Source: Gemmatimonadota bacterium
Lineage (GTDB): Bacteria > Gemmatimonadota > Gemmatimonadetes > Gemmatimonadales > GWC2-71-9
Assembly: GCA_039591655.1 (NCBI GenBank)
Contig: JBDHDE010000008.1
Coordinates: 1-64,000, forward strand
Direction of reading: 5' to 3'
DNA length: 64,000 nucleotides
The translations under genes and the position numbers were made by a program. Numbering within the stretch: position 1 is the first letter of the stretch; each line of letters starts with the position of its first letter. The notes under the pieces were generated by a model that saw nothing but the letters and a program-made list of their open reading frames with translations, was not told the origin of the DNA and made no database searches. Shown here one piece after another: positions 1 to 64,000 of this stretch.

Positions 1-192
1 ATCGATGGCACCCCTGGGGACCACTTGATCCACATCCTGAGTGCGACGGCCCGCTTCCCCATCGTCTCGTTCTTCGGTGCGGGAGCGAACCTCACCCACG
101 CGATTCGCAACGGCTACTTCCCGGACTTCCCCGACATCACCGAGACCGGCACGCAGTTCGGTCTCTTCATCACATTCTTCACCGACCGGTAG
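1..192 (+). CDS. 3' end of hypothetical protein (partial; possibly an outer-membrane beta-barrel C-terminus)
   Basis: Frame 1 is open from base 1 to TAG at 190-192 with GC-rich third positions; ends ...TGTQFGLFITFFTDR with alternating hydrophobic residues. Confidence 0.5.
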   Translation: MDGTPGDHLIHILSATARFPIVSFFGAGANLTHAIRNGYFPDFPDITETGTQFGLFITFFTDR

Positions 193-367
193 GCGGGGCA
201 CAGTGGTCGGTTTCGCGGAGATGACGCAGGAGTAGAGTCTCAGGACGCCCTCCCCCGATGGATTCTCGGGATACAATGTGCGAAACTTCTAGACCGTTGA
301 CGGCGTGACCCAACGCGGCCCGCCACGTCCGGGCCGCCCGAGGCATAGAGGCAGGAGGAGTGGCACG

Positions 368-1981
368 ATGGCCGAGTTCGCCCACCACGATCCGTATCCG
401 CTGGCCCAGGACGACACCGCGTACCGACTGCTGACGACGGAGCACGTCTCGGTCGTCCAGTTCGACGGCGCAGAGGTGCTCAAGGTCGATCCCCAGGCAC
501 TCGCCCTCCTGGCGCGGGAGGCGCTGCGGGACGCCTCGTTCTTGCTGCGGCCGGCGCACCTCGAGCAGGTGGCGGCGATCCTGGATGACCGCGAGGCCAG
601 CGACAACGACCGCGGGGTAGCGCTCGCCATGCTGCGCAACGCCGAGGTCGCGGCGGACATGGTGCTGCCGTTCTGCCAGGACACGGGCACGGCGACGGTC
701 TACGCGAAGAAGGGGCAGCAGGTGTGGACGGGCGGCGGCGACGCCGCGGCCCTCACCCAGGGCATCCTGGACACGTACACCAAGGAGAACCTGCGCTACT
801 CGCAGACCGTCCCCCTCACGGTGTACGAGGAGAAGAACTCGGGCAACAACCTGCCGGCGCAGATCGACATCGTCGCGACCGACGGGACGGAGTACCAGTT
901 CCTGTTTGTGGCGAAGGGTGGTGGCTCCGCGAACAAGACCCACCTGTTTCAGGAGACCAAGGCGCTGCTCAACCCCGACCGGCTGGTGACCTTCCTGACC
1001 GAGAAGATGAAAACGCTGGGCACGGCGGCCTGCCCGCCGTACCACCTGGCGTTCGTGATCGGGGGAACGTCGGCCGAGGCGAACCTCAAGACGGTGAAGC
1101 TCGCGACCACCGGGTACCTCGACGGGCTGCCCACCACGGGCAATGACAGGGGGCAGGCGTTCCGCGACCCCGAGCTAGAGGCAAAGCTCCTGGCGGCGGC
1201 GCAGCACACGGGAATCGGCGCGCAGTTCGGGGGCAAGTACTTCGCACTCGACGTGCGCGTGGTGCGGCTCCCCCGCCACGGGGCGTCGTGTCCCATCGGC
1301 ATGGGCGTCTCCTGCTCCGCGCACCGCAACGTGAAGGCCAAGATCAACCGCGACGGCATCTGGCTCGAGGAGCTGGAGCGCGACCCGGGGCGCTTCATCC
1401 CGCAGCGCTACCGTGGCAAGGCGGAGCACGGCGTGGTGGAGATCGATCTCTGCCGGCCCATGCCGGAGATTCTCGCCGAGCTCAGCAAGCATCCGGTGAA
1501 GACACAGCTGGCTCTCACCGGCCCCATGATCGTGGCCCGCGACATCGCGCACGCGAAGATCAAGGAGCGGTTGGACCGCGGCGAGGAGATGCCGCAGTAC
1601 CTCAAGGATCACCCTGTCTACTATGCCGGGCCGGCGAAGACTCCTGAGGGCATGCCCTCGGGCTCCTTCGGGCCCACCACCGCCGGCCGCATGGACACCT
1701 ACGTGGAGCAGTTCCAGGCGCAGGGGGGATCGCTGGTCATGCTGGCTAAGGGGAACCGCTCCCGGCAGGTGACCGAGGCGTGCCGGAAGTATGGCGGGTT
1801 CTACCTCGGCTCCATCGGCGGGCCGGCGGCGGTGCTCGCCAAGGAGAACATCAGGAAGGTGGAGCTGCTGGAGTACCCCGAGCTCGGGATGGAGGCCATC
1901 TACCGCATCGAGGTGGAGGACTTCCCGGCGTTCATCCTGGTGGACGACAAGGGGAGCGACTTCTTCGCGGATTTGAGCTAG
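368..1981 (+). CDS. fumA: Class I (Fe-S) fumarate hydratase
   Basis: Motifs [46 protein letters not shown] at 368 follows GGAGGAG. Confidence 0.93.
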
Positions 1982-2259
1982 GAGCCCGCTTCACGCGGGA
2001 CAGGTCACCCGGGATCCGCATCGCGGCGCCCAATCCGGCCGCCAGGGAATCCCGACTGAATCTCACGTTGTTATCCGAAGCCGCGGGTGCGATATCCGAA
2101 TCGTAGCCGGACCATTCAGAGGCGGGTAGATGGCTGGCGCTTCAAGCTGGTTTCATGCTCGCTTACATCTCCGGTATAGAGACTAGTTAATTCGACTCTG
2201 CCGCCCACCGCGGCCGCCCATCCCGGCCCGGTGTCGTACTGGACTGTTCTGAGGAATCC

Positions 2260-3522
2260 ATGACCATCTCGCACAATCATCTCAACCACCGCGAGCTGTA
2301 CCGCCTCCCGTGGACCCTGCCGGACAACGCCATCTCGTGGCTCGAGCCCACCATGAAGTGCAACCTGGCATGCGAGGGGTGCTACCGGGCCAACGTCAAC
2401 GAGCACAAGTCGCTGGCGGAGGTCGCAGCGGAGCTGGACGTGTTCCAGCAGTACCGCAATGCCGACGGCGTCTCCATTGCCGGGGGAGACCCCCTGTGCC
2501 ACCCGCAGATCCTCGACATCGTGCGGATGGTGGCGGAGCGGGGGTGGAAGCCCGTTCTCAACACGAACGGCCTGGCCCTGGACGAGCCCCTGGTGCGGGA
2601 GCTGAAGAAGGCGGGCCTGGTCGGCTTCACCTTCCATATCGACAGCAAGCAGGGCCGGCCCAAGTGGAAGGGGAAGACCGAGCAGGAGCACAACGAGCTC
2701 CGCCTGCACTACGCCGAGATGGTGGCTCGCGTGGGCAGCATCTCCTGCGCGTTCAACTCGACGGTTTTCGGGGACACAGTAGACGCGGTGCCCGACCTGG
2801 TGGCCTGGGCGCAGAAGCACATCGACATCGTCCACGTCATGGTCTTCATCTGCTACAGGGCGGCGGTGTTGGAGGGCGACTACGACTACTACGTCGGCGG
2901 GGAGAGGCTGGACATGTCGCCGCTGGCTTATGCCTACCCGCTGCCCCAGCACCGCACCGACATCAGGGCTCCCGAAGTCGTGGCCAAGATCCGCGAGCGG
3001 TTTCCCGATTTCGCACCCTGCGCGTATCTCAACGGCACCGAGAGTCCGGATTCCTTCAAGTGGCTCCTCTCCGTCCGCATGGGGACGAAGCACCGGATCC
3101 ACGGCTATCACGGTCCGAAGATGGCGGAGCTGACGCAGTCCCTGCACCACTGGCGGACGGGACGGTACTTGGCGTACGCCCACCCCAGGATCATGCGGCG
3201 CGGCAGGGCGATGCTGTGGCTGTGGCCCTTCGACGGGGGACTGCGCCGCGCCTTCGCGCGAGCGTTTGTGGATCCCCGCCTCACGTTCCGGCGGCTCCAC
3301 ACGCAGTCCATCATGATCATTCAGCCCATCGATGTCCTGAGCGACGGGCGCCAGAACATGTGTGACGGCTGCCCCGACATGACCGTCTTCAAGGGCAAGC
3401 TGGCCTGGTCCTGCCGGCTCGAGGAGTGCCTCCACTTCGGTGACTTCGTCCGGACGGTACCCAAGGGGGAGCGCCGGGGTGAGGCCCCCCTCAGGGAGAT
3501 CGAGCTGCCCGCCGGGCAGTAG
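2260..3522 (+). CDS. Radical SAM protein, function unknown
   Basis: CxxxCxxC (CNLACEGC), GGDP and NTNG motifs; extra C-terminal Cys (CDGCPD...SCRLEEC); GAGGA RBS. Confidence 0.88.
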   Translation: MTISHNHLNHRELYRLPWTLPDNAISWLEPTMKCNLACEGCYRANVNEHKSLAEVAAELDVFQQYRNADGVSIAGGDPLCHPQILDIVRMVAERGWKPVLNTNGLALDEPLVRELKKAGLVGFTFHIDSKQGRPKWKGKTEQEHNELRLHYAEMVARVGSISCAFNSTVFGDTVDAVPDLVAWAQKHIDIVHVMVFICYRAAVLEGDYDYYVGGERLDMSPLAYAYPLPQHRTDIRAPEVVAKIRERFPDFAPCAYLNGTESPDSFKWLLSVRMGTKHRIHGYHGPKMAELTQSLHHWRTGRYLAYAHPRIMRRGRAMLWLWPFDGGLRRAFARAFVDPRLTFRRLHTQSIMIIQPIDVLSDGRQNMCDGCPDMTVFKGKLAWSCRLEECLHFGDFVRTVPKGERRGEAPLREIELPAGQ

Positions 3523-3662
3523 GGCCGCCCAATCTCACACCGCTCGCCCAGGCCGAGCACGAAACCTGACTCGGTCCCTTGGTTATAGCTGCATTCCGCA
3601 TTCACGATTTCTTCACGGGCACCGCGCTATTGTGCGGTGCCCGCGATTGTGAGGAGCACGTC

Positions 3663-3845
3663 ATGAATGAGCCAAGATGTGCCGTGTCACCGCGACGGCC
3701 CGAGCGAGAGATCGCGGGAAAGGAGCTCGAGGCCGTCAGCAAAATCCGGCTCCGGGACTTTGATCCCGAGGAAGGGTACGAGTGGCCGATGCCGGAGGAG
3801 AGCCGGGACACGGACGATGACGGGGGTGGCGGGGCTCATTCATGA
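3663..3845 (+). CDS. Small acidic hypothetical peptide (60 aa)
   Basis: ATG at 3663 preceded by GAGGAG; the stop is followed immediately by an intrinsic terminator. Confidence 0.55.
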   Translation: MNEPRCAVSPRRPEREIAGKELEAVSKIRLRDFDPEEGYEWPMPEESRDTDDDGGGGAHS

Positions 3846-3856
3846 CTCTCCCTTTC

Positions 3857-3888
3857 GGCGCCCGGCACCAGCCGGGCGCCTTTTTTTT
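3857..3888 (+). terminator. Rho-independent terminator
   Basis: Perfect 10-bp stem GGCGCCCGGC-acca-GCCGGGCGCC followed by T8. Confidence 0.92.
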
Positions 3889-4013
3889 GCCCTGCAGCCC
3901 GCTCTCGGTGAGGCCACTGCTGCGGCGACTGGCGCTTTCGCGGCCCGCGGCGTAAATCACCCACGCATGACCGCGTGTGAATTCCCAGTCACCCGTAGCG
4001 GAGGTGGGAGCTC

Positions 4014-4298
4014 ATGTCCCTCAACATCAAGGCACTCGCCATCGTCGGCGCGATCGTCACAGGTGGGAGCTTCTTCCTGGTCGGCCTCGCCAATCTCATC
4101 TGGTCGTCCTATGGGGTGGGGTTCCTCCAGCTGGGCGCATCTCTCTACCCGGGCTACGATGGCCCCGGTGGGCTCTGGTCGGTCATCGTCGTCACGCTCT
4201 ACGCGTTGGTAGACGGCGCGATCGCCGGCGCAATCGTCGCCTGGCTGTACAACTTCTTCGCCGCCGGGGGCGCGAAGGGCGAGCGGTTCCAGGCGTAG
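4014..4298 (+). CDS. Small membrane protein (94 aa, 2-3 TM)
   Basis: GGAGGT/GGGAG RBS; hydrophobic helices; SLYPGY and AWLYN motifs. Confidence 0.75.
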   Translation: MSLNIKALAIVGAIVTGGSFFLVGLANLIWSSYGVGFLQLGASLYPGYDGPGGLWSVIVVTLYALVDGAIAGAIVAWLYNFFAAGGAKGERFQA

Positions 4299-4413
4299 TA
4301 GCCGGGCAGGGTGCCCCGCTCCGGCACGAGCGCCCGGGCTACCGCCCGGGCGCTGCTGTATCGGCGGGGCTGGGGATCGTCGGTACACTCGAGGGAACGC
4401 GGCGCACCGCCGC

Positions 4414-4442
4414 TTGACCCCCCTCAACCAACGTCCTATCTC
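4414..4442 (+). promoter_or_regulatory. Possible sigma70 promoter for the kinase
   Basis: TTGACC-N17-TATCTC; the -10 element is imperfect. Confidence 0.35.
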
Positions 4443-4482
4443 TCAGGCCCACCCACATACCACCTGCGAGGTCGTCCAGCTC

Positions 4483-6132
4483 GTGACCACCGGTGCGCCC
4501 GATCCGAGCGAAGCGCTCCAGCGGGAGCGATTGCAGCAGGCCCTGGGCGAGGGATACCAGCTGGGATTACTGCTCGGCCGGGGTGGCTTCGCTGAGGTCC
4601 ACGCCGCCCGGGATGTGCGGTTGAAGCGCGACGTGGCCGTCAAGACGCTGCGTTACGACCTGCACGCGACACCCCTCCTCCTCACGCGGTTCCGCCGGGA
4701 AGCGGAGACCATGGCCAAGCTCCGGCATCCCAACATCCTGCCCATCTACACGGTGGGCGAGAGTGAGGGACTCGCGTTCTTCATCATGCCCCTGGTAACG
4801 GGCATGACGCTGAAGGAGGCGCTCGAGCGCGAACGCCGCTTCACGATTCCCGAGGTCCGCCGCGTCATGTTCGAGGCGGCGAGCGCCCTGCACCACGCTC
4901 ATCAGGCCGGCACGATCCACCGCGACATCAAGCCGGACAACGTGATCCTCGAGGGGCCGGAGCGCCGCGTGTGGGTCATGGACTTCGGGATCGCCAAGGC
5001 CATGGAGACCGGCGAGGGTGAGCTCACGGGGAGCGGAGTGATCATCGGGACCCCTCAGTACATGAGTCCCGAGCAGGCGACGGGCGACCCCCTGGATCTG
5101 CGGTCGGATCTCTACTCGTTGGGCGTGGTGGCATTCCAGATGGTCACCGGTGATCTGCCTTTCACCGCGTCGTCGCCCCAGGGCGTCATCCTGAAGCACG
5201 TGACTGCCGCCGTGCCCCGGGTGGAGCCACTGCGGCCGGAGTGTCCCCGAGATCTGGCCGATGCGGTGGCGCGTTGCCTGGCCAAGGAGCCCAACGAGCG
5301 GTTCGATTCGGCCGCCGCCCTGTGCGCCGCATTGCAGAGTGGGGAAGTGGCATCCGGCGGCATGCCAGAGGCCATTGGATTGGCGACGCTGCCCGGGGGT
5401 CCGAAGACTCCACGGGTCAGAGATCCGGTGCGGCGGTTCCGGATCTCGTTCGGGGTGTACCTGGTCGGTAACGTCTTGCTGCTGGCGCTCGATCTGGCCC
5501 TCACCGGTTCCGTCGACTTCGCGCCGGTCGTGACCGCCCTTTGGACCGTGCTGGTGGCCTCTCAATACGCCAGGCTCTGGATGGAGGGCTTCACCTGGCG
5601 GGAGGTCGTCGGGCGAAGACCGCAGGGTGGCAGTGTTTCCTCGGGGCCGTCCACCCCATCCGGCGTGGTGTGGCCCAGCGGCGCCCACACGGCGCCGTCG
5701 GACTCCGGAGCGTTCGGGACGCACCTCGCCACGGTCGATCACGTGCGCAGTGAGCGCGCGGTCATCGTGGGACTCGTGGCGCGCATGCCGAAGGCGGAGC
5801 GCGAGCTCATTTCCCAAGTGGTGCCGGCTGCCGACCGGCTTGCGGCCCAGTCCCGCTCCCTCGCCCGGCAGCTCACCCGTCTGGAACGCGTGCTTGAGGA
5901 GACGCGCGAGCGGTCCGCCTCCTCCACCGGTGGAGCACGGACGCCGGAGGATGTGGGCGAGTTCGTGGAGCGGCGCGACGACATCTCTCAGGAGTTGGAG
6001 GAAGCGCGGCAGGCGATGCGGGATCTCCGGGTAGCGGTGGAGCGCTGCCAGGCGCTCGGGGTGTCGGGTGCCCGTACCGACCTGGAGGTTGCGGTGACGA
6101 GTGCCGAGGCCCGGGCGCGCAGCCCGCGGTGA
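4483..6132 (+). CDS. Hanks-type Ser/Thr protein kinase with a 2-TM segment and C-terminal coiled coil
   Basis: GRGGFAEV, VAVK, HRDIKPDN, DFG, GTPQYMSPE, DLYSLG; two hydrophobic helices after the kinase domain. GTG at 4483 chosen as start (the ORF extends to 4414). Confidence 0.9.
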   Translation: MTTGAPDPSEALQRERLQQALGEGYQLGLLLGRGGFAEVHAARDVRLKRDVAVKTLRYDLHATPLLLTRFRREAETMAKLRHPNILPIYTVGESEGLAFFIMPLVTGMTLKEALERERRFTIPEVRRVMFEAASALHHAHQAGTIHRDIKPDNVILEGPERRVWVMDFGIAKAMETGEGELTGSGVIIGTPQYMSPEQATGDPLDLRSDLYSLGVVAFQMVTGDLPFTASSPQGVILKHVTAAVPRVEPLRPECPRDLADAVARCLAKEPNERFDSAAALCAALQSGEVASGGMPEAIGLATLPGGPKTPRVRDPVRRFRISFGVYLVGNVLLLALDLALTGSVDFAPVVTALWTVLVASQYARLWMEGFTWREVVGRRPQGGSVSSGPSTPSGVVWPSGAHTAPSDSGAFGTHLATVDHVRSERAVIVGLVARMPKAERELISQVVPAADRLAAQSRSLARQLTRLERVLEETRERSASSTGGARTPEDVGEFVERRDDISQELEEARQAMRDLRVAVERCQALGVSGARTDLEVAVTSAEARARSPR

Positions 6133-6148
6133 AGCCGCCCCCCGCCGA

Positions 6149-7354
6149 TCAGTAGACCTGGCGCCGGGTGACCAACGCCATCGCTCCGCCCACCATCGCT
6201 CCGGCGAGTAGCAGTCCTACGGCAGCCGAGCTCAGCAGCACGCCCGGGCCGCGTTCGGCAGCGCCGACCTGCGCCCGGGCCCACCGCATCGTCCACTGGT
6301 CCAGGGGCACCTCCATCGCTGCGGCGAACGCGCCGTCTACCGGCAGGTCAGAGCTCCAGAAGCGCTGAAACCGGTCGGCCCCCAGGTCATTGACCATGTC
6401 GGCCAGGTAGACCTGGCTGGTCCAGCCCAGGGGGTGGCGCACGCTCCAGTAGCGCACCACCGGTGCGACCCCCGGCGGCATGATGCGCCGGTTGTAGATG
6501 AGCCGGCTCGCGAGGCGGGGGTCCGGCTGGTATGCCTCTTTGCCCAGCGCGGCCAGGGCACACGCAGCGTGATCTCCCCCGGCGCACGCGTCCAGCTCGA
6601 ACGTCGTGGAGCGGGAGTAGGGATCCCACCACCCTACGGTTCGTGAGGGACGCCTCAGGCCGGACTCTAGAGGTTGGTGCTCCTGTCGCACTGCCCAGGT
6701 CGGCTCCTGGCCCAAGATGTAGTTGCCCTCGGCCAGCCAGGCGCCCACGGCCTCGCCCGGGGGCCCGAAGCGTAGATAGTAGGCGCAGACTCCCAGGAGG
6801 TGCGACACCGGCACCAGGCGGCGGATCTCCAGGGGCGAGGCGCGGCCCAGGGTGATCATGCGCCCGGCCCACACGCCGACGTCCACGATGGCGAGGCAGG
6901 TGCGGCCGTCGGTGGCCTCCGGCAACACGTGCACCACCCGCATCCCCCAGGGGTTGCGGGAGGGTAGCCCCCGCGGATCGGGCAGCGTGTCCACCACGGT
7001 AGCGATGATCAGCGGGCCGAGTCGCGGGTAGTCCTGCATCAGCCGGCGGGGCTCCTCCAGGAACCTGCTGAACAGCGTCTGGAAGAGCGGAGGCAGGCCG
7101 GGGTCCAGCATGAGTGCGATGGTGTCGCCCTCGAGCAGCCCGGTCTGTGCGGCCGTCCGCAGCAGGGAGTCCCGTTGCTCGAGCACACGTGTCACCCACA
7201 CGGCGGCGGCCAGCTTCTCTTCCACCTGCTGGCGTGCCCGGATCTCGGGGGGGCGGTGGGCGGCCGACTCCCTGCGGTGCGGCTCTCGCGGGGGCAGGTA
7301 GAGAGCGGCGAGCGCCACGCAGAACATGACGGCGGCGGCGAGCCAGTACCTCAT
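6149..7354 (-). CDS. Hypothetical exported/membrane-anchored protein (N-terminal signal, C-terminal TM)
   Basis: MRYWLAAAVMFCVALAAL N-terminus and hydrophobic C-terminus; ATGA overlap with the upstream gene. Confidence 0.75.
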   Translation of the reverse strand: MRYWLAAAVMFCVALAALYLPPREPHRRESAAHRPPEIRARQQVEEKLAAAVWVTRVLEQRDSLLRTAAQTGLLEGDTIALMLDPGLPPLFQTLFSRFLEEPRRLMQDYPRLGPLIIATVVDTLPDPRGLPSRNPWGMRVVHVLPEATDGRTCLAIVDVGVWAGRMITLGRASPLEIRRLVPVSHLLGVCAYYLRFGPPGEAVGAWLAEGNYILGQEPTWAVRQEHQPLESGLRRPSRTVGWWDPYSRSTTFELDACAGGDHAACALAALGKEAYQPDPRLASRLIYNRRIMPPGVAPVVRYWSVRHPLGWTSQVYLADMVNDLGADRFQRFWSSDLPVDGAFAAAMEVPLDQWTMRWARAQVGAAERGPGVLLSSAAVGLLLAGAMVGGAMALVTRRQVY

Positions 7355-8475
7355 GCGCGGCCCCATCTACTGCTGCGGGCGGCGGCGACGGCGAAGACCA
7401 CGATCCACAGGAACGCAGTCCAGCCGACCGCCCGGGTGAGCGTCGTGGGCTCGGGACGCGCTGCGAGAACCGTAGCGTGCCATGCCGCGAGTAAGGAGTC
7501 GCGCGACACGCCGGCCGCGTTCGTGAGGCGCGCCTCGACGTGAGGCGTTGGCGCATGCAGGAAGCGCTCGTACGCCCCATCCGCCCCCGTTCCCAGCGCC
7601 AGCGTCGTGAGCACGCGACGCGCCTCCCGGGACAGCGGTGGGGGCAGGTACTCCGGGGGGACCGAGCGCAGCAGCTCCTCGCACGCCTCGTCCACCCCGG
7701 CGTCCACACACTGCGACCGCCGCCGGTCGGTGCGCCGGAAGCGCTGCCACAGCCGCATGACCAGGTCTCGGCGCCCCCTGGGGCCGTACCACTCGGACAC
7801 CGGATCCTCCGGCGCCTGCAACACGAAGGCGTCGGCGCAGCGCCCGAGGTCGCCCAGGTAGCACTCCCGTACCGTGGGGGAGGCACCCGTGGCCAGCTCC
7901 ACGTACACCCGGGTGAGCTCGCCCGGGAGCGGGGGCCGCAGCGGGACCCGGTCTCCGAGCCACTCGCGGGTCTCCGAGTCCGCACCCTGCGCCGTGATGA
8001 CCTCCATCTTCTGCACGATGCGGCGCGCAATGTCGCCGGCGTCGCTCTCGGTGTGATACACGACGGTGGTCACCAGCTCCGGGTCGAGCGGCGGCATGGG
8101 TCCCCGCCACTCCTCGGAGATGACGAAGAAGGCGCGGGCCCGTATGAGAGCGGTGTCCGCCTGGAGCGTCGCCGGCAGGCGCTCCCCCACGATCCGAGCC
8201 GCCCCTTCGACCATCGCCCGCTGTTGCGGCGCGGTGAGGAGAAGCACCGGGCCCGCCGCAATGGTGTCGACGCGGATGGCTGCGCGCCGCACGCTGTCGG
8301 CGCGGGCCGCCTCCTCCCGGGTCTCGAGCCAGAGATGCACCAGCGAGTCCACCCGAGCGCGGTACGGCGCCGCGTCCTGGGCCTCCAGGCGGGTGACCAC
8401 TGAGCTGACCATGCCCGCCACCAGGAGCGCGACGCCGAGACCGCGCCGGATTTGCATGCTCGGACGGTCAGACAT
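7351..8475 (-). CDS. Hypothetical exported protein with C-terminal TM (start may be 8457)
   Basis: Signal-peptide-like RRGLGVALLVAGMV...LEAQ; Cys pairs; C-terminal TM; overlaps both neighbours. Confidence 0.75.
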   Translation of the reverse strand: MSDRPSMQIRRGLGVALLVAGMVSSVVTRLEAQDAAPYRARVDSLVHLWLETREEAARADSVRRAAIRVDTIAAGPVLLLTAPQQRAMVEGAARIVGERLPATLQADTALIRARAFFVISEEWRGPMPPLDPELVTTVVYHTESDAGDIARRIVQKMEVITAQGADSETREWLGDRVPLRPPLPGELTRVYVELATGASPTVRECYLGDLGRCADAFVLQAPEDPVSEWYGPRGRRDLVMRLWQRFRRTDRRRSQCVDAGVDEACEELLRSVPPEYLPPPLSREARRVLTTLALGTGADGAYERFLHAPTPHVEARLTNAAGVSRDSLLAAWHATVLAARPEPTTLTRAVGWTAFLWIVVFAVAAARSSRWGRA

Positions 8476-9124
8476 CGATGAGCATCCACCGTCCGGTGAA
8501 GATCTCCAGCGGCCCGGGCCAGGTGATCACCCGGTCGAACAGCACATGGATGATGTTCTCGCTGAGGCCGGCTGCCCCCAGGAGCAGCTGCGCCACGAAC
8601 AGCGCCGCGATGATGGACAGCACGTATCCGGCGGTGCGCGTGGTGCCGGAGGAGATGGCAAAGAACACGGCATAGGCCGTGAGCGCCGCCAGGGCGAAGC
8701 GCAGGGCCAACGCGTTGGGATAGGCCTGGAGACCCGGCGGGATCTGTGCCGTCGCCGTGGCGAGTAGCGCGCCGATCCACAGGGCGACGATGGGGGCCGC
8801 CATGAGCACCGCGCCGGCCGTGAACCGCAGCAGGGCGTAGTGCCACCGCGGGAGGGGAAGCGAGAGGGCATACACGTGCCGTCCCCGGTGGTCGTGCGCC
8901 CACGCAGTAGTGGCGAGCAGGAGTCCCAATCCCGTCGCGAAGGCGGCGTACCACACGCTCCACGACTGGATCGTCTGCAGCAGGTACTGCACGTCATACC
9001 GCGTGGGCTCGCTTGCTCCTGCCGGCTGGACCGAGAGGATCGGTAGCGCGAAGCCCACTACCACGCTCAGCACCACCACGACGCGTGACCACTTCCACTG
9101 GGTGTAGAGAATCACCTGGAACAT
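8468..9124 (-). CDS. ABC-2-type permease-like membrane protein
   Basis: MFQVILYTQWKW..., about 5-6 TM helices, ALSLPLPR motif; lies downstream of the ABC ATPase. Confidence 0.75.
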   Translation of the reverse strand: MFQVILYTQWKWSRVVVVLSVVVGFALPILSVQPAGASEPTRYDVQYLLQTIQSWSVWYAAFATGLGLLLATTAWAHDHRGRHVYALSLPLPRWHYALLRFTAGAVLMAAPIVALWIGALLATATAQIPPGLQAYPNALALRFALAALTAYAVFFAISSGTTRTAGYVLSIIAALFVAQLLLGAAGLSENIIHVLFDRVITWPGPLEIFTGRWMLIDV

Positions 9125-9135
9125 CGCGACGCCCC

Positions 9136-10038
9136 CTATGCCTGCGGCGCTCTGAACGTGCGGAGGAGCTCCACGAAGCCCTCCTCCAGATCGAGATCCA
9201 TTACCTCGCGCAGCGAGGCGCCGATCCCGTCGAAGTACTGCTGCATCGGAGTCTGCCAGCCGCGCACGACCCAGACCTCGCCGGCGCCGAGGGTCTCTCC
9301 GGTATCGCGTGACAGGAGGACGAACGGCGGGTCCTCCACCAGCGCGGGCGCGCCCGTCACACGCAGCCGTTTGATGCCGCTCTTGAAGGTCTGCATCGGC
9401 ATCTCGGCAACGAGGCGGCCGTTGTCCATGACGCCGACCCAGTCGCAGATCCGCTCCAGCTCGTGCACCAGGTGGCTGGAGATGAACACGGCGGCGTCGC
9501 GTTGTGATACGTAGTCGAGCAGCGCGATCACCAGGGCCCGCCGCACCACGGGGTCCAGCCCGTCGGTGGGCTCGTCCAGCACCAGCAAATCGGGGTTCTG
9601 GGCCAGCGCCAGCAGCATCATCAGCTTGCCGGTTTCCCCTTTGGAGAGCCCCCCGATGCGCAGCGAGCGATCCAGCTCGAAGCGGCCGAACAACTCGTCG
9701 GCACGCCGCCAATCCCACGTCGTGTAGAATGCGGCGTGGTAGCGCAGGACCTCTTCCACGGTGAGGGTAGGGTAGAGGTGCGGTCGTTCCGGCACGAAAC
9801 CGGTGCGCGCCAAGACGCGGGGCGCGGCGCCGGGGACCGGCTGTCCCAGCACGGTGATGGTTCCCTCGTGCGCCCGTAGCAGGCCCATGAGCAGTCCGAT
9901 CGTGGTGGTCTTACCCGACCCGTTCGGGCCCAGAAAGCCGTAGATCGACCCCGCCGGTACGTTGAGCGAGAGATCCCTGATCTCGAAGCTCTTGCCGACG
10001 TGGTAGCGGACGCTCCGCGTCTCAATCACGTTGCTCAT
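9136..10038 (-). CDS. ABC transporter ATP-binding protein (YtrB-like)
   Basis: Walker A GPNGSGKT, signature LSKGE, Walker B LVLDEP, SSH switch. Confidence 0.92.
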   Translation of the reverse strand: MSNVIETRSVRYHVGKSFEIRDLSLNVPAGSIYGFLGPNGSGKTTTIGLLMGLLRAHEGTITVLGQPVPGAAPRVLARTGFVPERPHLYPTLTVEEVLRYHAAFYTTWDWRRADELFGRFELDRSLRIGGLSKGETGKLMMLLALAQNPDLLVLDEPTDGLDPVVRRALVIALLDYVSQRDAAVFISSHLVHELERICDWVGVMDNGRLVAEMPMQTFKSGIKRLRVTGAPALVEDPPFVLLSRDTGETLGAGEVWVVRGWQTPMQQYFDGIGASLREVMDLDLEEGFVELLRTFRAPQA

Positions 10039-10415
10039 CAGCCGCTGGCTCCGACTTCCTGTTTGAAGGCGCGCACCAGATCCTTGGTCCCGAGCCCCAA
10101 CCGAGCTGCCTTGGCCATCATCTCGCGCACCAGGCGCTCCGCCTCGGCCGTCCGCTCCTGGGAGCGGCGCCCCGGCTCGACCTCCCGCACGAAGGTGCCG
10201 GATCCCTGACGCATCTCCACGAACCCCTCGGCCTCCAGTGCGCGGTAGGCCTGGACCACGGTGGCGGGATTCACCCGGAGCCGGCCCGCGAGCTGGCGCA
10301 CCGACGGGAGGGCGTCTCCGGGACCCAACTCCCCCGCCGCCACCGCCACGCGGATGCGGGCCGCGATCTGGTCGTACAGCGGTGTCGGGCTCCGTGGATC
10401 GATCCGGGTGAGCAT
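10038..10415 (-). CDS. ytrA: GntR-family (YtrA subfamily) transcriptional regulator
   Basis: PLYDQIA...LPSVRQLA..L.VNPATV..AY..LE.EG...RQGSGTFV with a short C-terminal helix; directly upstream of the ABC ATPase. Confidence 0.88.
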   Translation of the reverse strand: MLTRIDPRSPTPLYDQIAARIRVAVAAGELGPGDALPSVRQLAGRLRVNPATVVQAYRALEAEGFVEMRQGSGTFVREVEPGRRSQERTAEAERLVREMMAKAARLGLGTKDLVRAFKQEVGASG

Positions 10416-10434
10416 CAACCCGCTTACCCCCACA

Positions 10435-10458
10435 AGTGTATTGGTGATGCGATACACT
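10435..10458. promoter_or_regulatory. YtrA-type operator (inverted repeat)
   Basis: AGTGTA-N12-TACACT (extends to AGTGTAT...ATACACT) just upstream of ytrA, overlapping the -10. Confidence 0.8.
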
Positions 10459-10482
10459 ATCACATCGGCACGGCGCTGTCAA
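10454..10482 (-). promoter_or_regulatory. sigma70 promoter of the ytrA operon
   Basis: Minus strand TTGACA (10482-10477)-N17-TAGTGT (10459-10454). Confidence 0.8.
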
Positions 10483-10640
10483 CCGTGTCCCTAAGTGATT
10501 GACATAAAATGTGATACGTCACTTGAGCCGGACCCCGGCGGGACCGCCGGTCCCGGCCAGGGCCGTTAAGCTTGTCGGCCCCGTAGATTCCTCATTGGGA
10601 AGAGGCCGAATGGCCAGTGACGAACCGAGAGGAGTGTCAG

Positions 10641-11129
10641 GTGCTCGACGCCATCAAGCGCTTCTTCGACCTGAACCTCGCGCCCGCCGAGCCGGCGGAG
10701 AGCGGCGACGCCGACGCGGCGGCCTCCGCTCCTGCCGGCAGCCCCATCCAGGTGGCCGCCTGCGCACTGCTGCTGGAGCTGGCATACGCCGACGACGAGT
10801 TCACAGCGGACGAGCGGGAGCACATCGAGGAGACGCTCACCCGCCACTTCGCCATTCCCCTGGAGATGGCCCGGGAGCTGATCGAGCTGGCGGAGGAGGA
10901 GCGGCGCCGGGCCGTGGATCTGTACCAGTTCACGTCCCTCATCAATCGGCACTACGACGAGGGCCAGCGCATGGTGCTGGCCGAGGTGATGTGGCGTCTG
11001 GTGTACGCCGACGGGGAGCTGGCCAAGCACGAGAGCTACCTGATGCGCAGGCTGTCGAGCCTGCTGGAGCTCAGGCCCGGCTACCTGGCGGAGGCCCGCA
11101 AGCGCGCCGTGGGGCGCCAGCCGGACTGA
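10641..11129 (+). CDS. TerB-family protein
   Basis: AACALLLELAYAD..F..DE; DLYQFTSLIN; LVYADG.L...E. GTG at 10641 after GAGGAG. Confidence 0.85.
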   Translation: MLDAIKRFFDLNLAPAEPAESGDADAAASAPAGSPIQVAACALLLELAYADDEFTADEREHIEETLTRHFAIPLEMARELIELAEEERRRAVDLYQFTSLINRHYDEGQRMVLAEVMWRLVYADGELAKHESYLMRRLSSLLELRPGYLAEARKRAVGRQPD

Positions 11130-11137
11130 CCGTGCCC

Positions 11138-12550
11138 GTGGCCAGCCTCTCCGATCGGGTGCTGGAGCACCTGCGGGACAGCGGGCTCTTCCCCCGGCCC
11201 GGCCTAGCGCTGCTGGCGGTGAGCGGGGGCGGCGACTCGGTGGCCCTGCTGGATCTGTTCGCGGGGCTGGCGCCCAAGTTGGAGCTGGAGCTCGCGGTGG
11301 CTCACGTGGATCACGGGATCGCGGCACAGAGCGGCGCGGTGGCCCGGCAGGTGGAGGAGCTGGCCCGGGGCTATGGACTCGACGCGCACGTGACCGCCCT
11401 GGGGCTTGGGGCCGGGGCGTCCGAGACCCAGGCGCGGCGTGGGCGCTACCGGGCCCTGCGGCGGATTCAGCGGGACACGGGAGCGCGCTACGTGGTCACG
11501 GCGCATCACGCCGACGACCAGGCTGAGACCGTGCTGTATCGCCTGCTGCGGGGCTCGGGACTCGCCGGGCTCGCGGGCATCCCGGCCCGGGGCCCCAGGG
11601 GGCTGGTGCGACCCCTCCTGCCGTTCCGCCGTGCAGAGCTCGAGGCGTGGCTCGCCGAGCGGGAGCGTGCCACGGGTGCAGCGCTCCCGGTGCACCGGGA
11701 CCCGGCCAACGCGGACGAGCGGCACGACCGTGTCTGGGTGCGCCAGCGGCTGCTGCCTCTGGTGGGGGAGCGGTTCGGCTCGGTCGCCGGGCGGCGCCTG
11801 GCGCAGGTGGCGCGCCATGCCGGCTCCGAGCGCAGCGCCTGGGCGAGCGTGCTGCGGCTCCTCCCGGAGCTCGATTTCCAGGCCGCGAAGGGCGTCGTCG
11901 AGGTTGCTCGCGATCCCCTGCTACGGTATGATAAGACGTTGTCGGAGGCGCTCTTGCGAGCTCTGGCACGGGAGGCCGGCTGTGTCCTCGGACCACGCCG
12001 TGCCGCCCGCCTCCTGGAGCTGGTCGGGAGGAGTCCCAGCGGGCGCGTACTGCAGCTGGGGTCGGGGTGGGAGGCGGAGCTCGTGTTCGACCGGGTTCGC
12101 ATCGTTCCGGCGGCTAGGAGCGGGGACGGTCCCGCAGCGGTAGACTGCGGCGAGCAGCCCGAGGGCTCCGTGGCCTGGCACGGCTGGGAGCTCCGCTGGC
12201 AGAGCGAGTCGGCCGGCCAAACGGTGCGTCAGTCGTTCACCACGTGGGTGACGCCGGGGACCGGCACCGTGCGGGCGCCGGCGGCCGGGGATCGCATCGT
12301 GCCACTGGGCGGCGTGGGTCGTCGCAGGGTGCGCCGGCTGCTCATGGAAGCCCGCGTTCCGTTCCGCGAGCGGGGGAGCTACCCGGTGCTGGTCCGTGAG
12401 AGCGAGGTGCTGTGGATTCCGGGGATCTGCCGCTCGACGGCGGCGGTGCCCCAGGCGGGCCAGCCGGCGCTGCGGATCGAGGCGCGTGCCGGGGAGTATT
12501 ACCCGGCGGACGAGCGTCGGGGACGCCCCTCCTCCGAGGCGACGATGTGA
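11138..12550 (+). CDS. tilS: tRNA(Ile)-lysidine synthetase
   Basis: AVSGGGDS PP-loop, AHVDHG, TAHHADDQAET, RPLL. Start 11132 or 11138. Confidence 0.92.
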   Translation: MASLSDRVLEHLRDSGLFPRPGLALLAVSGGGDSVALLDLFAGLAPKLELELAVAHVDHGIAAQSGAVARQVEELARGYGLDAHVTALGLGAGASETQARRGRYRALRRIQRDTGARYVVTAHHADDQAETVLYRLLRGSGLAGLAGIPARGPRGLVRPLLPFRRAELEAWLAERERATGAALPVHRDPANADERHDRVWVRQRLLPLVGERFGSVAGRRLAQVARHAGSERSAWASVLRLLPELDFQAAKGVVEVARDPLLRYDKTLSEALLRALAREAGCVLGPRRAARLLELVGRSPSGRVLQLGSGWEAELVFDRVRIVPAARSGDGPAAVDCGEQPEGSVAWHGWELRWQSESAGQTVRQSFTTWVTPGTGTVRAPAAGDRIVPLGGVGRRRVRRLLMEARVPFRERGSYPVLVRESEVLWIPGICRSTAAVPQAGQPALRIEARAGEYYPADERRGRPSSEATM

Positions 12551-12601
12551 TCACCTGGCGAGCCGTGCATGGCCGCCGCTCACGCGAGTACGAGTGCATA
12601 G

Positions 12602-14586
<1,985 letters not shown>

Positions 14587-14590
<4 letters not shown>

Positions 14591-15759
14591 CGCTCCTCCC
14601 CCTCGTCTCGCAGAGCCCAGCCGACCTTCAAGAGGCGCTGGTCGAGCGGGGCCTCGATCCCGGACGGGCGGACGCCGCCGCCCAGGGATTGAGGCCCCTC
14701 GCCGTTGTGTTCGACGAGCTCGATGCGGCGGCCCGGGATGCCGTGGCCGACGCCGCGCGTCGGGCAGGGATCGAGTGCCTCACGGGCGAGGGTTGGGCAC
14801 TCCTGGCTGGGGGGGCCGCCCGTCTAGCCGGGCTGGCCCGCCCCGATCGCTCGCGTCTCCCCCCCGGGCTGGCGGATGCCCTGGGGCGGTTCGTAGCCGG
14901 CGCCCTGGAGCGTCCCCAGATGTGGCACATGGCGCGGGGGACGGTTTCCCTGGCGCAGCCGGTGGTGGTGGGCATCCTCAACGTTACGCCTGACTCCTTC
15001 AGCGACGGCGGTCGGTTTCTGGATCCGGAAGGCGCGCTTGACCATGCGGCCCAGCTCGTCGCAGCGGGTGCCGACATGGTGGACGTGGGCGCAGAGTCCA
15101 CGCGACCGGGGCGGCCGGAGCCGGTGCCGGCCGACGAAGAGTGGCGCCGCCTGGGGCCGGTCATCGACGGATTGGTGGCGCAGTTCCCGGATGTGCCCCT
15201 GAGCGTGGACACGGTCAAGGCCGAGACGGCCGCTCGGGCGCTGGAGGCGGGGGCCTGGGCCATCAACGACGTCTCGGCATTGCGGCTCGATCCCGCCATC
15301 GCGGAGGTATGCGCCGGGCACGACGCGGGACTCATCCTTATGCACTCCCGCGGCTCCGTGCTCGAGATGGCAGGCTACGACCACGCCAGCTACGAAAACG
15401 TGACCGTTGAGGTCGTGAGTGAGCTCTCACACGCGATGCGGATCGCCCAGGAGCGGGGGGTGAGCCGGGAGCGCATCGTGCTGGATCCCGGGCTCGGCTT
15501 CGCGAAGCAGCCGCAGCACAATCACGAAGTGCTGCGCCGGCTCCCGGCCCTCGCTGCTCTGGGGTGCCCCATCATGGTCGGCCCGTCGCGCAAGCGGTTC
15601 CTGGGCGCGGTCACGGGGAAAGCGGTCGGCGATCGCGACCAGGCGACGGCGGCGGCGTGCGTGACGGGCTACTGGCTGGGCGCGTCCCTGTTTCGCGTCC
15701 ACGCCGTCGCCCCCACACGGGAAGCCCTGGCGGTCGCCCACGCTGTAGGGGGCGTCTGA
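14587..15759 (+). CDS. folP: Dihydropteroate synthase with N-terminal extension
   Basis: GILNVTPDSFSDGG, DVGAESTRPG, LDPGLGFAK, SRKRF. Confidence 0.94.
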
Positions 15760-16562
15760 TGTCGCTGGAGCAACTGCGATTCCTGGTTCCGGATCTCTAC
15801 GACATCTTCGAGATCCTGATCGTGGCGTTCGTCATCTACCGCCTCCTGCTCTTCCTGGCGGGCACGCGCGCGCTCCAGATCCTGGTGGGCATCACCGCGC
15901 TCTTCGTCATCTACTTCGCCGCGCTGGTGCTCAAGCTCAACATGATCAGCACGCTGCTCGGCGTAGTGTTCACCTACGGCGCCTTCGCGGCGATCGTGGT
16001 GTTCCAGCCGGAGCTGCGGCACGCACTGGCGCGGCTCGGCCGGTCGCGGCTGGTGAGCTTCCTGGCGAGCTCCAGCAAGCGGGCCGTCGCGGACGAGATC
16101 GCCGAAGCGGTGAGTCGCCTGGCCCGCAACGGGACGGGGGCAATCGTCGTGGTGGAGCGCGACGTGTCTCTGGATCACTACATCGAGACCGGCACCGTGA
16201 TGCGAGCCACCGTGTCGGCCGACTTGCTCACCACGATCTTCACGCCCTACTCGCCGCTGCACGACGGGGCCGTGATCGTGCGCGGCGATCAGATGGTGGG
16301 CGCGGGATGTGTACTACCTCTCACTCAGTTTCCCGTGACCGACAAGTCGCTGGGCACGCGGCATCGTGCCGCCCTGGGACTCTCGGAGGAGACCGATGCC
16401 ATGGTGATCGTGGTTTCGGAGGAGACCTCCAAGGTGTCGGTGGCGGAGCGCGGCATGCTCAGACGCGGCGTCACGCCCGACCAGGTGCGCGAGGCCCTCG
16501 CCGGCCCCGGCGAGAAGGGGCTTGCGCTGGGGGGCTCCCGGAGTGACGCTTCACCCGCCTAA
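15759..16562 (+). CDS. dacA: Diadenylate cyclase CdaA/DacA
   Basis: Three N-terminal TMs, FQPELR, PLHDGAV (DGA), LGTRHRAA (RHR), VSEET. Confidence 0.93.
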   Translation: MSLEQLRFLVPDLYDIFEILIVAFVIYRLLLFLAGTRALQILVGITALFVIYFAALVLKLNMISTLLGVVFTYGAFAAIVVFQPELRHALARLGRSRLVSFLASSSKRAVADEIAEAVSRLARNGTGAIVVVERDVSLDHYIETGTVMRATVSADLLTTIFTPYSPLHDGAVIVRGDQMVGAGCVLPLTQFPVTDKSLGTRHRAALGLSEETDAMVIVVSEETSKVSVAERGMLRRGVTPDQVREALAGPGEKGLALGGSRSDASPA

Positions 16563-16589
16563 ATAGGTCACCACTTCAGGTCGAACCAC

Positions 16590-19127
16590 GTGAGCGAATC
16601 CACGCAGGTCAGCGCTGCAAGGGTCCCGTATCCGGGTGCCGTCGCCGTTTTCGTAGCGGTGCTCGTGGGGTACGTCGTCACCCTCGCCCCGACCGTCACG
16701 TTCTGGGATGCCGGCGAGTTCATCGCTGCGGCGAAGATCCTGGGGATTCCGCATCCGCCCGGTACCCCGCTGTTCGTGCTCATGGGCAACGTCTGGGGCG
16801 GACTGGTTCCCATCGGGGAGTTCGCCTACCGCACGAATCTGATGACGGCGGTGTTCTCCGCAGCGGCGGCGGCGCTCTTCTTCCTGCTGGTGGTGCAGGC
16901 GTTGCGGGGCTGGAACCTGGAGTCGGCGCCGGCCGGCGTCACTCAGGTGACGGCTGACCGGATCTTCACCGTGGGCGGGGGAGTGGCGGCGGCCCTGCTC
17001 TCGGCTTTCGCGTTCACCGTCTGGCAGAACTCCAACGAGACGGAAGTCTACATGGTCGCGGCGTTCTCCATCGCGGCCATCTGCTGGCTCGCCTGGGAGT
17101 GGCGCAAGCATCGGGGCAGGGAACGCGCGCCCCACGTGCTGCTCATCATCGTCTACCTGGCGGCCGTCTCCGTGGGCAACCACCTCCTCACGCTGTTGGT
17201 CGGTCCGGCGCTCATCGGATACATGTGGCACGTTCTCAAGAACCAGCCGCTCCCGGACGAGGGGGACCGGCGCACCGAGTGGGCTCAGTGGGCAGTGGTG
17301 ATCGGGGTGTGGGCGCTGCTCATTGGCGTGGGATTGGGGAGCAAGGGGCTGCTGATCGTGGGTGGGGTGGCCTTCGTGGGAGCGACGGCCTACGCGGCCT
17401 CCGTGGGTGCGCTCCCGTTCGCCGCCACGGTCCTGGCAATCGCCGTCGTGGGCGCCTCTACGTACCTGTTCCTGCTGCTGCGGGCGAAGGTCGGACCGTT
17501 CCTCAACGAAGCGGACCCCTCGACGTGGGAGCGCCTCTGGGCGGTCATCGCCCGGGAGCAATACCCGCCCCGCTCACCCATCGACAACCCGATCTACACG
17601 GTGCGGGGCCAGGGTGGCTTCGTGGATCGCCTGGGCGCGTTCTTCGGGTGCCTCCCGCGGCTCACCGACGGACCCGTGCCTCCCGACGAGGCGGTGTTCG
17701 GGGTGCCGCGCTGCCACACGGTGCGCAGTATTCCCCTCATACTGCGTCAGATCCAGAACTACCTGCAGTACTTCGACTGGCAGTGGGCCAACGGCCTGGC
17801 GGCCAGCGAGCCCGTGTTCGCCCGCGTGCGCCTGCCCATCACGCTGGGCTTCATCAGCCTCGGGATCTACGGGGCGCACGTCCTGCGGCGCCTCGACCGC
17901 TCCATCTTCTGGCTCCTGATCCTGCTGTTCCTCACCACGGGTCCCGGGCTCATGGGCTACATGAACTTCAAGCCCGGGTTCTCTCTGGCGTGGGACCTGT
18001 ATCCCCAGATGGACATGCACGAGGTTCGTGAGCGGGACTACTTCTTCACCGTCTCGTTCCAGGTGTGGGGCCTGCTGGCCGGCATCGGGCTCGCCGGGCT
18101 GTACTGGCAGTTGCGCCGCAAGCTCGGTGCGCCAGCCGGGGATGGCCGGTGGATGGACGTGCGCGCCGTGGCACCGGCGGCTGTGTTGCTGATCGCCCTG
18201 ACGCCCCTGGTGATCAACTTCCGCGCGGCGAGCCGCGCCCACGGTCCGGAAGCCACCCTGGCGCGGGACTTCGCCTACGACCTGGTCCAAACGGCGGAGC
18301 CCTACGGGATCGTATTCACCAACGGCGACAACGACACGTTTCCCCTGTGGTACGTCCAGGAAGTGGAGGAGATTCGGCAAGACGTGGCGGTGGTGAACCT
18401 CTCGCTGGCCAATACCGAATGGTACATCAGGCAGCTGCGGGACAATCCGGTGCGCCCCTTCCGACCCGAGCAGGCCCCGTGGTTCGCGCACCTGGCACCG
18501 CCGTCGGTGCCGGGGCCGCTGCATTCGCTGCGCGATGACGAGATCGGGTCGCTCAGGGCTACGCTGCTTCCCCGGGCCCTCACCTTCCGCGCCGGACGAG
18601 TGGTGGTCACTTTCCCCGAGAACTCGGCCCTCTACATCCACAACCTGGTCTCGCTGCGCCTGCTGCAGGAGAACTGGCAGCGACGACCGGTCTATTTCTC
18701 ACTGACGTCGGGGAGCGAGAACTGGAGCCTGGTGAGCGATCACCTGGTGCAGGAGGCGCTGGCTTTCCGGGTGTACGCCCACGCCGAGCCGGACACGTCG
18801 CGCTTCAGCCCCAGCCTCTTCGGGCTGCCCCTAGACGTGCCCCGTACGGACTCCCTCGTCTGGCACCTGTACCGCTACGCCGATCTGTTCCGCGGCGACA
18901 CCCTGGCGCTGGATCCCACCAATCGCAACATCGCGGTGAATCTGAGCTACGGCTTCTACGCTCTGGCGCAGGCTCACGAGGTGCGCGGCGAGCGCGAGCG
19001 CAGCCAGGAGAATCTCCGCCGCGGGCTCTGGCTGCAGCCGATCCCGGAGCTGCAGCAGATGCTGGAGACCGGATCCGACATCTTCCGACCGCCCCCGGAG
19101 CCGGTGGACACCGCCGGCGGGCAGTAG
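16590..19127 (+). CDS. DUF2723/TMEM260-like polytopic membrane protein (putative GT-C glycosyltransferase)
   Basis: TLAPTVTFWDAGEF, HPPGTPLF, ETEVY, RERDYFF, FTNGDNDTFPLWY motifs. Confidence 0.85.
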   Translation: MSESTQVSAARVPYPGAVAVFVAVLVGYVVTLAPTVTFWDAGEFIAAAKILGIPHPPGTPLFVLMGNVWGGLVPIGEFAYRTNLMTAVFSAAAAALFFLLVVQALRGWNLESAPAGVTQVTADRIFTVGGGVAAALLSAFAFTVWQNSNETEVYMVAAFSIAAICWLAWEWRKHRGRERAPHVLLIIVYLAAVSVGNHLLTLLVGPALIGYMWHVLKNQPLPDEGDRRTEWAQWAVVIGVWALLIGVGLGSKGLLIVGGVAFVGATAYAASVGALPFAATVLAIAVVGASTYLFLLLRAKVGPFLNEADPSTWERLWAVIAREQYPPRSPIDNPIYTVRGQGGFVDRLGAFFGCLPRLTDGPVPPDEAVFGVPRCHTVRSIPLILRQIQNYLQYFDWQWANGLAASEPVFARVRLPITLGFISLGIYGAHVLRRLDRSIFWLLILLFLTTGPGLMGYMNFKPGFSLAWDLYPQMDMHEVRERDYFFTVSFQVWGLLAGIGLAGLYWQLRRKLGAPAGDGRWMDVRAVAPAAVLLIALTPLVINFRAASRAHGPEATLARDFAYDLVQTAEPYGIVFTNGDNDTFPLWYVQEVEEIRQDVAVVNLSLANTEWYIRQLRDNPVRPFRPEQAPWFAHLAPPSVPGPLHSLRDDEIGSLRATLLPRALTFRAGRVVVTFPENSALYIHNLVSLRLLQENWQRRPVYFSLTSGSENWSLVSDHLVQEALAFRVYAHAEPDTSRFSPSLFGLPLDVPRTDSLVWHLYRYADLFRGDTLALDPTNRNIAVNLSYGFYALAQAHEVRGERERSQENLRRGLWLQPIPELQQMLETGSDIFRPPPEPVDTAGGQ

Positions 19128-19177
19128 CGGTCGGGCGGACTCGCCTCAGGGCGCAAGTTCCACTACTTTCACAGGTT

Positions 19178-19873
19178 ATGAATCTCGATGCCCTCCCGGG
19201 GAATCTCGCGCGGGTGCGTGACGAGATCGCCCGGGTGCAGGCCCACGAGGGGGTGAGCGGGGAGGTCACGATCGTAGCGGTGACCAAGGGTCACCCGCCC
19301 GAGGCCGCCGTGGCGGCGCATCGGGCCGGTCTGCGCGACCTGGGGGAGAACCGGGTGCAGGAGGCGCTGCACAAGATCGACGGGCTCTCCGAGCTGCCGG
19401 TGTGCTGGCACCTGATCGGGCACCTGCAGACCAACAAGGCCAAGCACGTGCCCGGGCGCTTCGCCATGGTGCACTCGGTGGATTCGGGGCGAGTGGCCGA
19501 CGCGTTGGGCCGGGCGGTGGAGCGACACGAGGAGGCCGGGGCGCTCCCGGTGCTGCTGCAGGTGAACATGGCTGGTGAGGAACAGAAGAGTGGCTGCCCG
19601 CCTGAGGAGGCCGAACAGCTCGCGGCGCAGATCGCGGGCCTGCCGGCGCTCAGCCTCCGGGGGTTAATGACCATGGCACCGTTCGTCGACGACGAGGTCG
19701 TGCAGCGGCGGGTGTTCTCCGACCTGCGGTGCGTGCGGGACCGACTGACGAGCCAGGGACTCGAGTTGCCCGAGCTGTCGATGGGGATGACGGGCGACTA
19801 CCAGGCGGCGGTGGCCGAGGGGGCCACCATCCTGCGCCTGGGCACAGTGTTGTTTGGGGAGCGAGCGACATGA
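19178..19873 (+). CDS. yggS: PLP homeostasis protein YggS
   Basis: VAVTK, GENRVQE, WHLIGHLQTNK, GLMTM, LSMGM, RLGT..FG. Confidence 0.95.
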   Translation: MNLDALPGNLARVRDEIARVQAHEGVSGEVTIVAVTKGHPPEAAVAAHRAGLRDLGENRVQEALHKIDGLSELPVCWHLIGHLQTNKAKHVPGRFAMVHSVDSGRVADALGRAVERHEEAGALPVLLQVNMAGEEQKSGCPPEEAEQLAAQIAGLPALSLRGLMTMAPFVDDEVVQRRVFSDLRCVRDRLTSQGLELPELSMGMTGDYQAAVAEGATILRLGTVLFGERAT

Positions 19874-20364
19874 ACGACGAAGGCTTTCGGCTGACGCCGG
19901 TTGACGTACGGTCTCAGGAGTTCCGCCGCAGCGCACTGGGTTACGACGTGGCGGGCGTCGAGGAATTCCGTGCCCGCGTGGCGGATGAGCTGGAGCGCCT
20001 GTTGCGGGAGCGCGCCATGCTGGAGGAGCGCCTGCAGAACCTGCGGGAGCAGCTCAAGTCGTTCCGCGAGCGGGAGAAGGCGCTGAACGACGCGGTGGTC
20101 ATGGCGCAGCAGGTGCGGGCCGACGCGGAGCAGGCGGCGAAGCGCGACACTGAGATCACCGTTCGAGAGGCCGCTGCGAGGGCCGAAGAGATCATCGCGG
20201 CCGCCCGCGTGACGGAAACCGACGTGCGGCGCGATATCGAGGAGGCCCAGCGGCAGTTCTCGAGCTACCTCTCGGCGTTCCGGCGCCTGCTCGAGCGCCA
20301 GCTGGCGGAAGTGGATTCCCTGGTGGAGCACGAGCAGGACGGCAGCATGCCGGGGGCGGAGTGA
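19870..20364 (+). CDS. divIVA: DivIVA-domain protein
   Basis: LTPVDVRSQEF....GYD...VEEF N-terminal motif followed by coiled coil. Confidence 0.85.
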   Translation: MNDEGFRLTPVDVRSQEFRRSALGYDVAGVEEFRARVADELERLLRERAMLEERLQNLREQLKSFREREKALNDAVVMAQQVRADAEQAAKRDTEITVREAAARAEEIIAAARVTETDVRRDIEEAQRQFSSYLSAFRRLLERQLAEVDSLVEHEQDGSMPGAE

Positions 20365-21188
20365 CGCCGAAGCTCTCGGAGGGAATCGGCCGGGCCGTGG
20401 ACGTCGTGCGGGAGACGACTGGGTTCGAGCCGGAGGTCGCCCTCATCCTCGGTACCGGGTTGGGCGGGCTGGCGGGAGAGATCCAGCTCGCTGCCGAGAT
20501 CGGCTACGAGAAGATACCGGGCTTCCCGCTGTCCACCGTTGAGACCCACGCTGGCCGGCTGCTGTTCGGGCGGCTCGGCGGGAAGCCGGTGGTGGCGATG
20601 CAGGGACGGTTCCATCGGTATGAGGGGTACTCGATGCAGCAGATCACGTTCCCGGTGCGTGTGATGCACGCTCTGGGGGCGACGACGCTGGTGGTGTCCA
20701 ATGCTTGCGGCGGCATGGTTCCGCTGTGGGGGCCGGGGGACCTGGTTCTCATTGCCGATCACATCAACCTGCTGGGTGACAACCCCCTCATCGGGCCGAA
20801 CAACGAGGAGCTGGGGCCGCGGTTCCCCGACATGTCGCGGGCCTACGACCCGGGCCTGCGGGAGGTGGCGCGGGAGACGGCCCGTGAGCTGAGGCTCACG
20901 CTGCGGGAGGGCGTCTACGTGGCCGTGCCCGGCCCCAACCTGGAGACGCCGGCCGAGTACCGCTTCCTGCGGGCCATCGGCGCCGATGTGGTAGGCATGT
21001 CCACCGTGCCGGAAGTCATCGTCGCCGCGCATGGGGGGATGCGCGTTCTCGGCATCTCGATCATCACCGATCAGTGCCTGCCCGACGCTCTGGAGCCGGT
21101 GGACATTCCGACCATCATCGCGACGGCGGCGGCGGCGGAGCCCAGCCTCACGCGGCTCGTGACGGGCGTGCTGGAGCGGATGCCCTGA
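20361..21188 (+). CDS. punA: Purine nucleoside phosphorylase (trimeric type)
   Basis: ILGTGLG, MQGRFHRYEG, GPNLETPAE, VGMSTVPE. Confidence 0.93.
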   Translation: MTPKLSEGIGRAVDVVRETTGFEPEVALILGTGLGGLAGEIQLAAEIGYEKIPGFPLSTVETHAGRLLFGRLGGKPVVAMQGRFHRYEGYSMQQITFPVRVMHALGATTLVVSNACGGMVPLWGPGDLVLIADHINLLGDNPLIGPNNEELGPRFPDMSRAYDPGLREVARETARELRLTLREGVYVAVPGPNLETPAEYRFLRAIGADVVGMSTVPEVIVAAHGGMRVLGISIITDQCLPDALEPVDIPTIIATAAAAEPSLTRLVTGVLERMP

Positions 21189-24100
21189 TGGCCTACGCGC
21201 CTCTTGGCAGCGAGCGGTCGGATGCGTTCGAGCGGGAGGTGCTCGAGCTGTGGCGCAAGGAGGATCTCTTCCACCGCACGCTCGAGGCCACCCGCGACGG
21301 CGAGCCGTACGTGTTCTACGAGGGGCCGCCCACGGCCAACGGGCGACCCGGGATACACCACGTCTTCGCCCGGACCATCAAGGACCTGGTGTGCCGCTAC
21401 CACACGATGCTGGGGCGGGCGGTCACTCGTATCGCGGGGTGGGACACTCATGGCCTGCCGGTGGAGATCGAAGTCGAGAAGGCGCTCAACCTCAGTGGTA
21501 AGGCCGACATCGAGAAGTTCGGCGTGGCGCAGTTCAACGCCCGTTGCAAGGAGAGCGTGTTCCGCTACAAGTCCGACTGGGAGGACCTCTCGGAACGGAT
21601 CGCGTTCTGGCTCGACTACTCGCGGCCCTACGTCACCTACACCAACGAGTACATCGAGAGCGTCTGGTGGCTGCTCAAGCAGCTGCACGAGCGGGACCTC
21701 CTCTACCTGGGGCACAAGGTGCTCCCGTATTGCCCTCGGTGTGGCACGGCGCTCTCCAGCCACGAGCTGGCCCAGGGCTACGAGACCCACCGGAGTCCGT
21801 CCATCCATGTGCTGTTCCGCGTCAACGGCGAGCCGGAGCGGTATCTCCTGGTGTGGACCACGACGCCGTGGACCCTGCCCTCGAACGTGGCGGTGGCGGT
21901 GCATCCGGACTTCCGCTACGTGGAGCACGAGGTCGACGGCCGCCGGATCATCGCCGAGAAGGTGATCGCGGAGACCCGGGTGATCCCCGGTGCCACGGGC
22001 GGTGAGCCGCTGGCGGCGTTTCCCCGGATCGCCGAGCACCGGGGCCGCGACCTGATCGGGCTTACCTACGAGCCGTTGCTGGACGCCGTGCCCGTCGAGG
22101 GGGACGGCGGCTTTCGCGTGGTGCCCGGCGATTTCGTTACCAACGAGGAGGGCACCGGACTGGTGCACCTGGCGCCGGCGTTCGGCGCCGATGACTACGC
22201 GGCCGGCCGGAAAGAGGGGCTCCCCTTCGTGAATCCGGTGGACGAATCGGGTCGGTTCGCAGCCACGGAGTGGGACGAGATCAACGGCAAGACGGTGTTC
22301 GAGGCCAACCCCGTCATCGCCGACCGCCTGGTGCAGGAAGGGAAGGTGTTCGGTCGCTACCAGCCCGAGGGGTACGAGCACAGCTACCCGTTCTGCTGGC
22401 GGTGCGACTCGCCGCTGATCTACTACGCGCGGGAGTCGTGGTTCGTGCGCACGACGGCGTTCAAGGATCGCATGATCGCCGTCAATCACGACGTCGCGTG
22501 GTACCCGCCGGAGGTGGGCGAAGGGCGTTTTGGCGAGTGGCTGGAGAACAACGTCGACTGGGCGCTGTCCCGCGATCGGTACTGGGGCACGCCGCTTCCG
22601 GTGTGGACCTGCGATCGGGATGCGGCCCACCGTGCGGTCATCGGCGCCTACCGGGAGCTCGAGGAACACCGGGGCACGCCGCTACCAGATGATTTCGATC
22701 CCCATAAGCCGTACATCGACGAGTACACGTTCACCTGTCGGGAGACGGGCTGCGGGGGGACGATGCGCCGCGTCTCCGCGACGATCGACGCGTGGTTCGA
22801 CTCCGGGGCAATGCCGTACGCCCAGTGGCACTACCCCTTCGAGAATGCCGAGGAGTTCGAGCGTCACTTCCCGGCCGACTTCATCTGCGAGGGCCTCGAT
22901 CAGACGCGTGGCTGGTTCTACTCGCTGCTGGCCATCGCCGTGGGAGTCTCCGACAGCCCGGCCTACCGCCACTGCGTCGTGAACGGGCTCGTGCTCGATG
23001 CCGAGGGGCGCAAGATGTCCAAGCGCGTCGGCAACGTGACGGATCCGTGGGAGGCCGTGCGCGAGTGCGGGGCCGACGCGGTGCGGCTCTACCTCCTCGC
23101 CTCGAGCCAGGTTTGGCTGCCCAAGCGGTTCGATCCGGAGGCGATCCGGGAGGTGGCGACCGGATTCCTCAACCGACTGCGCAATACCTACGGCTTCTTC
23201 GCACTGTATGCCGAAGATTGGACCGTGGAGCAGGCTCCGCCGCTCGAGCAGCGGCCGCCGGTGGATCGCTGGCTCGTGAGCCGGCTGGACGCGGTGACCG
23301 CCGCGGTGCGCGGCGCCTGGTCGGGGTACGATGTCACCGCCGGGACCAGGGTAATCGTGGACTTCTGCGACAACGAGCTGTCCAACTGGTACGTGAGGGT
23401 GAACCGCGGCCGCTTCTGGGCCCCCGGCACTACGGCGGATCCGGCGGCGCTGGCCACCTTGCATGAGGCGCTGGTGACGGTGTGCCGCCTGCTGGCGCCG
23501 GCGGCGCCCTTTGCGAGCGACGCCATCCATCGCCGGCTGACGGGCGAGTCGGTGCATCTCGCCTCGTTTCCCGAGGCTCGCGGTCACGCCGATCCCGACC
23601 TCGACGGGGCCATGGACGCGGTGCGCCGGCTTGCGTCGCTGGGCCGGGCGGCGCGGGAGGGCGCGGGCTTGCGGGTGCGGCAGCCCCTCGCCCGGCTGCG
23701 GGTCGCGGTGCCCGCCGGTGTGCGGGGGGTGGGGTTCGAGGCGTTCCTGGACGTGCTGCGGCGCGAGCTGAACGTCAAGCAGATCGACGTCGTCCAGTCC
23801 GATGAGGAGCTGGTGCGGCTGCGGGCCAAGCCGAACTTCCGGGCGCTGGGCAAGGTGTACGGCAAGGACACGCCGCGGGCCGCCGAGGCGGCACGGCGGC
23901 TGTCCCGAGAGCAGCTGCTCCAGCTCGAGGGAGGCGCCGCGGCGTCCGTCACAGTCGAGGGGAAGAGCTTCGAGTATCGTCCCGCGGACGTCGTGGTGGA
24001 GCGGGAGGTCGTCACCGACTGGCCGGTGCAGAGCGAGGGCCCCCTGGTGGTGGCGCTCGATCCCGAGCTGACCGCGGAGCTGAGGCACGAGGGGCTGGCC

Positions 24101-24364
24101 CGCGAGGTGGTGAATCGGGTCCAGAGACTACGCAAAGAGGCGGGGTACGATTACAATACGCGGATCGCCCTGAGCCTCTCCGGGGCCGAGGAGGTCCTGG
24201 AGGCCGCCGGCGCCCATCGCCAATTCGTCGCCGGCGAGACCCTGGCCCGGAGGTTCGAGACCGGGGCGGAGCTGGCCGACCCGGACGTGAAGGAAACGGT
24301 GAGCATTGACGGCCGGCCCGTCGTGATCGCCCTCAGGCGGTTCGACGGATCCGGTGGGTCGTAA
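21188..24364 (+). CDS. ileS: Isoleucyl-tRNA synthetase, type 2
   Basis: EGPPTANG, GIHH signature, GWDTHGLP, WTTTPWTLP, GTGLVHLAP, CWRC, KMSKR; type 2 C-terminus (EGLAREVVNRVQ). Confidence 0.97.
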   Translation: MAYAPLGSERSDAFEREVLELWRKEDLFHRTLEATRDGEPYVFYEGPPTANGRPGIHHVFARTIKDLVCRYHTMLGRAVTRIAGWDTHGLPVEIEVEKALNLSGKADIEKFGVAQFNARCKESVFRYKSDWEDLSERIAFWLDYSRPYVTYTNEYIESVWWLLKQLHERDLLYLGHKVLPYCPRCGTALSSHELAQGYETHRSPSIHVLFRVNGEPERYLLVWTTTPWTLPSNVAVAVHPDFRYVEHEVDGRRIIAEKVIAETRVIPGATGGEPLAAFPRIAEHRGRDLIGLTYEPLLDAVPVEGDGGFRVVPGDFVTNEEGTGLVHLAPAFGADDYAAGRKEGLPFVNPVDESGRFAATEWDEINGKTVFEANPVIADRLVQEGKVFGRYQPEGYEHSYPFCWRCDSPLIYYARESWFVRTTAFKDRMIAVNHDVAWYPPEVGEGRFGEWLENNVDWALSRDRYWGTPLPVWTCDRDAAHRAVIGAYRELEEHRGTPLPDDFDPHKPYIDEYTFTCRETGCGGTMRRVSATIDAWFDSGAMPYAQWHYPFENAEEFERHFPADFICEGLDQTRGWFYSLLAIAVGVSDSPAYRHCVVNGLVLDAEGRKMSKRVGNVTDPWEAVRECGADAVRLYLLASSQVWLPKRFDPEAIREVATGFLNRLRNTYGFFALYAEDWTVEQAPPLEQRPPVDRWLVSRLDAVTAAVRGAWSGYDVTAGTRVIVDFCDNELSNWYVRVNRGRFWAPGTTADPAALATLHEALVTVCRLLAPAAPFASDAIHRRLTGESVHLASFPEARGHADPDLDGAMDAVRRLASLGRAAREGAGLRVRQPLARLRVAVPAGVRGVGFEAFLDVLRRELNVKQIDVVQSDEELVRLRAKPNFRALGKVYGKDTPRAAEAARRLSREQLLQLEGGAAASVTVEGKSFEYRPADVVVEREVVTDWPVQSEGPLVVALDPELTAELRHEGLAREVVNRVQRLRKEAGYDYNTRIALSLSGAEEVLEAAGAHRQFVAGETLARRFETGAELADPDVKETVSIDGRPVVIALRRFDGSGGS

Positions 24365-24399
24365 CGGGAATTCGGAGTGATTGGCAGGAACGTGGAGTC

Positions 24400-24783
24400 A
24401 TGAACAAGAAGAAACTGGCCCATCTCGAGAAGCGCCTCCTTGAAGAGCGCGGTCGCGTGATGAAGGAGCTCGGCAACTACGACGAGCAGTTCAGCGGCAC
24501 GCTCCAGAGCTCGGACGGCGACCTCTCGTCGTATTCCTTTCACATGGCGGACCAGGGCACGGACGCCATGGAGCGGGAAAAGCAGTTCCTCTTCGCATCC
24601 AAGGAAGGCCGCTATCTGTGGCACGTGAACGAGGCGTTGCGGCGGCTGTACTTCGCGCCCGAGAAGTTCGGGATGTGCCACGAGTGCGGTGAGGAGATCA
24701 GCTTCGAGCGGCTCGATGCGCTGCCCCACGCCCGGCTGTGCATCAAGTGCAAGGCCAAAGAGGAAGATGGGAAGCGGGCTTAG
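24400..24783 (+). CDS. TraR/DksA C4 zinc-finger protein
   Basis: Coiled coil with HMAD tip; CHEC...ERLDALP...CIKC. Confidence 0.88.
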   Translation: MNKKKLAHLEKRLLEERGRVMKELGNYDEQFSGTLQSSDGDLSSYSFHMADQGTDAMEREKQFLFASKEGRYLWHVNEALRRLYFAPEKFGMCHECGEEISFERLDALPHARLCIKCKAKEEDGKRA

Positions 24784-25285
24784 ACTCCCGCTGTTCTGGG
24801 GGGTCGGGCTCGGCGTCGTGGCGCTCGACCTGATCACCAAACGCCTCGCCGTCGCCACCCTCGCCCACGCGCCCGTCCCGATCCTCGGCGACTGGCTCAC
24901 GCTCCGACTCGTTTTCAATCCTGGCGCGGCATTCGGGATTCACGTCGGCGAGTACTCGCGTTGGGTGTTCATGGTGCTCGCCCTCGTAGCACTGATCGTG
25001 CTCGGCTCGATGGCGCGCCATACGCGGCCCACACAGTGGCTCCGGCTCGTGGCGCTGGGCCTCGTGTGTGGCGGCGCCGTCGGCAACCTGCTGGATCGCG
25101 TCCGCAGCTCCCGCGGCGTCGTGGACTTCATCGACGTGTGGATCGGTCCCTTCCATTGGCCCACCTTCAACGTCGCCGACATGGCCGTGACCTGCGGGGC
25201 CGTAGTGCTGGCGGCCGTGCTGTGGCAGGAAGGTCGGCGCGGCAATGAGCGCCCCGCCGAGCAGGCCGGCCCCGCCGAGGCCTGA
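24767..25285 (+). CDS. lspA: Lipoprotein signal peptidase II
   Basis: DLITK, NPGAAFG, GNLLDR, VVDFI, FNVAD. Confidence 0.95.
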   Translation: MGSGLRLPLFWGVGLGVVALDLITKRLAVATLAHAPVPILGDWLTLRLVFNPGAAFGIHVGEYSRWVFMVLALVALIVLGSMARHTRPTQWLRLVALGLVCGGAVGNLLDRVRSSRGVVDFIDVWIGPFHWPTFNVADMAVTCGAVVLAAVLWQEGRRGNERPAEQAGPAEA

Positions 25286-26285
25286 GCGTCGTCGCACCGT
25301 CGCTTTCCAGGTCGCCGTTCCCTCTACGGAACGGCTCGACCGCTTCCTCGCCGACCAACTCGCACTCTCCCGGACCCAGGCCGGACGGCTGATCGCCGCA
25401 GGGGCGGTCACCGTCAACGGTGAGCCAGCCCGGGCATCCCGCCCGCTGCAGCGGGGTGACGAGGTGTGCGTCACCCTGCCCGAGGCCGCTGCGCCGCGGC
25501 AGCTCACCCCCTACGCGCACCCGCTCTCGGCGGTCTACGAGGACGAGCATCTCATGGTCCTCGACAAGCCGGCCGGGCTGGTGGTCCATCCGGCGCCGGG
25601 GCACTGGGAAGACACGCTGCTGAACGCCCTCGTGGCCCGCGGGACTCCGCTCTCGGGCGGGCAAGCGGGCCGTCCGGGGATCGTGCACCGGCTGGACAAG
25701 GACACCTCGGGCCTGATCATCGTGGCCAAGACCGATGAGGCCCACCGCACCCTCGCCCGGGCCCTGGGGCGGCGCAAGGTGGAGCGCATCTACGCGGCCC
25801 TCGTCTGGGGTCACGTGGATACGTCGCTGGAGATCGATGCGCCCGTGGCCCGGCATCCCCGGGATCGCAAGCGGATGGCGGTGCTGGCCGGGGGGCGTCC
25901 GGCGCGGAGCCGGGTCGAGCAGGTGGCCCGGTTCGACACCTGCGACCTGGTGCGGGTGCGGCTGGAGACCGGCCGGACCCATCAGGTGCGCGTCCACCTG
26001 GCACACGTGGGGCACCCCGTGGTGGGGGACCCGGTCTACGGCGGTGGCGGGGCCCGGCGCGCCACCGGGGCGCAGCACGCGCGGGCGCAGGCGGTGGAGC
26101 AGGCGACACCGCGCCAGGCGTTGCACGCAGCGGAGCTCCGATTTGCCCATCCGGCGAGTGGGGATCCTCGGGAGTTCCGCTCCGAGTGGCCGGCCGACCT
26201 CCGGCCGGCGCTGGCTGCGGCGCACGACGATTCGAGTCTGCTTGCTCGGCCTAACTCCTTGGACTATCTTGGCTTCTTCAAATAA
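25245..26285 (+). CDS. rluD: RluA/RluD-family pseudouridine synthase
   Basis: S4 domain (RLDRFLA), KPAGLVVHP, HRLDKDTSG, TGRTHQVR, QALHA. Confidence 0.92.
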   Translation: MSAPPSRPAPPRPERRRTVAFQVAVPSTERLDRFLADQLALSRTQAGRLIAAGAVTVNGEPARASRPLQRGDEVCVTLPEAAAPRQLTPYAHPLSAVYEDEHLMVLDKPAGLVVHPAPGHWEDTLLNALVARGTPLSGGQAGRPGIVHRLDKDTSGLIIVAKTDEAHRTLARALGRRKVERIYAALVWGHVDTSLEIDAPVARHPRDRKRMAVLAGGRPARSRVEQVARFDTCDLVRVRLETGRTHQVRVHLAHVGHPVVGDPVYGGGGARRATGAQHARAQAVEQATPRQALHAAELRFAHPASGDPREFRSEWPADLRPALAAAHDDSSLLARPNSLDYLGFFK

Positions 26286-26286
26286 G

Positions 26287-26721
26287 ATGGCCGACCTGGC
26301 GGGCGTTCGAGTCCTGGTCTTTCGAGTGGCGGATCGGCTGTGGGGGGCCGAGGTCGCGGCTGTCCGCGAGATTCTGCCACCGCAGGAGGCGACCCGGATC
26401 CCCGGCGCGACCGGCGCAGTGGCCGGGCTCATCAATGTGCGGGGGGAGTTGGTGCCGCTGGTGGACGGACGGCGTGCGCTAGGTCACACCCCGTCCGAGG
26501 ACCACGGCACCATTGTCTTAGTGGAAGTTGGCGAGCGGGCGGCCGGGTTCACCGTGGACGAGGTGATCGATCTCCTGACCGTCTCCGGGGATGACCTGTC
26601 GGACCGCGACGAGCTGCCGGGTGTGGACCCCCGGCTGGTGCGTGCGGTGGGACGGCGGGGAGACGAATCCTTCGTCTTTCTTGACCTCGACGCCCTGCTC
26701 GCCCCGATACTCAGCACGTAG
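26287..26721 (+). CDS. cheW: CheW coupling protein (copy 1)
   Basis: VREIL...TRIPG....GLINVRGELVPLVD, GFTVDEV. Confidence 0.9.
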   Translation: MADLAGVRVLVFRVADRLWGAEVAAVREILPPQEATRIPGATGAVAGLINVRGELVPLVDGRRALGHTPSEDHGTIVLVEVGERAAGFTVDEVIDLLTVSGDDLSDRDELPGVDPRLVRAVGRRGDESFVFLDLDALLAPILST

Positions 26722-26730
26722 GGAGGGTGT

Positions 26731-27093
26731 GTGAGCCAGACGGTGCTCGTGTGTGACGATGCGATCTTCATGCGCACGATGATCAGTGACATCCTCACGC
26801 AGGCCGGGTTCGAGGTGGTCGGTGAGGCGGAGACCGGCAAGCAGGCGGTGGAGAAGTACCAGCAGCTCAAGCCGGACCTGGTGACAATGGACATCGTCAT
26901 GCCGGACATGGGTGGCATCGATGCCGTGCGCGAGATCGTCAAGACCGATCCCGACGCCCGCGTCCTCATGTGCAGCGCCATGGGCCAGCAGGCGCTGGTG
27001 GTCGAGGCCATCCAGGCAGGCGCGAAGGACTTCGTCGTCAAGCCGTTTCAACCTTCTCGCGTCCTGGAAGCGGTGCAACGGGTTCTTGGCTAG
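26731..27093 (+). CDS. cheY: CheY response regulator (Bacillus/Thermotoga-like)
   Basis: DDAIFMR, TMDIVMP, MCSAMGQQ, KPF. Confidence 0.95.
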   Translation: MSQTVLVCDDAIFMRTMISDILTQAGFEVVGEAETGKQAVEKYQQLKPDLVTMDIVMPDMGGIDAVREIVKTDPDARVLMCSAMGQQALVVEAIQAGAKDFVVKPFQPSRVLEAVQRVLG

Positions 27094-27095
27094 GC

Positions 27096-28958
27096 ATGGA
27101 TCTCTCGCAATATGCGGAGCTCTTCCTCGCCGAAAGCCGAGAACATCTCAGCTCCATCAACCAGCTTCTGCTGGAATGGGAGCGGGACCCCGGGGCGAGC
27201 GAGCCGGTGGCAGGGATCTTCCGGGCCATGCACACCATCAAGGGCATGGCTGCGACGATGGGGTACGCCAGCGTGGCGGACCTGGCGCATCGCGCCGAGA
27301 ACCTGCTCGATCTGCTGCGCCGCGGCGAGCGCGCCCCCTCCGACGAGATCCTCGAACTTCTCTTCCGCAGCGCTGATTCCCTCGATCGAGCGATAGAAGC
27401 CTCCGTCGGCGGCCGCGAGGCCGACGTCGACCTCACCGAAATCCAGCAGGCCATCGGCCGGGTGACGCAGGCGCCCGAGCCCGCCGCCGAGCGCCCGGCG
27501 GCGAAGCGACCCTCGGCTCCCGCCATCCCAGCGCCGGCCAGGGGCGGTCGCCCGATCCGGATCGTCCTCCGCCCTGAGACGCCGCTCAAGGGCGCGCGGG
27601 CGCTCATCATCCTGCGGCGGCTCGAGAGTCTCGGGCGGGTGCACTCGGTGGAGCCTCCGTTGGTGGCGTTCGAGGGCGAGGAGTTCGCCGGGGATTTCGC
27701 GTTCCGCTTCGATGGCAAGCCGTCGGACGAGGACCTGGAGCGGGAGATCCGGACGGCGGGGGATGTGGAGCGCCTGGAGATGGGCCATCCCGAGGGGCCG
27801 GGACCCGAGGGGGCGAGCGGACGGGCGCGCCACATACGGGTGGATCTGCGGCGGCTCGACGCGCTCATGAACCTCATCGGCGAGCTGCTCACCGCCCGCG
27901 GCCGGCTGTCGGATCTCAGCGCCCGGCGCGACGACCCGGACCTGGAGGAGTTGGCGATCAGGGTCTCCCAGCTCTCGGGCGAGCTCCAGGCCGAGATCGT
28001 GCAGGCACGCATGACTCCGGTCTGGCAGGTCTTCGACCGGTTCCCCCGGCTGGTGCGCGATCTTTCCCGCCGGCTCGACAAGCAGGTGGCCTTCCGGATC
28101 GAGGGCAAGGAGATCGAGCTGGACAGGGCGATTCTCGACGACATCGGCGACCCCCTCGTCCATCTGTTGCGCAACGCGGTAGATCACGGCATCGAGGCCC
28201 CGGAGGAGCGCGAGGCGGCCGGCAAGCCGCCCCAGGGCACCATCGAGCTCAGCGCGATGCGCGAGCGTGCCACCGTGGCCGTCCGCGTGCGGGACGACGG
28301 GCGAGGTATCGACCGGAAGCGGATCCTGGAGCAGGCCAAGGAAATGGGGCTCGTCGATGCGGACGTAGACGAGCTGTCCGGCGAGGTGCTGATCCGCGTG
28401 CTGGGCCGCTCCGGCATCAGCACTGCCACGGAGGTCTCCGATGTGTCGGGCCGCGGGGTGGGCATCAACGCCGTCGCCCACACCGTGCGCTCCCTGGGCG
28501 GCGTCCTGGCGGTGGAGAGCGTCGTCGGCGAGGGAACGACCTTCACGCTGAGGCTGCCGACCACACTGGCCATCGTTCCGGCGCTCATCACCCGAGTCGG
28601 GGAGGAGCGCTACGCCCTGCCCGTCACGCACGTGGCCGAGACACTGGATCTCGATGCCCAGGCGGTCACGCGGGTGAACGAGCGGGATGCCATGACGTTG
28701 CGCGACCAGGTCGTACCGCTCGTGCACCTGCGCCGGATGCTCGAGATCCCGGGGGACGTTCCGCCTAGGAGCCCCGTCATCGTGCTCCAGATGGGCGAGC
28801 GGCGCTCGGGCCTGGTGGTCGATCGACTGCTGGGTCGGCAGGAGATCGTTGTGAAGGCGTTTGCCCCGCCGCGGGGGATGCTTCCCATCTTCAGCGGCGC
28901 CACGATCCTCGGTGAGGGGCAGCCCGTCCTGATTCTGGACGCCGGAGGCCTGGTTTAG
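27096..28958 (+). CDS. cheA: Chemotaxis histidine kinase CheA (P1-P5)
   Basis: FRAMHTIKG (Hpt His), P2 (LKGARA), LDALMNLIGEL, HLLRNAVDHG, DDGRG, SGRGVG, C-terminal CheW-like P5. Confidence 0.96.
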   Translation: MDLSQYAELFLAESREHLSSINQLLLEWERDPGASEPVAGIFRAMHTIKGMAATMGYASVADLAHRAENLLDLLRRGERAPSDEILELLFRSADSLDRAIEASVGGREADVDLTEIQQAIGRVTQAPEPAAERPAAKRPSAPAIPAPARGGRPIRIVLRPETPLKGARALIILRRLESLGRVHSVEPPLVAFEGEEFAGDFAFRFDGKPSDEDLEREIRTAGDVERLEMGHPEGPGPEGASGRARHIRVDLRRLDALMNLIGELLTARGRLSDLSARRDDPDLEELAIRVSQLSGELQAEIVQARMTPVWQVFDRFPRLVRDLSRRLDKQVAFRIEGKEIELDRAILDDIGDPLVHLLRNAVDHGIEAPEEREAAGKPPQGTIELSAMRERATVAVRVRDDGRGIDRKRILEQAKEMGLVDADVDELSGEVLIRVLGRSGISTATEVSDVSGRGVGINAVAHTVRSLGGVLAVESVVGEGTTFTLRLPTTLAIVPALITRVGEERYALPVTHVAETLDLDAQAVTRVNERDAMTLRDQVVPLVHLRRMLEIPGDVPPRSPVIVLQMGERRSGLVVDRLLGRQEIVVKAFAPPRGMLPIFSGATILGEGQPVLILDAGGLV

Positions 28959-28969
28959 GAGGCGGTAGC

Positions 28970-29590
28970 ATGGATGACTTGAGCGAACTGAAAGCGCTGC
29001 AGTTGGACGCCCTGAGAGAGGTGGCGAACATCGGTGCGGGGCACGCGGCGACCGCCCTCTCCCAGCTCACCGAGCGACGCATCATGATCAGCGTTCCGGA
29101 GCTCTTCGTGGCCCGGCTGGAGGAGGTTCCGGAGACGCTGGGCGACCAGGAAGAGATCGTCGCCGCCGTACTGATGCACATGCTGGGAGACCTGACGGGG
29201 CGGATGCTGCTCACGCTGCCGGAGCCCAATGCAAAGCTGCTCTGCGACCTGCTGCTGCGGCGGGAACCCGGCACCACGGCCGAGTTCGGCCAGATCGAGC
29301 AGTCGAGCATCAAGGAGGCCGGCAACATCCTGGGCGGCGCGTACATGAATGCGCTCTCCGACTTCATGGGCATGATGCTGCTGCCGTCGGTGCCGAGCCT
29401 GGCCATCGATCACTCGAGCGCGGTCGTGACCACCGCGCAGCTCAGCTTCGGCCGCGACAAGGACGTGGCGTTCTGCGTCGAGACGAACTTCCACTTCCAG
29501 GAGGCCGACCGCACGCTGCGGGGTCACTTCCTCTTGCTCCCCGACCTGGCGTCTCTCAAGACCATTTTCGACGCCATACGCGTCTCCTGA
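28970..29590 (+). CDS. cheC: CheC phosphatase
   Basis: Two active-site motifs: DALREVANIG and SSIKEAGNI. Confidence 0.93.
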   Translation: MDDLSELKALQLDALREVANIGAGHAATALSQLTERRIMISVPELFVARLEEVPETLGDQEEIVAAVLMHMLGDLTGRMLLTLPEPNAKLLCDLLLRREPGTTAEFGQIEQSSIKEAGNILGGAYMNALSDFMGMMLLPSVPSLAIDHSSAVVTTAQLSFGRDKDVAFCVETNFHFQEADRTLRGHFLLLPDLASLKTIFDAIRVS

Positions 29591-29594
29591 TCCC

Positions 29595-32276
29595 ATGGAG
29601 AACGGGGCCGTGCCGGAACGCGATCGCGACGTTCTGCGGTCCTTCGCGCGCCGGATCGATCCCTCCGACGCCGGCGCGCACAACAACCTCGGCGTGCTCT
29701 ACCACCGCAAGGGGTTGGTGGAGGATGCCATCGGGGCGTTCCAACGCGCGCTGGAGCTGGACTCCAAGATGCTCGTCGCACGTCGCAACTTGGAGATCGC
29801 GTATCGGGAGTCGGGGTACTACGATCGCCGGATCGCCGAGCTGCGGGAGCGGCTGCGGAACGATCCGGACGACGCGCAGTCCCGCTGGGAGCTGGGTCGA
29901 GCATACGCCTCCCTCGGCCAGTACGACGACGCCGCCGACGAGTTCCAGGCGCTGGTCGCCCGTAACGCCAACGACGTAGCAGCCATCATCCAGCTGGGCC
30001 TCACGGAGAAGACGCGGGGTGACCTCGAGACCGCCGAGGAGTGGCTGGAGCGGGCGGCCCTGCTGGATCCGGAGAGCAGCGTGGTGCACCAGTCTCTGGG
30101 CGAGGTGCGCTACAACCGCGGGTTGAACGCCGAGGCCCTGGCGTCGCTGGAGCGCGCCACCGCGCTCAACCCCGAGAACGCCGACGCTCACTACCAACTG
30201 GCCTTCGTGCTGGGCGATCTCCGCCGGCACGAGGAGGCCCGGGCCGCCACCAAACGGGCCATCGAGCTCAACCCCACGCTGGGACGGGCCCAGACCAACC
30301 TCTCCCTCGAATCCCTCGCGGAGCAGCGCAGCCGACCGTCGGCCGCGCAGACCGGCGAGCCGGTGGGCGAAGAGGCGGAGACCCTCGCCCACTACAACCT
30401 GGGCCGCGCATTCCGGCAGCAGGGCTACTACAACGAGGCGCTGCGAGAGTATCGCCTGGCCCTGGAGCGGGGAGAGGACCGGCAGTTGGTGCTCCAGGCA
30501 GTGGCCGAGGTCCACCTCCTCAAGGGGGACCACAGCGCGGGCCTGGAGCTGTACGAGCGCCTGGTGGGCGAGATGTCGGACAACCCCAAGCTGTGGAATG
30601 AGCGGGGTGTGGTGCTGCACCAGCTGGGGCAGTTCGAGCAGGCGCTGGAGTCCTATCGCAAGGCCACGGAGATGGCCCCGGAGTACGCCTTGGCCGCCAA
30701 CAACCTGGCGATCACGCTGGCGCAGGTCGGGCAGCTGGAGGAGGCGGTCGAGGCGTTGGGCGCGGCGCTCGAGTGGGCGCCCGAGCTGGTCATTCCCAGG
30801 CTCAACCTGGGGCTCCTGCTGCTCAACCTGAAGCGCTTCCAGCCGGCATTGCAGGCGTTCCGCCGCGTGTTGGAGAGCGACCCGCATGCGGCAGCGGCCT
30901 GGAACGGGATCGGGCTGGTGCTGAACGAGATCGAGCGCACCGAGGACGCGCGCAACGCCTTTGCCCGAGCCGTCGAGGCGGACCCGCAATCGGCGGAGGC
31001 GCACTACAACCTGAGCTTCGCGCTCTCGCGCATGGGCGACTACGACGGGGCACTGCGTGCGGTGACCCGCGCCCAGACGCTGGATCCGTACTACGTGCCC
31101 CAGAAGTTCCGTCTCGCCATCGATCTGCAGTACGAGGATCCCACGATCTCGGTGGTGCCGGAGATATCGGCCGACGTGGCGACCGACTTCGCCGGACAGG
31201 GCATCAGCTTCGAGCCGGAAGCGCTGGACAACCTGTTTGCCGAGCTGGGGCCGGCCCCGCCCAAGCCCGTAGCGGACCGGCCCAGCGGCACCTTCAACCT
31301 CGCGCGGGACTACTTCAACAAGGGGCTACTGGAGCTGGCGGCGGCCGAGGCGACGCGGGCCGTTGGCCGGGGCGGGGATCCGATAGACGGCCACCTCCTG
31401 TTGGGAGAGATCTTCGCCCGCCGCGGGCTGCACGGCGAAGCCCTCGAGCGGTATCGTGCGGCCCGGCAGATCGCGCCGCACCGCGCCGACGTGCGGCTCG
31501 GAGAGTTGCGCGAGCTGGTGGCGCTGGGACGGGGGGCCGAGGCCGTGGACGATGCCGTCCAGCTCGCCGAGGAGCGGCCCGACGACGTCAATGTTCTGGT
31601 GTCCCTGGCCACCGCACGGTTGGCGGCCGGCGACCCCGGCGGGGCGCTGGAGGCGCTGGGCGACGCGCGCCAGCGCGCGCCGCAACGGGCGGACCTCCTG
31701 AAGCTCGAGGGAGACATCGCGGTTGGGATGGGCAACCTCATGTCAGCGGGCTCGGCATACGAGGCTGCTCTCGAGCTCGATCCCCGGTTCGTGCAGGTGC
31801 GACTCGACCTCGGGAAGGTGTACGAGGCGCAGGAGGATTGGGCCGCGGCCGAGGCCTGCTATCGGGCGGCCCTGGAGGTCCTGCCCACCTTCTACGATGC
31901 CACCGTTGCCCTCGCCGAGCTACATCGGCACCGGGGCGCGCCGAAGAAGTCCGTGGCGCTCCTGGTCGATCTCCTCACCGGCGATCCCACCGCCCTGGAG
32001 GCGCTGCTGTCGTTGGGGCAGGCGCTGTTGGACGACGGGCGGGCTCCGCAGGGCCTCGAGGCGTTCGAGCGACTGCTGGCGCACGACCCGCAGCACGTGG
32101 GCGCGATGTTCCTGACCGGAGTCTCGTTCGCGCGGCTGCGCCGCTACCAGCAGGCGGTTGAGCGGTGGGAGCGGGTCGTCGGCATGGACCCCAGCGGCCC
32201 CTATGCCCAGCGTGCACGGCAGCACGCCCGCACCGCGCTGGACCTGCAGCGCATCTTCCGGTCTGAGGTCGCCTAG
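29595..32276 (+). CDS. Large cytoplasmic TPR-repeat protein (893 aa)
   Basis: Many AHxNLG...A...F..AL..DP repeats; no signal peptide or catalytic domain seen. Confidence 0.9.
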   Translation: MENGAVPERDRDVLRSFARRIDPSDAGAHNNLGVLYHRKGLVEDAIGAFQRALELDSKMLVARRNLEIAYRESGYYDRRIAELRERLRNDPDDAQSRWELGRAYASLGQYDDAADEFQALVARNANDVAAIIQLGLTEKTRGDLETAEEWLERAALLDPESSVVHQSLGEVRYNRGLNAEALASLERATALNPENADAHYQLAFVLGDLRRHEEARAATKRAIELNPTLGRAQTNLSLESLAEQRSRPSAAQTGEPVGEEAETLAHYNLGRAFRQQGYYNEALREYRLALERGEDRQLVLQAVAEVHLLKGDHSAGLELYERLVGEMSDNPKLWNERGVVLHQLGQFEQALESYRKATEMAPEYALAANNLAITLAQVGQLEEAVEALGAALEWAPELVIPRLNLGLLLLNLKRFQPALQAFRRVLESDPHAAAAWNGIGLVLNEIERTEDARNAFARAVEADPQSAEAHYNLSFALSRMGDYDGALRAVTRAQTLDPYYVPQKFRLAIDLQYEDPTISVVPEISADVATDFAGQGISFEPEALDNLFAELGPAPPKPVADRPSGTFNLARDYFNKGLLELAAAEATRAVGRGGDPIDGHLLLGEIFARRGLHGEALERYRAARQIAPHRADVRLGELRELVALGRGAEAVDDAVQLAEERPDDVNVLVSLATARLAAGDPGGALEALGDARQRAPQRADLLKLEGDIAVGMGNLMSAGSAYEAALELDPRFVQVRLDLGKVYEAQEDWAAAEACYRAALEVLPTFYDATVALAELHRHRGAPKKSVALLVDLLTGDPTALEALLSLGQALLDDGRAPQGLEAFERLLAHDPQHVGAMFLTGVSFARLRRYQQAVERWERVVGMDPSGPYAQRARQHARTALDLQRIFRSEVA

Positions 32277-32279
32277 GCC

Positions 32280-33431
32280 ATGGCGATCGAGGGCCCACTC
32301 AAGGAGCTGAGCATCCACGATGTCTTCCAGCTCTTGGACCTGAGCCGGAAGACGGGGCTGCTCACCGTCACCTCCAAGCTGCGCCACAACGCAGGCACGG
32401 TCTACTTCGACGGCGGCGCCGTGGTCTACGCTGCGATCCAGGACAACCCGCACCCGCTGGGCGAGCTACTGCTGCGTACGGGGAAGATCACCGACGCCGA
32501 CCTGAACCGCGCCCGGGACATGCAGGAGGGGGGCGACACGCGGCTGCTGGGCGAGGTCCTAGTGGAGATCGGAGCCATCGGCCGAGGGGAGCTCGAGCGG
32601 CAGGTCCGATTCCAGGTGGAAGAGGTGATCTTCGAGGTGATGAACTGGAGCGAGGGCTACTTCACCTTCGAGGAGGGCCCGCTCCAGGGGGTGCCCGCCG
32701 ACGCCACCGTGAGGATCACCACTGAGTCGGTTCTCATGGAGGGGGCGCGTCGCATTGACGAGTGGTCGCGCATCGAGCGGAAGATCCCCAACGTAGAGGT
32801 CGTCCCCACGCTAGCGCCGGCGCAGCAGGGCGAGCCCGGGGGGTTGGATCTCCTGCCAGCCGAATGGGAGATCCTGGCGACGATCGATGGTGAGTGTGAT
32901 ATCCGCACCATCGCATCCTTGATCGGTCGGTCGGAGTTCGATGTTGCCAAGACGCTCTTCGGGCTCGAGAGCGCCGGGCTCATCACCGTGACCGAGGCCG
33001 GGCCGACGACGCGGGTGGCTCCAGAGGCCGCCGATACGGACGGCATGTTGGAGCGCGCCCACGCGGTGCTCGAGGCCGGCGACTACACGACGGCGACGGA
33101 GCTCGCGGAGGCGGCCCGCGAGCGCTTCCCGCACGACCCTGTCGTCTATCTCCTCCTGGGACGGTTGGATCTCCAGAGGCGACGACCCGCTGACGCCGAG
33201 GAGCACCTGCGTCGGGCTCTCAGATTGGATCCGCTCCTCGGCCCGGCTCACCTCCAGCTCGGCCATTCACTGGCGCTCCAGGGACGCCTGAGCGAGGCGA
33301 TCGAGTGGTGGCAGCGCTGGCTCACCATCGGCGAGCAGGCGGACGGGGACCCCGGCGAGATCCAGCAGGTGCGGGAGGCGCTCCAAGCCGCGCGTACGTT
33401 GAGCTCGTTCCTAAGAGGCGTCCATGGCTAG
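32280..33431 (+). CDS. DUF4388-like protein with degenerate MshEN-like motifs, wHTH-like segment and TPRs
   Basis: G.L......DVFQLL..SRKTG.L...G.VYF..G..VYA; EGYFTFE; EGARRIDEW; C-terminal TPRs. Confidence 0.82.
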   Translation: MAIEGPLKELSIHDVFQLLDLSRKTGLLTVTSKLRHNAGTVYFDGGAVVYAAIQDNPHPLGELLLRTGKITDADLNRARDMQEGGDTRLLGEVLVEIGAIGRGELERQVRFQVEEVIFEVMNWSEGYFTFEEGPLQGVPADATVRITTESVLMEGARRIDEWSRIERKIPNVEVVPTLAPAQQGEPGGLDLLPAEWEILATIDGECDIRTIASLIGRSEFDVAKTLFGLESAGLITVTEAGPTTRVAPEAADTDGMLERAHAVLEAGDYTTATELAEAARERFPHDPVVYLLLGRLDLQRRRPADAEEHLRRALRLDPLLGPAHLQLGHSLALQGRLSEAIEWWQRWLTIGEQADGDPGEIQQVREALQAARTLSSFLRGVHG

Positions 33432-34221
33432 CGACATCAAAGCCATGAGCGCCGAGCTGGCGCGCGACCCCTCGAGCCTGGTCTTCCTGGACCTGGGCGA
33501 GGCGCTGCGCCGACGGGGTCAGATCGATGCCGCAGTCCGAGTGGTGGTGGGCGGATTGGAGCAGAACCCCGACATGGTGGAGGGGCACGATCTGTACGCC
33601 CGGATTCTGGTGGACCAGGGCGACTTGGCCCGGGCGGAGCAGATGTGGAACCGCGTGCTGGAGCGGAGCCCGCAGCACCAGGGGGCTCACAAGGGGCTGG
33701 GCTTCCTGGCATATCGGATGGGCGACTTGGGGGCCGCGTTGGAGCACCTGGAGCTGGCGCTGGCGGCGGATCCCACCGATCAAGCCGTGGTGCGCGCCCT
33801 GAAAATGGTGCGGAACACGGTGCAGGAGCTCGAGGTTGGCGCAGAGGCCGCCGGGGGCGATGACCCCATCTTCGCAGGGCTCGAAGGCGCGGAGGACGGG
33901 CTCCTCCTGGTGGATGACCGCGGTCGCGTGCTCGGGGGACGGGTCACCGGCGCCGGTGGGGCCGAAGTCTCCGAGGCCGTGGCGGCGTTCCTGGCGGGGG
34001 CCGCCCAGGAGGCGGAGCGCACGGCCCGGATGCTCGATCTCGGTGACTGGCGCTGGCTCGTGGCGGAGGGGCCGGAGGGGAACGTGTACGTGACGCCGCC
34101 CACCGGCGAGACACTGCTCCTCATCCTGCGTGACCGCAGCGTGCCGTCGGGGCGGCTGGCGATGCTCGCGGAGCGGGCCGGGCATGTGGCCCGGCGCTGG
34201 CTCGAGGAGCAAGAGCTGTGA
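33424..34221 (+). CDS. TPR + roadblock/LC7-like fusion protein
   Basis: N-terminal DPSSLVFLDLGEALR TPRs; C-terminal LLLVDDRGRVL...AERTARMLDLG.W....EG roadblock-like domain. Confidence 0.75.
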   Translation: MASDIKAMSAELARDPSSLVFLDLGEALRRRGQIDAAVRVVVGGLEQNPDMVEGHDLYARILVDQGDLARAEQMWNRVLERSPQHQGAHKGLGFLAYRMGDLGAALEHLELALAADPTDQAVVRALKMVRNTVQELEVGAEAAGGDDPIFAGLEGAEDGLLLVDDRGRVLGGRVTGAGGAEVSEAVAAFLAGAAQEAERTARMLDLGDWRWLVAEGPEGNVYVTPPTGETLLLILRDRSVPSGRLAMLAERAGHVARRWLEEQEL

Positions 34222-34568
34222 CGACGCAATTCCAGCGGCTGCTCGACGGCGTCACGCAGGTGAGGGGGGTACAGGGCGCGATGTTGGTGGCGGCCGAGGA
34301 CGGGCTGGTGGTGGCCGAGTCCCTCATGGAGGGCGTGCGGGGCAACGCGGTGGCCGCCCTGGCGGCGAGCCTGTACAAGCGGTTCCGCCAGGCGATGGAA
34401 GCGGCTGCCGCAGGCACGCCGCACTTCCTGCACCTGCAGGGAGAAGGCGGCACGCTGATTACCGTTCCCGCACCCGACGCGATCCTCGTGGTTGCCGTGG
34501 GCGTGCCGGATATGAATGTGGGGCTCGTGAGGCTCGAGATGCTGCGTGCCGCTGAGATGGTCGGGTGA
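34218..34568 (+). CDS. Roadblock/LC7 protein (MglC-like)
   Basis: GVQGAMLVAAEDGLVVAE...VAALAASL...NVGLVRLEM. Confidence 0.85.
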   Translation: MTTQFQRLLDGVTQVRGVQGAMLVAAEDGLVVAESLMEGVRGNAVAALAASLYKRFRQAMEAAAAGTPHFLHLQGEGGTLITVPAPDAILVVAVGVPDMNVGLVRLEMLRAAEMVG

Positions 34569-35035
34569 CGCAGGCCCGGGCGGTCGAGCCTTGGACGCTG
34601 GAGCCGCTGGAACGGTTCGTGGCGGAGTCGGGCGCGCGCCTGACTTTGCTGATGACGCCAGCGGGCCAAGTGCTCGCTCAGTACGGGTTCACGCGGGCAG
34701 TGGACGTGATGTCGGCGGCCGCGTTGGGTGCCGCCATCGTCGCCTCCACGGGAGAGATCGCGCGGATGCTCCAAGAGCGGGAGTTTGCCCTGCTGAACCA
34801 CCAGGGAGTGCAGCACGGCATCTTCCTGGGGGCATTCGAGACCCCGCGCGGCCGGTTGCTGGCATTGGTAGTTTATGGACCAGACTCCTCGGTGGGACTG
34901 GTGCAGTTATTCTTTGAGGAGCTCGTTCGCGGATTGGTCGCGGCAGCGCCCGTTGAGGAACAGCCGCAGGCGGTGCTGGCCGCCAATTTCGAGGAAGAGC
35001 TGAATCGCAGTCTGGCGAGCCTATTCGGACAGTGA
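34565..35035 (+). CDS. mglB: MglB (roadblock GAP of MglA)
   Basis: Resembles M. xanthus MglB (LL...GQVL..., EIARML.E.EF....HQG, SSVGLV) with an acidic amphipathic C-terminal helix; immediately upstream of mglA. Confidence 0.82.
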   Translation: MTQARAVEPWTLEPLERFVAESGARLTLLMTPAGQVLAQYGFTRAVDVMSAAALGAAIVASTGEIARMLQEREFALLNHQGVQHGIFLGAFETPRGRLLALVVYGPDSSVGLVQLFFEELVRGLVAAAPVEEQPQAVLAANFEEELNRSLASLFGQ

Positions 35036-35038
35036 GAC

Positions 35039-35638
35039 GTGTCACTAGTCAACTTCACTACGCGCGAGATCACCTGTAAGATCGTCTATTACGGACCCGG
35101 CCGGTCCGGCAAGACGACGAACTTGCAGTATATCTATGAGAGGGTCCCCGGTGATCGCCGCGGGCGGATGGTCTCCCTCGCCACCCAAACCGACCGTACC
35201 CTCTTCTTCGATTTCCTCCCGTTGGAGCTGGGGAGTATCTCGGGCTTCACGACGCGGTTTCAGCTCTACACGGTCCCGGGGCAGGTGTACTACAACGCCA
35301 CGCGTAAGCTGGTCCTGCAGGGGGCCGACGGCGTGGTCTTTGTGGCGGACAGCCAGGCGCGGCAACTGGACGAGAACATCGAGAGCCTACAGAACCTGCA
35401 GGAGAATCTCCTGGAGCAGGGTGTCGACGCGCGGGGGGTGCCCCTCGTCATCCAGTACAACAAGCAGGATCTGCCGAGCGACCTCATTCTCTCCACGAGC
35501 GAGCTCAACGAGGCGCTGAACTTCTGGGGCGCTCCCAACTTCTCCGCCGCCGCCCTCGAGGGCACCGGTGTGTTCGAGACGCTGAAGGCCGCGTCGGAGC
35601 TGGTGCTGCGAAAGCTGAGCGAGGAGACACCGACGTGA
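35039..35638 (+). CDS. mglA: Small Ras-like GTPase MglA
   Basis: [52 protein letters not shown]. Confidence 0.95.
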
Positions 35639-37605
35639 GCGACGAGCTCAATCCGCGCTTCAGCTTCGAGACCTTCGTGGTCGGCGCGGGCAACAGGCTT
35701 GCCGTGACCGCGGCGCGCACGGTGGCGCAGTCACCAGGGGCGGCCTACAACCCGCTTTACCTGTACAGCCCCACCGGTCTGGGCAAGACGCATCTGCTCA
35801 CGGCGGTCGGACAGCTAGCCAAGGAACACAGCCCCGACCTGCACGTGGAGTACCTCACCCTGGACGAGTTCGTCGAGGCGTATCACGCAGCGGTCGCCGC
35901 AGGGCAGAGCGAAGCGTTCCGCAACCGGTTTGACCGGGTCGATGTACTCCTGGTGGACGACGTGCAGTTCCTCACACACCGGCGGGAGATGCAGGCGGAA
36001 CTGTTGCGCGTTACGGGGCAGCTCCAGTCGGCGGGGAAGCAGATCGTGCTCACGAGCGACTGTCCCCCCTCGGAGATCGAGGACCTAGACGAGCGCCTGC
36101 TGTCGCGCTTCGACGGCGGACTAGTGGCGGACATCGGTGCCCCTGACTACGAGACGCGCCTCGCGATCCTCAAGCGGCGGGCCGAGGACCGCGATGCCGA
36201 GTTCGACGAGGAGGTATTGGGGGCGGTCGCGAGCTTCGACCTCCCCAATGTCCGGGAGCTGCTGGGGCTGCTGAACCGGTTGGTGGCATATCAGGCGGTG
36301 AGCGAGTCGCCGCTCACGCCTGCGGGAGCCAAGGAGTTGCTGGCTGGGGATGCAGAGCGCGCCAAGGCCGCTGCGGAGAGGCCGCCGCCCGCACCGCCTG
36401 CCGCACCGGCGCCGGTCGCCCGGCCGGAGGACGAGTTCGCCGATTTTCTGTCCGACGTGGCGCACACGGTCGAGGAGCAGGTGGAGGCATGGCGATCCCG
36501 CCTGGGCGAGGCCATCCTGCTCTGGGAGGCGGAAGGCTATCGCACGGTGCGGCTGGAGGAGATGCTGCAGCAGGACATCCCTGTGCCCGCCGAGCGCGTG
36601 GTCCAGCAGTTCGAGCGGGACGTCGAGCGCCTCCGATCCTCCCAGGCGGCCATCGCCAAGATGGATCCCGGGCGGGCCGACGACCCCCTGTTCTTCGACC
36701 CCGACCGCGTGGAGGAAGCCAACGAGCTGGTGCAGCAAGCGCTGGTGGACACGGGCCCGCCCCCCGGTCCGTCGGCAGCGTGGTCCCTCGACACGTACGT
36801 GGTCGGTGAGGCCAACAAGGTCGCGCTCAATGCCGCCCGCGCAGTCGCCGATCGGCCGGGCCAGCGCTACAACCCGCTGGTGCTCGTGGGCCCCACGGGC
36901 GTCGGCAAGACGCATCTCATGCACGCCATCGGGCACCGGCTCGGCGCAGCAGCCGATGCCGTTGTCGCGTGTCTCACGGCGCAGCAGCTGTTGGACGAGC
37001 TGGTCGAGGCGATCGAAGGTGAGCGGGTGGACATCTGGCGCGCGCGGTACCGGAGGGTGACGGCCTTTCTGCTGGACGACGTGCACATCTTGGCCCGCAA
37101 GGAGCGCTCCCAGGAGGAGCTGTTCCATCTGTTCAACGAGCTGCACGACGCCGGACACCAGTTGGTGTTCACCGCGGTGACGTCCCCGCGGGAGATCGAG
37201 GGGTTGGACGACCGCTTGAAGTCTCGGCTGGAGGGCGGGCTCGTCACGACAATGGCGGGACCGGATCGGGAGCTGCGGCGCAACATCGTGGCGCGCAAGA
37301 TGGACGAGCTGTTCCGGGGCGTGGACGACGAGCTCATCGACTACATCGCGGCGCGACCGGCGGACTCGATACGCGCGGTGCTCGGCTTGATCCAGCGGGT
37401 TGCGATCGCCGCCGAAGCACAGGAGGTCGCGCCCAGTGCCGCGTTGGCGCGGGAGCTGATCGAGGGCGCAGCCCCGGAGCGGGCCCGGACGGGCGTGCGC
37501 ACGAGCGGGGTGCTCCTGTCTCCCTCGGGGAACGTGCGCAGCCGGGAGAAGCTCGTTTGGAGTTGGCCCGATCCGGTGGAACGCGTGATTGAGGCGCTGG
37601 TCTAG
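35635..37605 (+). CDS. Tandem DnaA-type AAA+ protein (two domain III modules; no domain I or IV)
   Basis: Two copies of VVG..N..A...A..VA..PG..YNPL...P.G.GKTHL, DDV..L, L..RL.SR..GGL; no C-terminal DnaA HTH (RDHTTV) motif. Confidence 0.88.
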
Positions 37606-39221
37606 TGGCGATCAAGGGTAGTCTCAAGGAGGCCTCGCTGGCCGACGTGTTGCAGCTGCTGGCCCTGGGACAGAAGACCGGGTGCCTGTCGGTCACGGAC
37701 CGCACCAATCTCGGACACATCTACTTCGACCGGGGGCGCGTCTCGTACGCGTCGCTGGTGAACCGACGGGACCGCCTCGGGGATATCCTGGTCAAGAACG
37801 GCAAGATCACCCAGGCGCAGCTGCACGGGGCGATCGAGCAGCAGGGCCGCGAGCGCGACAAGCGGCTCGGGGAGATCCTTTTGGAGCAGGGCGCAGTCTC
37901 CCGGGAAGATCTAGAGCACTACATGCGTGTCCAGATCGAGGAGGCCGTGTTCTTCCTGTTCACATGGTCCCGGGGAAGCTTCAACTTCGAGGCCGACGTC
38001 TATCCCGCGGAACAGGACTTCCTCGTCAGGATCAATCCCGAATCCCTCCTCCTCGAGGGAGCGCGACGAGTCGATGAGTGGAGCCTCATCGAGAAGAAGA
38101 TCCCGTCGTTCGACCTGATCTTCACCGTCGATCGGGCGCGCCTCGATGCGTCCCAGGTCACCCTCACGCCGCAGCAGGAGCGTCTCATGACGCTGCTCGA
38201 CGGCTCACGGGACGTCGCGGGCATCGTAGAGGATTCGGGGCTCGTGGAGTTCGAGGTCGGCAAGGCGCTCTACGGGCTCATCACCGCGGGGTTCGCCCAC
38301 CGCACCGGCCGCAGCGCGACGACGCGTCCCGAAGTCGGCGACGCGCGGGTGGATGAGCACCGCAACCTCGGCATCGCGTTCTACAGGACCGGGATGCTCG
38401 ACGAGGCGACGCGGGAGTTCCGGCGCGTGGTGGATCTCCGCACGTCGGACGGGTCCGCCCAGTTCTACCTCGGCCTCATCGCGCTGAAGCAGGCGCACTG
38501 GCAGGAAGCGATACGGCACTTCAGCCAGGCGGTGGAACGTGGCGGTCCCAATGCCACCGTGCTGCACAATCTCGCGCTGAGCTACGAGAAGGACGGACGC
38601 TTCGACGAAGCGGAGGACGTGTACGCCGAAGCCGCGACGCTGGCGCGTCGCGATGCTCGCATCATGACGAGCTGGGGCATCAATGCGCTGCAGCGCGGCG
38701 ATTGCGAGGTTGCCGCCGGACGGCTCGACCGCGCCCGGGAGATCACCGGCGACGAGACACCGAGCGCCCTGTGGTATTGGGCCCGTTCCCTGTCCGCATC
38801 TGCGCTGGGGAATCTCCAGGAGGCCGACGCCCTACTGCGGGACGGTCTCGACACCTACCCCGGCCACTCCGTGTTGCGCAACAACCGGGGGGCACTGCTC
38901 GAGATGATGGGCGATCTCACGCAGGCGGAAGACGTGCTGCGGGCGGCGCTGGCAGACGACCCCTCACTGCCGCAGCTCTCCAAGAACCTCGGCGATCTCT
39001 TCTACCGGGCGGCGCGCTACGACGACGCCTGGGAGGCGTACCAGCGGGCCGTCAAGCTGAACCCCAAGCTCGGGGACGACGTCTACTTCAAGCTGGGCAA
39101 CATCGCCTATAAGCGACTCGACCGCGAGTCCGCTGCCGAGTTCTGGCGCAAGACGTTGGAGCTGAACCCGGGGCACGAGCTGGCCCGCACCAATCTCGAG
39201 ACGGTGAGCGCGCTCACGTGA
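37605..39221 (+). CDS. DUF4388-like protein with intact MshEN-like motifs, wHTH-like segment and TPRs
   Basis: Paralog of 32280-33431; tandem RLG..L...G.I....L......Q motifs; EGARRVDEW; many TPRs. Confidence 0.85.
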   Translation: MAIKGSLKEASLADVLQLLALGQKTGCLSVTDRTNLGHIYFDRGRVSYASLVNRRDRLGDILVKNGKITQAQLHGAIEQQGRERDKRLGEILLEQGAVSREDLEHYMRVQIEEAVFFLFTWSRGSFNFEADVYPAEQDFLVRINPESLLLEGARRVDEWSLIEKKIPSFDLIFTVDRARLDASQVTLTPQQERLMTLLDGSRDVAGIVEDSGLVEFEVGKALYGLITAGFAHRTGRSATTRPEVGDARVDEHRNLGIAFYRTGMLDEATREFRRVVDLRTSDGSAQFYLGLIALKQAHWQEAIRHFSQAVERGGPNATVLHNLALSYEKDGRFDEAEDVYAEAATLARRDARIMTSWGINALQRGDCEVAAGRLDRAREITGDETPSALWYWARSLSASALGNLQEADALLRDGLDTYPGHSVLRNNRGALLEMMGDLTQAEDVLRAALADDPSLPQLSKNLGDLFYRAARYDDAWEAYQRAVKLNPKLGDDVYFKLGNIAYKRLDRESAAEFWRKTLELNPGHELARTNLETVSALT

Positions 39222-40033
39222 CGGGCGGCGAGCACGACCCGGCACTGCTCGAGCTGTTCCAGCGGATCGGGCGGAACTGCGGGCTTGGCTGTGAGGCCTA
39301 CAAGGCCAGCTGTCTGCGCCGGCGCCTTGCCGTGCGGATGCGTGCGTGCGGCGTGGAGACCTACCAGCAGTACGGGGCGGTGCTGGACCAGGACGCCTCC
39401 GAGTATGGGCGCCTGCTGGACGCGCTCACGATCAACGTCACCAAGTTCTACCGTAATGCCGAGACCTGGCAGGTGATCGCCGATACGGTGCTCCCCGAGT
39501 TGTGGGCGCAGCGGCCGGGACATGTGCGGTGCTGGTCGGCCGGATGCGCCTCCGGCGAGGAGGCGTACACGCTGGCCATGCTGCTGCTGGAGCGTGCCCG
39601 GGGCACGGGCGATCTCACCGCGTCGGGTTGCTGGGTGGACGCCACGGATCTCGATCACAGGAGCTTGGCCCGGGCGGCCGATGGGGCATACCGCCCCGAC
39701 GCGTTCGACGAGATGCCGGGAACGCTCATCACCAGGTACGTCAAGGGCGACACGTCCCGCGCGGTGGCCCCCGAGGTGAAGGCCCTGGTGCGGTTTCGGC
39801 GCCACGACCTGCTACGGGATCCCGCGCCGGCTCCGCCGTATGAGCTCATCATTTGCCGCAATGTGGTGATCTACTTCGATCGGCCGACCCAGGATGTGCT
39901 GTTCCAGAGCTTCGTGCAGGCGCTCTCCCCCGGGGGCTATCTGGTCCTGGGCAAGGTCGAGACGTTGGTCGGGCAGGCGCGGGACCGGCTCGTCATCGAG
40001 AACACGCGCGAGCGGATCTATCGGAAGCCATGA
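39218..40033 (+). CDS. cheR: CheR methyltransferase
   Basis: TINVTKFYR, WSAGCASGEEAYTLAM, ICRNVVIYFD. Confidence 0.95.
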   Translation: MTGGEHDPALLELFQRIGRNCGLGCEAYKASCLRRRLAVRMRACGVETYQQYGAVLDQDASEYGRLLDALTINVTKFYRNAETWQVIADTVLPELWAQRPGHVRCWSAGCASGEEAYTLAMLLLERARGTGDLTASGCWVDATDLDHRSLARAADGAYRPDAFDEMPGTLITRYVKGDTSRAVAPEVKALVRFRRHDLLRDPAPAPPYELIICRNVVIYFDRPTQDVLFQSFVQALSPGGYLVLGKVETLVGQARDRLVIENTRERIYRKP

Positions 40034-40524
40034 CACCGGAGAACAACGAGACCATCGTCGGCTTGGGTGAGATCGCCGTGGCGCAGGGGAACGGCAGGCT
40101 TACGGCCCTCGGTCTGGGGAGCTGCGTGGCGGTGATCCTGCACGACCCCGAGGGGAAGATCGGTGCCCTCGCACACGTGCTCCTGCCCACCCAGACCCTC
40201 TCGCGCACGCAGCGCAGCCCCGCCCGGGCGGCGGACACCGCGGTCCCGGCGATCGTCCAGGAGATCAAGCAGCAGGGGGCGGTGCTCCAGCGGACAGTGG
40301 CGAAGCTGGTCGGCGGCAGCACGATGTTCGGCGACCTGCTTCCCACCGGCACGGTCCACATCGGTGAGCGCAACGTGCTGGCATGCCGCTACGCTCTGCG
40401 CCAGGCGGGCATACCGGTAGTAGCGGAGGCCGTGGGAGGGCGGTCCGGCCGGTCGGTGTTCTTCGACGTCGCCTCGGGCACCGTGACTGTGCGGCAGGTC
40501 GGACGGGACCCGCAGGTCGTCTAG
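40030..40524 (+). CDS. cheD: CheD glutamine deamidase
   Basis: GLGSCVAV (catalytic Cys), AHVLLP (His), KLVGG..MF, IGERN. Confidence 0.93.
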   Translation: MTPENNETIVGLGEIAVAQGNGRLTALGLGSCVAVILHDPEGKIGALAHVLLPTQTLSRTQRSPARAADTAVPAIVQEIKQQGAVLQRTVAKLVGGSTMFGDLLPTGTVHIGERNVLACRYALRQAGIPVVAEAVGGRSGRSVFFDVASGTVTVRQVGRDPQVV

Positions 40525-40530
40525 CTGTCG

Positions 40531-41592
40531 GTGACCAAAGCATCAGTCCTCGTTGTCGATGACAGCGCCCTCATGCGGCGCGTGCTTTCAGACATCATCA
40601 ACGAGTCCGAGCGCTACCGCGTCGTGGGGACGGCGCGGGACGGGATCGACGCCGCCGAAAAGGTCCACCGCTTCGATCCCGACGTGGTCACGATGGATAT
40701 CGAGATGCCGCGCCTCGACGGCCTGGGTGCCATCGGGTACATCATGAGCGAGGCGCCCCGGCCCGTCGTTGTGGTGAGTGCCTACGCCGGGCCGGGCACC
40801 GAGGCGGCGATCCGCGCGCTGGAGCTGGGCGCGGTCGAGATCGTCGCCAAGCCGCGGGACCCGAGCGGGCAGGCGCTCCACACCATTGCCCCCGCCCTGG
40901 TGGGTGCACTGGACGCCGCACTGCAGGCCAACCTGACCAGCGTTCCCATGCTCGCCCGGGAACTGCCGCCGCCCGAGCGCCCCCCCGCAACCTGGGTCAA
41001 GGGCCGGGCGCAATTCGCGGTGGCGATCGCGGCCAGCACGGGGGGCCCCCGAGCGCTGGCGGATGTGATCCCGCGACTGACGGCCGGGGCGGAGGCCGCC
41101 GTGGTGGTCGTGCAGCACATGCCACCCCACTTCACCCGGAGTCTCGCCGAGCGGCTCGATGCCGCCAGCATGATCCGCGTGGTCGAGGCGGGCGACGGCA
41201 CGCCGTTGCTGGCCGACACGGCGTACATCGCCCCCGGCGACTACCACATGCGCGTCGAGGCGGGGACCGACGGCCCGGAGGTGCGACTGTCCCAGGATCC
41301 ACCGATCTGGGGCGTCCGCCCCGCCGCGGACCCGCTGTTCAAGTCGGTTGCGCGGCTCTTCGGACGGCGGTCGCTCGGTGTGGTGCTCACCGGCATGGGG
41401 CGGGACGGGGCCGAGGGCCTCCGCGCCATCCGGGACGCCGGAGGAGGGGGCATGGCGCAGGATAAGGACACGGCGGTGATCTTCGGCATGCCCCAGGCCG
41501 CCATCGCGGGGGGCGGTGCGGAGGAGGTGGTGGCGCTGGACCGCATCGCGTCGCGCATAGAGACGCGCGTGAAGGGGCGCGTGGAGACGTGA
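40531..41592 (+). CDS. cheB: CheB methylesterase (REC + esterase)
   Basis: [33 protein letters not shown] triad. Confidence 0.96.
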
Positions 41593-42011
41593 AGGGCTAT
41601 CTTTTGATTGAGGCGGGCGGCGCTCGTTACGGCTTGTCGGTGGATGACGTGCGCGAGGTGATCGAGGTGGGGTCGGTACATCCTGCCCCGAGTGCCCACG
41701 CCGCAGTGCTTGGCGTGACCCAGGTTGCCGGCCGCTTCATACCGCTGGTGCACCTCCGGGCGCTCGTCGAGCGGGAAGAGACGTGCGGGGAGCCCGGGAA
41801 GACCGGGGTGGTGGTGCGTTGCGGGGCACAGCGTGTGGTACTGGCGGTGGACGACGCCGACACGGTGATTCGCGAAGCCCCCGAGTCGGTGCCGGAGGGA
41901 TTGGAGCTGCCGTGGGCGGCGGGCGTGGCCCGCTACGAAGGAGACCTGGTTCCCATCGTGGATATGGAGGTCATGGCGGAGCGACTCCTGTCGGTGAGCG
42001 CGGGCGAGTGA
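41589..42011 (+). CDS. cheW: CheW-like protein (copy 2, divergent)
   Basis: YGL.V..VREV, VLGV..V.GR.IPLVHL, LAVD. Confidence 0.75.
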
Positions 42012-42012
42012 G

Positions 42013-42540
42013 ATGAGCGCAGGCGACGAGATTCAGTTGGTCACGTTCCGGCTGGGCGGCCAGGACTTTGCGGTGAACCTCTTCCATGTCGAGAGGATCC
42101 TCCGCTATCAGCCTCCGGTGCCCCTCCCGAAGGCGCCCGACTACCTGGAAGGCATGGTCCAATACGGTGATGCCGCCGTCCCGGTGGTGGATCTGCGCAA
42201 GCGCGTGAGCGTGGATGCGCCGGTACGTGACGAGACGCGCATCATGATCCTGGAGCTGGGTCAGGACCGGATCGGTATCGTGGTGGACGCCGTGCTGGAA
42301 GTGCTCAAGGTGCCGGCCGACCGCGTGGCGGCGCCGCCGTCCATCGTCCAGGGATTGGCGGCCAAGTACATCTCCGGGATCGTGTCGCTGGACGGGCGGA
42401 CCATCGTCGTGCTGGCTGCGACCACGCTGCTCTCAGCGAAGGAGCGGCTGGCGCTGGAGCCTCTCACCAAGGCGGCCGAGACCAAGACCACCAAGAAGAA
42501 GAAGGTGAAGAAGGCGGCCAAGGGGGCGGCCGGTGACTGA
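42013..42540 (+). CDS. cheW: CheW (copy 3) with Lys-rich C-terminal tail
   Basis: QLVTFRLG...FAV....VERI, P.APDY.EG, VPVVDLRKR, GIVVDAV.EV. Confidence 0.88.
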   Translation: MSAGDEIQLVTFRLGGQDFAVNLFHVERILRYQPPVPLPKAPDYLEGMVQYGDAAVPVVDLRKRVSVDAPVRDETRIMILELGQDRIGIVVDAVLEVLKVPADRVAAPPSIVQGLAAKYISGIVSLDGRTIVVLAATTLLSAKERLALEPLTKAAETKTTKKKKVKKAAKGAAGD

Positions 42541-43390
42541 TGCGATGATCCCGTCCCTGCGGGGCAGGTATGACGAGATCATGCGCCGCCTTGAGGCGAG
42601 GCCGACGGGGGACGAGAGCGAGCAGATCAAGCGCGACATCATTGGGCTCTTCAAGTCGGTGGATCAGACGATCACCGAACTGAGCACTCTGAAGGAGGAC
42701 ATCCGGGTCCTCGTCGATCGGTACAAACAGCTGGCGCGCAACGAGAGCGGCGATCAGGCGCCGGAGTTCACCGGGGCGGTTCCGGTGATGCAGGACCACC
42801 TCGGAGCGTCGACGTTCATCGAGAAGGGCTGGAGCCTCATCTCTCTCGGGGACTACAACGGGGCGATCCAGGCGCTGACCAAGGCGCTCGGCCTGTCTCC
42901 GGGTGACGTGCAGGCGGAGTCCCTGCTCGGCTGGGCGCAGATGCTGGCCGAGGAGTACGATGCGGCGCTCGGGACCTTCCAGATGGTCCTCACCAAAGAG
43001 CCCGCCAACTCGCTCGCGCGGATCAACGTGGGCTTCATCTGTCTCAAGAAGCGGATCTTCGGCGAGGCCATCGAGCACCTGTCCAAGGCGATTCGCCTCG
43101 ACAACGATCGGAAGGCCACACTCTACGCCCACTACTATCTCGGGCTCGTGTACTTGGAGCGCGAGATGTTCGAGGACGCGCAGACGTTCTTCGAGAAGAC
43201 TCTGAAGCTCGGCCCCAACCTGATCGAGGCGCGCTACGAACTGGGACGGGCGAAGTGGTTCGCCGGTGATCGCGACGGCGCAGGGGAGACGTGGCGGCAG
43301 GGCTATGAGGCGAACAAGTTCAATCCGTGGGGCAAGCGCTGTAGCGAGATGCTCGACCTGGTCGCGCAAGGCCAGGAGCCACCACGCTAG
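42533..43390 (+). CDS. Coiled-coil + TPR protein
   Basis: N-terminal helical hairpin followed by about 5 TPRs; overlaps the cheW stop. Confidence 0.85.
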   Translation: MTDAMIPSLRGRYDEIMRRLEARPTGDESEQIKRDIIGLFKSVDQTITELSTLKEDIRVLVDRYKQLARNESGDQAPEFTGAVPVMQDHLGASTFIEKGWSLISLGDYNGAIQALTKALGLSPGDVQAESLLGWAQMLAEEYDAALGTFQMVLTKEPANSLARINVGFICLKKRIFGEAIEHLSKAIRLDNDRKATLYAHYYLGLVYLEREMFEDAQTFFEKTLKLGPNLIEARYELGRAKWFAGDRDGAGETWRQGYEANKFNPWGKRCSEMLDLVAQGQEPPR

Positions 43391-44247
43391 TCGCGCTCTT
43401 CCTGCTCCTCGCGCAGACCCAGACCCCCGCGGTCGTCCAGGTGGGGCGGGTCACCGCTGTCTACTGGTCGAACGGCGCCACGGCCACTGCGCTGGCCGAG
43501 CTCGCCGATCGCGCCGGGCCGTGGCCCGGTATCCCCGATCCGCCGTCGCGCCCGATCCGGCTAGTGCTCGCCACGAGTGCGACACAGTTCGACTCCCTGA
43601 CCCGCGGCCGCGTGCCGGAGTGGGGAGCGGCTGCCACGTTCCCCGCGACGCGCACCATCGTACTGAAGCTCTCGGCCGATCACCGTCGGGTGTTGCGCCA
43701 CGAGCTCGCCCATCTGGCCCTCCACAGCGTGGTACGGCACGTGCCGCGATGGTTCGACGAGGGGTATGCCGCCCGCGCAGCCGGCGAGTGGGACGAGTTG
43801 GACGCACTGCGGGTCAACTGGGCCGTGCTCCGCGGCGTCGTGCCGACGCTGCACCAGCTGGACCGCCACATTCGCGAGGGTGGAGCACCGGAGGCGGAAG
43901 CGTCGTACGCCCTGGCCGCGACCGCGGTGCGCCTGCTGGAACGGCTCGGCGGGGAGCGCGGCCTGGAGCCCCTCATTGGGGCGCTTCGAGGCACCGCCGA
44001 TTTCGACCTGGCGTTGCGGGCGACCTACCAGATCACGCAAGGGCAGTTCGAGGAGCTGTGGCGTCGCGATCTCCGGAAGCGCTACGGCTGGCTCCTCGCG
44101 TTCAGCTCGTTCACGGTGTTCTGGGCGTTCTTCGGCCTGCTCCTGGCGGCGTTATGGACCCGTCGTCGCCGCCACGATGAGGAACGTCGCCAGCGCCTCG
44201 AGGAGGGGTGGGACGTTCCCGAAGATCAGTGGAACCCGGATGCTTGA
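43384..44247 (+). CDS. Peptidase MA-like (zincin) protein with C-terminal TM; start uncertain (ACG 43384 or GTG 43441)
   Basis: HELAH, PRWFDEG, SY motifs; hydrophobic leader in frame upstream of the first canonical start. Confidence 0.8.
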   Translation, partial: TLVALFLLLAQTQTPAVVQVGRVTAVYWSNGATATALAELADRAGPWPGIPDPPSRPIRLVLATSATQFDSLTRGRVPEWGAAATFPATRTIVLKLSADHRRVLRHELAHLALHSVVRHVPRWFDEGYAARAAGEWDELDALRVNWAVLRGVVPTLHQLDRHIREGGAPEAEASYALAATAVRLLERLGGERGLEPLIGALRGTADFDLALRATYQITQGQFEELWRRDLRKRYGWLLAFSSFTVFWAFFGLLLAALWTRRRRHDEERRQRLEEGWDVPEDQWNPDA

Positions 44248-44272
44248 CGCCCTCGGAACCTGGGATTAGGGT
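44244..44272 (+). promoter_or_regulatory. sigma70 promoter (small ORF / tRNA-Val)
   Basis: TTGACG-N17-TAGGGT. Confidence 0.6.
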
Positions 44273-44280
44273 CAGGGTCT

Positions 44281-44466
44281 ATGTCTATTAGGATGGGATC
44301 GCCCGCTCGGCTGCGCTTTCGCGGCAGGAATTTGGTGCTCCTGGCCGGCGCCGTGGTGTCCCTGGGCGTCGGCTACCTGTTGTTGGCTCAGGGATCGACT
44401 ACGCTGGCACCCATCCTGCTGGTGTTGGGGTACTGCGTGCTCTTTCCACTGGGCTTGGCGCTGTAG
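44281..44466 (+). CDS. Small 2-TM membrane protein (DUF3098-like)
   Basis: F...N..L...........GY.LL.......LAPILLVLGY pattern. Confidence 0.65.
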   Translation: MSIRMGSPARLRFRGRNLVLLAGAVVSLGVGYLLLAQGSTTLAPILLVLGYCVLFPLGLAL

Positions 44467-44479
44467 ACGGCGCCAACGC

Positions 44480-44553
44480 GGGCGAATAGCTCAGGGGTCC
44501 AGAGCGCCTGCCTTACAAGCAGGAAGTCGGGGGTTCGAATCCCTCTTCGCCCA
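44480..44553 (+). tRNA. tRNA-Val(TAC)
   Basis: Acceptor GGGCGAA/TTCGCCC, anticodon arm CCTGC-CTTACAA-GCAGG, T-loop TTCGAAT; CCA not encoded. Confidence 0.96.
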
Positions 44554-44606
44554 TGTGCTGGCGGTCAACGTGCTCGGGCGTGGAGCCCGGGTCCTAGGAT
44601 CGGAGG

Positions 44607-46403
44607 GTGACAGCGGTGCGGCGGACACGACCGATCATAACGACGGTGCTGGCGACGCTGGCAGTGACGACAGCGCTCTCCACTGTGCCCGGTAGCGCCG
44701 ACGCGCAGCTCGCCCGGCGGCGCCCCACCGAGCGAGCGCTCTTCCTGATTCCCAGCCCGGACAGCCAGGACGACTCCCTCTATGCGGTGGAGCTGGCGGA
44801 CCGCGTGCGCAACCGGATGGAGGCGCGGCTTCGGACCCTGATCATCACGATCCCGAGTACCGAGATCTGCCGGGTGCTCGAGGGATCTGGGTTCGAGTGC
44901 AGCGCGCTGCTCAACCCGGCGGACGCCGAGCGGCTCGCCCAGGCGATGCGGGCAGATGCCTACGTGATGGGTGACATGTGGCGGGAGGAGGAAGCCCCGC
45001 TAGCGCGATTCCGCATGGTTGACGTGCGGCGCACCGGGCTGTCGGGGTGGATGACCGTCCAGGGCACTGACGACGCAGCCATGGTGGACTTCGCGGAGAC
45101 GATCATCGACTCGCTGGAGCATCAGCTGGAGGCCGCAGGGTACGCGCGGCAGTGCCTGGAGGAGCGGGACCGCGGGGACTTCACCGACGCCATGGAGCGC
45201 GCCCAGCGGGCCTTCGCGATCTACCCGAACCACCCGTCGGCCGCCATGTGTGCCGAGGTGGTCTCGGAGGTCATGCAGCAGCCGCTGGACAGCCAGATCG
45301 CCGTGCTGGAGCGCGCAGTGCGCGGCGATTCGCTGTTGGCGCGCGGGTGGGAGCGACTGGGTCGGCTTTACCGACAGCGGGGTGACTCCCTGCGCGCCCT
45401 GGCCGCCTTCGCCCAGCAGAGTCGGTCGCGGCCGGCGGACCGCCAGCTACGCAAGGGCGTGGTGGCCGGCGCCATCACCGTGGGGGTCAATGGGCTGGCC
45501 CGGGACCTCGCCGACGAGTGGCTCGCCGTCAATCAGGGTGACCTCGAGATGCTGCAGCTCAAGGCCAGGGCCTGTGTGGAGGGGGCTCTGTGGGATTGCG
45601 CGCTGGATGCCCTGAGCGTGCAGTACGACTTGGACAGCACCCTCGTGGGCGACGCGGTGTTCTACCAGCAGATCATCGGTGCGGCCCAGTCGCTGGGGAA
45701 CACGGAGGCGCAGCTCGAGTGGTCGGGTGAAGCGGTGCGGCAGCTGCCAGAGTCGATCTCGCTGTGGCGCGCCCACGCGAGTGCCCTGGCGAGCGCTGAG
45801 GCCGATACGACCTTGGCGGTCGAGACCCGGCAGGCCATGCTCGACTCGGTGGTGGCCGTCTACGACCTCCTCGTTGAGCGGGACAGCACGGACGTGCGGA
45901 GCGCGCTCTCGGGTGCGACGATCCTGCTCGATGGGCTCGTTATCGATACGGCGGTAACGCTCGACATCGCCCGCCTGCTCAAAGCCGGCGAGTTCCTGGG
46001 CGTCGTCACCGCGGCGAGTCGGGATACCGCGGTGCTGATGAACGTCGCGGTGAAGTACTACGAGGCGGGCCGGGCGCTCGTCCAGACGCAGCAGTTGTTC
46101 ACCGTGGGGGTGGAGTGGCTGGAGCACTCGTTGGAGAACGACGTGCTGGCACGGTTGACGCAGCCGGTCAACTTCTTCCTGGGACTCGGGCTCATGTTCC
46201 GGATCTTCGAGTTCGACCCCCAGGTGACGGCGTCGGAGTCGTGTGAGCTCGTCGAGCAGGAGGCGGAGATGATCGCCCGGGGCAAGCGTGCGATGACCCT
46301 CGGCGCGCAGATTTCGCCCTCAACAGCGAACCAGATTCTGGCGCGCTACCAGAACATGGAGGCGCGCATCCCGAACCTGCGCCGAGCGTACGAGTGTCGC
46401 TAG
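44607..46403 (+). CDS. Hypothetical exported protein (TPR-like helical repeats, Cys pairs)
   Basis: Signal peptide ending ...ADA-Q; helical repeats; GC3-rich frame. Confidence 0.8.
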   Translation: MTAVRRTRPIITTVLATLAVTTALSTVPGSADAQLARRRPTERALFLIPSPDSQDDSLYAVELADRVRNRMEARLRTLIITIPSTEICRVLEGSGFECSALLNPADAERLAQAMRADAYVMGDMWREEEAPLARFRMVDVRRTGLSGWMTVQGTDDAAMVDFAETIIDSLEHQLEAAGYARQCLEERDRGDFTDAMERAQRAFAIYPNHPSAAMCAEVVSEVMQQPLDSQIAVLERAVRGDSLLARGWERLGRLYRQRGDSLRALAAFAQQSRSRPADRQLRKGVVAGAITVGVNGLARDLADEWLAVNQGDLEMLQLKARACVEGALWDCALDALSVQYDLDSTLVGDAVFYQQIIGAAQSLGNTEAQLEWSGEAVRQLPESISLWRAHASALASAEADTTLAVETRQAMLDSVVAVYDLLVERDSTDVRSALSGATILLDGLVIDTAVTLDIARLLKAGEFLGVVTAASRDTAVLMNVAVKYYEAGRALVQTQQLFTVGVEWLEHSLENDVLARLTQPVNFFLGLGLMFRIFEFDPQVTASESCELVEQEAEMIARGKRAMTLGAQISPSTANQILARYQNMEARIPNLRRAYECR

Positions 46404-46410
46404 GAGGCGC

Positions 46411-46439
46411 TTGAATTCGAGCCTCGACCGGTCTACATT
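46411..46439 (+). promoter_or_regulatory. sigma70 promoter of tRNA-Asp
   Basis: TTGAAT-N17-TACATT, 18 bp upstream of the tRNA. Confidence 0.7.
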
Positions 46440-46457
46440 GCCACGCTGTCGCGGTTC

Positions 46458-46532
46458 GGGGCTGTAGCTCAGTTTGGTTAGAGTGCCGGTCTGTCACACC
46501 GGAGGCCGCGGGTTCAAGTCCCGTCAGCCCCG
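46458..46532 (+). tRNA. tRNA-Asp(GTC)
   Basis: Acceptor GGGGCTG/CAGCCCC, anticodon arm CCGGT-CTGTCAC-ACCGG, T-loop TTCAAGT; CCA not encoded. Confidence 0.96.
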
Positions 46533-46562
46533 CTTGCACCATGGAAACTCCAGTTCGAACCC

Positions 46563-46597
46563 GGCCCCGCGCGCTCCGCTCGCGGGGCCTTCGCTTT
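46563..46597 (+). terminator. Hairpin after tRNA-Asp (weak terminator)
   Basis: GGCCCCGCG-N9-CGCGGGGCC followed by TTCGCTTT. Confidence 0.55.
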
Positions 46598-46611
46598 GCG
46601 ACCCCCGCAGG

Positions 46612-47520
46612 ATGATGGAACGGCACGCCCCGGTCCTGGCCGACGCCGTAGCCGTGCTGGCCGGCGGCTGTTCCCGGGCGGTGGACGGCACCGTGGGGAG
46701 CGGGGGGCACGCAGCCCATCTGCGGGAGGCCGGCGCGCAGGTGCTGGCGGTGGACCGGGACGGCGACGCCCTGCAGCGCGCTCGGGCACATCTCGGCGAC
46801 GACCGCATGCGCTGGATTCATGGGCGGTTTGGGGATCCGGAGGTGCTGGCGGAAATCGCGGGGTTCAATCCCGACCTGGTGCTCCTGGACCTGGGCGTCT
46901 CGTCGGAGCAACTGGACGGCGACGCACGGGGCTTCTCTTTCCGGCCCGGGATTCCCCTCGACATGCGGATGGACGCGGTGGGTCGGACCGCGGCCGAGTT
47001 ACTGAATCGGATTCCGGAGGCGGAGCTCACCAGCCTGTTCAAGGAGTACGGCGACGAGCGGCGGGCGCGCCGCCTCGCCGCCGAGGTGGTGCGACGCCGC
47101 GGCCGCCGGCCGTTCGCCACCAGCGACGATCTCGTGAACGCCATCCGCGCTGTGCACGGCTCGCGGGCCGGGCCGGCGGTGTTCGCGCGGTTGTTCCAGG
47201 CCGTGCGGATCGCCGTCAACGACGAGCTGGAGCACTTGCGTGGCGCGTTGCCGGCCCTACGGGAAGCCCTCACCGAGGGAGGACGGCTCGCCGTGATCAG
47301 CTATCATTCGGGGGAGGACCGGATCGTGAAACGGCTCTTCCAGGAATGGGCTCGACATTGCGTCTGTCCCCCGCGGCAGCCTGTGTGCACCTGCCGGGGT
47401 CGCGCGCTCGGGGTGATCGAAACCCGCAAGCCCATCGTACCCGACGCGGCCGAGGTCGAGGCGAACCCCCGCGCCCGCAGCGCCAAGCTGCGGATCTTCC
47501 GTGTCGATGGCAGCGCGTAG
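46612..47520 (+). CDS. rsmH: 16S rRNA m4C1402 methyltransferase
   Basis: HAPVL, DGTVGSGGH, DLGVSS.QLD...RGFSF, LDMRMD, ISYHSGEDR, NPRARSAKLR. Confidence 0.95.
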   Translation: MMERHAPVLADAVAVLAGGCSRAVDGTVGSGGHAAHLREAGAQVLAVDRDGDALQRARAHLGDDRMRWIHGRFGDPEVLAEIAGFNPDLVLLDLGVSSEQLDGDARGFSFRPGIPLDMRMDAVGRTAAELLNRIPEAELTSLFKEYGDERRARRLAAEVVRRRGRRPFATSDDLVNAIRAVHGSRAGPAVFARLFQAVRIAVNDELEHLRGALPALREALTEGGRLAVISYHSGEDRIVKRLFQEWARHCVCPPRQPVCTCRGRALGVIETRKPIVPDAAEVEANPRARSAKLRIFRVDGSA

Positions 47521-47800
47521 AGGCCGCGTCTGGGTGACGCTGTGGCTGCTCTTCGTGCTGGCCATGCTGGTGTGGGTGGTGGCGCGTCAGACCTCCGCGG
47601 TGGTCGCAGCCACCGAGCTGGAGGAGTTGCAGCGGCGGCGGTCGCTGTTGGAGGCGGAGCGGGCCGATCTGTTGCGGCGCATCCGGCGCGCCGAGAGCCA
47701 TGCAGTGCTGGTTCCCAGGGCGGAGTCGCTGGGCCTGCGCATGCCGGTGGATTCCGAGATCGTGCACCTGCCGGGACCCGGCGGGGAAGGGGGGCGCTAG
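47507..47800 (+). CDS. ftsL: Cell division protein FtsL-like
   Basis: Short basic N-terminus, single TM, leucine-zipper coil, A..LGLRMP; position between rsmH and ftsI. Confidence 0.75.
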   Translation: MAARRGRVWVTLWLLFVLAMLVWVVARQTSAVVAATELEELQRRRSLLEAERADLLRRIRRAESHAVLVPRAESLGLRMPVDSEIVHLPGPGGEGGR

Positions 47801-47804
47801 ACCG

Positions 47805-49727
47805 GTGGCCCGATCCCGGGTGCGTCTGCAAGTAGTGCAAGGCGTTTTCGCCATCGCCCTCCTGGCGCTGCTGGTGCGCGCCGCGCAGGTGCAGATCCTC
47901 CAGGGTGCGCGCCACGCGGCCACCGCCCGCGCCCAACGCACGGAACGCAAGGAGATTCCGGCCCGGCGGGGCGCCCTCCTCGATCGCAACGGCACTCCCC
48001 TCGCCCTCACCCGCAAGACCCACCACGTGAACCTGGCGCGGCGGGAGATGGTCCATCCTGACAGCGTGATCCGGCTGCTGGTGCGGTACCTCGGAGTGTC
48101 CCGGCGCCAGGCCCGGCGCGAGGTCGCCGATTCATTCGGCTACCTCCACGGGCCGTTCAACTCCCTCGAGGTGGAGCCGCTGCAAGGAGTGCCGGGGGTG
48201 CACGTCAGCGAGCCAGAGCTGCAGCGGCATTACAGCGACCCCGAGCTGGCCCGGGCCGTGATCGGGCGTCCCGCCGAGCCCGGCCGTCCAGCCTCGGGAC
48301 TGGAGCGCATCCTCGACTCGCTGCTCACGGGCAGGCCCGGCTCCTCGGTGGTGCTGCACGACAGGCTGGGGAATGACATCGAGTCTCCCATCGGGCCCCG
48401 GGCTCTGCCGGTGGCCGGGCACACCGTGTTTCTCACCATCGACGCCCGGGCGCAGGAGATCGCCGAGTGGCTGCTGCAGGATGGGGTGGAGCAGTACGAA
48501 GCCTCGGGCGGGGACGTCGTCGTGCTCGATCCCAAGACCGGCGAGATCCTCGCGGTGGCGTCGGTCGATGCGCGGGGTCGCAGCACGGCCGATGCGTTCA
48601 CCAGCCAGTTCGAGCCGGGCTCCACTGCAAAGCTGTTTCTCGCGGCGGCGCTAATGGAGCACGGTCTGGCCCGCGAGACCGACAGCGTATGGGCCGAGGA
48701 GGGTGTCTTCCAGCTCGGCGGCCGGGTCATCCACGACGAGCACCCCAGCGGGTGGCTCACCCTGGCCGGCGTGATCGAGCAGTCGAGCAACATCGGCATC
48801 GCCAAGTTCGCCGAGCGGCTCTCGGCGGAGCGCCAGTTCGGGATGCTGCGGGACTTCGGGTTGGGCGCCCCCACCGGCGTGGAGTATCCGTCGGAGTCCG
48901 GCGGCCGGCTGTGGAAGCCGCACCAGTGGAGCGGGACCACGCCGGCGAGCTTGGCCATGGGATATGAGGTGGCGGTCACGGCCCTGCAGCTGGCCCAGGC
49001 CTACGGCGCAATCGCCAACGACGGCGTGATGCTGCAGCCCACCCTGATCCGGGAGGTCCGCTCACCCGACGGGCGGACGATCTACCGCCATGTGCCCGAG
49101 CCGGTGCGGAGGGTCCTGACCCCCGAGGTCGCGCGAGCCCTCCGTGCCATGCTGCACGGCGTGGTGTACCGGGGTGGGACGGCGCGGAACGCGGCCCTCA
49201 CCAGCTATGAGCTGGCCGGCAAGACCGGCACGGCACGACGGGCGGGTCCCGGCGGCTACGTACCCGGGGCGTACTACGCCAACTTCGCCGCGCTCTTCCC
49301 CGCCGACGATCCGCAGTTGGTGATGGTGGTGAAGCTGGTGGATCCCGAGGGCGGCTACGCGCGGCTCAGTGCCGCGCCCCTGACGCGGGCCATGGTGGAG
49401 CAGCTGCTGGCTGCGCGGAGCGGCGTGCTGGATCGCTCGCGCCTGGCGGTGGCGGAGGCGGGGGAGGGCTCGGAGGCGGCCATCGACGCCGGCACCGTGC
49501 CCTACGTCGTGGAGTGGCCTCTCTCGGAGATACCGGACACCCTCTCGCCCCGCCGGGTCCCGGACGTGGTGGGTCGCCCCCTGCGGGACGCCGCCCGCCG
49601 GCTGCACGAGGCGGGGCTGCGCGTGCGGGTGGTGGGCTGGGGCGTGGTGCGGAGCGTGGAGCCCCGTCCCGGCACGACGGTCGAGCCTGGTAGCCTGATC
49701 ACCGTGCGGGCGAGCGAGCGACGGTGA
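47805..49727 (+). CDS. ftsI: Class B PBP FtsI with C-terminal PASTA domain
   Basis: RG.L.DRNG, EPGSTAK (SxxK), SSN, KTGTA; VPDVVG PASTA repeat. Confidence 0.92.
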   Translation: MARSRVRLQVVQGVFAIALLALLVRAAQVQILQGARHAATARAQRTERKEIPARRGALLDRNGTPLALTRKTHHVNLARREMVHPDSVIRLLVRYLGVSRRQARREVADSFGYLHGPFNSLEVEPLQGVPGVHVSEPELQRHYSDPELARAVIGRPAEPGRPASGLERILDSLLTGRPGSSVVLHDRLGNDIESPIGPRALPVAGHTVFLTIDARAQEIAEWLLQDGVEQYEASGGDVVVLDPKTGEILAVASVDARGRSTADAFTSQFEPGSTAKLFLAAALMEHGLARETDSVWAEEGVFQLGGRVIHDEHPSGWLTLAGVIEQSSNIGIAKFAERLSAERQFGMLRDFGLGAPTGVEYPSESGGRLWKPHQWSGTTPASLAMGYEVAVTALQLAQAYGAIANDGVMLQPTLIREVRSPDGRTIYRHVPEPVRRVLTPEVARALRAMLHGVVYRGGTARNAALTSYELAGKTGTARRAGPGGYVPGAYYANFAALFPADDPQLVMVVKLVDPEGGYARLSAAPLTRAMVEQLLAARSGVLDRSRLAVAEAGEGSEAAIDAGTVPYVVEWPLSEIPDTLSPRRVPDVVGRPLRDAARRLHEAGLRVRVVGWGVVRSVEPRPGTTVEPGSLITVRASERR

Positions 49728-51190
49728 GCGACCTCCGGGCGGTGCTGGCTGCCCTGACCGCGGCGGGACAGCTGCTCGAGGCGCCCGACGACCTGCCCCC
49801 CATCGGCGGGATCAGCGACGACTCCCGGGAGGTCGTGCCCGGTGCGCTCTTCTGCGCGGTGCTGGGGACGGTGGTGGACGGGCATCGCTTCGTGGCCGAC
49901 GCCGCCGCACGGGGGGCCGCCGCCGCCCTGGTCACCCGCTCGGTGGAGACCTCCCTTCCCCAGATCCTGGTGCGCGACGGTCGCGCCGCGGCGAGCATCG
50001 CAGCCCGGGAGTGGTATGGCCATCCCGCCGAGGGACTGAGTGTCATAGGAGTCACTGGCACCAACGGCAAGACCACCACGGTGGCCCTGATCCGGCACCT
50101 GTTGAATGCAGAGGGCGTCGTCGCCTCCATCGGGACGCTGGGGGCGCTGGACGGAGCGGGGCGGCTCCTGGAGGGCCACGACACCCTCACCACTCCCGGC
50201 GCCATCGCGCTCCAGAGCGTGCTGGCGGAGTTACGCCGGCGGGGGACGAAGACGGTGGTGATGGAGGCGTCCTCCCACGCCCTCGACCAACGTCGGCTCG
50301 AGACGCTGCGGCTCCAGGCCGCCGTCTACACCAACCTCACCCACGAGCACCTCGACTACCACGGTGATCTGGAGGCGTACCGGCGGGCCAAGCTCGCACT
50401 GTCCGAGCTGCTGCAGCAGCGCGGCGTGGAGGTCGTGAATCAGGACGAGGAAGCCTGGCGCGGCTTGGCGTCGCGGCCGGGAATCCGTCGGGTCTGGTGG
50501 GGGCGTGGCGAGTCGGTGGAGGTGGGCGCGGGCTCGGTCGTCCTCGGCCCGTCGGGCTCGACGTTCGCGCTGCGGCTGGGTGGCGAGCCGCTGGATGTGG
50601 AGTTGCCGCTGCTGGGCGACTTCAACGTCGCCAATGCGCTGGCTGGCGCCGCGACGGCGTGGGCGCTCGGTGTCGAGCCCGCGACACTCGCCACCCGCCT
50701 GGCGGGCGCGCCCCAGGTGCCAGGGCGGATGGAGCGGCTCCACGCAGGGGAGTTCGTGGTGTTGCGCGACTACGCACACACGCCCGACGCCCTGGAGCGG
50801 GCCGTTGCGGCGCTCCGGGCCGTCACGCAGGGACGGCTCGTGGTGCTGTTCGGGGCGGGTGGGGATCGCGATCGGTCCAAGCGTCCCCTCATGGGAAGGG
50901 TTGCGGCTAGCGGGGCGGATCTCGCCGTCGTCACATCGGACAACCCCCGCACGGAGGATCCCGATGCGATCATCGACGAGATCGAGACCGGGATGAGCGG
51001 CGAGTCGCACCTGCGCATCACCGACCGCCGCGCGGCGATTCATCGGGCCCTGGCCCTCCTCGGTCCCGGCGACGTGCTGCTGCTAGCCGGGAAGGGACAC
51101 GAGACCTACCAGGTCATCGGTACCGAGCGCCTCCCGTTCGACGAGCGGGAGATCGTCCAGGCGGCCCTCGCCGCAGGGGAAGCGACGTGA
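49724..51190 (+). CDS. murE: MurE ligase (DNPR motif, meso-DAP type)
   Basis: GVTGTNGKTT, MEASSH, DYAHTPD, SDNPR, AGKGHE. Confidence 0.96.
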   Translation: MSDLRAVLAALTAAGQLLEAPDDLPPIGGISDDSREVVPGALFCAVLGTVVDGHRFVADAAARGAAAALVTRSVETSLPQILVRDGRAAASIAAREWYGHPAEGLSVIGVTGTNGKTTTVALIRHLLNAEGVVASIGTLGALDGAGRLLEGHDTLTTPGAIALQSVLAELRRRGTKTVVMEASSHALDQRRLETLRLQAAVYTNLTHEHLDYHGDLEAYRRAKLALSELLQQRGVEVVNQDEEAWRGLASRPGIRRVWWGRGESVEVGAGSVVLGPSGSTFALRLGGEPLDVELPLLGDFNVANALAGAATAWALGVEPATLATRLAGAPQVPGRMERLHAGEFVVLRDYAHTPDALERAVAALRAVTQGRLVVLFGAGGDRDRSKRPLMGRVAASGADLAVVTSDNPRTEDPDAIIDEIETGMSGESHLRITDRRAAIHRALALLGPGDVLLLAGKGHETYQVIGTERLPFDEREIVQAALAAGEAT

Positions 51191-52527
51191 TCTGGACGAG
51201 CGAGCGTGTGGCCCGGGTGCTGGGCACCGCGGCGCGGCTGGCGCGGCGGTTCGCGACGGTCAGCACCGACACCCGCACCCTGGAGGACGGAGCGCTGTTC
51301 GTGGCGCTGGTCGGGGAACGGTTCGACGGGCACGACTATCTGGCCGACGCGGAGGCACGGGGGGCTGCGGGCGCAGTGGTGCGCCGGGGAACGGGAGCGG
51401 TGGGGGGCCTCGCCACCTTCGAGGTGGAGGATACCCTGGCCGCGCTCGGCGCCCTGGCCAGGGAGCGGCGGCGCGCGGTCGAGGGCCCCGTAGTGGCCGT
51501 GACCGGCACCAACGGCAAGACGGCTGTCAAGGAAATGCTGGCTCGGGCCCTGGGCACCCAGTGGAGGGTGCACGCGACCCACGGCAACCTCAATAACCTG
51601 GTGGGCGTGCCGCTCACCGTGCTGTCCGCCCCCGGCGACACCGATGCGTTGGTGCTCGAGGCCGGTGCCAGTGTGCCGGGGGAGATCCGTTGCCTGCGGG
51701 ACATCATCGAGCCCACGGTCGGTGTGGTGACCAACGTCTCGGGTGCACACCTCGAGGGCTTCGGCTCGCTGGAAGGGGTGCTCCAGGAGAAGCTCGCGCT
51801 CCTCGAGAGCGTGCCGCTGGCCGTGGTGGGCAGCGAGCCGCCGGAGTTGGCCCGGCGTGCCCGGGAGGCAGCCGGTCGCGTGGTTGTTGCCGGACGGGCC
51901 GACGCCGCCGATGCCCGGCCCGAAGCGTGGGGGCTCGACGAGACGGGGCGGGCGGAGCTGACTTTCGGAGGGGTCCCCGTGCGGTTGCCGCTGGTCGGCG
52001 CGCATCAGGTCGAGAACGCAATGCTGGCACTGGCGGTCGCGGCCGAGTTGGGCCTCGAGCTCAGCACCGTGGCCCGGGCGCTGGACCAGCTCACCCTCCC
52101 CCCCGGTCGGTGTGAGGTGCTCAGGGACGGCGACCTCGTGGTGCTCCACGACGCTTACAACGCCAACCCGGCGTCGATCGCCGCATCGTTGGAGACGGCT
52201 CGGGTCATGCGGGGGGAGCGGCCCCTGGTCGTGGTGCTGGGCACCATGCTCGAGCTGGGCGACCAGAGTGAGGTGCTGCACGAAAGCACCGCCGACGGGG
52301 TGATGGCGGCCGGGCCGGCGCTCGTCGGCGCCGTGGGCGCCTTCGTGCCGGCGTTCGAGCGTCATCGGGCGACCCTCGGCGACCGGTTGCTCACCGCCTC
52401 CGACCCCGCCACTTTGGGGGGGCTCCTCGCGCCGCGGCTCGATGGTCGGGAGTTCGTGCTGCTCAAGGCCTCGCGAGGTGTCCGTATGGAGCGCGTGATT
52501 CCGTTTCTCATCTCGAACAGCGAGTAG
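51187..52527 (+). CDS. murF: MurF ligase
   Basis: GERFDGH, TGTNGKT, NLNNLVGVP, DAYNANP, LKASRG. Confidence 0.95.
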   Translation: MIWTSERVARVLGTAARLARRFATVSTDTRTLEDGALFVALVGERFDGHDYLADAEARGAAGAVVRRGTGAVGGLATFEVEDTLAALGALARERRRAVEGPVVAVTGTNGKTAVKEMLARALGTQWRVHATHGNLNNLVGVPLTVLSAPGDTDALVLEAGASVPGEIRCLRDIIEPTVGVVTNVSGAHLEGFGSLEGVLQEKLALLESVPLAVVGSEPPELARRAREAAGRVVVAGRADAADARPEAWGLDETGRAELTFGGVPVRLPLVGAHQVENAMLALAVAAELGLELSTVARALDQLTLPPGRCEVLRDGDLVVLHDAYNANPASIAASLETARVMRGERPLVVVLGTMLELGDQSEVLHESTADGVMAAGPALVGAVGAFVPAFERHRATLGDRLLTASDPATLGGLLAPRLDGREFVLLKASRGVRMERVIPFLISNSE

Positions 52528-52529
52528 CC

Positions 52530-53651
52530 GTGCTCTACCATCTCCTGGCGCCGCTGGGCTCCAAGTTCATCGCCTTCAATCTCTTCAACTACATCAGCTT
52601 CCGTGCTGCCGGCGCGGCGGCGACGGCCATCGTGCTGGCGTTTCTCGTCGGGCCGGCGGTCATTCGCCTCTTGCACAAGCACAACGTGGGGCAGGTGATC
52701 CGGGCCGAGGGCCCCGCGTCGCACCAGGCCAAGCGCGGCACGCCCACCATGGGGGGCGTCATTCTCCTGCTTTGCACCCTGGTGCCGACGGTGCTGTGGG
52801 CGCGGCTCGACAACCGGTTCGTGTTGGTGGCCGCCGTCGCCACGCTGTGGATGGGGTGCATCGGGTTCGTGGACGACTACCTCAAGTTCGTGTCGGGGAA
52901 GTCCAGGGGCCTCGTGGCGCGGCACAAGCTGATTGGCCAGACGACGTTCGGGATCGTCCTCGCCACCTACCTGCTGCTCTATCCACTGGTGGACACGATC
53001 CCGGCCAGCTGGACGACGCTGCCGTTCTTCAAGTACGCCCTGCTCCCGCTGCCGGCCCTGCTGTACATCGCCTTCGTCGCCCTGGTGCTCACGGGGACGA
53101 GTAATGCGGTGAATCTGACCGACGGTCTGGACGGCCTCGCCATCGGTCTCACGGCCGTCGCGGCGGTGGCGTTCGCCATCTTCGCGTACCTCTTCGGGCG
53201 CACCGACGCGGCCGAGTACCTGCTGGTGTACTACCTCCCCGGAGCCGGCGAGCTCACGGTGTTCTGCGCCAGCATGCTCGGTGCGGCGCTGGGATTCCTG
53301 TGGTTCAACGCCCATCCGGCAGAGGTGTTCATGGGCGACACCGGCAGCCTCGCCATTGGCGGGGCGTTCGGCACGGTGGCGATCCTGCTGAAGTCGGAGT
53401 TCCTCCTGCTCCTGGTGGGCGGCGTGTTTGCGGCGGAGGCGCTCTCGGTCATCATCCAGACGGGCGTGTTCCGCTGGCGCAAGCGGAAGTACGGCCGGGA
53501 GTACGCGCAACAGCACCGCGTGTTCCGGATGACACCGCTGCATCACCACTTCGAGAAGCTGGGGTGGCCCGAGTCCAAGGTGGTGATGCGGTTCTACATC
53601 GTCGGGATACTGTGCGCGCTGTTCGCGCTCTCCACACTCAAGATTCGATGA
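52530..53651 (+). CDS. mraY: Phospho-N-acetylmuramoyl-pentapeptide transferase
   Basis: GTPTMGG, DDYLK, NAVNLTDGLDGL, FMGDTGS, PLHHHFE. Confidence 0.97.
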   Translation: MLYHLLAPLGSKFIAFNLFNYISFRAAGAAATAIVLAFLVGPAVIRLLHKHNVGQVIRAEGPASHQAKRGTPTMGGVILLLCTLVPTVLWARLDNRFVLVAAVATLWMGCIGFVDDYLKFVSGKSRGLVARHKLIGQTTFGIVLATYLLLYPLVDTIPASWTTLPFFKYALLPLPALLYIAFVALVLTGTSNAVNLTDGLDGLAIGLTAVAAVAFAIFAYLFGRTDAAEYLLVYYLPGAGELTVFCASMLGAALGFLWFNAHPAEVFMGDTGSLAIGGAFGTVAILLKSEFLLLLVGGVFAAEALSVIIQTGVFRWRKRKYGREYAQQHRVFRMTPLHHHFEKLGWPESKVVMRFYIVGILCALFALSTLKIR

Positions 53652-54991
53652 TCCCCAAGGCGTGGCGGCGCGGGGAAGTGGCGGTGGTGGGGTTGGGACG
53701 GAGCGGACGCGCCGCCGGGCGGTGGCTGGCCGAGCGGGGCATCGCGGTGTACGCGTCGGACGCGGCGGACACGGACGCAGTGCGGACCGCCGCGGAAGGT
53801 CTGCGCGCCGTCGGCGCCGATGTGGAGGTAGGCCGACACGACCTCGAGCGAATCCGTCGGGCCACGGCCGTCGTCGTTTCCCCCGGAGTGCCCCCGGATG
53901 CGCCACCGGTGGCGGCCGCCCGGGAAGCCGGCCTGGATATCGTGGCGGAGCTCGATCTCGGCGCGCGAGCGTTGTCCGGAGCGCGCCTCGTCGTGGTGAC
54001 CGGCACGAACGGGAAGACCACAACGACCGCCCTGGTGGCGCACCTCCTCGCCGCGGCGGGGCTTCCCGCCGAGGCCGCGGGCAACATCGGGCGCCCCCTC
54101 ACCGATCTGGCGGCCGATCCCAAGCCGCCGCAGTGGGTCGCCGTGGAGGTCTCGTCGTTTCAGCTCCATGACTCACCGCACCTGGCCCCGGCCGTCGGCG
54201 TGCTCACCAACCTCGCCCCCGATCACCTCGATCGCTACGCGAGCGTGGACGCGTACTATGCGGACAAGCGGCAGCTGTTCCGCAACGCCGGGAACGACTC
54301 GGTGTGGGTGCTCAACGGCGACGATTCCGCGGTGCTCGAGCTCGCCCGGGGCGCGAGCGGCGCCCATCGGCACTTCAGTCTCGCGCGGCGCGCTGATGCG
54401 TGGTACGACCGCGAAGCCGACTGGTTGATGCTGCGCGACGCGCCGCTGCTGGCGCGGCAGGAGCTCACCCTCCTCGGCGACCACAACGTAGCCAACGCCC
54501 TCGCCGCCGCCCTTGCCGCCACGAGCGCCGGCGCCAGGGCCGCCGACGTCGCCCGAGGTCTCGCGAGCTTCACGCCGCCACGCCATCGCCTCGAGCCGGT
54601 GCGCACCGTGGTGGACGTACAGTGGATCAACGACTCCAAGGCGACGAACGTCTCGGCAGCGGCGGTGGCCATCGCGGCGATGACGACTCCATACGTGCTC
54701 ATTCTCGGTGGTCGTCCCAAGGGCGAGCCGTTTGCACCGCTGGCGCCGCTTCTCGAGGAGCGCTGCCGCCGTGTCGTCGCCTACGGTGAGGCCGCAGCGG
54801 CAATCGCCGACCAGCTTAGCGCCGCATCGGTAGACGTGGTGCCGGAGTTCGACGGCGCCGTCGAGCGGGCAGGCGAGCTGGCGAGGCCCGGGGAAGCGGT
54901 GCTGCTGTCCCCTGCCTGCGCCAGCTTCGACCAATTCGAGAACTTCGAAGAGCGGGGAGACCGGTTCCGCCGGATGGTGGAAGCGCTGTGA
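53648..54991 (+). CDS. murD: MurD ligase
   Basis: GLGRSG, SPGVP, TGTNGKTT, EVSSFQL, NDSKATN, SPACASFD. Confidence 0.96.
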   Translation: MIPKAWRRGEVAVVGLGRSGRAAGRWLAERGIAVYASDAADTDAVRTAAEGLRAVGADVEVGRHDLERIRRATAVVVSPGVPPDAPPVAAAREAGLDIVAELDLGARALSGARLVVVTGTNGKTTTTALVAHLLAAAGLPAEAAGNIGRPLTDLAADPKPPQWVAVEVSSFQLHDSPHLAPAVGVLTNLAPDHLDRYASVDAYYADKRQLFRNAGNDSVWVLNGDDSAVLELARGASGAHRHFSLARRADAWYDREADWLMLRDAPLLARQELTLLGDHNVANALAAALAATSAGARAADVARGLASFTPPRHRLEPVRTVVDVQWINDSKATNVSAAAVAIAAMTTPYVLILGGRPKGEPFAPLAPLLEERCRRVVAYGEAAAAIADQLSAASVDVVPEFDGAVERAGELARPGEAVLLSPACASFDQFENFEERGDRFRRMVEAL

Positions 54992-56127
54992 GACGCCTCC
55001 ACGCCGACCTCGGCGCGCTGTGGGAGAGTCGTCTCCTCGGGCTGATCGCCGCGACGCTCGTGGTGTTCGGGATAGCGGCGGTGTATGGGGCGTCCAGTAT
55101 CCACGCCATTCAGGAGGGGCGTCCCGGCACATACTACGCAATGCGCCAGCTCATCTGGACCGTCCTGGGCGTGACGGTGCTGCTCGTGGCTGCGCGCCTC
55201 GACTACCGGCTGTGGCGGCGCCACGCCTGGGTCCTTCTCGGAGTCGCGGCGGTGTTGCTGATCGTGCCGCTCCTGCCGTTCACGCGCGGGATCGCACCGG
55301 AAGTGAACGGCGCCAGGCGGTGGATCGACATGGGTGCCTTCTTCCTGCAGCCCTCGGAGCTCGCGAAGCTCGCGGTGGTGGTGTGGACGGCCATGCTGGC
55401 GGTGAAGAAGGGCCCCGCGCTGCGGGAATTCAAGAAGGGGCTCCTGCCGTTCCTCGTGATCATGCTGCTGCTCGCCGGTCTCATCGTGCTGGAGCCGGAC
55501 CTCTCGACAGCGACCCTGGTCGTCATCCTCGGTGGGGTGGTGCTGTTCACCGCCGGCGCGCGCATCGGACACTTCCTCGTCCTGGCCATCGGTTTGATCC
55601 TGCTCCTGTGGCGCGAGATCGTGTCGATGCAGTACCGCGTGGTCCGCATGGTGGATTTCCTGGCCGCGGGAGGCGACGCCGCCGAGGCGGGGTGGCAGAT
55701 GCAGCAGTCGCTCATCGGCATGGGCGCCGGCCGTGTCATCGGGGTGGGCTTCGGCGAGGGTCTGCAGAAGCTGGGGTACCTGCCGTATGCCCACTCGGAC
55801 TTCATCTTCAGCACCATCGGTGAGGAGTGGGGCTTCCTCGGCGTCACGCTGATGCTGGTGTTGTTGGCGCTGTACCTGTGGCTCGGCTTTCGTATCGCTC
55901 GTGCCGCCCCTGATTCCTTCGGGATGCTACTGGCCACCGGACTCACCGCGATGATCGGGATCGCCGCGGTGCTCCACATCGGGGTGACCCTGGCGGTAGT
56001 GCCCACCACCGGCCTGCCGTTGCCGTTCATCTCGCACGGCGGCTCCAACCTGGTCGTCTCCCTCCTGGCGACGGGCATCATCATCAGCGTGGCCCGGGCG
56101 CCGCGGCAGGCGGAGGCCCGCAAGTGA
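54988..56127 (+). CDS. ftsW: SEDS peptidoglycan polymerase FtsW
   Basis: GARRW, QPSELAK, LEPD, HSDFIF..IGEEWG, GLPLPFISHGG. Confidence 0.94.
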   Translation: MRRLHADLGALWESRLLGLIAATLVVFGIAAVYGASSIHAIQEGRPGTYYAMRQLIWTVLGVTVLLVAARLDYRLWRRHAWVLLGVAAVLLIVPLLPFTRGIAPEVNGARRWIDMGAFFLQPSELAKLAVVVWTAMLAVKKGPALREFKKGLLPFLVIMLLLAGLIVLEPDLSTATLVVILGGVVLFTAGARIGHFLVLAIGLILLLWREIVSMQYRVVRMVDFLAAGGDAAEAGWQMQQSLIGMGAGRVIGVGFGEGLQKLGYLPYAHSDFIFSTIGEEWGFLGVTLMLVLLALYLWLGFRIARAAPDSFGMLLATGLTAMIGIAAVLHIGVTLAVVPTTGLPLPFISHGGSNLVVSLLATGIIISVARAPRQAEARK

Positions 56128-57218
56128 TCCGCGTGCTCATCGCCGGCGGCGGGACCGGGGGCCACCTCATGCCGGCCCTGGCGCTGGCCGACGCCCTGGT
56201 CGCCGTGCGCGACGATGTGGAGCCGGTGCTCGTGGGCGCCGCTCGGGGCGTGGAGGCGGCGCTTCTCCCGTCGCGGCCCTACCGGCACCATCTGCTGCCG
56301 GTGGAACCCATCTACCGGCGGGCGTGGTGGAGGAACCTGCGGTGGCCGCTCATCCTCGCGCGCCTGTTGCGGCAGGGCGCCGCGGTGCTGGAGGCCGAGC
56401 GCCCAGCCGTCGCCGTGGGCACGGGCGGCTATGCGGCCGGGCCCATCCTGCTGCAGGCGCTGAGGCGCGGCGTCCCGCTGGCGTTGCAGGAGCAGAACGC
56501 CCTTCCGGGCCTCACCACACGCTGGCTCGCGCGCCATGCGCGGCAGATCCACCTGGGGTTTCCCGAGGGTAAGCGGCATCTCAAGCTCGGCGCCGCCACC
56601 GAGGTGTTCGAGCTCGGCAACCCCATCGCCCCGCCTCCCTCCCCACGCCCGTCACAGGACTCCGCCTGTGCAAAGCTGGGCATCGCCCCCGGGAGCCAAG
56701 TCATACTCGTCATGGGCGGGAGCCAGGGCGCCCGGAGCGTGAACCACGCGGTGGCGCAGACCCTCGACGCCGGTCTGCTACCAGACGTCACCGTGCTGTG
56801 GAGCACCGGGGCCACTCTGTTCGACGAGTACCGCCGCTACCACCGGCCGCCGCTGCGCCAGCTGCGTCCCTTCTGGGATCCCATCGCCGAGGCTTACGGA
56901 GCGGCAGATCTCGTCGTCGCCCGGGCCGGGGCCATGACCACCGCCGAGCTCTGCGCCTGGGGGCTCCCCGCGATCCTGGTGCCGCTGCCGTCGGCCGCGG
57001 CGGGCCACCAGGCCCGGAACGCAGCGGCCCTGGCGGCAGCTGGGGCCGCGGTCCACGTGCCGGAGGCGTCGTTGGGGCAGCGGACCGTGGGGGAGGAGGT
57101 CCAGCGGCTCCTCGGTGACCCCTCCCGGCTCGCCGCAATGGGCCGGGCAGCCCTCGCCAGGGGGCACCCGAAAGCAGCCGAAGACATCGCCCGCCAGCTC
57201 CTAGCCCTAGTGAGCTAA
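56124..57218 (+). CDS. murG: MurG glycosyltransferase
   Basis: GGGTGGH, GTGGY, EQN, GNP, GGSQGA, RAGAMT.AE. Confidence 0.96.
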   Translation: MIRVLIAGGGTGGHLMPALALADALVAVRDDVEPVLVGAARGVEAALLPSRPYRHHLLPVEPIYRRAWWRNLRWPLILARLLRQGAAVLEAERPAVAVGTGGYAAGPILLQALRRGVPLALQEQNALPGLTTRWLARHARQIHLGFPEGKRHLKLGAATEVFELGNPIAPPPSPRPSQDSACAKLGIAPGSQVILVMGGSQGARSVNHAVAQTLDAGLLPDVTVLWSTGATLFDEYRRYHRPPLRQLRPFWDPIAEAYGAADLVVARAGAMTTAELCAWGLPAILVPLPSAAAGHQARNAAALAAAGAAVHVPEASLGQRTVGEEVQRLLGDPSRLAAMGRAALARGHPKAAEDIARQLLALVS

Positions 57219-57269
57219 GTCCAAAAGCTTTCGTAACTTTCGCGTTCGCCTTATATTTGCTGCCCACAG

Positions 57270-58652
57270 ATGCACCTTTATGCCCCGGACGATCCCCGGC
57301 CCATCCATTTCATGGGGATAGCGGGCGCCGGTATGAGCGCTTTGGCGCTCATCGCCTTGCGCCGCGGGGTGCCAGTCACCGGATGCGATATCTACCCAGG
57401 TGGTGCCGACGAGTTGGCACACATGGGTGCCGAGATAGAGACGGGGCATGATGTGAGCCACGTAAGTGGCTCTCGTGCAATAGTTTACACAGCTGCGGTG
57501 GCGGCAGACCATGCCGAGCTGGAGGCGGCCCGCGGCGCCGGCATCCCGGTCATGGGGCGGGCGGACGCCCTGCGAGGATTGGTGGACGGGGCGACCCTCG
57601 TCGCGGTGGCTGGGACCCACGGCAAGACCACGACCGCAGCCATGGTGAGCGAGGCGCTGGTGGCAGCCGGTAAGGATCCCACCGCTCTCGTGGGTGGCAG
57701 GGTGGCCGCGTGGGGCGGCAACGCCCGGGTCGGCGCGAGCGAGTTGTTCGTCGTCGAGGCGGATGAGTACGACCGCGCGCTGCTCAAGCTCGAGCCCACC
57801 GTCGCTCTGGTGGGCAACGTAGAGGCCGAGCACCTGGAGTGCTATGAGGGTTCGGTGGATGCCTTGGAGAGCGTGTTCGCGGAGTTCGCCGACCGGGCGC
57901 AGCGCGCCATCGTGGGTGTGGACGATGCCGGGGCGAACCGGCTGGCGCGGTTGCTGGAAGCGCCGGTGTGGCGCGTGGGGCTCGCCGAGGGTGCCGACAT
58001 CCGGCTGACGGATGTGCGGCGGGAGCAGGGAGCGAGCCGCGCGACGCTGACGCTGCCCGGCGGTGAGCGCCATGCGCTCACGGTGCGGCTCCCGGGCCTG
58101 CACAATCTGCGCAACGCGGCCATGGCTGTCGGCGCGGTGCTGGCGGTGGGGGCCGAAGTGAAGACCGCGCTACAGGGACTCGCGGCGTTCGAGGGTGTGG
58201 GCCGTCGGTTCGAGGTGCTGGGCACGGTGCGGGGGGTGACAGTGGTGGACGATTACGCGCACCATCCATCGGAGGTCGCTGCGACGCTCGGAGCGGCGCG
58301 GCAGCGGTATCCGTCGGCGCGATTGGTGGCAGCGTTCCAACCGCACCTCTACTCACGCACGAGGCTCCTGGGCGATGCCATGGGGATCGCGTTGGCGATG
58401 GCGGATCTGGCGTTGGTCACCGACGTGTACCCGGCGCGCGAGCGGCCCATCCCCGGTGTGAACGGTCGGATCGTAGCCCGCGCGGCGGAGCGCGCCGGTA
58501 CGAGCGTGGAGTGGGTGCCCGAGCGGGCGCAGCTCGCCGAGCGACTGGAGGCGGTGGTCGCTGACGGCGATGTGGTGCTGACGCTGGGCGCCGGCGACAT
58601 CACCGAGGTGGGGCGGGATCTGCTGCAGCGCCTCGCAGGGGTCGCGGCATGA
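57270..58652 (+). CDS. murC: MurC ligase
   Basis: GIAGAGMS, AGTHGKTTT, EADEYD, GVGRRF, DDYAHHP, FQPHLYSRT. Confidence 0.96.
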   Translation: MHLYAPDDPRPIHFMGIAGAGMSALALIALRRGVPVTGCDIYPGGADELAHMGAEIETGHDVSHVSGSRAIVYTAAVAADHAELEAARGAGIPVMGRADALRGLVDGATLVAVAGTHGKTTTAAMVSEALVAAGKDPTALVGGRVAAWGGNARVGASELFVVEADEYDRALLKLEPTVALVGNVEAEHLECYEGSVDALESVFAEFADRAQRAIVGVDDAGANRLARLLEAPVWRVGLAEGADIRLTDVRREQGASRATLTLPGGERHALTVRLPGLHNLRNAAMAVGAVLAVGAEVKTALQGLAAFEGVGRRFEVLGTVRGVTVVDDYAHHPSEVAATLGAARQRYPSARLVAAFQPHLYSRTRLLGDAMGIALAMADLALVTDVYPARERPIPGVNGRIVARAAERAGTSVEWVPERAQLAERLEAVVADGDVVLTLGAGDITEVGRDLLQRLAGVAA

Positions 58653-59329
58653 GACGCCGGCTGGCAGTGTGGGGTGCCGGACTGGTCCTGGTGGGAGCGG
58701 CTACGGCCCTCGCCCCCCGTGCCCTGCGGTACGTGACGTTCTTCCAGGTGCGGCAGGTGGAGCTGGTGGGGCTGAGGTACCTGGCGCCCGAGCGGGTGTT
58801 GCGGGAGCTGCCACTTGCGCAGAATCGACATCTGTTCGATCCGACCGACGACGTGGAGCGCAGCGCGGCGGCGATCCCGGGCGTGGTGGACGTGGAGGTG
58901 GAGCGACGGCTCCCCGGCACGCTGCGCCTGGTGTTCACCGAGCGGTTGCCGGTGGCGTTTGCGCCCAACGAGGCGGGACTGCTGCCGCTGGACGCCCGAG
59001 GGCGTCCGCTGCCGTACGATCCAGCGGTGACGGGCTTCGATCTTCCGATCGTGCCGCGGCCGGACTCGGTCCTGGTGCGCACCCTGGCGCAGGTCAGGGC
59101 CGCTGACTCGGTGCTGTTCCAGCACGTGGACGCCGTGCGCCGCGGCGCCGGCGAGACGGTGATTCTCGAACTCGGAGCTAGGCGGGTGCTGTTGCGGGCG
59201 ATTCCGACAAGAGCGGATATCCGGGCGGTGGAGGCGGTGCGCCGGCACCTGGTGCGCGAAGGTCTGGCCTACGACGCCCTGGATGCCCGCTTCGAAGGCC
59301 GAGTGTTCGTGCGCCGGAGCAGCGGATGA
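58649..59329 (+). CDS. ftsQ: Cell division protein FtsQ/DivIB
   Basis: N-terminal TM, POTRA-like (F.V..V...G, RRLPGTL....ER.P.A), C-terminal DARF; between murC and ftsA. Confidence 0.85.
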   Translation: MRRRLAVWGAGLVLVGAATALAPRALRYVTFFQVRQVELVGLRYLAPERVLRELPLAQNRHLFDPTDDVERSAAAIPGVVDVEVERRLPGTLRLVFTERLPVAFAPNEAGLLPLDARGRPLPYDPAVTGFDLPIVPRPDSVLVRTLAQVRAADSVLFQHVDAVRRGAGETVILELGARRVLLRAIPTRADIRAVEAVRRHLVREGLAYDALDARFEGRVFVRRSSG

Positions 59330-60558
59330 AGCGCGAAGCACTGGTGGGCGCACTTGACCTGGGCAGCACGAAGACCTGCGCCGTCATTGCGGAGGCGATG
59401 GGGGACGGGAAGGCGCCGCGCACCCGGGTCCTGGGTGTGGGGATGGCGAAGTCCACCGGGGTGAAGCACGGTGTGGTGCGGGACATCGAGGAGACAACCG
59501 CGTCCATCATGCAGGCGATGCGCGACGCGGAGCGGATGGCGGGAGTGCGGGTCCCGGCGGTGTACTGCGGCGTGGCCGCAGAGAACATCTCGTGGCAGAT
59601 GGAGACGGGTCTGGCGTCGGTCACCGGTGAGGAGATTCGGCGGCGGGACACCGACCGGGTGGATGAGGTGGCACGGGCGGTGAGCCTGGGGGATGGCTAC
59701 GAGTTGCTACATTCCATTCCTCAGGAGTACAAGGTCGACAACCAGGGTGGTATCAGCGACCCGGTGGGCATGACCGGTCTCCGCCTCGAGGTGGAGATGT
59801 GTCTCATTGGCGTGCACAGCCAGGCGGCGCAGAACCTGGGGCGGTCGGTCAAGCGGGCGGGCTACGAGGTGGAGCAGTTGGTCCTGGAGCCCTTGGCGGC
59901 CGCGCTCGCCGTGCTGACCGAGGACGAGAAGGAGCTGGGGTGCGCCCTCGTGGAGCTAGGCGGGGATTCCACGACCGTGGCGGTCTTCCATGAGGGGAAG
60001 CTGCGTCACGTCGAGTTCCTGCCGTATGCTGGCGCCCGGATCACCAGCGATCTCGTGCAGGGGCTCAGCGTCACCCAGGCCGACGCCGAGCGCATCAAGG
60101 AGCGATGGGGCTCGGCGTACACGCCGGCCGTGAGCCCCGACGAGATGATCGAGCTACCGGGCACGCCGGGGCAGGGGGCGCGGGGCGCCAAGCGAGAGCT
60201 CGTTGCGCATATCATTCAGGAGCGCGTCGACGAGATCTTCGGGTTGGTGCTCGAGCGCATCGATGCCGCCGGCTTCGCCGGTCGGCTGCCCGCCGGTGTG
60301 ACCCTGACCGGCGGCGGAGCGCAGTTGGCGGGAGGGGTGGAGTTGGGGCGAGAGGTGTTCGCGATGCCGGTGCGGCGCGGCTCGCCGCAGGGAGGGATCT
60401 CCGGCTTGGTGGACAGCGTGCAGGCGCCGCGCTACGCGGTCCCGGTGGGCCTCGCCCTCTTCGGGTCCCGACTGCGCGCGCACGAGGGTGACTATGGAGG
60501 GACCGGCGCGGGGCGTTTCATCGGCCCCGTGAAGCGCTGGCTCCAGGACTTCTTCTAA
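59326..60558 (+). CDS. ftsA: Cell division protein FtsA
   Basis: LDLGSTK, PVGMTG.RLE, AERIK, LTGGGA, C-terminal amphipathic KRWLQDFF. Confidence 0.95.
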   Translation: MKREALVGALDLGSTKTCAVIAEAMGDGKAPRTRVLGVGMAKSTGVKHGVVRDIEETTASIMQAMRDAERMAGVRVPAVYCGVAAENISWQMETGLASVTGEEIRRRDTDRVDEVARAVSLGDGYELLHSIPQEYKVDNQGGISDPVGMTGLRLEVEMCLIGVHSQAAQNLGRSVKRAGYEVEQLVLEPLAAALAVLTEDEKELGCALVELGGDSTTVAVFHEGKLRHVEFLPYAGARITSDLVQGLSVTQADAERIKERWGSAYTPAVSPDEMIELPGTPGQGARGAKRELVAHIIQERVDEIFGLVLERIDAAGFAGRLPAGVTLTGGGAQLAGGVELGREVFAMPVRRGSPQGGISGLVDSVQAPRYAVPVGLALFGSRLRAHEGDYGGTGAGRFIGPVKRWLQDFF

Positions 60559-60579
60559 ACAGCCGCGAACGAGGAACCC

Positions 60580-61722
60580 ATGGTCTTCGAGCTCGAGGAA
60601 GCGGTTTCCAAGAACGCCAAAATGAAGGTCGGCGGAGTGGGCGGTGGCGGCGGCAACGCGGTCAACCGCATGATCGCCGAGCGACTCAGCGGGGTGGAGT
60701 TCATCTCGATCAACACCGATGCGCAGGCGTTGATGCACAACAACGCCGACGTGAAGGTCCAGATCGGCAAGAAGCTCACCCGCGGCCTCGGTGCTGGCGC
60801 CCGTCCCGAGATCGGCCGGCAAGCGATCGACGAAAACCGCGACGACGTGCTCCGCGTGCTCGACGGTGCGGATCTCGTGTTCGTCACCTGTGGGATGGGT
60901 GGGGGTACCGGGACCGGGGCCGCGCCCATCATCTCGCAGCTCTCCCGGGATGTGGGAGCGCTCACCGTTGGCATAGTGACGAAGCCGTTCCTGTTCGAGG
61001 GACGCAAGCGGATGCGCCAGGCAGAGATCGGCATCGCCGAGATGCGGAAGCACGTGGACACCATGATAGTGGTGCCCAACGAGCGGCTCCTGGCGGTCGT
61101 CGGCAAGAACGTGCCGTTCCAGGAGGCCCTGAAGAAGGCGGACGAGGTCCTGCTCCACGCCACCCAGGGCATCTCTACCCTCATCAGCGTGACCGGGCTC
61201 GTGAACGTGGACTTCGCCGACGTCCGCACTGTGATGCAGAACGGCGGCTCCGCGCTCATGGGCATGGGCATGGGACGCGGCGAGGATCGGGCGATCGAGG
61301 CCGCACAGCAGGCCATCACCAGCCCGCTGCTCGACAACGTCTCCATCGCTGGCTCCACCGGCGTGCTCGTGAACATCACCGGCGGTGAGGACATGACCCT
61401 CGGTGAGGTCAACCAGATCAGCGAGGTGATCCACGAAGCCGCCGGCGACCAGGCGGAGATCATCTTCGGTGCGGTGCACGAGGCGGCGATGGATGGCGAG
61501 ATACGGGTCACGGTGATCGCCACCGGCTTCGACCGCCAAGCGATGGAGAAGGAGGGCCCCTTCGCGCGCAGCGGGATGGCCGGGGTGCTGCCCTTCCCGC
61601 AGCGGGCGTCGCGGGCGCCGCGGCCGGCCTCCATGCCGTCACACAAGCCGGAACCGGGCCCAGAGGTACCCGAGGTCACGGAGATGGAGATCCCCACCTT
61701 CATTAGGCGCCAGATGGACTGA
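60580..61722 (+). CDS. ftsZ: Cell division protein FtsZ
   Basis: GVGGGGGNAV, GLGAG, GMGGGTGTG, NVDFAD, C-terminal EIPTFIRRQ. Confidence 0.98.
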   Translation: MVFELEEAVSKNAKMKVGGVGGGGGNAVNRMIAERLSGVEFISINTDAQALMHNNADVKVQIGKKLTRGLGAGARPEIGRQAIDENRDDVLRVLDGADLVFVTCGMGGGTGTGAAPIISQLSRDVGALTVGIVTKPFLFEGRKRMRQAEIGIAEMRKHVDTMIVVPNERLLAVVGKNVPFQEALKKADEVLLHATQGISTLISVTGLVNVDFADVRTVMQNGGSALMGMGMGRGEDRAIEAAQQAITSPLLDNVSIAGSTGVLVNITGGEDMTLGEVNQISEVIHEAAGDQAEIIFGAVHEAAMDGEIRVTVIATGFDRQAMEKEGPFARSGMAGVLPFPQRASRAPRPASMPSHKPEPGPEVPEVTEMEIPTFIRRQMD

Positions 61723-62990
61723 TGCGCCCCAAGGCGCTGCCGTACTTGGCCGTCGCCCTCGGGTTGGCGCTGACGCTGCTGTGGTCGGTCGGCGGGGCGT
61801 CGTTCCAGCGGCGCCTGCCCGTGGCGCAGCCCATCGTGGTGACCACCGCGTACGTAGAGCGCGCCGACACCCTCAGGCGCAACGAGTTCCCGCAGGCGCT
61901 CTTCGCCCGCCACAACATCACGGGTGGAGAGCTCGTGTCCGTGCTGGAGGCGGCCGAGGGCGTGAACTGGCGCCGCGTGCGGTCCGGCCAGGTCTTCCAG
62001 TTCCGCTACGCGCTCCACCAGCCCCACCCCGATCGGGTGATCATGCGGCTGGGCGATGAGCGCGTGCTCACCCTGCACCGCGACTCCGGCGGGGCGTGGC
62101 GTGGCGAGTCGAAGCCCATCGCGTGGTCGGTGGAAGTGCGGCGGGTCGCCGGGGTCATCGAGACCTCTCTGTGGGAGGCGCTGGACGTCTCCATCCCCGA
62201 CTCGGTGCTGTCGCCGCTGCAGCGTCCCGAGCTGCTGTGGGATCTGGCCGACGGCGTGTTCGGGTGGGTGATCGACTTCACCCGGGACAACTATGACGGC
62301 GACCACTTCGTGGTGCTGTACGAGCGCCTCACGTCGGCCCAGGGCGATGTGCGCTACGGGCGCGTGCTGGCGGCGCGGATCGAGAGCCGTGGGGTGGAGC
62401 ACTTCGCCTACGTTATGGCCGAGGAGGACGGTAGCAACGCCTACTACGATGCCGAGGGCCGCTCCCTGAAGCGAGCCTTCAGGCTCTATCCGGTGCCGTC
62501 GTTCAAGCACATCTCGTCGGGCTTCTCCCGCAGCCGGTTCCACCCTGTGCTCAAGACGCGGCGGCCGCACCTCGGCACCGACTACGCGGCGAGTCGCGGC
62601 ACGCCCATCGTGGCCACCGGTGACGGAGTGGTCTCCCATGCCGGCCGCTGGGGCGGTTACGGAATCATGGTGGCCCTACGTCACCCCAAGGACATCGAGA
62701 CCCGCTACGCGCACATGAGGAGCCTTGCCCCGGGCATCGCTCCGGGGGTCCGGGTCAGACAGGGGCAGATCATCGGCGAGGTCGGCATGAGCGGCCTGGC
62801 CAACGCACCCCACGTGCACTACGAGTTCCTGAAGAACGGTGCCCACGTGGATCCCCGCTCGGCAGCACGGTTCGGTCAGGGCGAGCCGGTGCCGCCGGAC
62901 CGCCGCGCGGAATTCGAGATCGCGCGCCTCTACTACGATCGCCTCCTCGTTCCCCGTCCCGCGAGCCCGCTCCCCGCGAGCAGCGACTGA
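61722..62990 (+). CDS. M23-family peptidoglycan endopeptidase (MepM-like)
   Basis: HLGTDYA (HxxxD), YAHM, PHVHYE (HxH); N-terminal TM/signal. Confidence 0.9.
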   Translation: MRPKALPYLAVALGLALTLLWSVGGASFQRRLPVAQPIVVTTAYVERADTLRRNEFPQALFARHNITGGELVSVLEAAEGVNWRRVRSGQVFQFRYALHQPHPDRVIMRLGDERVLTLHRDSGGAWRGESKPIAWSVEVRRVAGVIETSLWEALDVSIPDSVLSPLQRPELLWDLADGVFGWVIDFTRDNYDGDHFVVLYERLTSAQGDVRYGRVLAARIESRGVEHFAYVMAEEDGSNAYYDAEGRSLKRAFRLYPVPSFKHISSGFSRSRFHPVLKTRRPHLGTDYAASRGTPIVATGDGVVSHAGRWGGYGIMVALRHPKDIETRYAHMRSLAPGIAPGVRVRQGQIIGEVGMSGLANAPHVHYEFLKNGAHVDPRSAARFGQGEPVPPDRRAEFEIARLYYDRLLVPRPASPLPASSD

Positions 62991-63014
62991 CCCCCCTCGC
63001 GGGTATCATCAGCC

Positions 63015-63716
63015 GTGGACATCTATCCCGCGATCGATATCAAGGGTGGCTGCGTGGTGCGCGCATCCGGTGCACCGGGGGAGGCTGCCCGGGATCCGTT
63101 GGCCCAGGCGGAAGCATTCGCCGCCGATGGGGCGCGCTGGATCCACGTGGTGGACCTCGATCGGGCCCTCGGGACCGGAGGCGACAACGGTGAGTGGGTG
63201 CGCCGCGTGTGCGCGCTGCCCGGTGTGGCGGTGCAGGTGGGGGGCAACGTGCACACTGCCTCGTGGGCCCGGGAGGCGGTGGACATGGGGGCGGAGCGGG
63301 TGGTCTTCGGCACGACCGTGGCGAGTGAGGCGGAGCGCCTGGAGCAGCTGGTCGCGCTGGCGGGAAGCGCTCGTGCCGCCATCGCCCTGGATGTCCGCGA
63401 CGGAGTGCCCGGCAGCCGGGACGATCCGGCGCCCCTCGGGCTCACCGTAGCCGAGTTGCTGGCACGTGCCCGGGCTGCTGGAGTGCCGACGCTGCTGCAC
63501 CGGGATCTCCGGCGCGACGGTGCGCTAGCCGGGGCCAACCTGGCGGACGCGGCGGGGTTGGTGGAGCACGGGTTCGATGTCATCGCGGCCGGCGGCATAG
63601 CCGGCCTGGCGGAGCTCGAGGAAGCGCGCCGCCGGGGGCTCGCTGGAGTCATCGTGGGGCGGGCGCTCTACGAAGGGCGGTTCACGCTGCCGGAGGCCAT
63701 TGCGTGCTCGGCGTGA
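63015..63716 (+). CDS. hisA: HisA-like TIM-barrel isomerase (divergent)
   Basis: IYPAID, HVVDLD, QVGG, ALD, RDG, AGG, IVGRALY. Confidence 0.8.
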   Translation: MDIYPAIDIKGGCVVRASGAPGEAARDPLAQAEAFAADGARWIHVVDLDRALGTGGDNGEWVRRVCALPGVAVQVGGNVHTASWAREAVDMGAERVVFGTTVASEAERLEQLVALAGSARAAIALDVRDGVPGSRDDPAPLGLTVAELLARARAAGVPTLLHRDLRRDGALAGANLADAAGLVEHGFDVIAAGGIAGLAELEEARRRGLAGVIVGRALYEGRFTLPEAIACSA

Positions 63717-64000
63717 TCCTGGGGCTCGCTGTGGCGGCGGCGCTGGGGGGCTTCGTCTACCTGGGCAGGGAGCGCCTGGGTCCCGAGGGCTTGGGGCTCG
63801 CTGCCCTCCGCACGGTGGGACTGGGCGCGCTGGTGCTGCTGCTCTTCAATCCGGTGCAGACTGGCCGCACGACGGGTGGCCCTCCCACCGTGCTGCTGGA
63901 CGCCTCCCTCAGCATGGGTGCCGCGGGGGGGCCGTGGCAGGAGGCACTGGACTCGGCCCGGTCGTTGGCCGGCGCCCGGGGTCCACTCCTGCGGTTCGGC
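63704..64000 (+). CDS. Membrane protein with VWA-like MIDAS motif (5' part, truncated by window)
   Basis: GTG after GGAGG; two TMs, then VLLDASLSM (DxSxS); frame open to the window end. Confidence 0.7.
   Translation, partial: MLGVILGLAVAAALGGFVYLGRERLGPEGLGLAALRTVGLGALVLLLFNPVQTGRTTGGPPTVLLDASLSMGAAGGPWQEALDSARSLAGARGPLLRFG

Follow-up and report, generated by a model that had tools for sequence, protein, structure and literature searches.

An 18-gene block of Gemmatimonadota in which chemosensory and MglA genes adjoin a PATAN-MshEN protein and a DnaA-derived ATPase

Gene content and sequence features of the block

The window, a 64,000-nucleotide stretch of a Gemmatimonadota contig (JBDHDE010000008.1, assembly GCA_039591655.1), carries 18 genes on the plus strand at 26287–43390 (Table 1). 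The ORF coordinates bear out the order given in the original prediction, with intergenic gaps of −8 to +11 bp, and a Pfam search recovered the predicted domains: CheW, REC, CheA (Hpt, P2, dimer, HATPase, CheW), CheC, TPR, DUF4388+TPR, TPR+Roadblock, Roadblock twice, small GTPase, 2x Bac_DnaA, DUF4388+TPR, CheR, CheD, CheB, CheW twice and TPR. On the 5′ side, the block is not clearly delimited: cheW-1 starts 1 bp after the stop codon of rluD, which ends at 26285, the ileS-dksA-lspA-rluD genes upstream are co-oriented with it, and a consensus scan for promoter- and terminator-like signals gave no excess over shuffles. The dcw cluster (mraW-ftsI-mur-ftsW-ftsA-ftsZ) lies downstream, likewise on the plus strand, and begins after ~3 kb, beyond two tRNAs and another gene. 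The original prediction had seen no MCP, flagellar or pilus gene in the window; searches of the whole genome (95% complete) placed no MCP, pilus ATPase or PilM on the contig and detected no FlhA, FliM/N or flagellin anywhere in the genome. Elsewhere, the genome encodes five MCPs, PilB, PilT, PilC and PilM, nine GGDEF proteins, a second mglBA pair and a true DnaA.

Table 1. Genes and sub-gene features of the block and its 3′ neighbour
Feature	Position	Strand	Evidence or remark
cheW-1 (144 aa)	26287..26721	+	Pfam CheW, E 1e-29
cheY (120 aa), Thermotoga-type	26731..27093	+	best PDB match 1TMY, E 1.4e-52
cheA (620 aa), Hpt-P2-dimer-HATPase-CheW	27096..28958	+	Pfam; sole CheA in genome
cheC phosphatase (206 aa), two E...N motifs	28970..29590	+	Pfam CheC
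TPR scaffold TPR893 (893 aa), cytoplasmic	29595..32276	+	Pfam TPR; no TM
PATAN (DUF4388) protein A (383 aa), degenerate MshEN insert + TPR	32280..33431	+	Pfam, motif model
TPR-roadblock fusion (265 aa)	33424..34221	+	Pfam
Stand-alone roadblock (116 aa)	34218..34568	+	Pfam Robl_LC7, E 1e-12
mglB-like roadblock/GAP (156 aa)	34565..35035	+	Pfam; Thermus MglB model 37 bits, below cut-off
mglA, group-1 Ras-like GTPase (199 aa)	35039..35638	+	PDB 6HJH, E 2.5e-75
DnaA-derived adaptor ATPase (656 aa)	35635..37605	+	2x Bac_DnaA
Acidic helix of adaptor (residues 266-275)	36430..36459	+	F271 in 40/40 rows
Helical linker unit of adaptor (~residues 286-372)	36490..36750	+	homology to Thermoplasmatota eight-fold repeat
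C-terminal peptide of adaptor (residues 637-656)	37543..37602	+	kept in single-ATPase and mini forms
PATAN (DUF4388) protein B (538 aa), MshEN + TPRs; constant hub gene	37605..39221	+	Pfam, motif model
Tandem MshEN motif of protein B	37773-37934	+	c-di-GMP motif model
cheR (271 aa)	39218..40033	+	Pfam
cheD (164 aa)	40030..40524	+	Pfam; best model CheD_Thtga, below cut-off
cheB (353 aa), REC + methylesterase	40531..41592	+	Pfam; model above cut-off
cheW-2 (140 aa)	41589..42011	+	Pfam
cheW-3 (175 aa)	42013..42540	+	Pfam
TPR protein (285 aa), conserved N-terminal helical part	42533..43390	+	retained where Che genes lost
Peptidase MA-like gene, usual 3′ neighbour	43441..44247	+	uncertain member; absent from five loci (L051, L052, L054, L056, L057)

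In the chemosensory arm, CheY has the phospho-acceptor D54 and K104 in 48/48 rows and is 78–93% identical among relatives; CheA, with one CheW domain, a P2 domain and no REC, conserves H46, the N-box and the G-boxes, and CheC scores 165 bits with the NCBIfam model CheC_Thtogales, under its cut-off of 250. In an alignment of the genome's five receptors, no gap in the hairpin is longer than one residue, and one of them is colinear with T. maritima 2CH7, which we take to be a receptor of the 44H class. In the Frz/ACF and Tfp classes, CheA is fused to one or more receiver domains and CheC and CheD are missing, neither of which applies to the operon. Frz had been cited as the pathway that controls MglA/MglB in M. 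xanthus from separate loci; CheC, CheD, P2 and orphan receptors of 44H length make the Che arm of the operon similar to the Thermotoga/Dif type instead, with features that agree with F1-class (Thermotoga/Bacillus/Dif-type) systems. Five of the seven carriers without a CheA dimer-domain match also have no MCP, which ties the orphan receptors to this arm.

The GTPase motifs of MglA (G1–G4, R53, T54, PGQ82) are intact in the residue alignment to PDB 6HJH, and both the adjoining roadblock gene and the sequence features agree with group-1 MglA/MglB. The mglB-like gene has a paralogue beside the second mglA; this second mglBA pair, of which most genomes of the same order have a copy, lies at the recR site and could alone serve the pilus job. 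TPR893, which we infer to work like SgmX, was also considered as a docking site for CheY and rejected as the general target, since its conserved acidic motif persists in Che-less loci and the protein is cut or lost in loci that keep CheY. A conserved non-TPR insert lies near its residues 500–560.

The adaptor consists of a first AAA+ domain, an acidic helix, a helical linker unit, a second AAA+ domain and a C-terminal W-x-W peptide, with no Pfam match to DnaA domain I or to domain IV, which binds DnaA boxes. Each of the two AAA+ domains retains Walker A, Walker B, an Arg finger and sensor II across 40 rows, in keeping with the ATP switch first proposed, and domain III is homologous to that of DnaA (E 8e-59 to PDB 8BV3). 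The adaptor passes TIGR00362 on the summed score (488.8 versus a cut-off of 343.9), the match covering model positions 102–336 of 437, so that it is mis-annotated in databases as DnaA or DnaA/Hda. Hda is a single AAA+ protein with a clamp-binding hexapeptide; the adaptor does not reach the Hda model (181 bits versus a cut-off of 194.8), and no clamp-binding motif was seen by eye at either of its ends. Its two AAA+ domains fall outside true DnaA, that of the same genome included, and form their own group (SH-aLRT 97) in a tree that left out two wrong-frame rows and one long branch. A plasmid search returned ordinary dnaA only and no record covering 80% of the adaptor.

The original prediction spoke of MshEN-type proteins; the MshEN domain is made of two 24-residue RLG...Q motifs in tandem (PMC5013675). 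Protein B passes the MshE-type c-di-GMP model (56.1 bits, cut-off 38), but protein A fails it (31.3 bits against the same cut-off). In protein B, the motif spacer is six residues long, one terminal Leu is replaced by Ile/Met, and R57 is found in 46 of 51 rows, the remaining five being without the insert; protein B is thus a probable c-di-GMP sensor, and its MshEN region also weakly matches models of c-di-GMP-activated glycosyltransferases. Protein A of this genome has neither leading Arg: the first motif position is Pro in 19/34 rows, and the second Arg, present in 23/34 rows, is Leu in the source genome. The genome's PilB carries an MshE-type c-di-GMP motif too. A third PATAN-MshEN paralogue (~970 aa, four genomes) was set aside as a link to pil genes because its neighbours are not pil genes.

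Conservation and losses in Gemmatimonadota

The synteny of Che and non-Che genes on which the original prediction depended is found in relatives: 52 loci in 51 of them show the same order, with gene losses only and no reordering, so that the arrangement is not due to chance, and the interleaved, overlapping gene order is kept across at least five families. A marker gene of the block is present in 86 of 121 genomes surveyed in the phylum, and the block is missing from 35. Within the family of the source genome, the hub is absent from one of 55 genomes (G063), which is also devoid of CheA, MCP and PilM.

These loci do not fit the earlier picture of a Che core wrapped around an inserted module; rather, the Che genes are one removable arm and the MglA module is another. 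Three loci have no Che genes (L038, L039, L063), two have no MglA arm (L056, L057), and in two the catalytic motifs of MglA are eroded (L020, L047). One arm can thus go while the other stays, so that signalling from Che to MglA is not an obligatory step. By contrast, the gene for protein B and the DnaA-like gene are adjacent in all 50 complete loci that reach them. In three genera, what remains of the double ATPase is a peptide of ~60 aa made up of two short motifs, the acidic helix and the C-terminal peptide, and a single-ATPase form that keeps the C-terminal peptide also occurs. Hence, these genera can do without the ATPase domains, and the constant part is the PATAN-MshEN-TPR gene plus the two short motifs of the DnaA-like gene. 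Two of the three mini-form genera also delete the c-di-GMP motif of the partner; in one locus (L054), the ATPase is lost and MshEN kept.

In the Che-less loci, with one contig-cut gene set aside, conservation of eight core genes is 0.77–0.95 versus means of 0.86–0.96 in Che-bearing loci, and TPR893 alone relaxes (0.69–0.80 versus 0.88). Two loci of different families, L013 and L041, keep the Hpt His, P2, the kinase, CheY and CheC and have lost the CheW domain of CheA together with all cheW, cheR, cheB and cheD genes; such a receptor-less CheA-CheY-CheC set is expected if the inserted block holds the phosphorelay. CheAs without P5 may be decaying: that of L013 has 39% identity and no detected dimer domain, and that of L048 has decayed outright.

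Proposed function and alternatives

Flagellar independence, as proposed at the outset, is supported by the survey. FlhA is absent from 65 of the 86 carriers, and 58 of these 65 still have a CheA dimer-domain match, and 14 of the 21 flagellated carriers have a second CheA, near flhA in several; together with the lack of detected flagellar genes in the source genome, the FlhA count indicates that the main role is something other than flagellar chemotaxis. Co-occurrence with pili is uninformative, since PilM is nearly universal (85/86 carriers, 32/35 non-carriers) and three genomes of the same order (G102, G106, G108) have PilM and no hub. There are no pil genes within the block, which is flanked by rluD and the peptidase gene.

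The reading that we favour, at an even chance of being correct, is that the operon encodes a cytoplasmic signalling hub that controls type IV pili by combining the CheY~P, MglA-GTP and c-di-GMP signals, and so sets the place or the time of type IVa pilus activity. Protein B would be the hub, bound by the adaptor through its two short motifs, as the strict co-retention of both genes suggests. Judging from its motifs, the AAA+ pair would bind ATP, hydrolyse it and form head-to-tail oligomers and, because DnaA's DNA-binding domain is missing, would cluster the hub, for instance at a pole, instead of opening the origin. As a first input, orphan 44H-type receptors would act through CheW and CheA to produce CheY~P, with CheC stripping the phosphate and CheR, CheB and CheD providing adaptation, as in their families. 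Given that the genome has no FliM/N, CheY~P would need a non-flagellar target; by elimination, this may be the hub pair, the only genes common to all loci that keep CheY. A second input, from MglA-GTP with MglB, two further roadblocks and TPR effectors, would impose spatial asymmetry by analogy with M. xanthus, where MglA recruits the TPR protein SgmX, bringing PilB to the pole (PMC11580455). Thirdly, c-di-GMP would bind MshEN and might gate the ATPase in trans, a possibility raised by the joint loss of motif and ATPase in two of three genera. As output, the PATAN domain would contact the pilus motor PilB/PilC, by analogy with Synechocystis PATAN domains, which bind PilB1 and PilC (10.1101/2021.06.11.447907).

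If so, a Thermotoga-type Che system would operate without flagella in most members of an abundant phylum. The route from a chemosensory phosphorelay to the MglA switch is still debated for Myxococcus, whose genes for it are scattered. In the operon, the candidate genes stand in one row, and natural deletions leave two proteins as possible targets of CheY~P, one of them known also in the form of a 60-residue peptide.

Less probably, the block could be a Dif-like lifestyle switch, in which exopolysaccharide, adhesion or biofilm formation is governed by the Che arm together with the c-di-GMP hub, with pili upstream as the sensor rather than downstream as the target. The cheW-cheY-cheA-cheC order is as in dif (presumably difC-D-E-G), and the receptor colinear with 2CH7 and the weak glycosyltransferase-model match fit as well; however, the block contains no polysaccharide gene and the hub persists where Che genes or receptors are absent. 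Its gene content matches the Geobacter Dif-like clusters, which combine 44H receptors and genes of unknown role with CheA, W, Y, C and D (PMC2577667); the 44H receptors of M. xanthus are given as DifA and McpK only (PMC3945109), and a PilB bearing c-di-GMP motifs acts in signalling upstream of Dif (PMC5544727). Yet Dif, in the accounts consulted, has a receptor in its cluster and no described MglA, PATAN or AAA+ partner.

Control of the cell cycle or division is improbable, whether the adaptor were to co-assemble with or inhibit DnaA in the manner of Hda or SirA, or to mark the division site or budding pole. The strong domain III homology, with Arg finger and sensor II kept, is offset by the missing domain IV and by the separate grouping of the AAA+ domains; moreover, three genera have deleted the ATPase, and more than a quarter of the genomes (35/121) do without the block. 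Asymmetric division, one of the roles first suggested, finds no support beyond the adjoining dcw cluster, which is separated from the block by the tRNAs and the further gene; ileS-lspA-rluD beside dcw is a common and old synteny.

It is quite improbable that a Che pathway and an MglA/PATAN/ATPase module are separate systems that have the locus and a promoter in common with no direct contact. Each arm is lost alone and the eight core genes are about equally conserved with or without Che, but the genes are interleaved and overlapping in at least five families, receptor-less CheA-CheY-CheC is kept in two lineages, and CheY remains conserved in the absence of a flagellar target. An ordinary flagellar chemotaxis operon with passengers is very unlikely and contradicted as the main role by the FlhA-less majority of carriers, the source genome's lack of detected flagellar genes and ten flagellated genomes without the hub, even though Thermotoga-type Che proteins usually serve flagella and six flagellated carriers (G049, G112, G124, G023, G069, G054) show only the operon CheA, so that a second, flagellar role is possible in those six.

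Relation to known systems

No description of the whole operon was found in the open-access literature; subscription works, such as the 2010 class scheme, may list the cluster. The adjacency of MglA and PATAN is already known; one table row gives 'PATAN>MglA>-PATAN' for Gemmatimonas aurantiaca GAU_1409, in a table that names neither Che genes nor DnaA (PMC4316618 supplement 3).

Thermoplasmatota proteins contain the helical linker unit of the adaptor eight times over, in many cases along with a DnaA ATPase, and its profile matches 12 of these proteins at E 1e-19 to 1e-52 (reversed controls, 0.019 or worse). The ATPase is optional in both groups; unlike the operon, the archaeal repeat-rod is one long polypeptide with an optional double zinc ribbon. 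The archaeal loci were rejected as the same system: the neighbours there are an RNB nuclease and thiamine pyrophosphokinase, and MglA was not found in five genomes. Tree support relating archaeal and adaptor ATPase domains is 66, which neither establishes nor rejects a common origin. The archaeal N-terminal domain may, as a lead only, be DUF2226/PATAN-like (Atlas: 0.88 DUF2226, 0.84 PatA_N; in-register profile match to PATAN at a probability of 3.8%, and 1.6% in another comparison). A speculative extension, which we consider doubtful, is that in both phyla the DnaA ATPase was taken into a new scaffold of PATAN-type domain, linker unit and optional DnaA filament engine; in Gemmatimonadota, its ATP-driven polymer, gated in trans by c-di-GMP, would be what CheY~P and MglA-GTP act on directly, so that a Thermotoga-type chemotaxis pathway would have a flagellum-free output and a polarity system would have the 60-residue peptide as minimal connector. 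The operon itself would show a DnaA ATPase, now labelled DnaA/Hda in databases, in use outside replication. Like DnaA (domain III) and Hda, the adaptor has AAA+ domains with DnaA-type motifs; unlike them, it is without domains I and IV, its ATPase is doubled, single or absent, its linker unit and C-terminal peptide are novel, and true dnaA lies elsewhere in the genome.

The operon resembles PatA-type regulators of cyanobacterial pili in having a PATAN domain beside a chemosensory system, but its PATAN domains have no fused receiver and come with an MshEN insert, TPRs and the adaptor as partner. With Dif and with the Dif-like clusters in Geobacter it shares CheW, CheY, CheA and CheC (CheD, CheR), 44H-length receptors, a non-flagellar context and unknown genes within the cluster; it differs from Dif in having no difA-type receptor gene, with no MCP on the contig, and in possessing CheB, three CheW and nine inserted non-Che genes. 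The Frz-driven polarity module of M. xanthus (MglA, MglB, MglC, RomR/X/Y, SgmX) is paralleled by a group-1 MglA with intact catalytic residues, MglB with additional roadblock proteins, a long partner with TPRs, a chemosensory system and type IVa pili in the genome. M. xanthus mglA is described as not near its partner genes (PMC4316618), whereas those of the operon are all in one row, accompanied by a Che arm of the CheC/CheD/P2 type with no CheA-REC fusion; there is no RomR-like gene in the block, a separate mglBA pair lies at recR, and the PATAN-MshEN hub and the DnaA-derived adaptor are additions to the module.

A conserved operon built around a new hub

The operon represents a real, class-wide and apparently undescribed system, and it consists of known signalling parts assembled around a new hub, namely, a DnaA-derived double AAA+ ATPase (the adaptor) and a PATAN-MshEN-TPR protein (protein B). 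As originally predicted, its 18 genes are co-oriented and closely packed (intergenic gaps of −8 to +11 bp), and Pfam and NCBIfam searches upheld the proposed gene-by-gene domain list. None of the encoded proteins contains a convincing membrane segment, a single weak window being found in the small roadblock protein. Because the operon begins 1 bp after the end of rluD, it may be transcribed by read-through from upstream genes; a promoter and terminator scan of the operon found no excess. In genus g47, lspA is tandemly duplicated upstream (L027, L028, L045).

We fetched 60 stretches, 40 around matches to the adaptor's helical linker (39 of 79 positive genomes, picked for long contigs and spread of families) and 20 where searches disagreed; eight proved to be other loci and were set aside (L037, L058-L061, L066-L068). 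The Che and non-Che genes are indeed syntenic in relatives: a single gene order follows rluD in 52 loci of 51 genomes and varies by loss only. The hub pair is co-retained, with protein B directly following the adaptor or its remnant in all 50 loci that extend to protein B (L053 and L065 stop before it at contig edges). Every Che gene is lost and nine others are intact in L038, L039 and L063, the Che genes are decaying in L048, and L056 and L057 have lost the MglA arm and retained the Che genes. Roadblock genes were undetected in L027, L028, L030 and L045; L020 and L047 display eroded MglA motifs and a cut TPR893, MglA scores being likewise low in L069 and L070; and the hub pair alone remains in L035. 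Seven carriers lack a CheA dimer-domain match, five of them also lacking a receptor. In L054, a lone cheR lies between protein B and TPR285, with cheA, cheY and cheB missing.

Protein B has a strong match in 86 of 121 phylum genomes (89 matches minus three at E ~1e-7), including 54/55 of the same family and 25/28 of a second one, and is absent from four families of more distant groups in this survey; these and the other phylum counts come from related genomes, so that kin are not independent, and are given without a test statistic. Two unpublished genomes (G076, G114) are counted here, and no single claim depends on them.

Literature searches found no published description of the operon or the adaptor. 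Group-1 MglA genes occur near PATAN genes, and a supplementary table gives G. aurantiaca GAU_1409 as PATAN>MglA>-PATAN, without a Che or DnaA label (PMC4316618); the accessible text of PMC9862903 mentions a cheA only as calcium-regulated.

Coordinates of features in the window, in the genome under study (G000) and in fetched stretches (L numbers)
Feature	Location	Remark
Operon	window 26287-43390 (+)	
Adaptor	window 35635-37605	
Protein B	window 37605-39221	
Radical SAM gene, Ser/Thr kinase, CdaA-like diadenylate cyclase gene, 854-aa ORF	window 2191-3519, 4213-6129, 15423-19124	854-aa ORF: no NCBIfam match
tRNA-Val, exported TPR protein (598 aa), tRNA-Asp, then dcw cluster to ftsZ	window 44480-49727 and on to 61719	downstream of operon; TPR gene conserved in position
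Second mglBA	L095; G000:C17:6904-8094	after dnaX-recR (names assigned by eye)
comEA-like helix-hairpin-helix gene and pilB-pilT-pilC	L093:2928-7726	comEA-like gene immediately 5'
Receptors with several membrane segments, then GAF-like cytoplasmic stretch, not HAMP	G000:C1:85648-87798; C41:3-1820	two of five; by eye
CheA ending exactly before CheW domain	L013:15770-17278; L041:2418-4241	CheY, CheC kept alongside
Third PATAN-MshEN paralogue (~970 aa)	L096:12855-15773; L099:2719-5625; L098:3-1241; L100:1698-3737	C-terminal carboxypeptidase-regulatory-like domain; beside large exported-looking gene; four genomes

The DnaA-derived adaptor and its archaeal relatives

Both AAA+ domains align with domain III of B. 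subtilis-type DnaA; domains I and IV are missing. The Walker A lysine is present in 40/40 (first domain) and 39/40 (second domain) aligned adaptors, and Walker B, the arginine finger region and sensor II are kept in both. In a tree of 58 AAA+ domains (three rows dropped, two for wrong frames and one for a long branch), the two adaptor domains form sister groups separate from 15 true DnaAs (SH-aLRT 97): the duplication is old, and the adaptor was not copied recently from the genome's own dnaA. Single-ATPase adaptors occur in L033, L034 and many library matches. Three genera (g15, g48, g56) have the gene reduced to an ORF of 60-70 residues without ATPase, in which the acidic helix is joined to the C-terminal peptide. 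In g15 and g48, the part missing from protein B corresponds exactly to its MshEN insert (model positions 60-114), which g56 retains.

The adaptor's nearest ESM Atlas clusters are from Gemmatimonadota. Searching the linker against 1.84 billion representatives yielded 177 matches; among the 150 listed, nearly all resemble the adaptor and a few are long proteins repeating the unit, from Thermoplasmatota wherever named. A profile of the unit detected up to eight repeats, with 12 proteins at E 1e-19 to 1e-52 (reversed controls, 0.019 or worse). At 21 loci (L071-L091), the archaeal protein has a globular N-terminus and repeats; its DnaA ATPase is optional, and it often carries a double zinc ribbon. 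These loci adjoin genes for an RNB nuclease and thiamine pyrophosphokinase, the repeat gene lying downstream of the 900-aa nuclease, which has a long unannotated N-terminal part, in 16 of 21. A single query did not find MglA in five of the archaeal genomes, which are incomplete.

Pili, flagella and candidate functions

The genome (95% complete) encodes a single CheA, five orphan receptors, nine GGDEF matches and, away from the operon, a true dnaA. Its pilB-pilT-pilC genes are directly preceded by a comEA-like gene, which makes DNA uptake a possible role of the pili; pilM sits on a different contig. The PilB encoded there (L093) carries a full c-di-GMP motif, and a second PilB-like ATPase, on contig C9, has a C-terminal receiver domain (by eye). 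Most genomes of the order have two mglA genes, and the recR-site copy persists where the operon mglA is lost.

We consider it an even chance that the hub controls pili. The adaptor and protein B would bind each other, and CheY~P, MglA-GTP and c-di-GMP would converge on the pair; PATAN could contact PilB/PilC, by analogy to Synechocystis (10.1101/2021.06.11.447907), and TPR893 might play the part of SgmX (PMC11580455). Dif-like control of EPS or adhesion (PMC5544727), compatible with the pilus hub and not exclusive of it, seems unlikely. Cell-cycle control is a more doubtful proposition. Mere co-location of systems is likewise improbable. Flagellar chemotaxis is scarcely credible, as originally predicted: no FlhA, FliM/N or flagellin was found in the genome, and 65 of the 86 carriers lack FlhA. 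This independence from flagella is an observation, as are the parts, their motifs and the co-retention; FlhA occurs in 31/121 genomes, 10 of them without the hub, and the 21 FlhA-bearing carriers have at least two CheAs (14), the operon CheA alone (6) or only another CheA (1). For type IV pili, the proposed co-occurrence comparison was uninformative, PilM being near-universal (85/86 carriers versus 32/35 non-carriers).

The Che arm and known chemosensory systems

The closest relative of the operon CheY is T. maritima CheY, CheC and CheD are closest to Thermotogales models, with scores under the cut-off, and one receptor of the genome is colinear with 2CH7. Four core domains, the CheW domain being among those discussed, are reported for every CheA of a published survey (PMC10542144), so the shortened CheAs of L013 and L041 are exceptions or remnants, and may reflect decay; G060 has no receptor at all. 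Judged by sequence, the Che arm fits the F1/Dif type. DifA and McpK are receptors of the 44H length class (PMC3945109), and Dif-like clusters of Geobacter place such receptors alongside CheA, CheW and CheY as well as CheC and CheD (PMC2577667).
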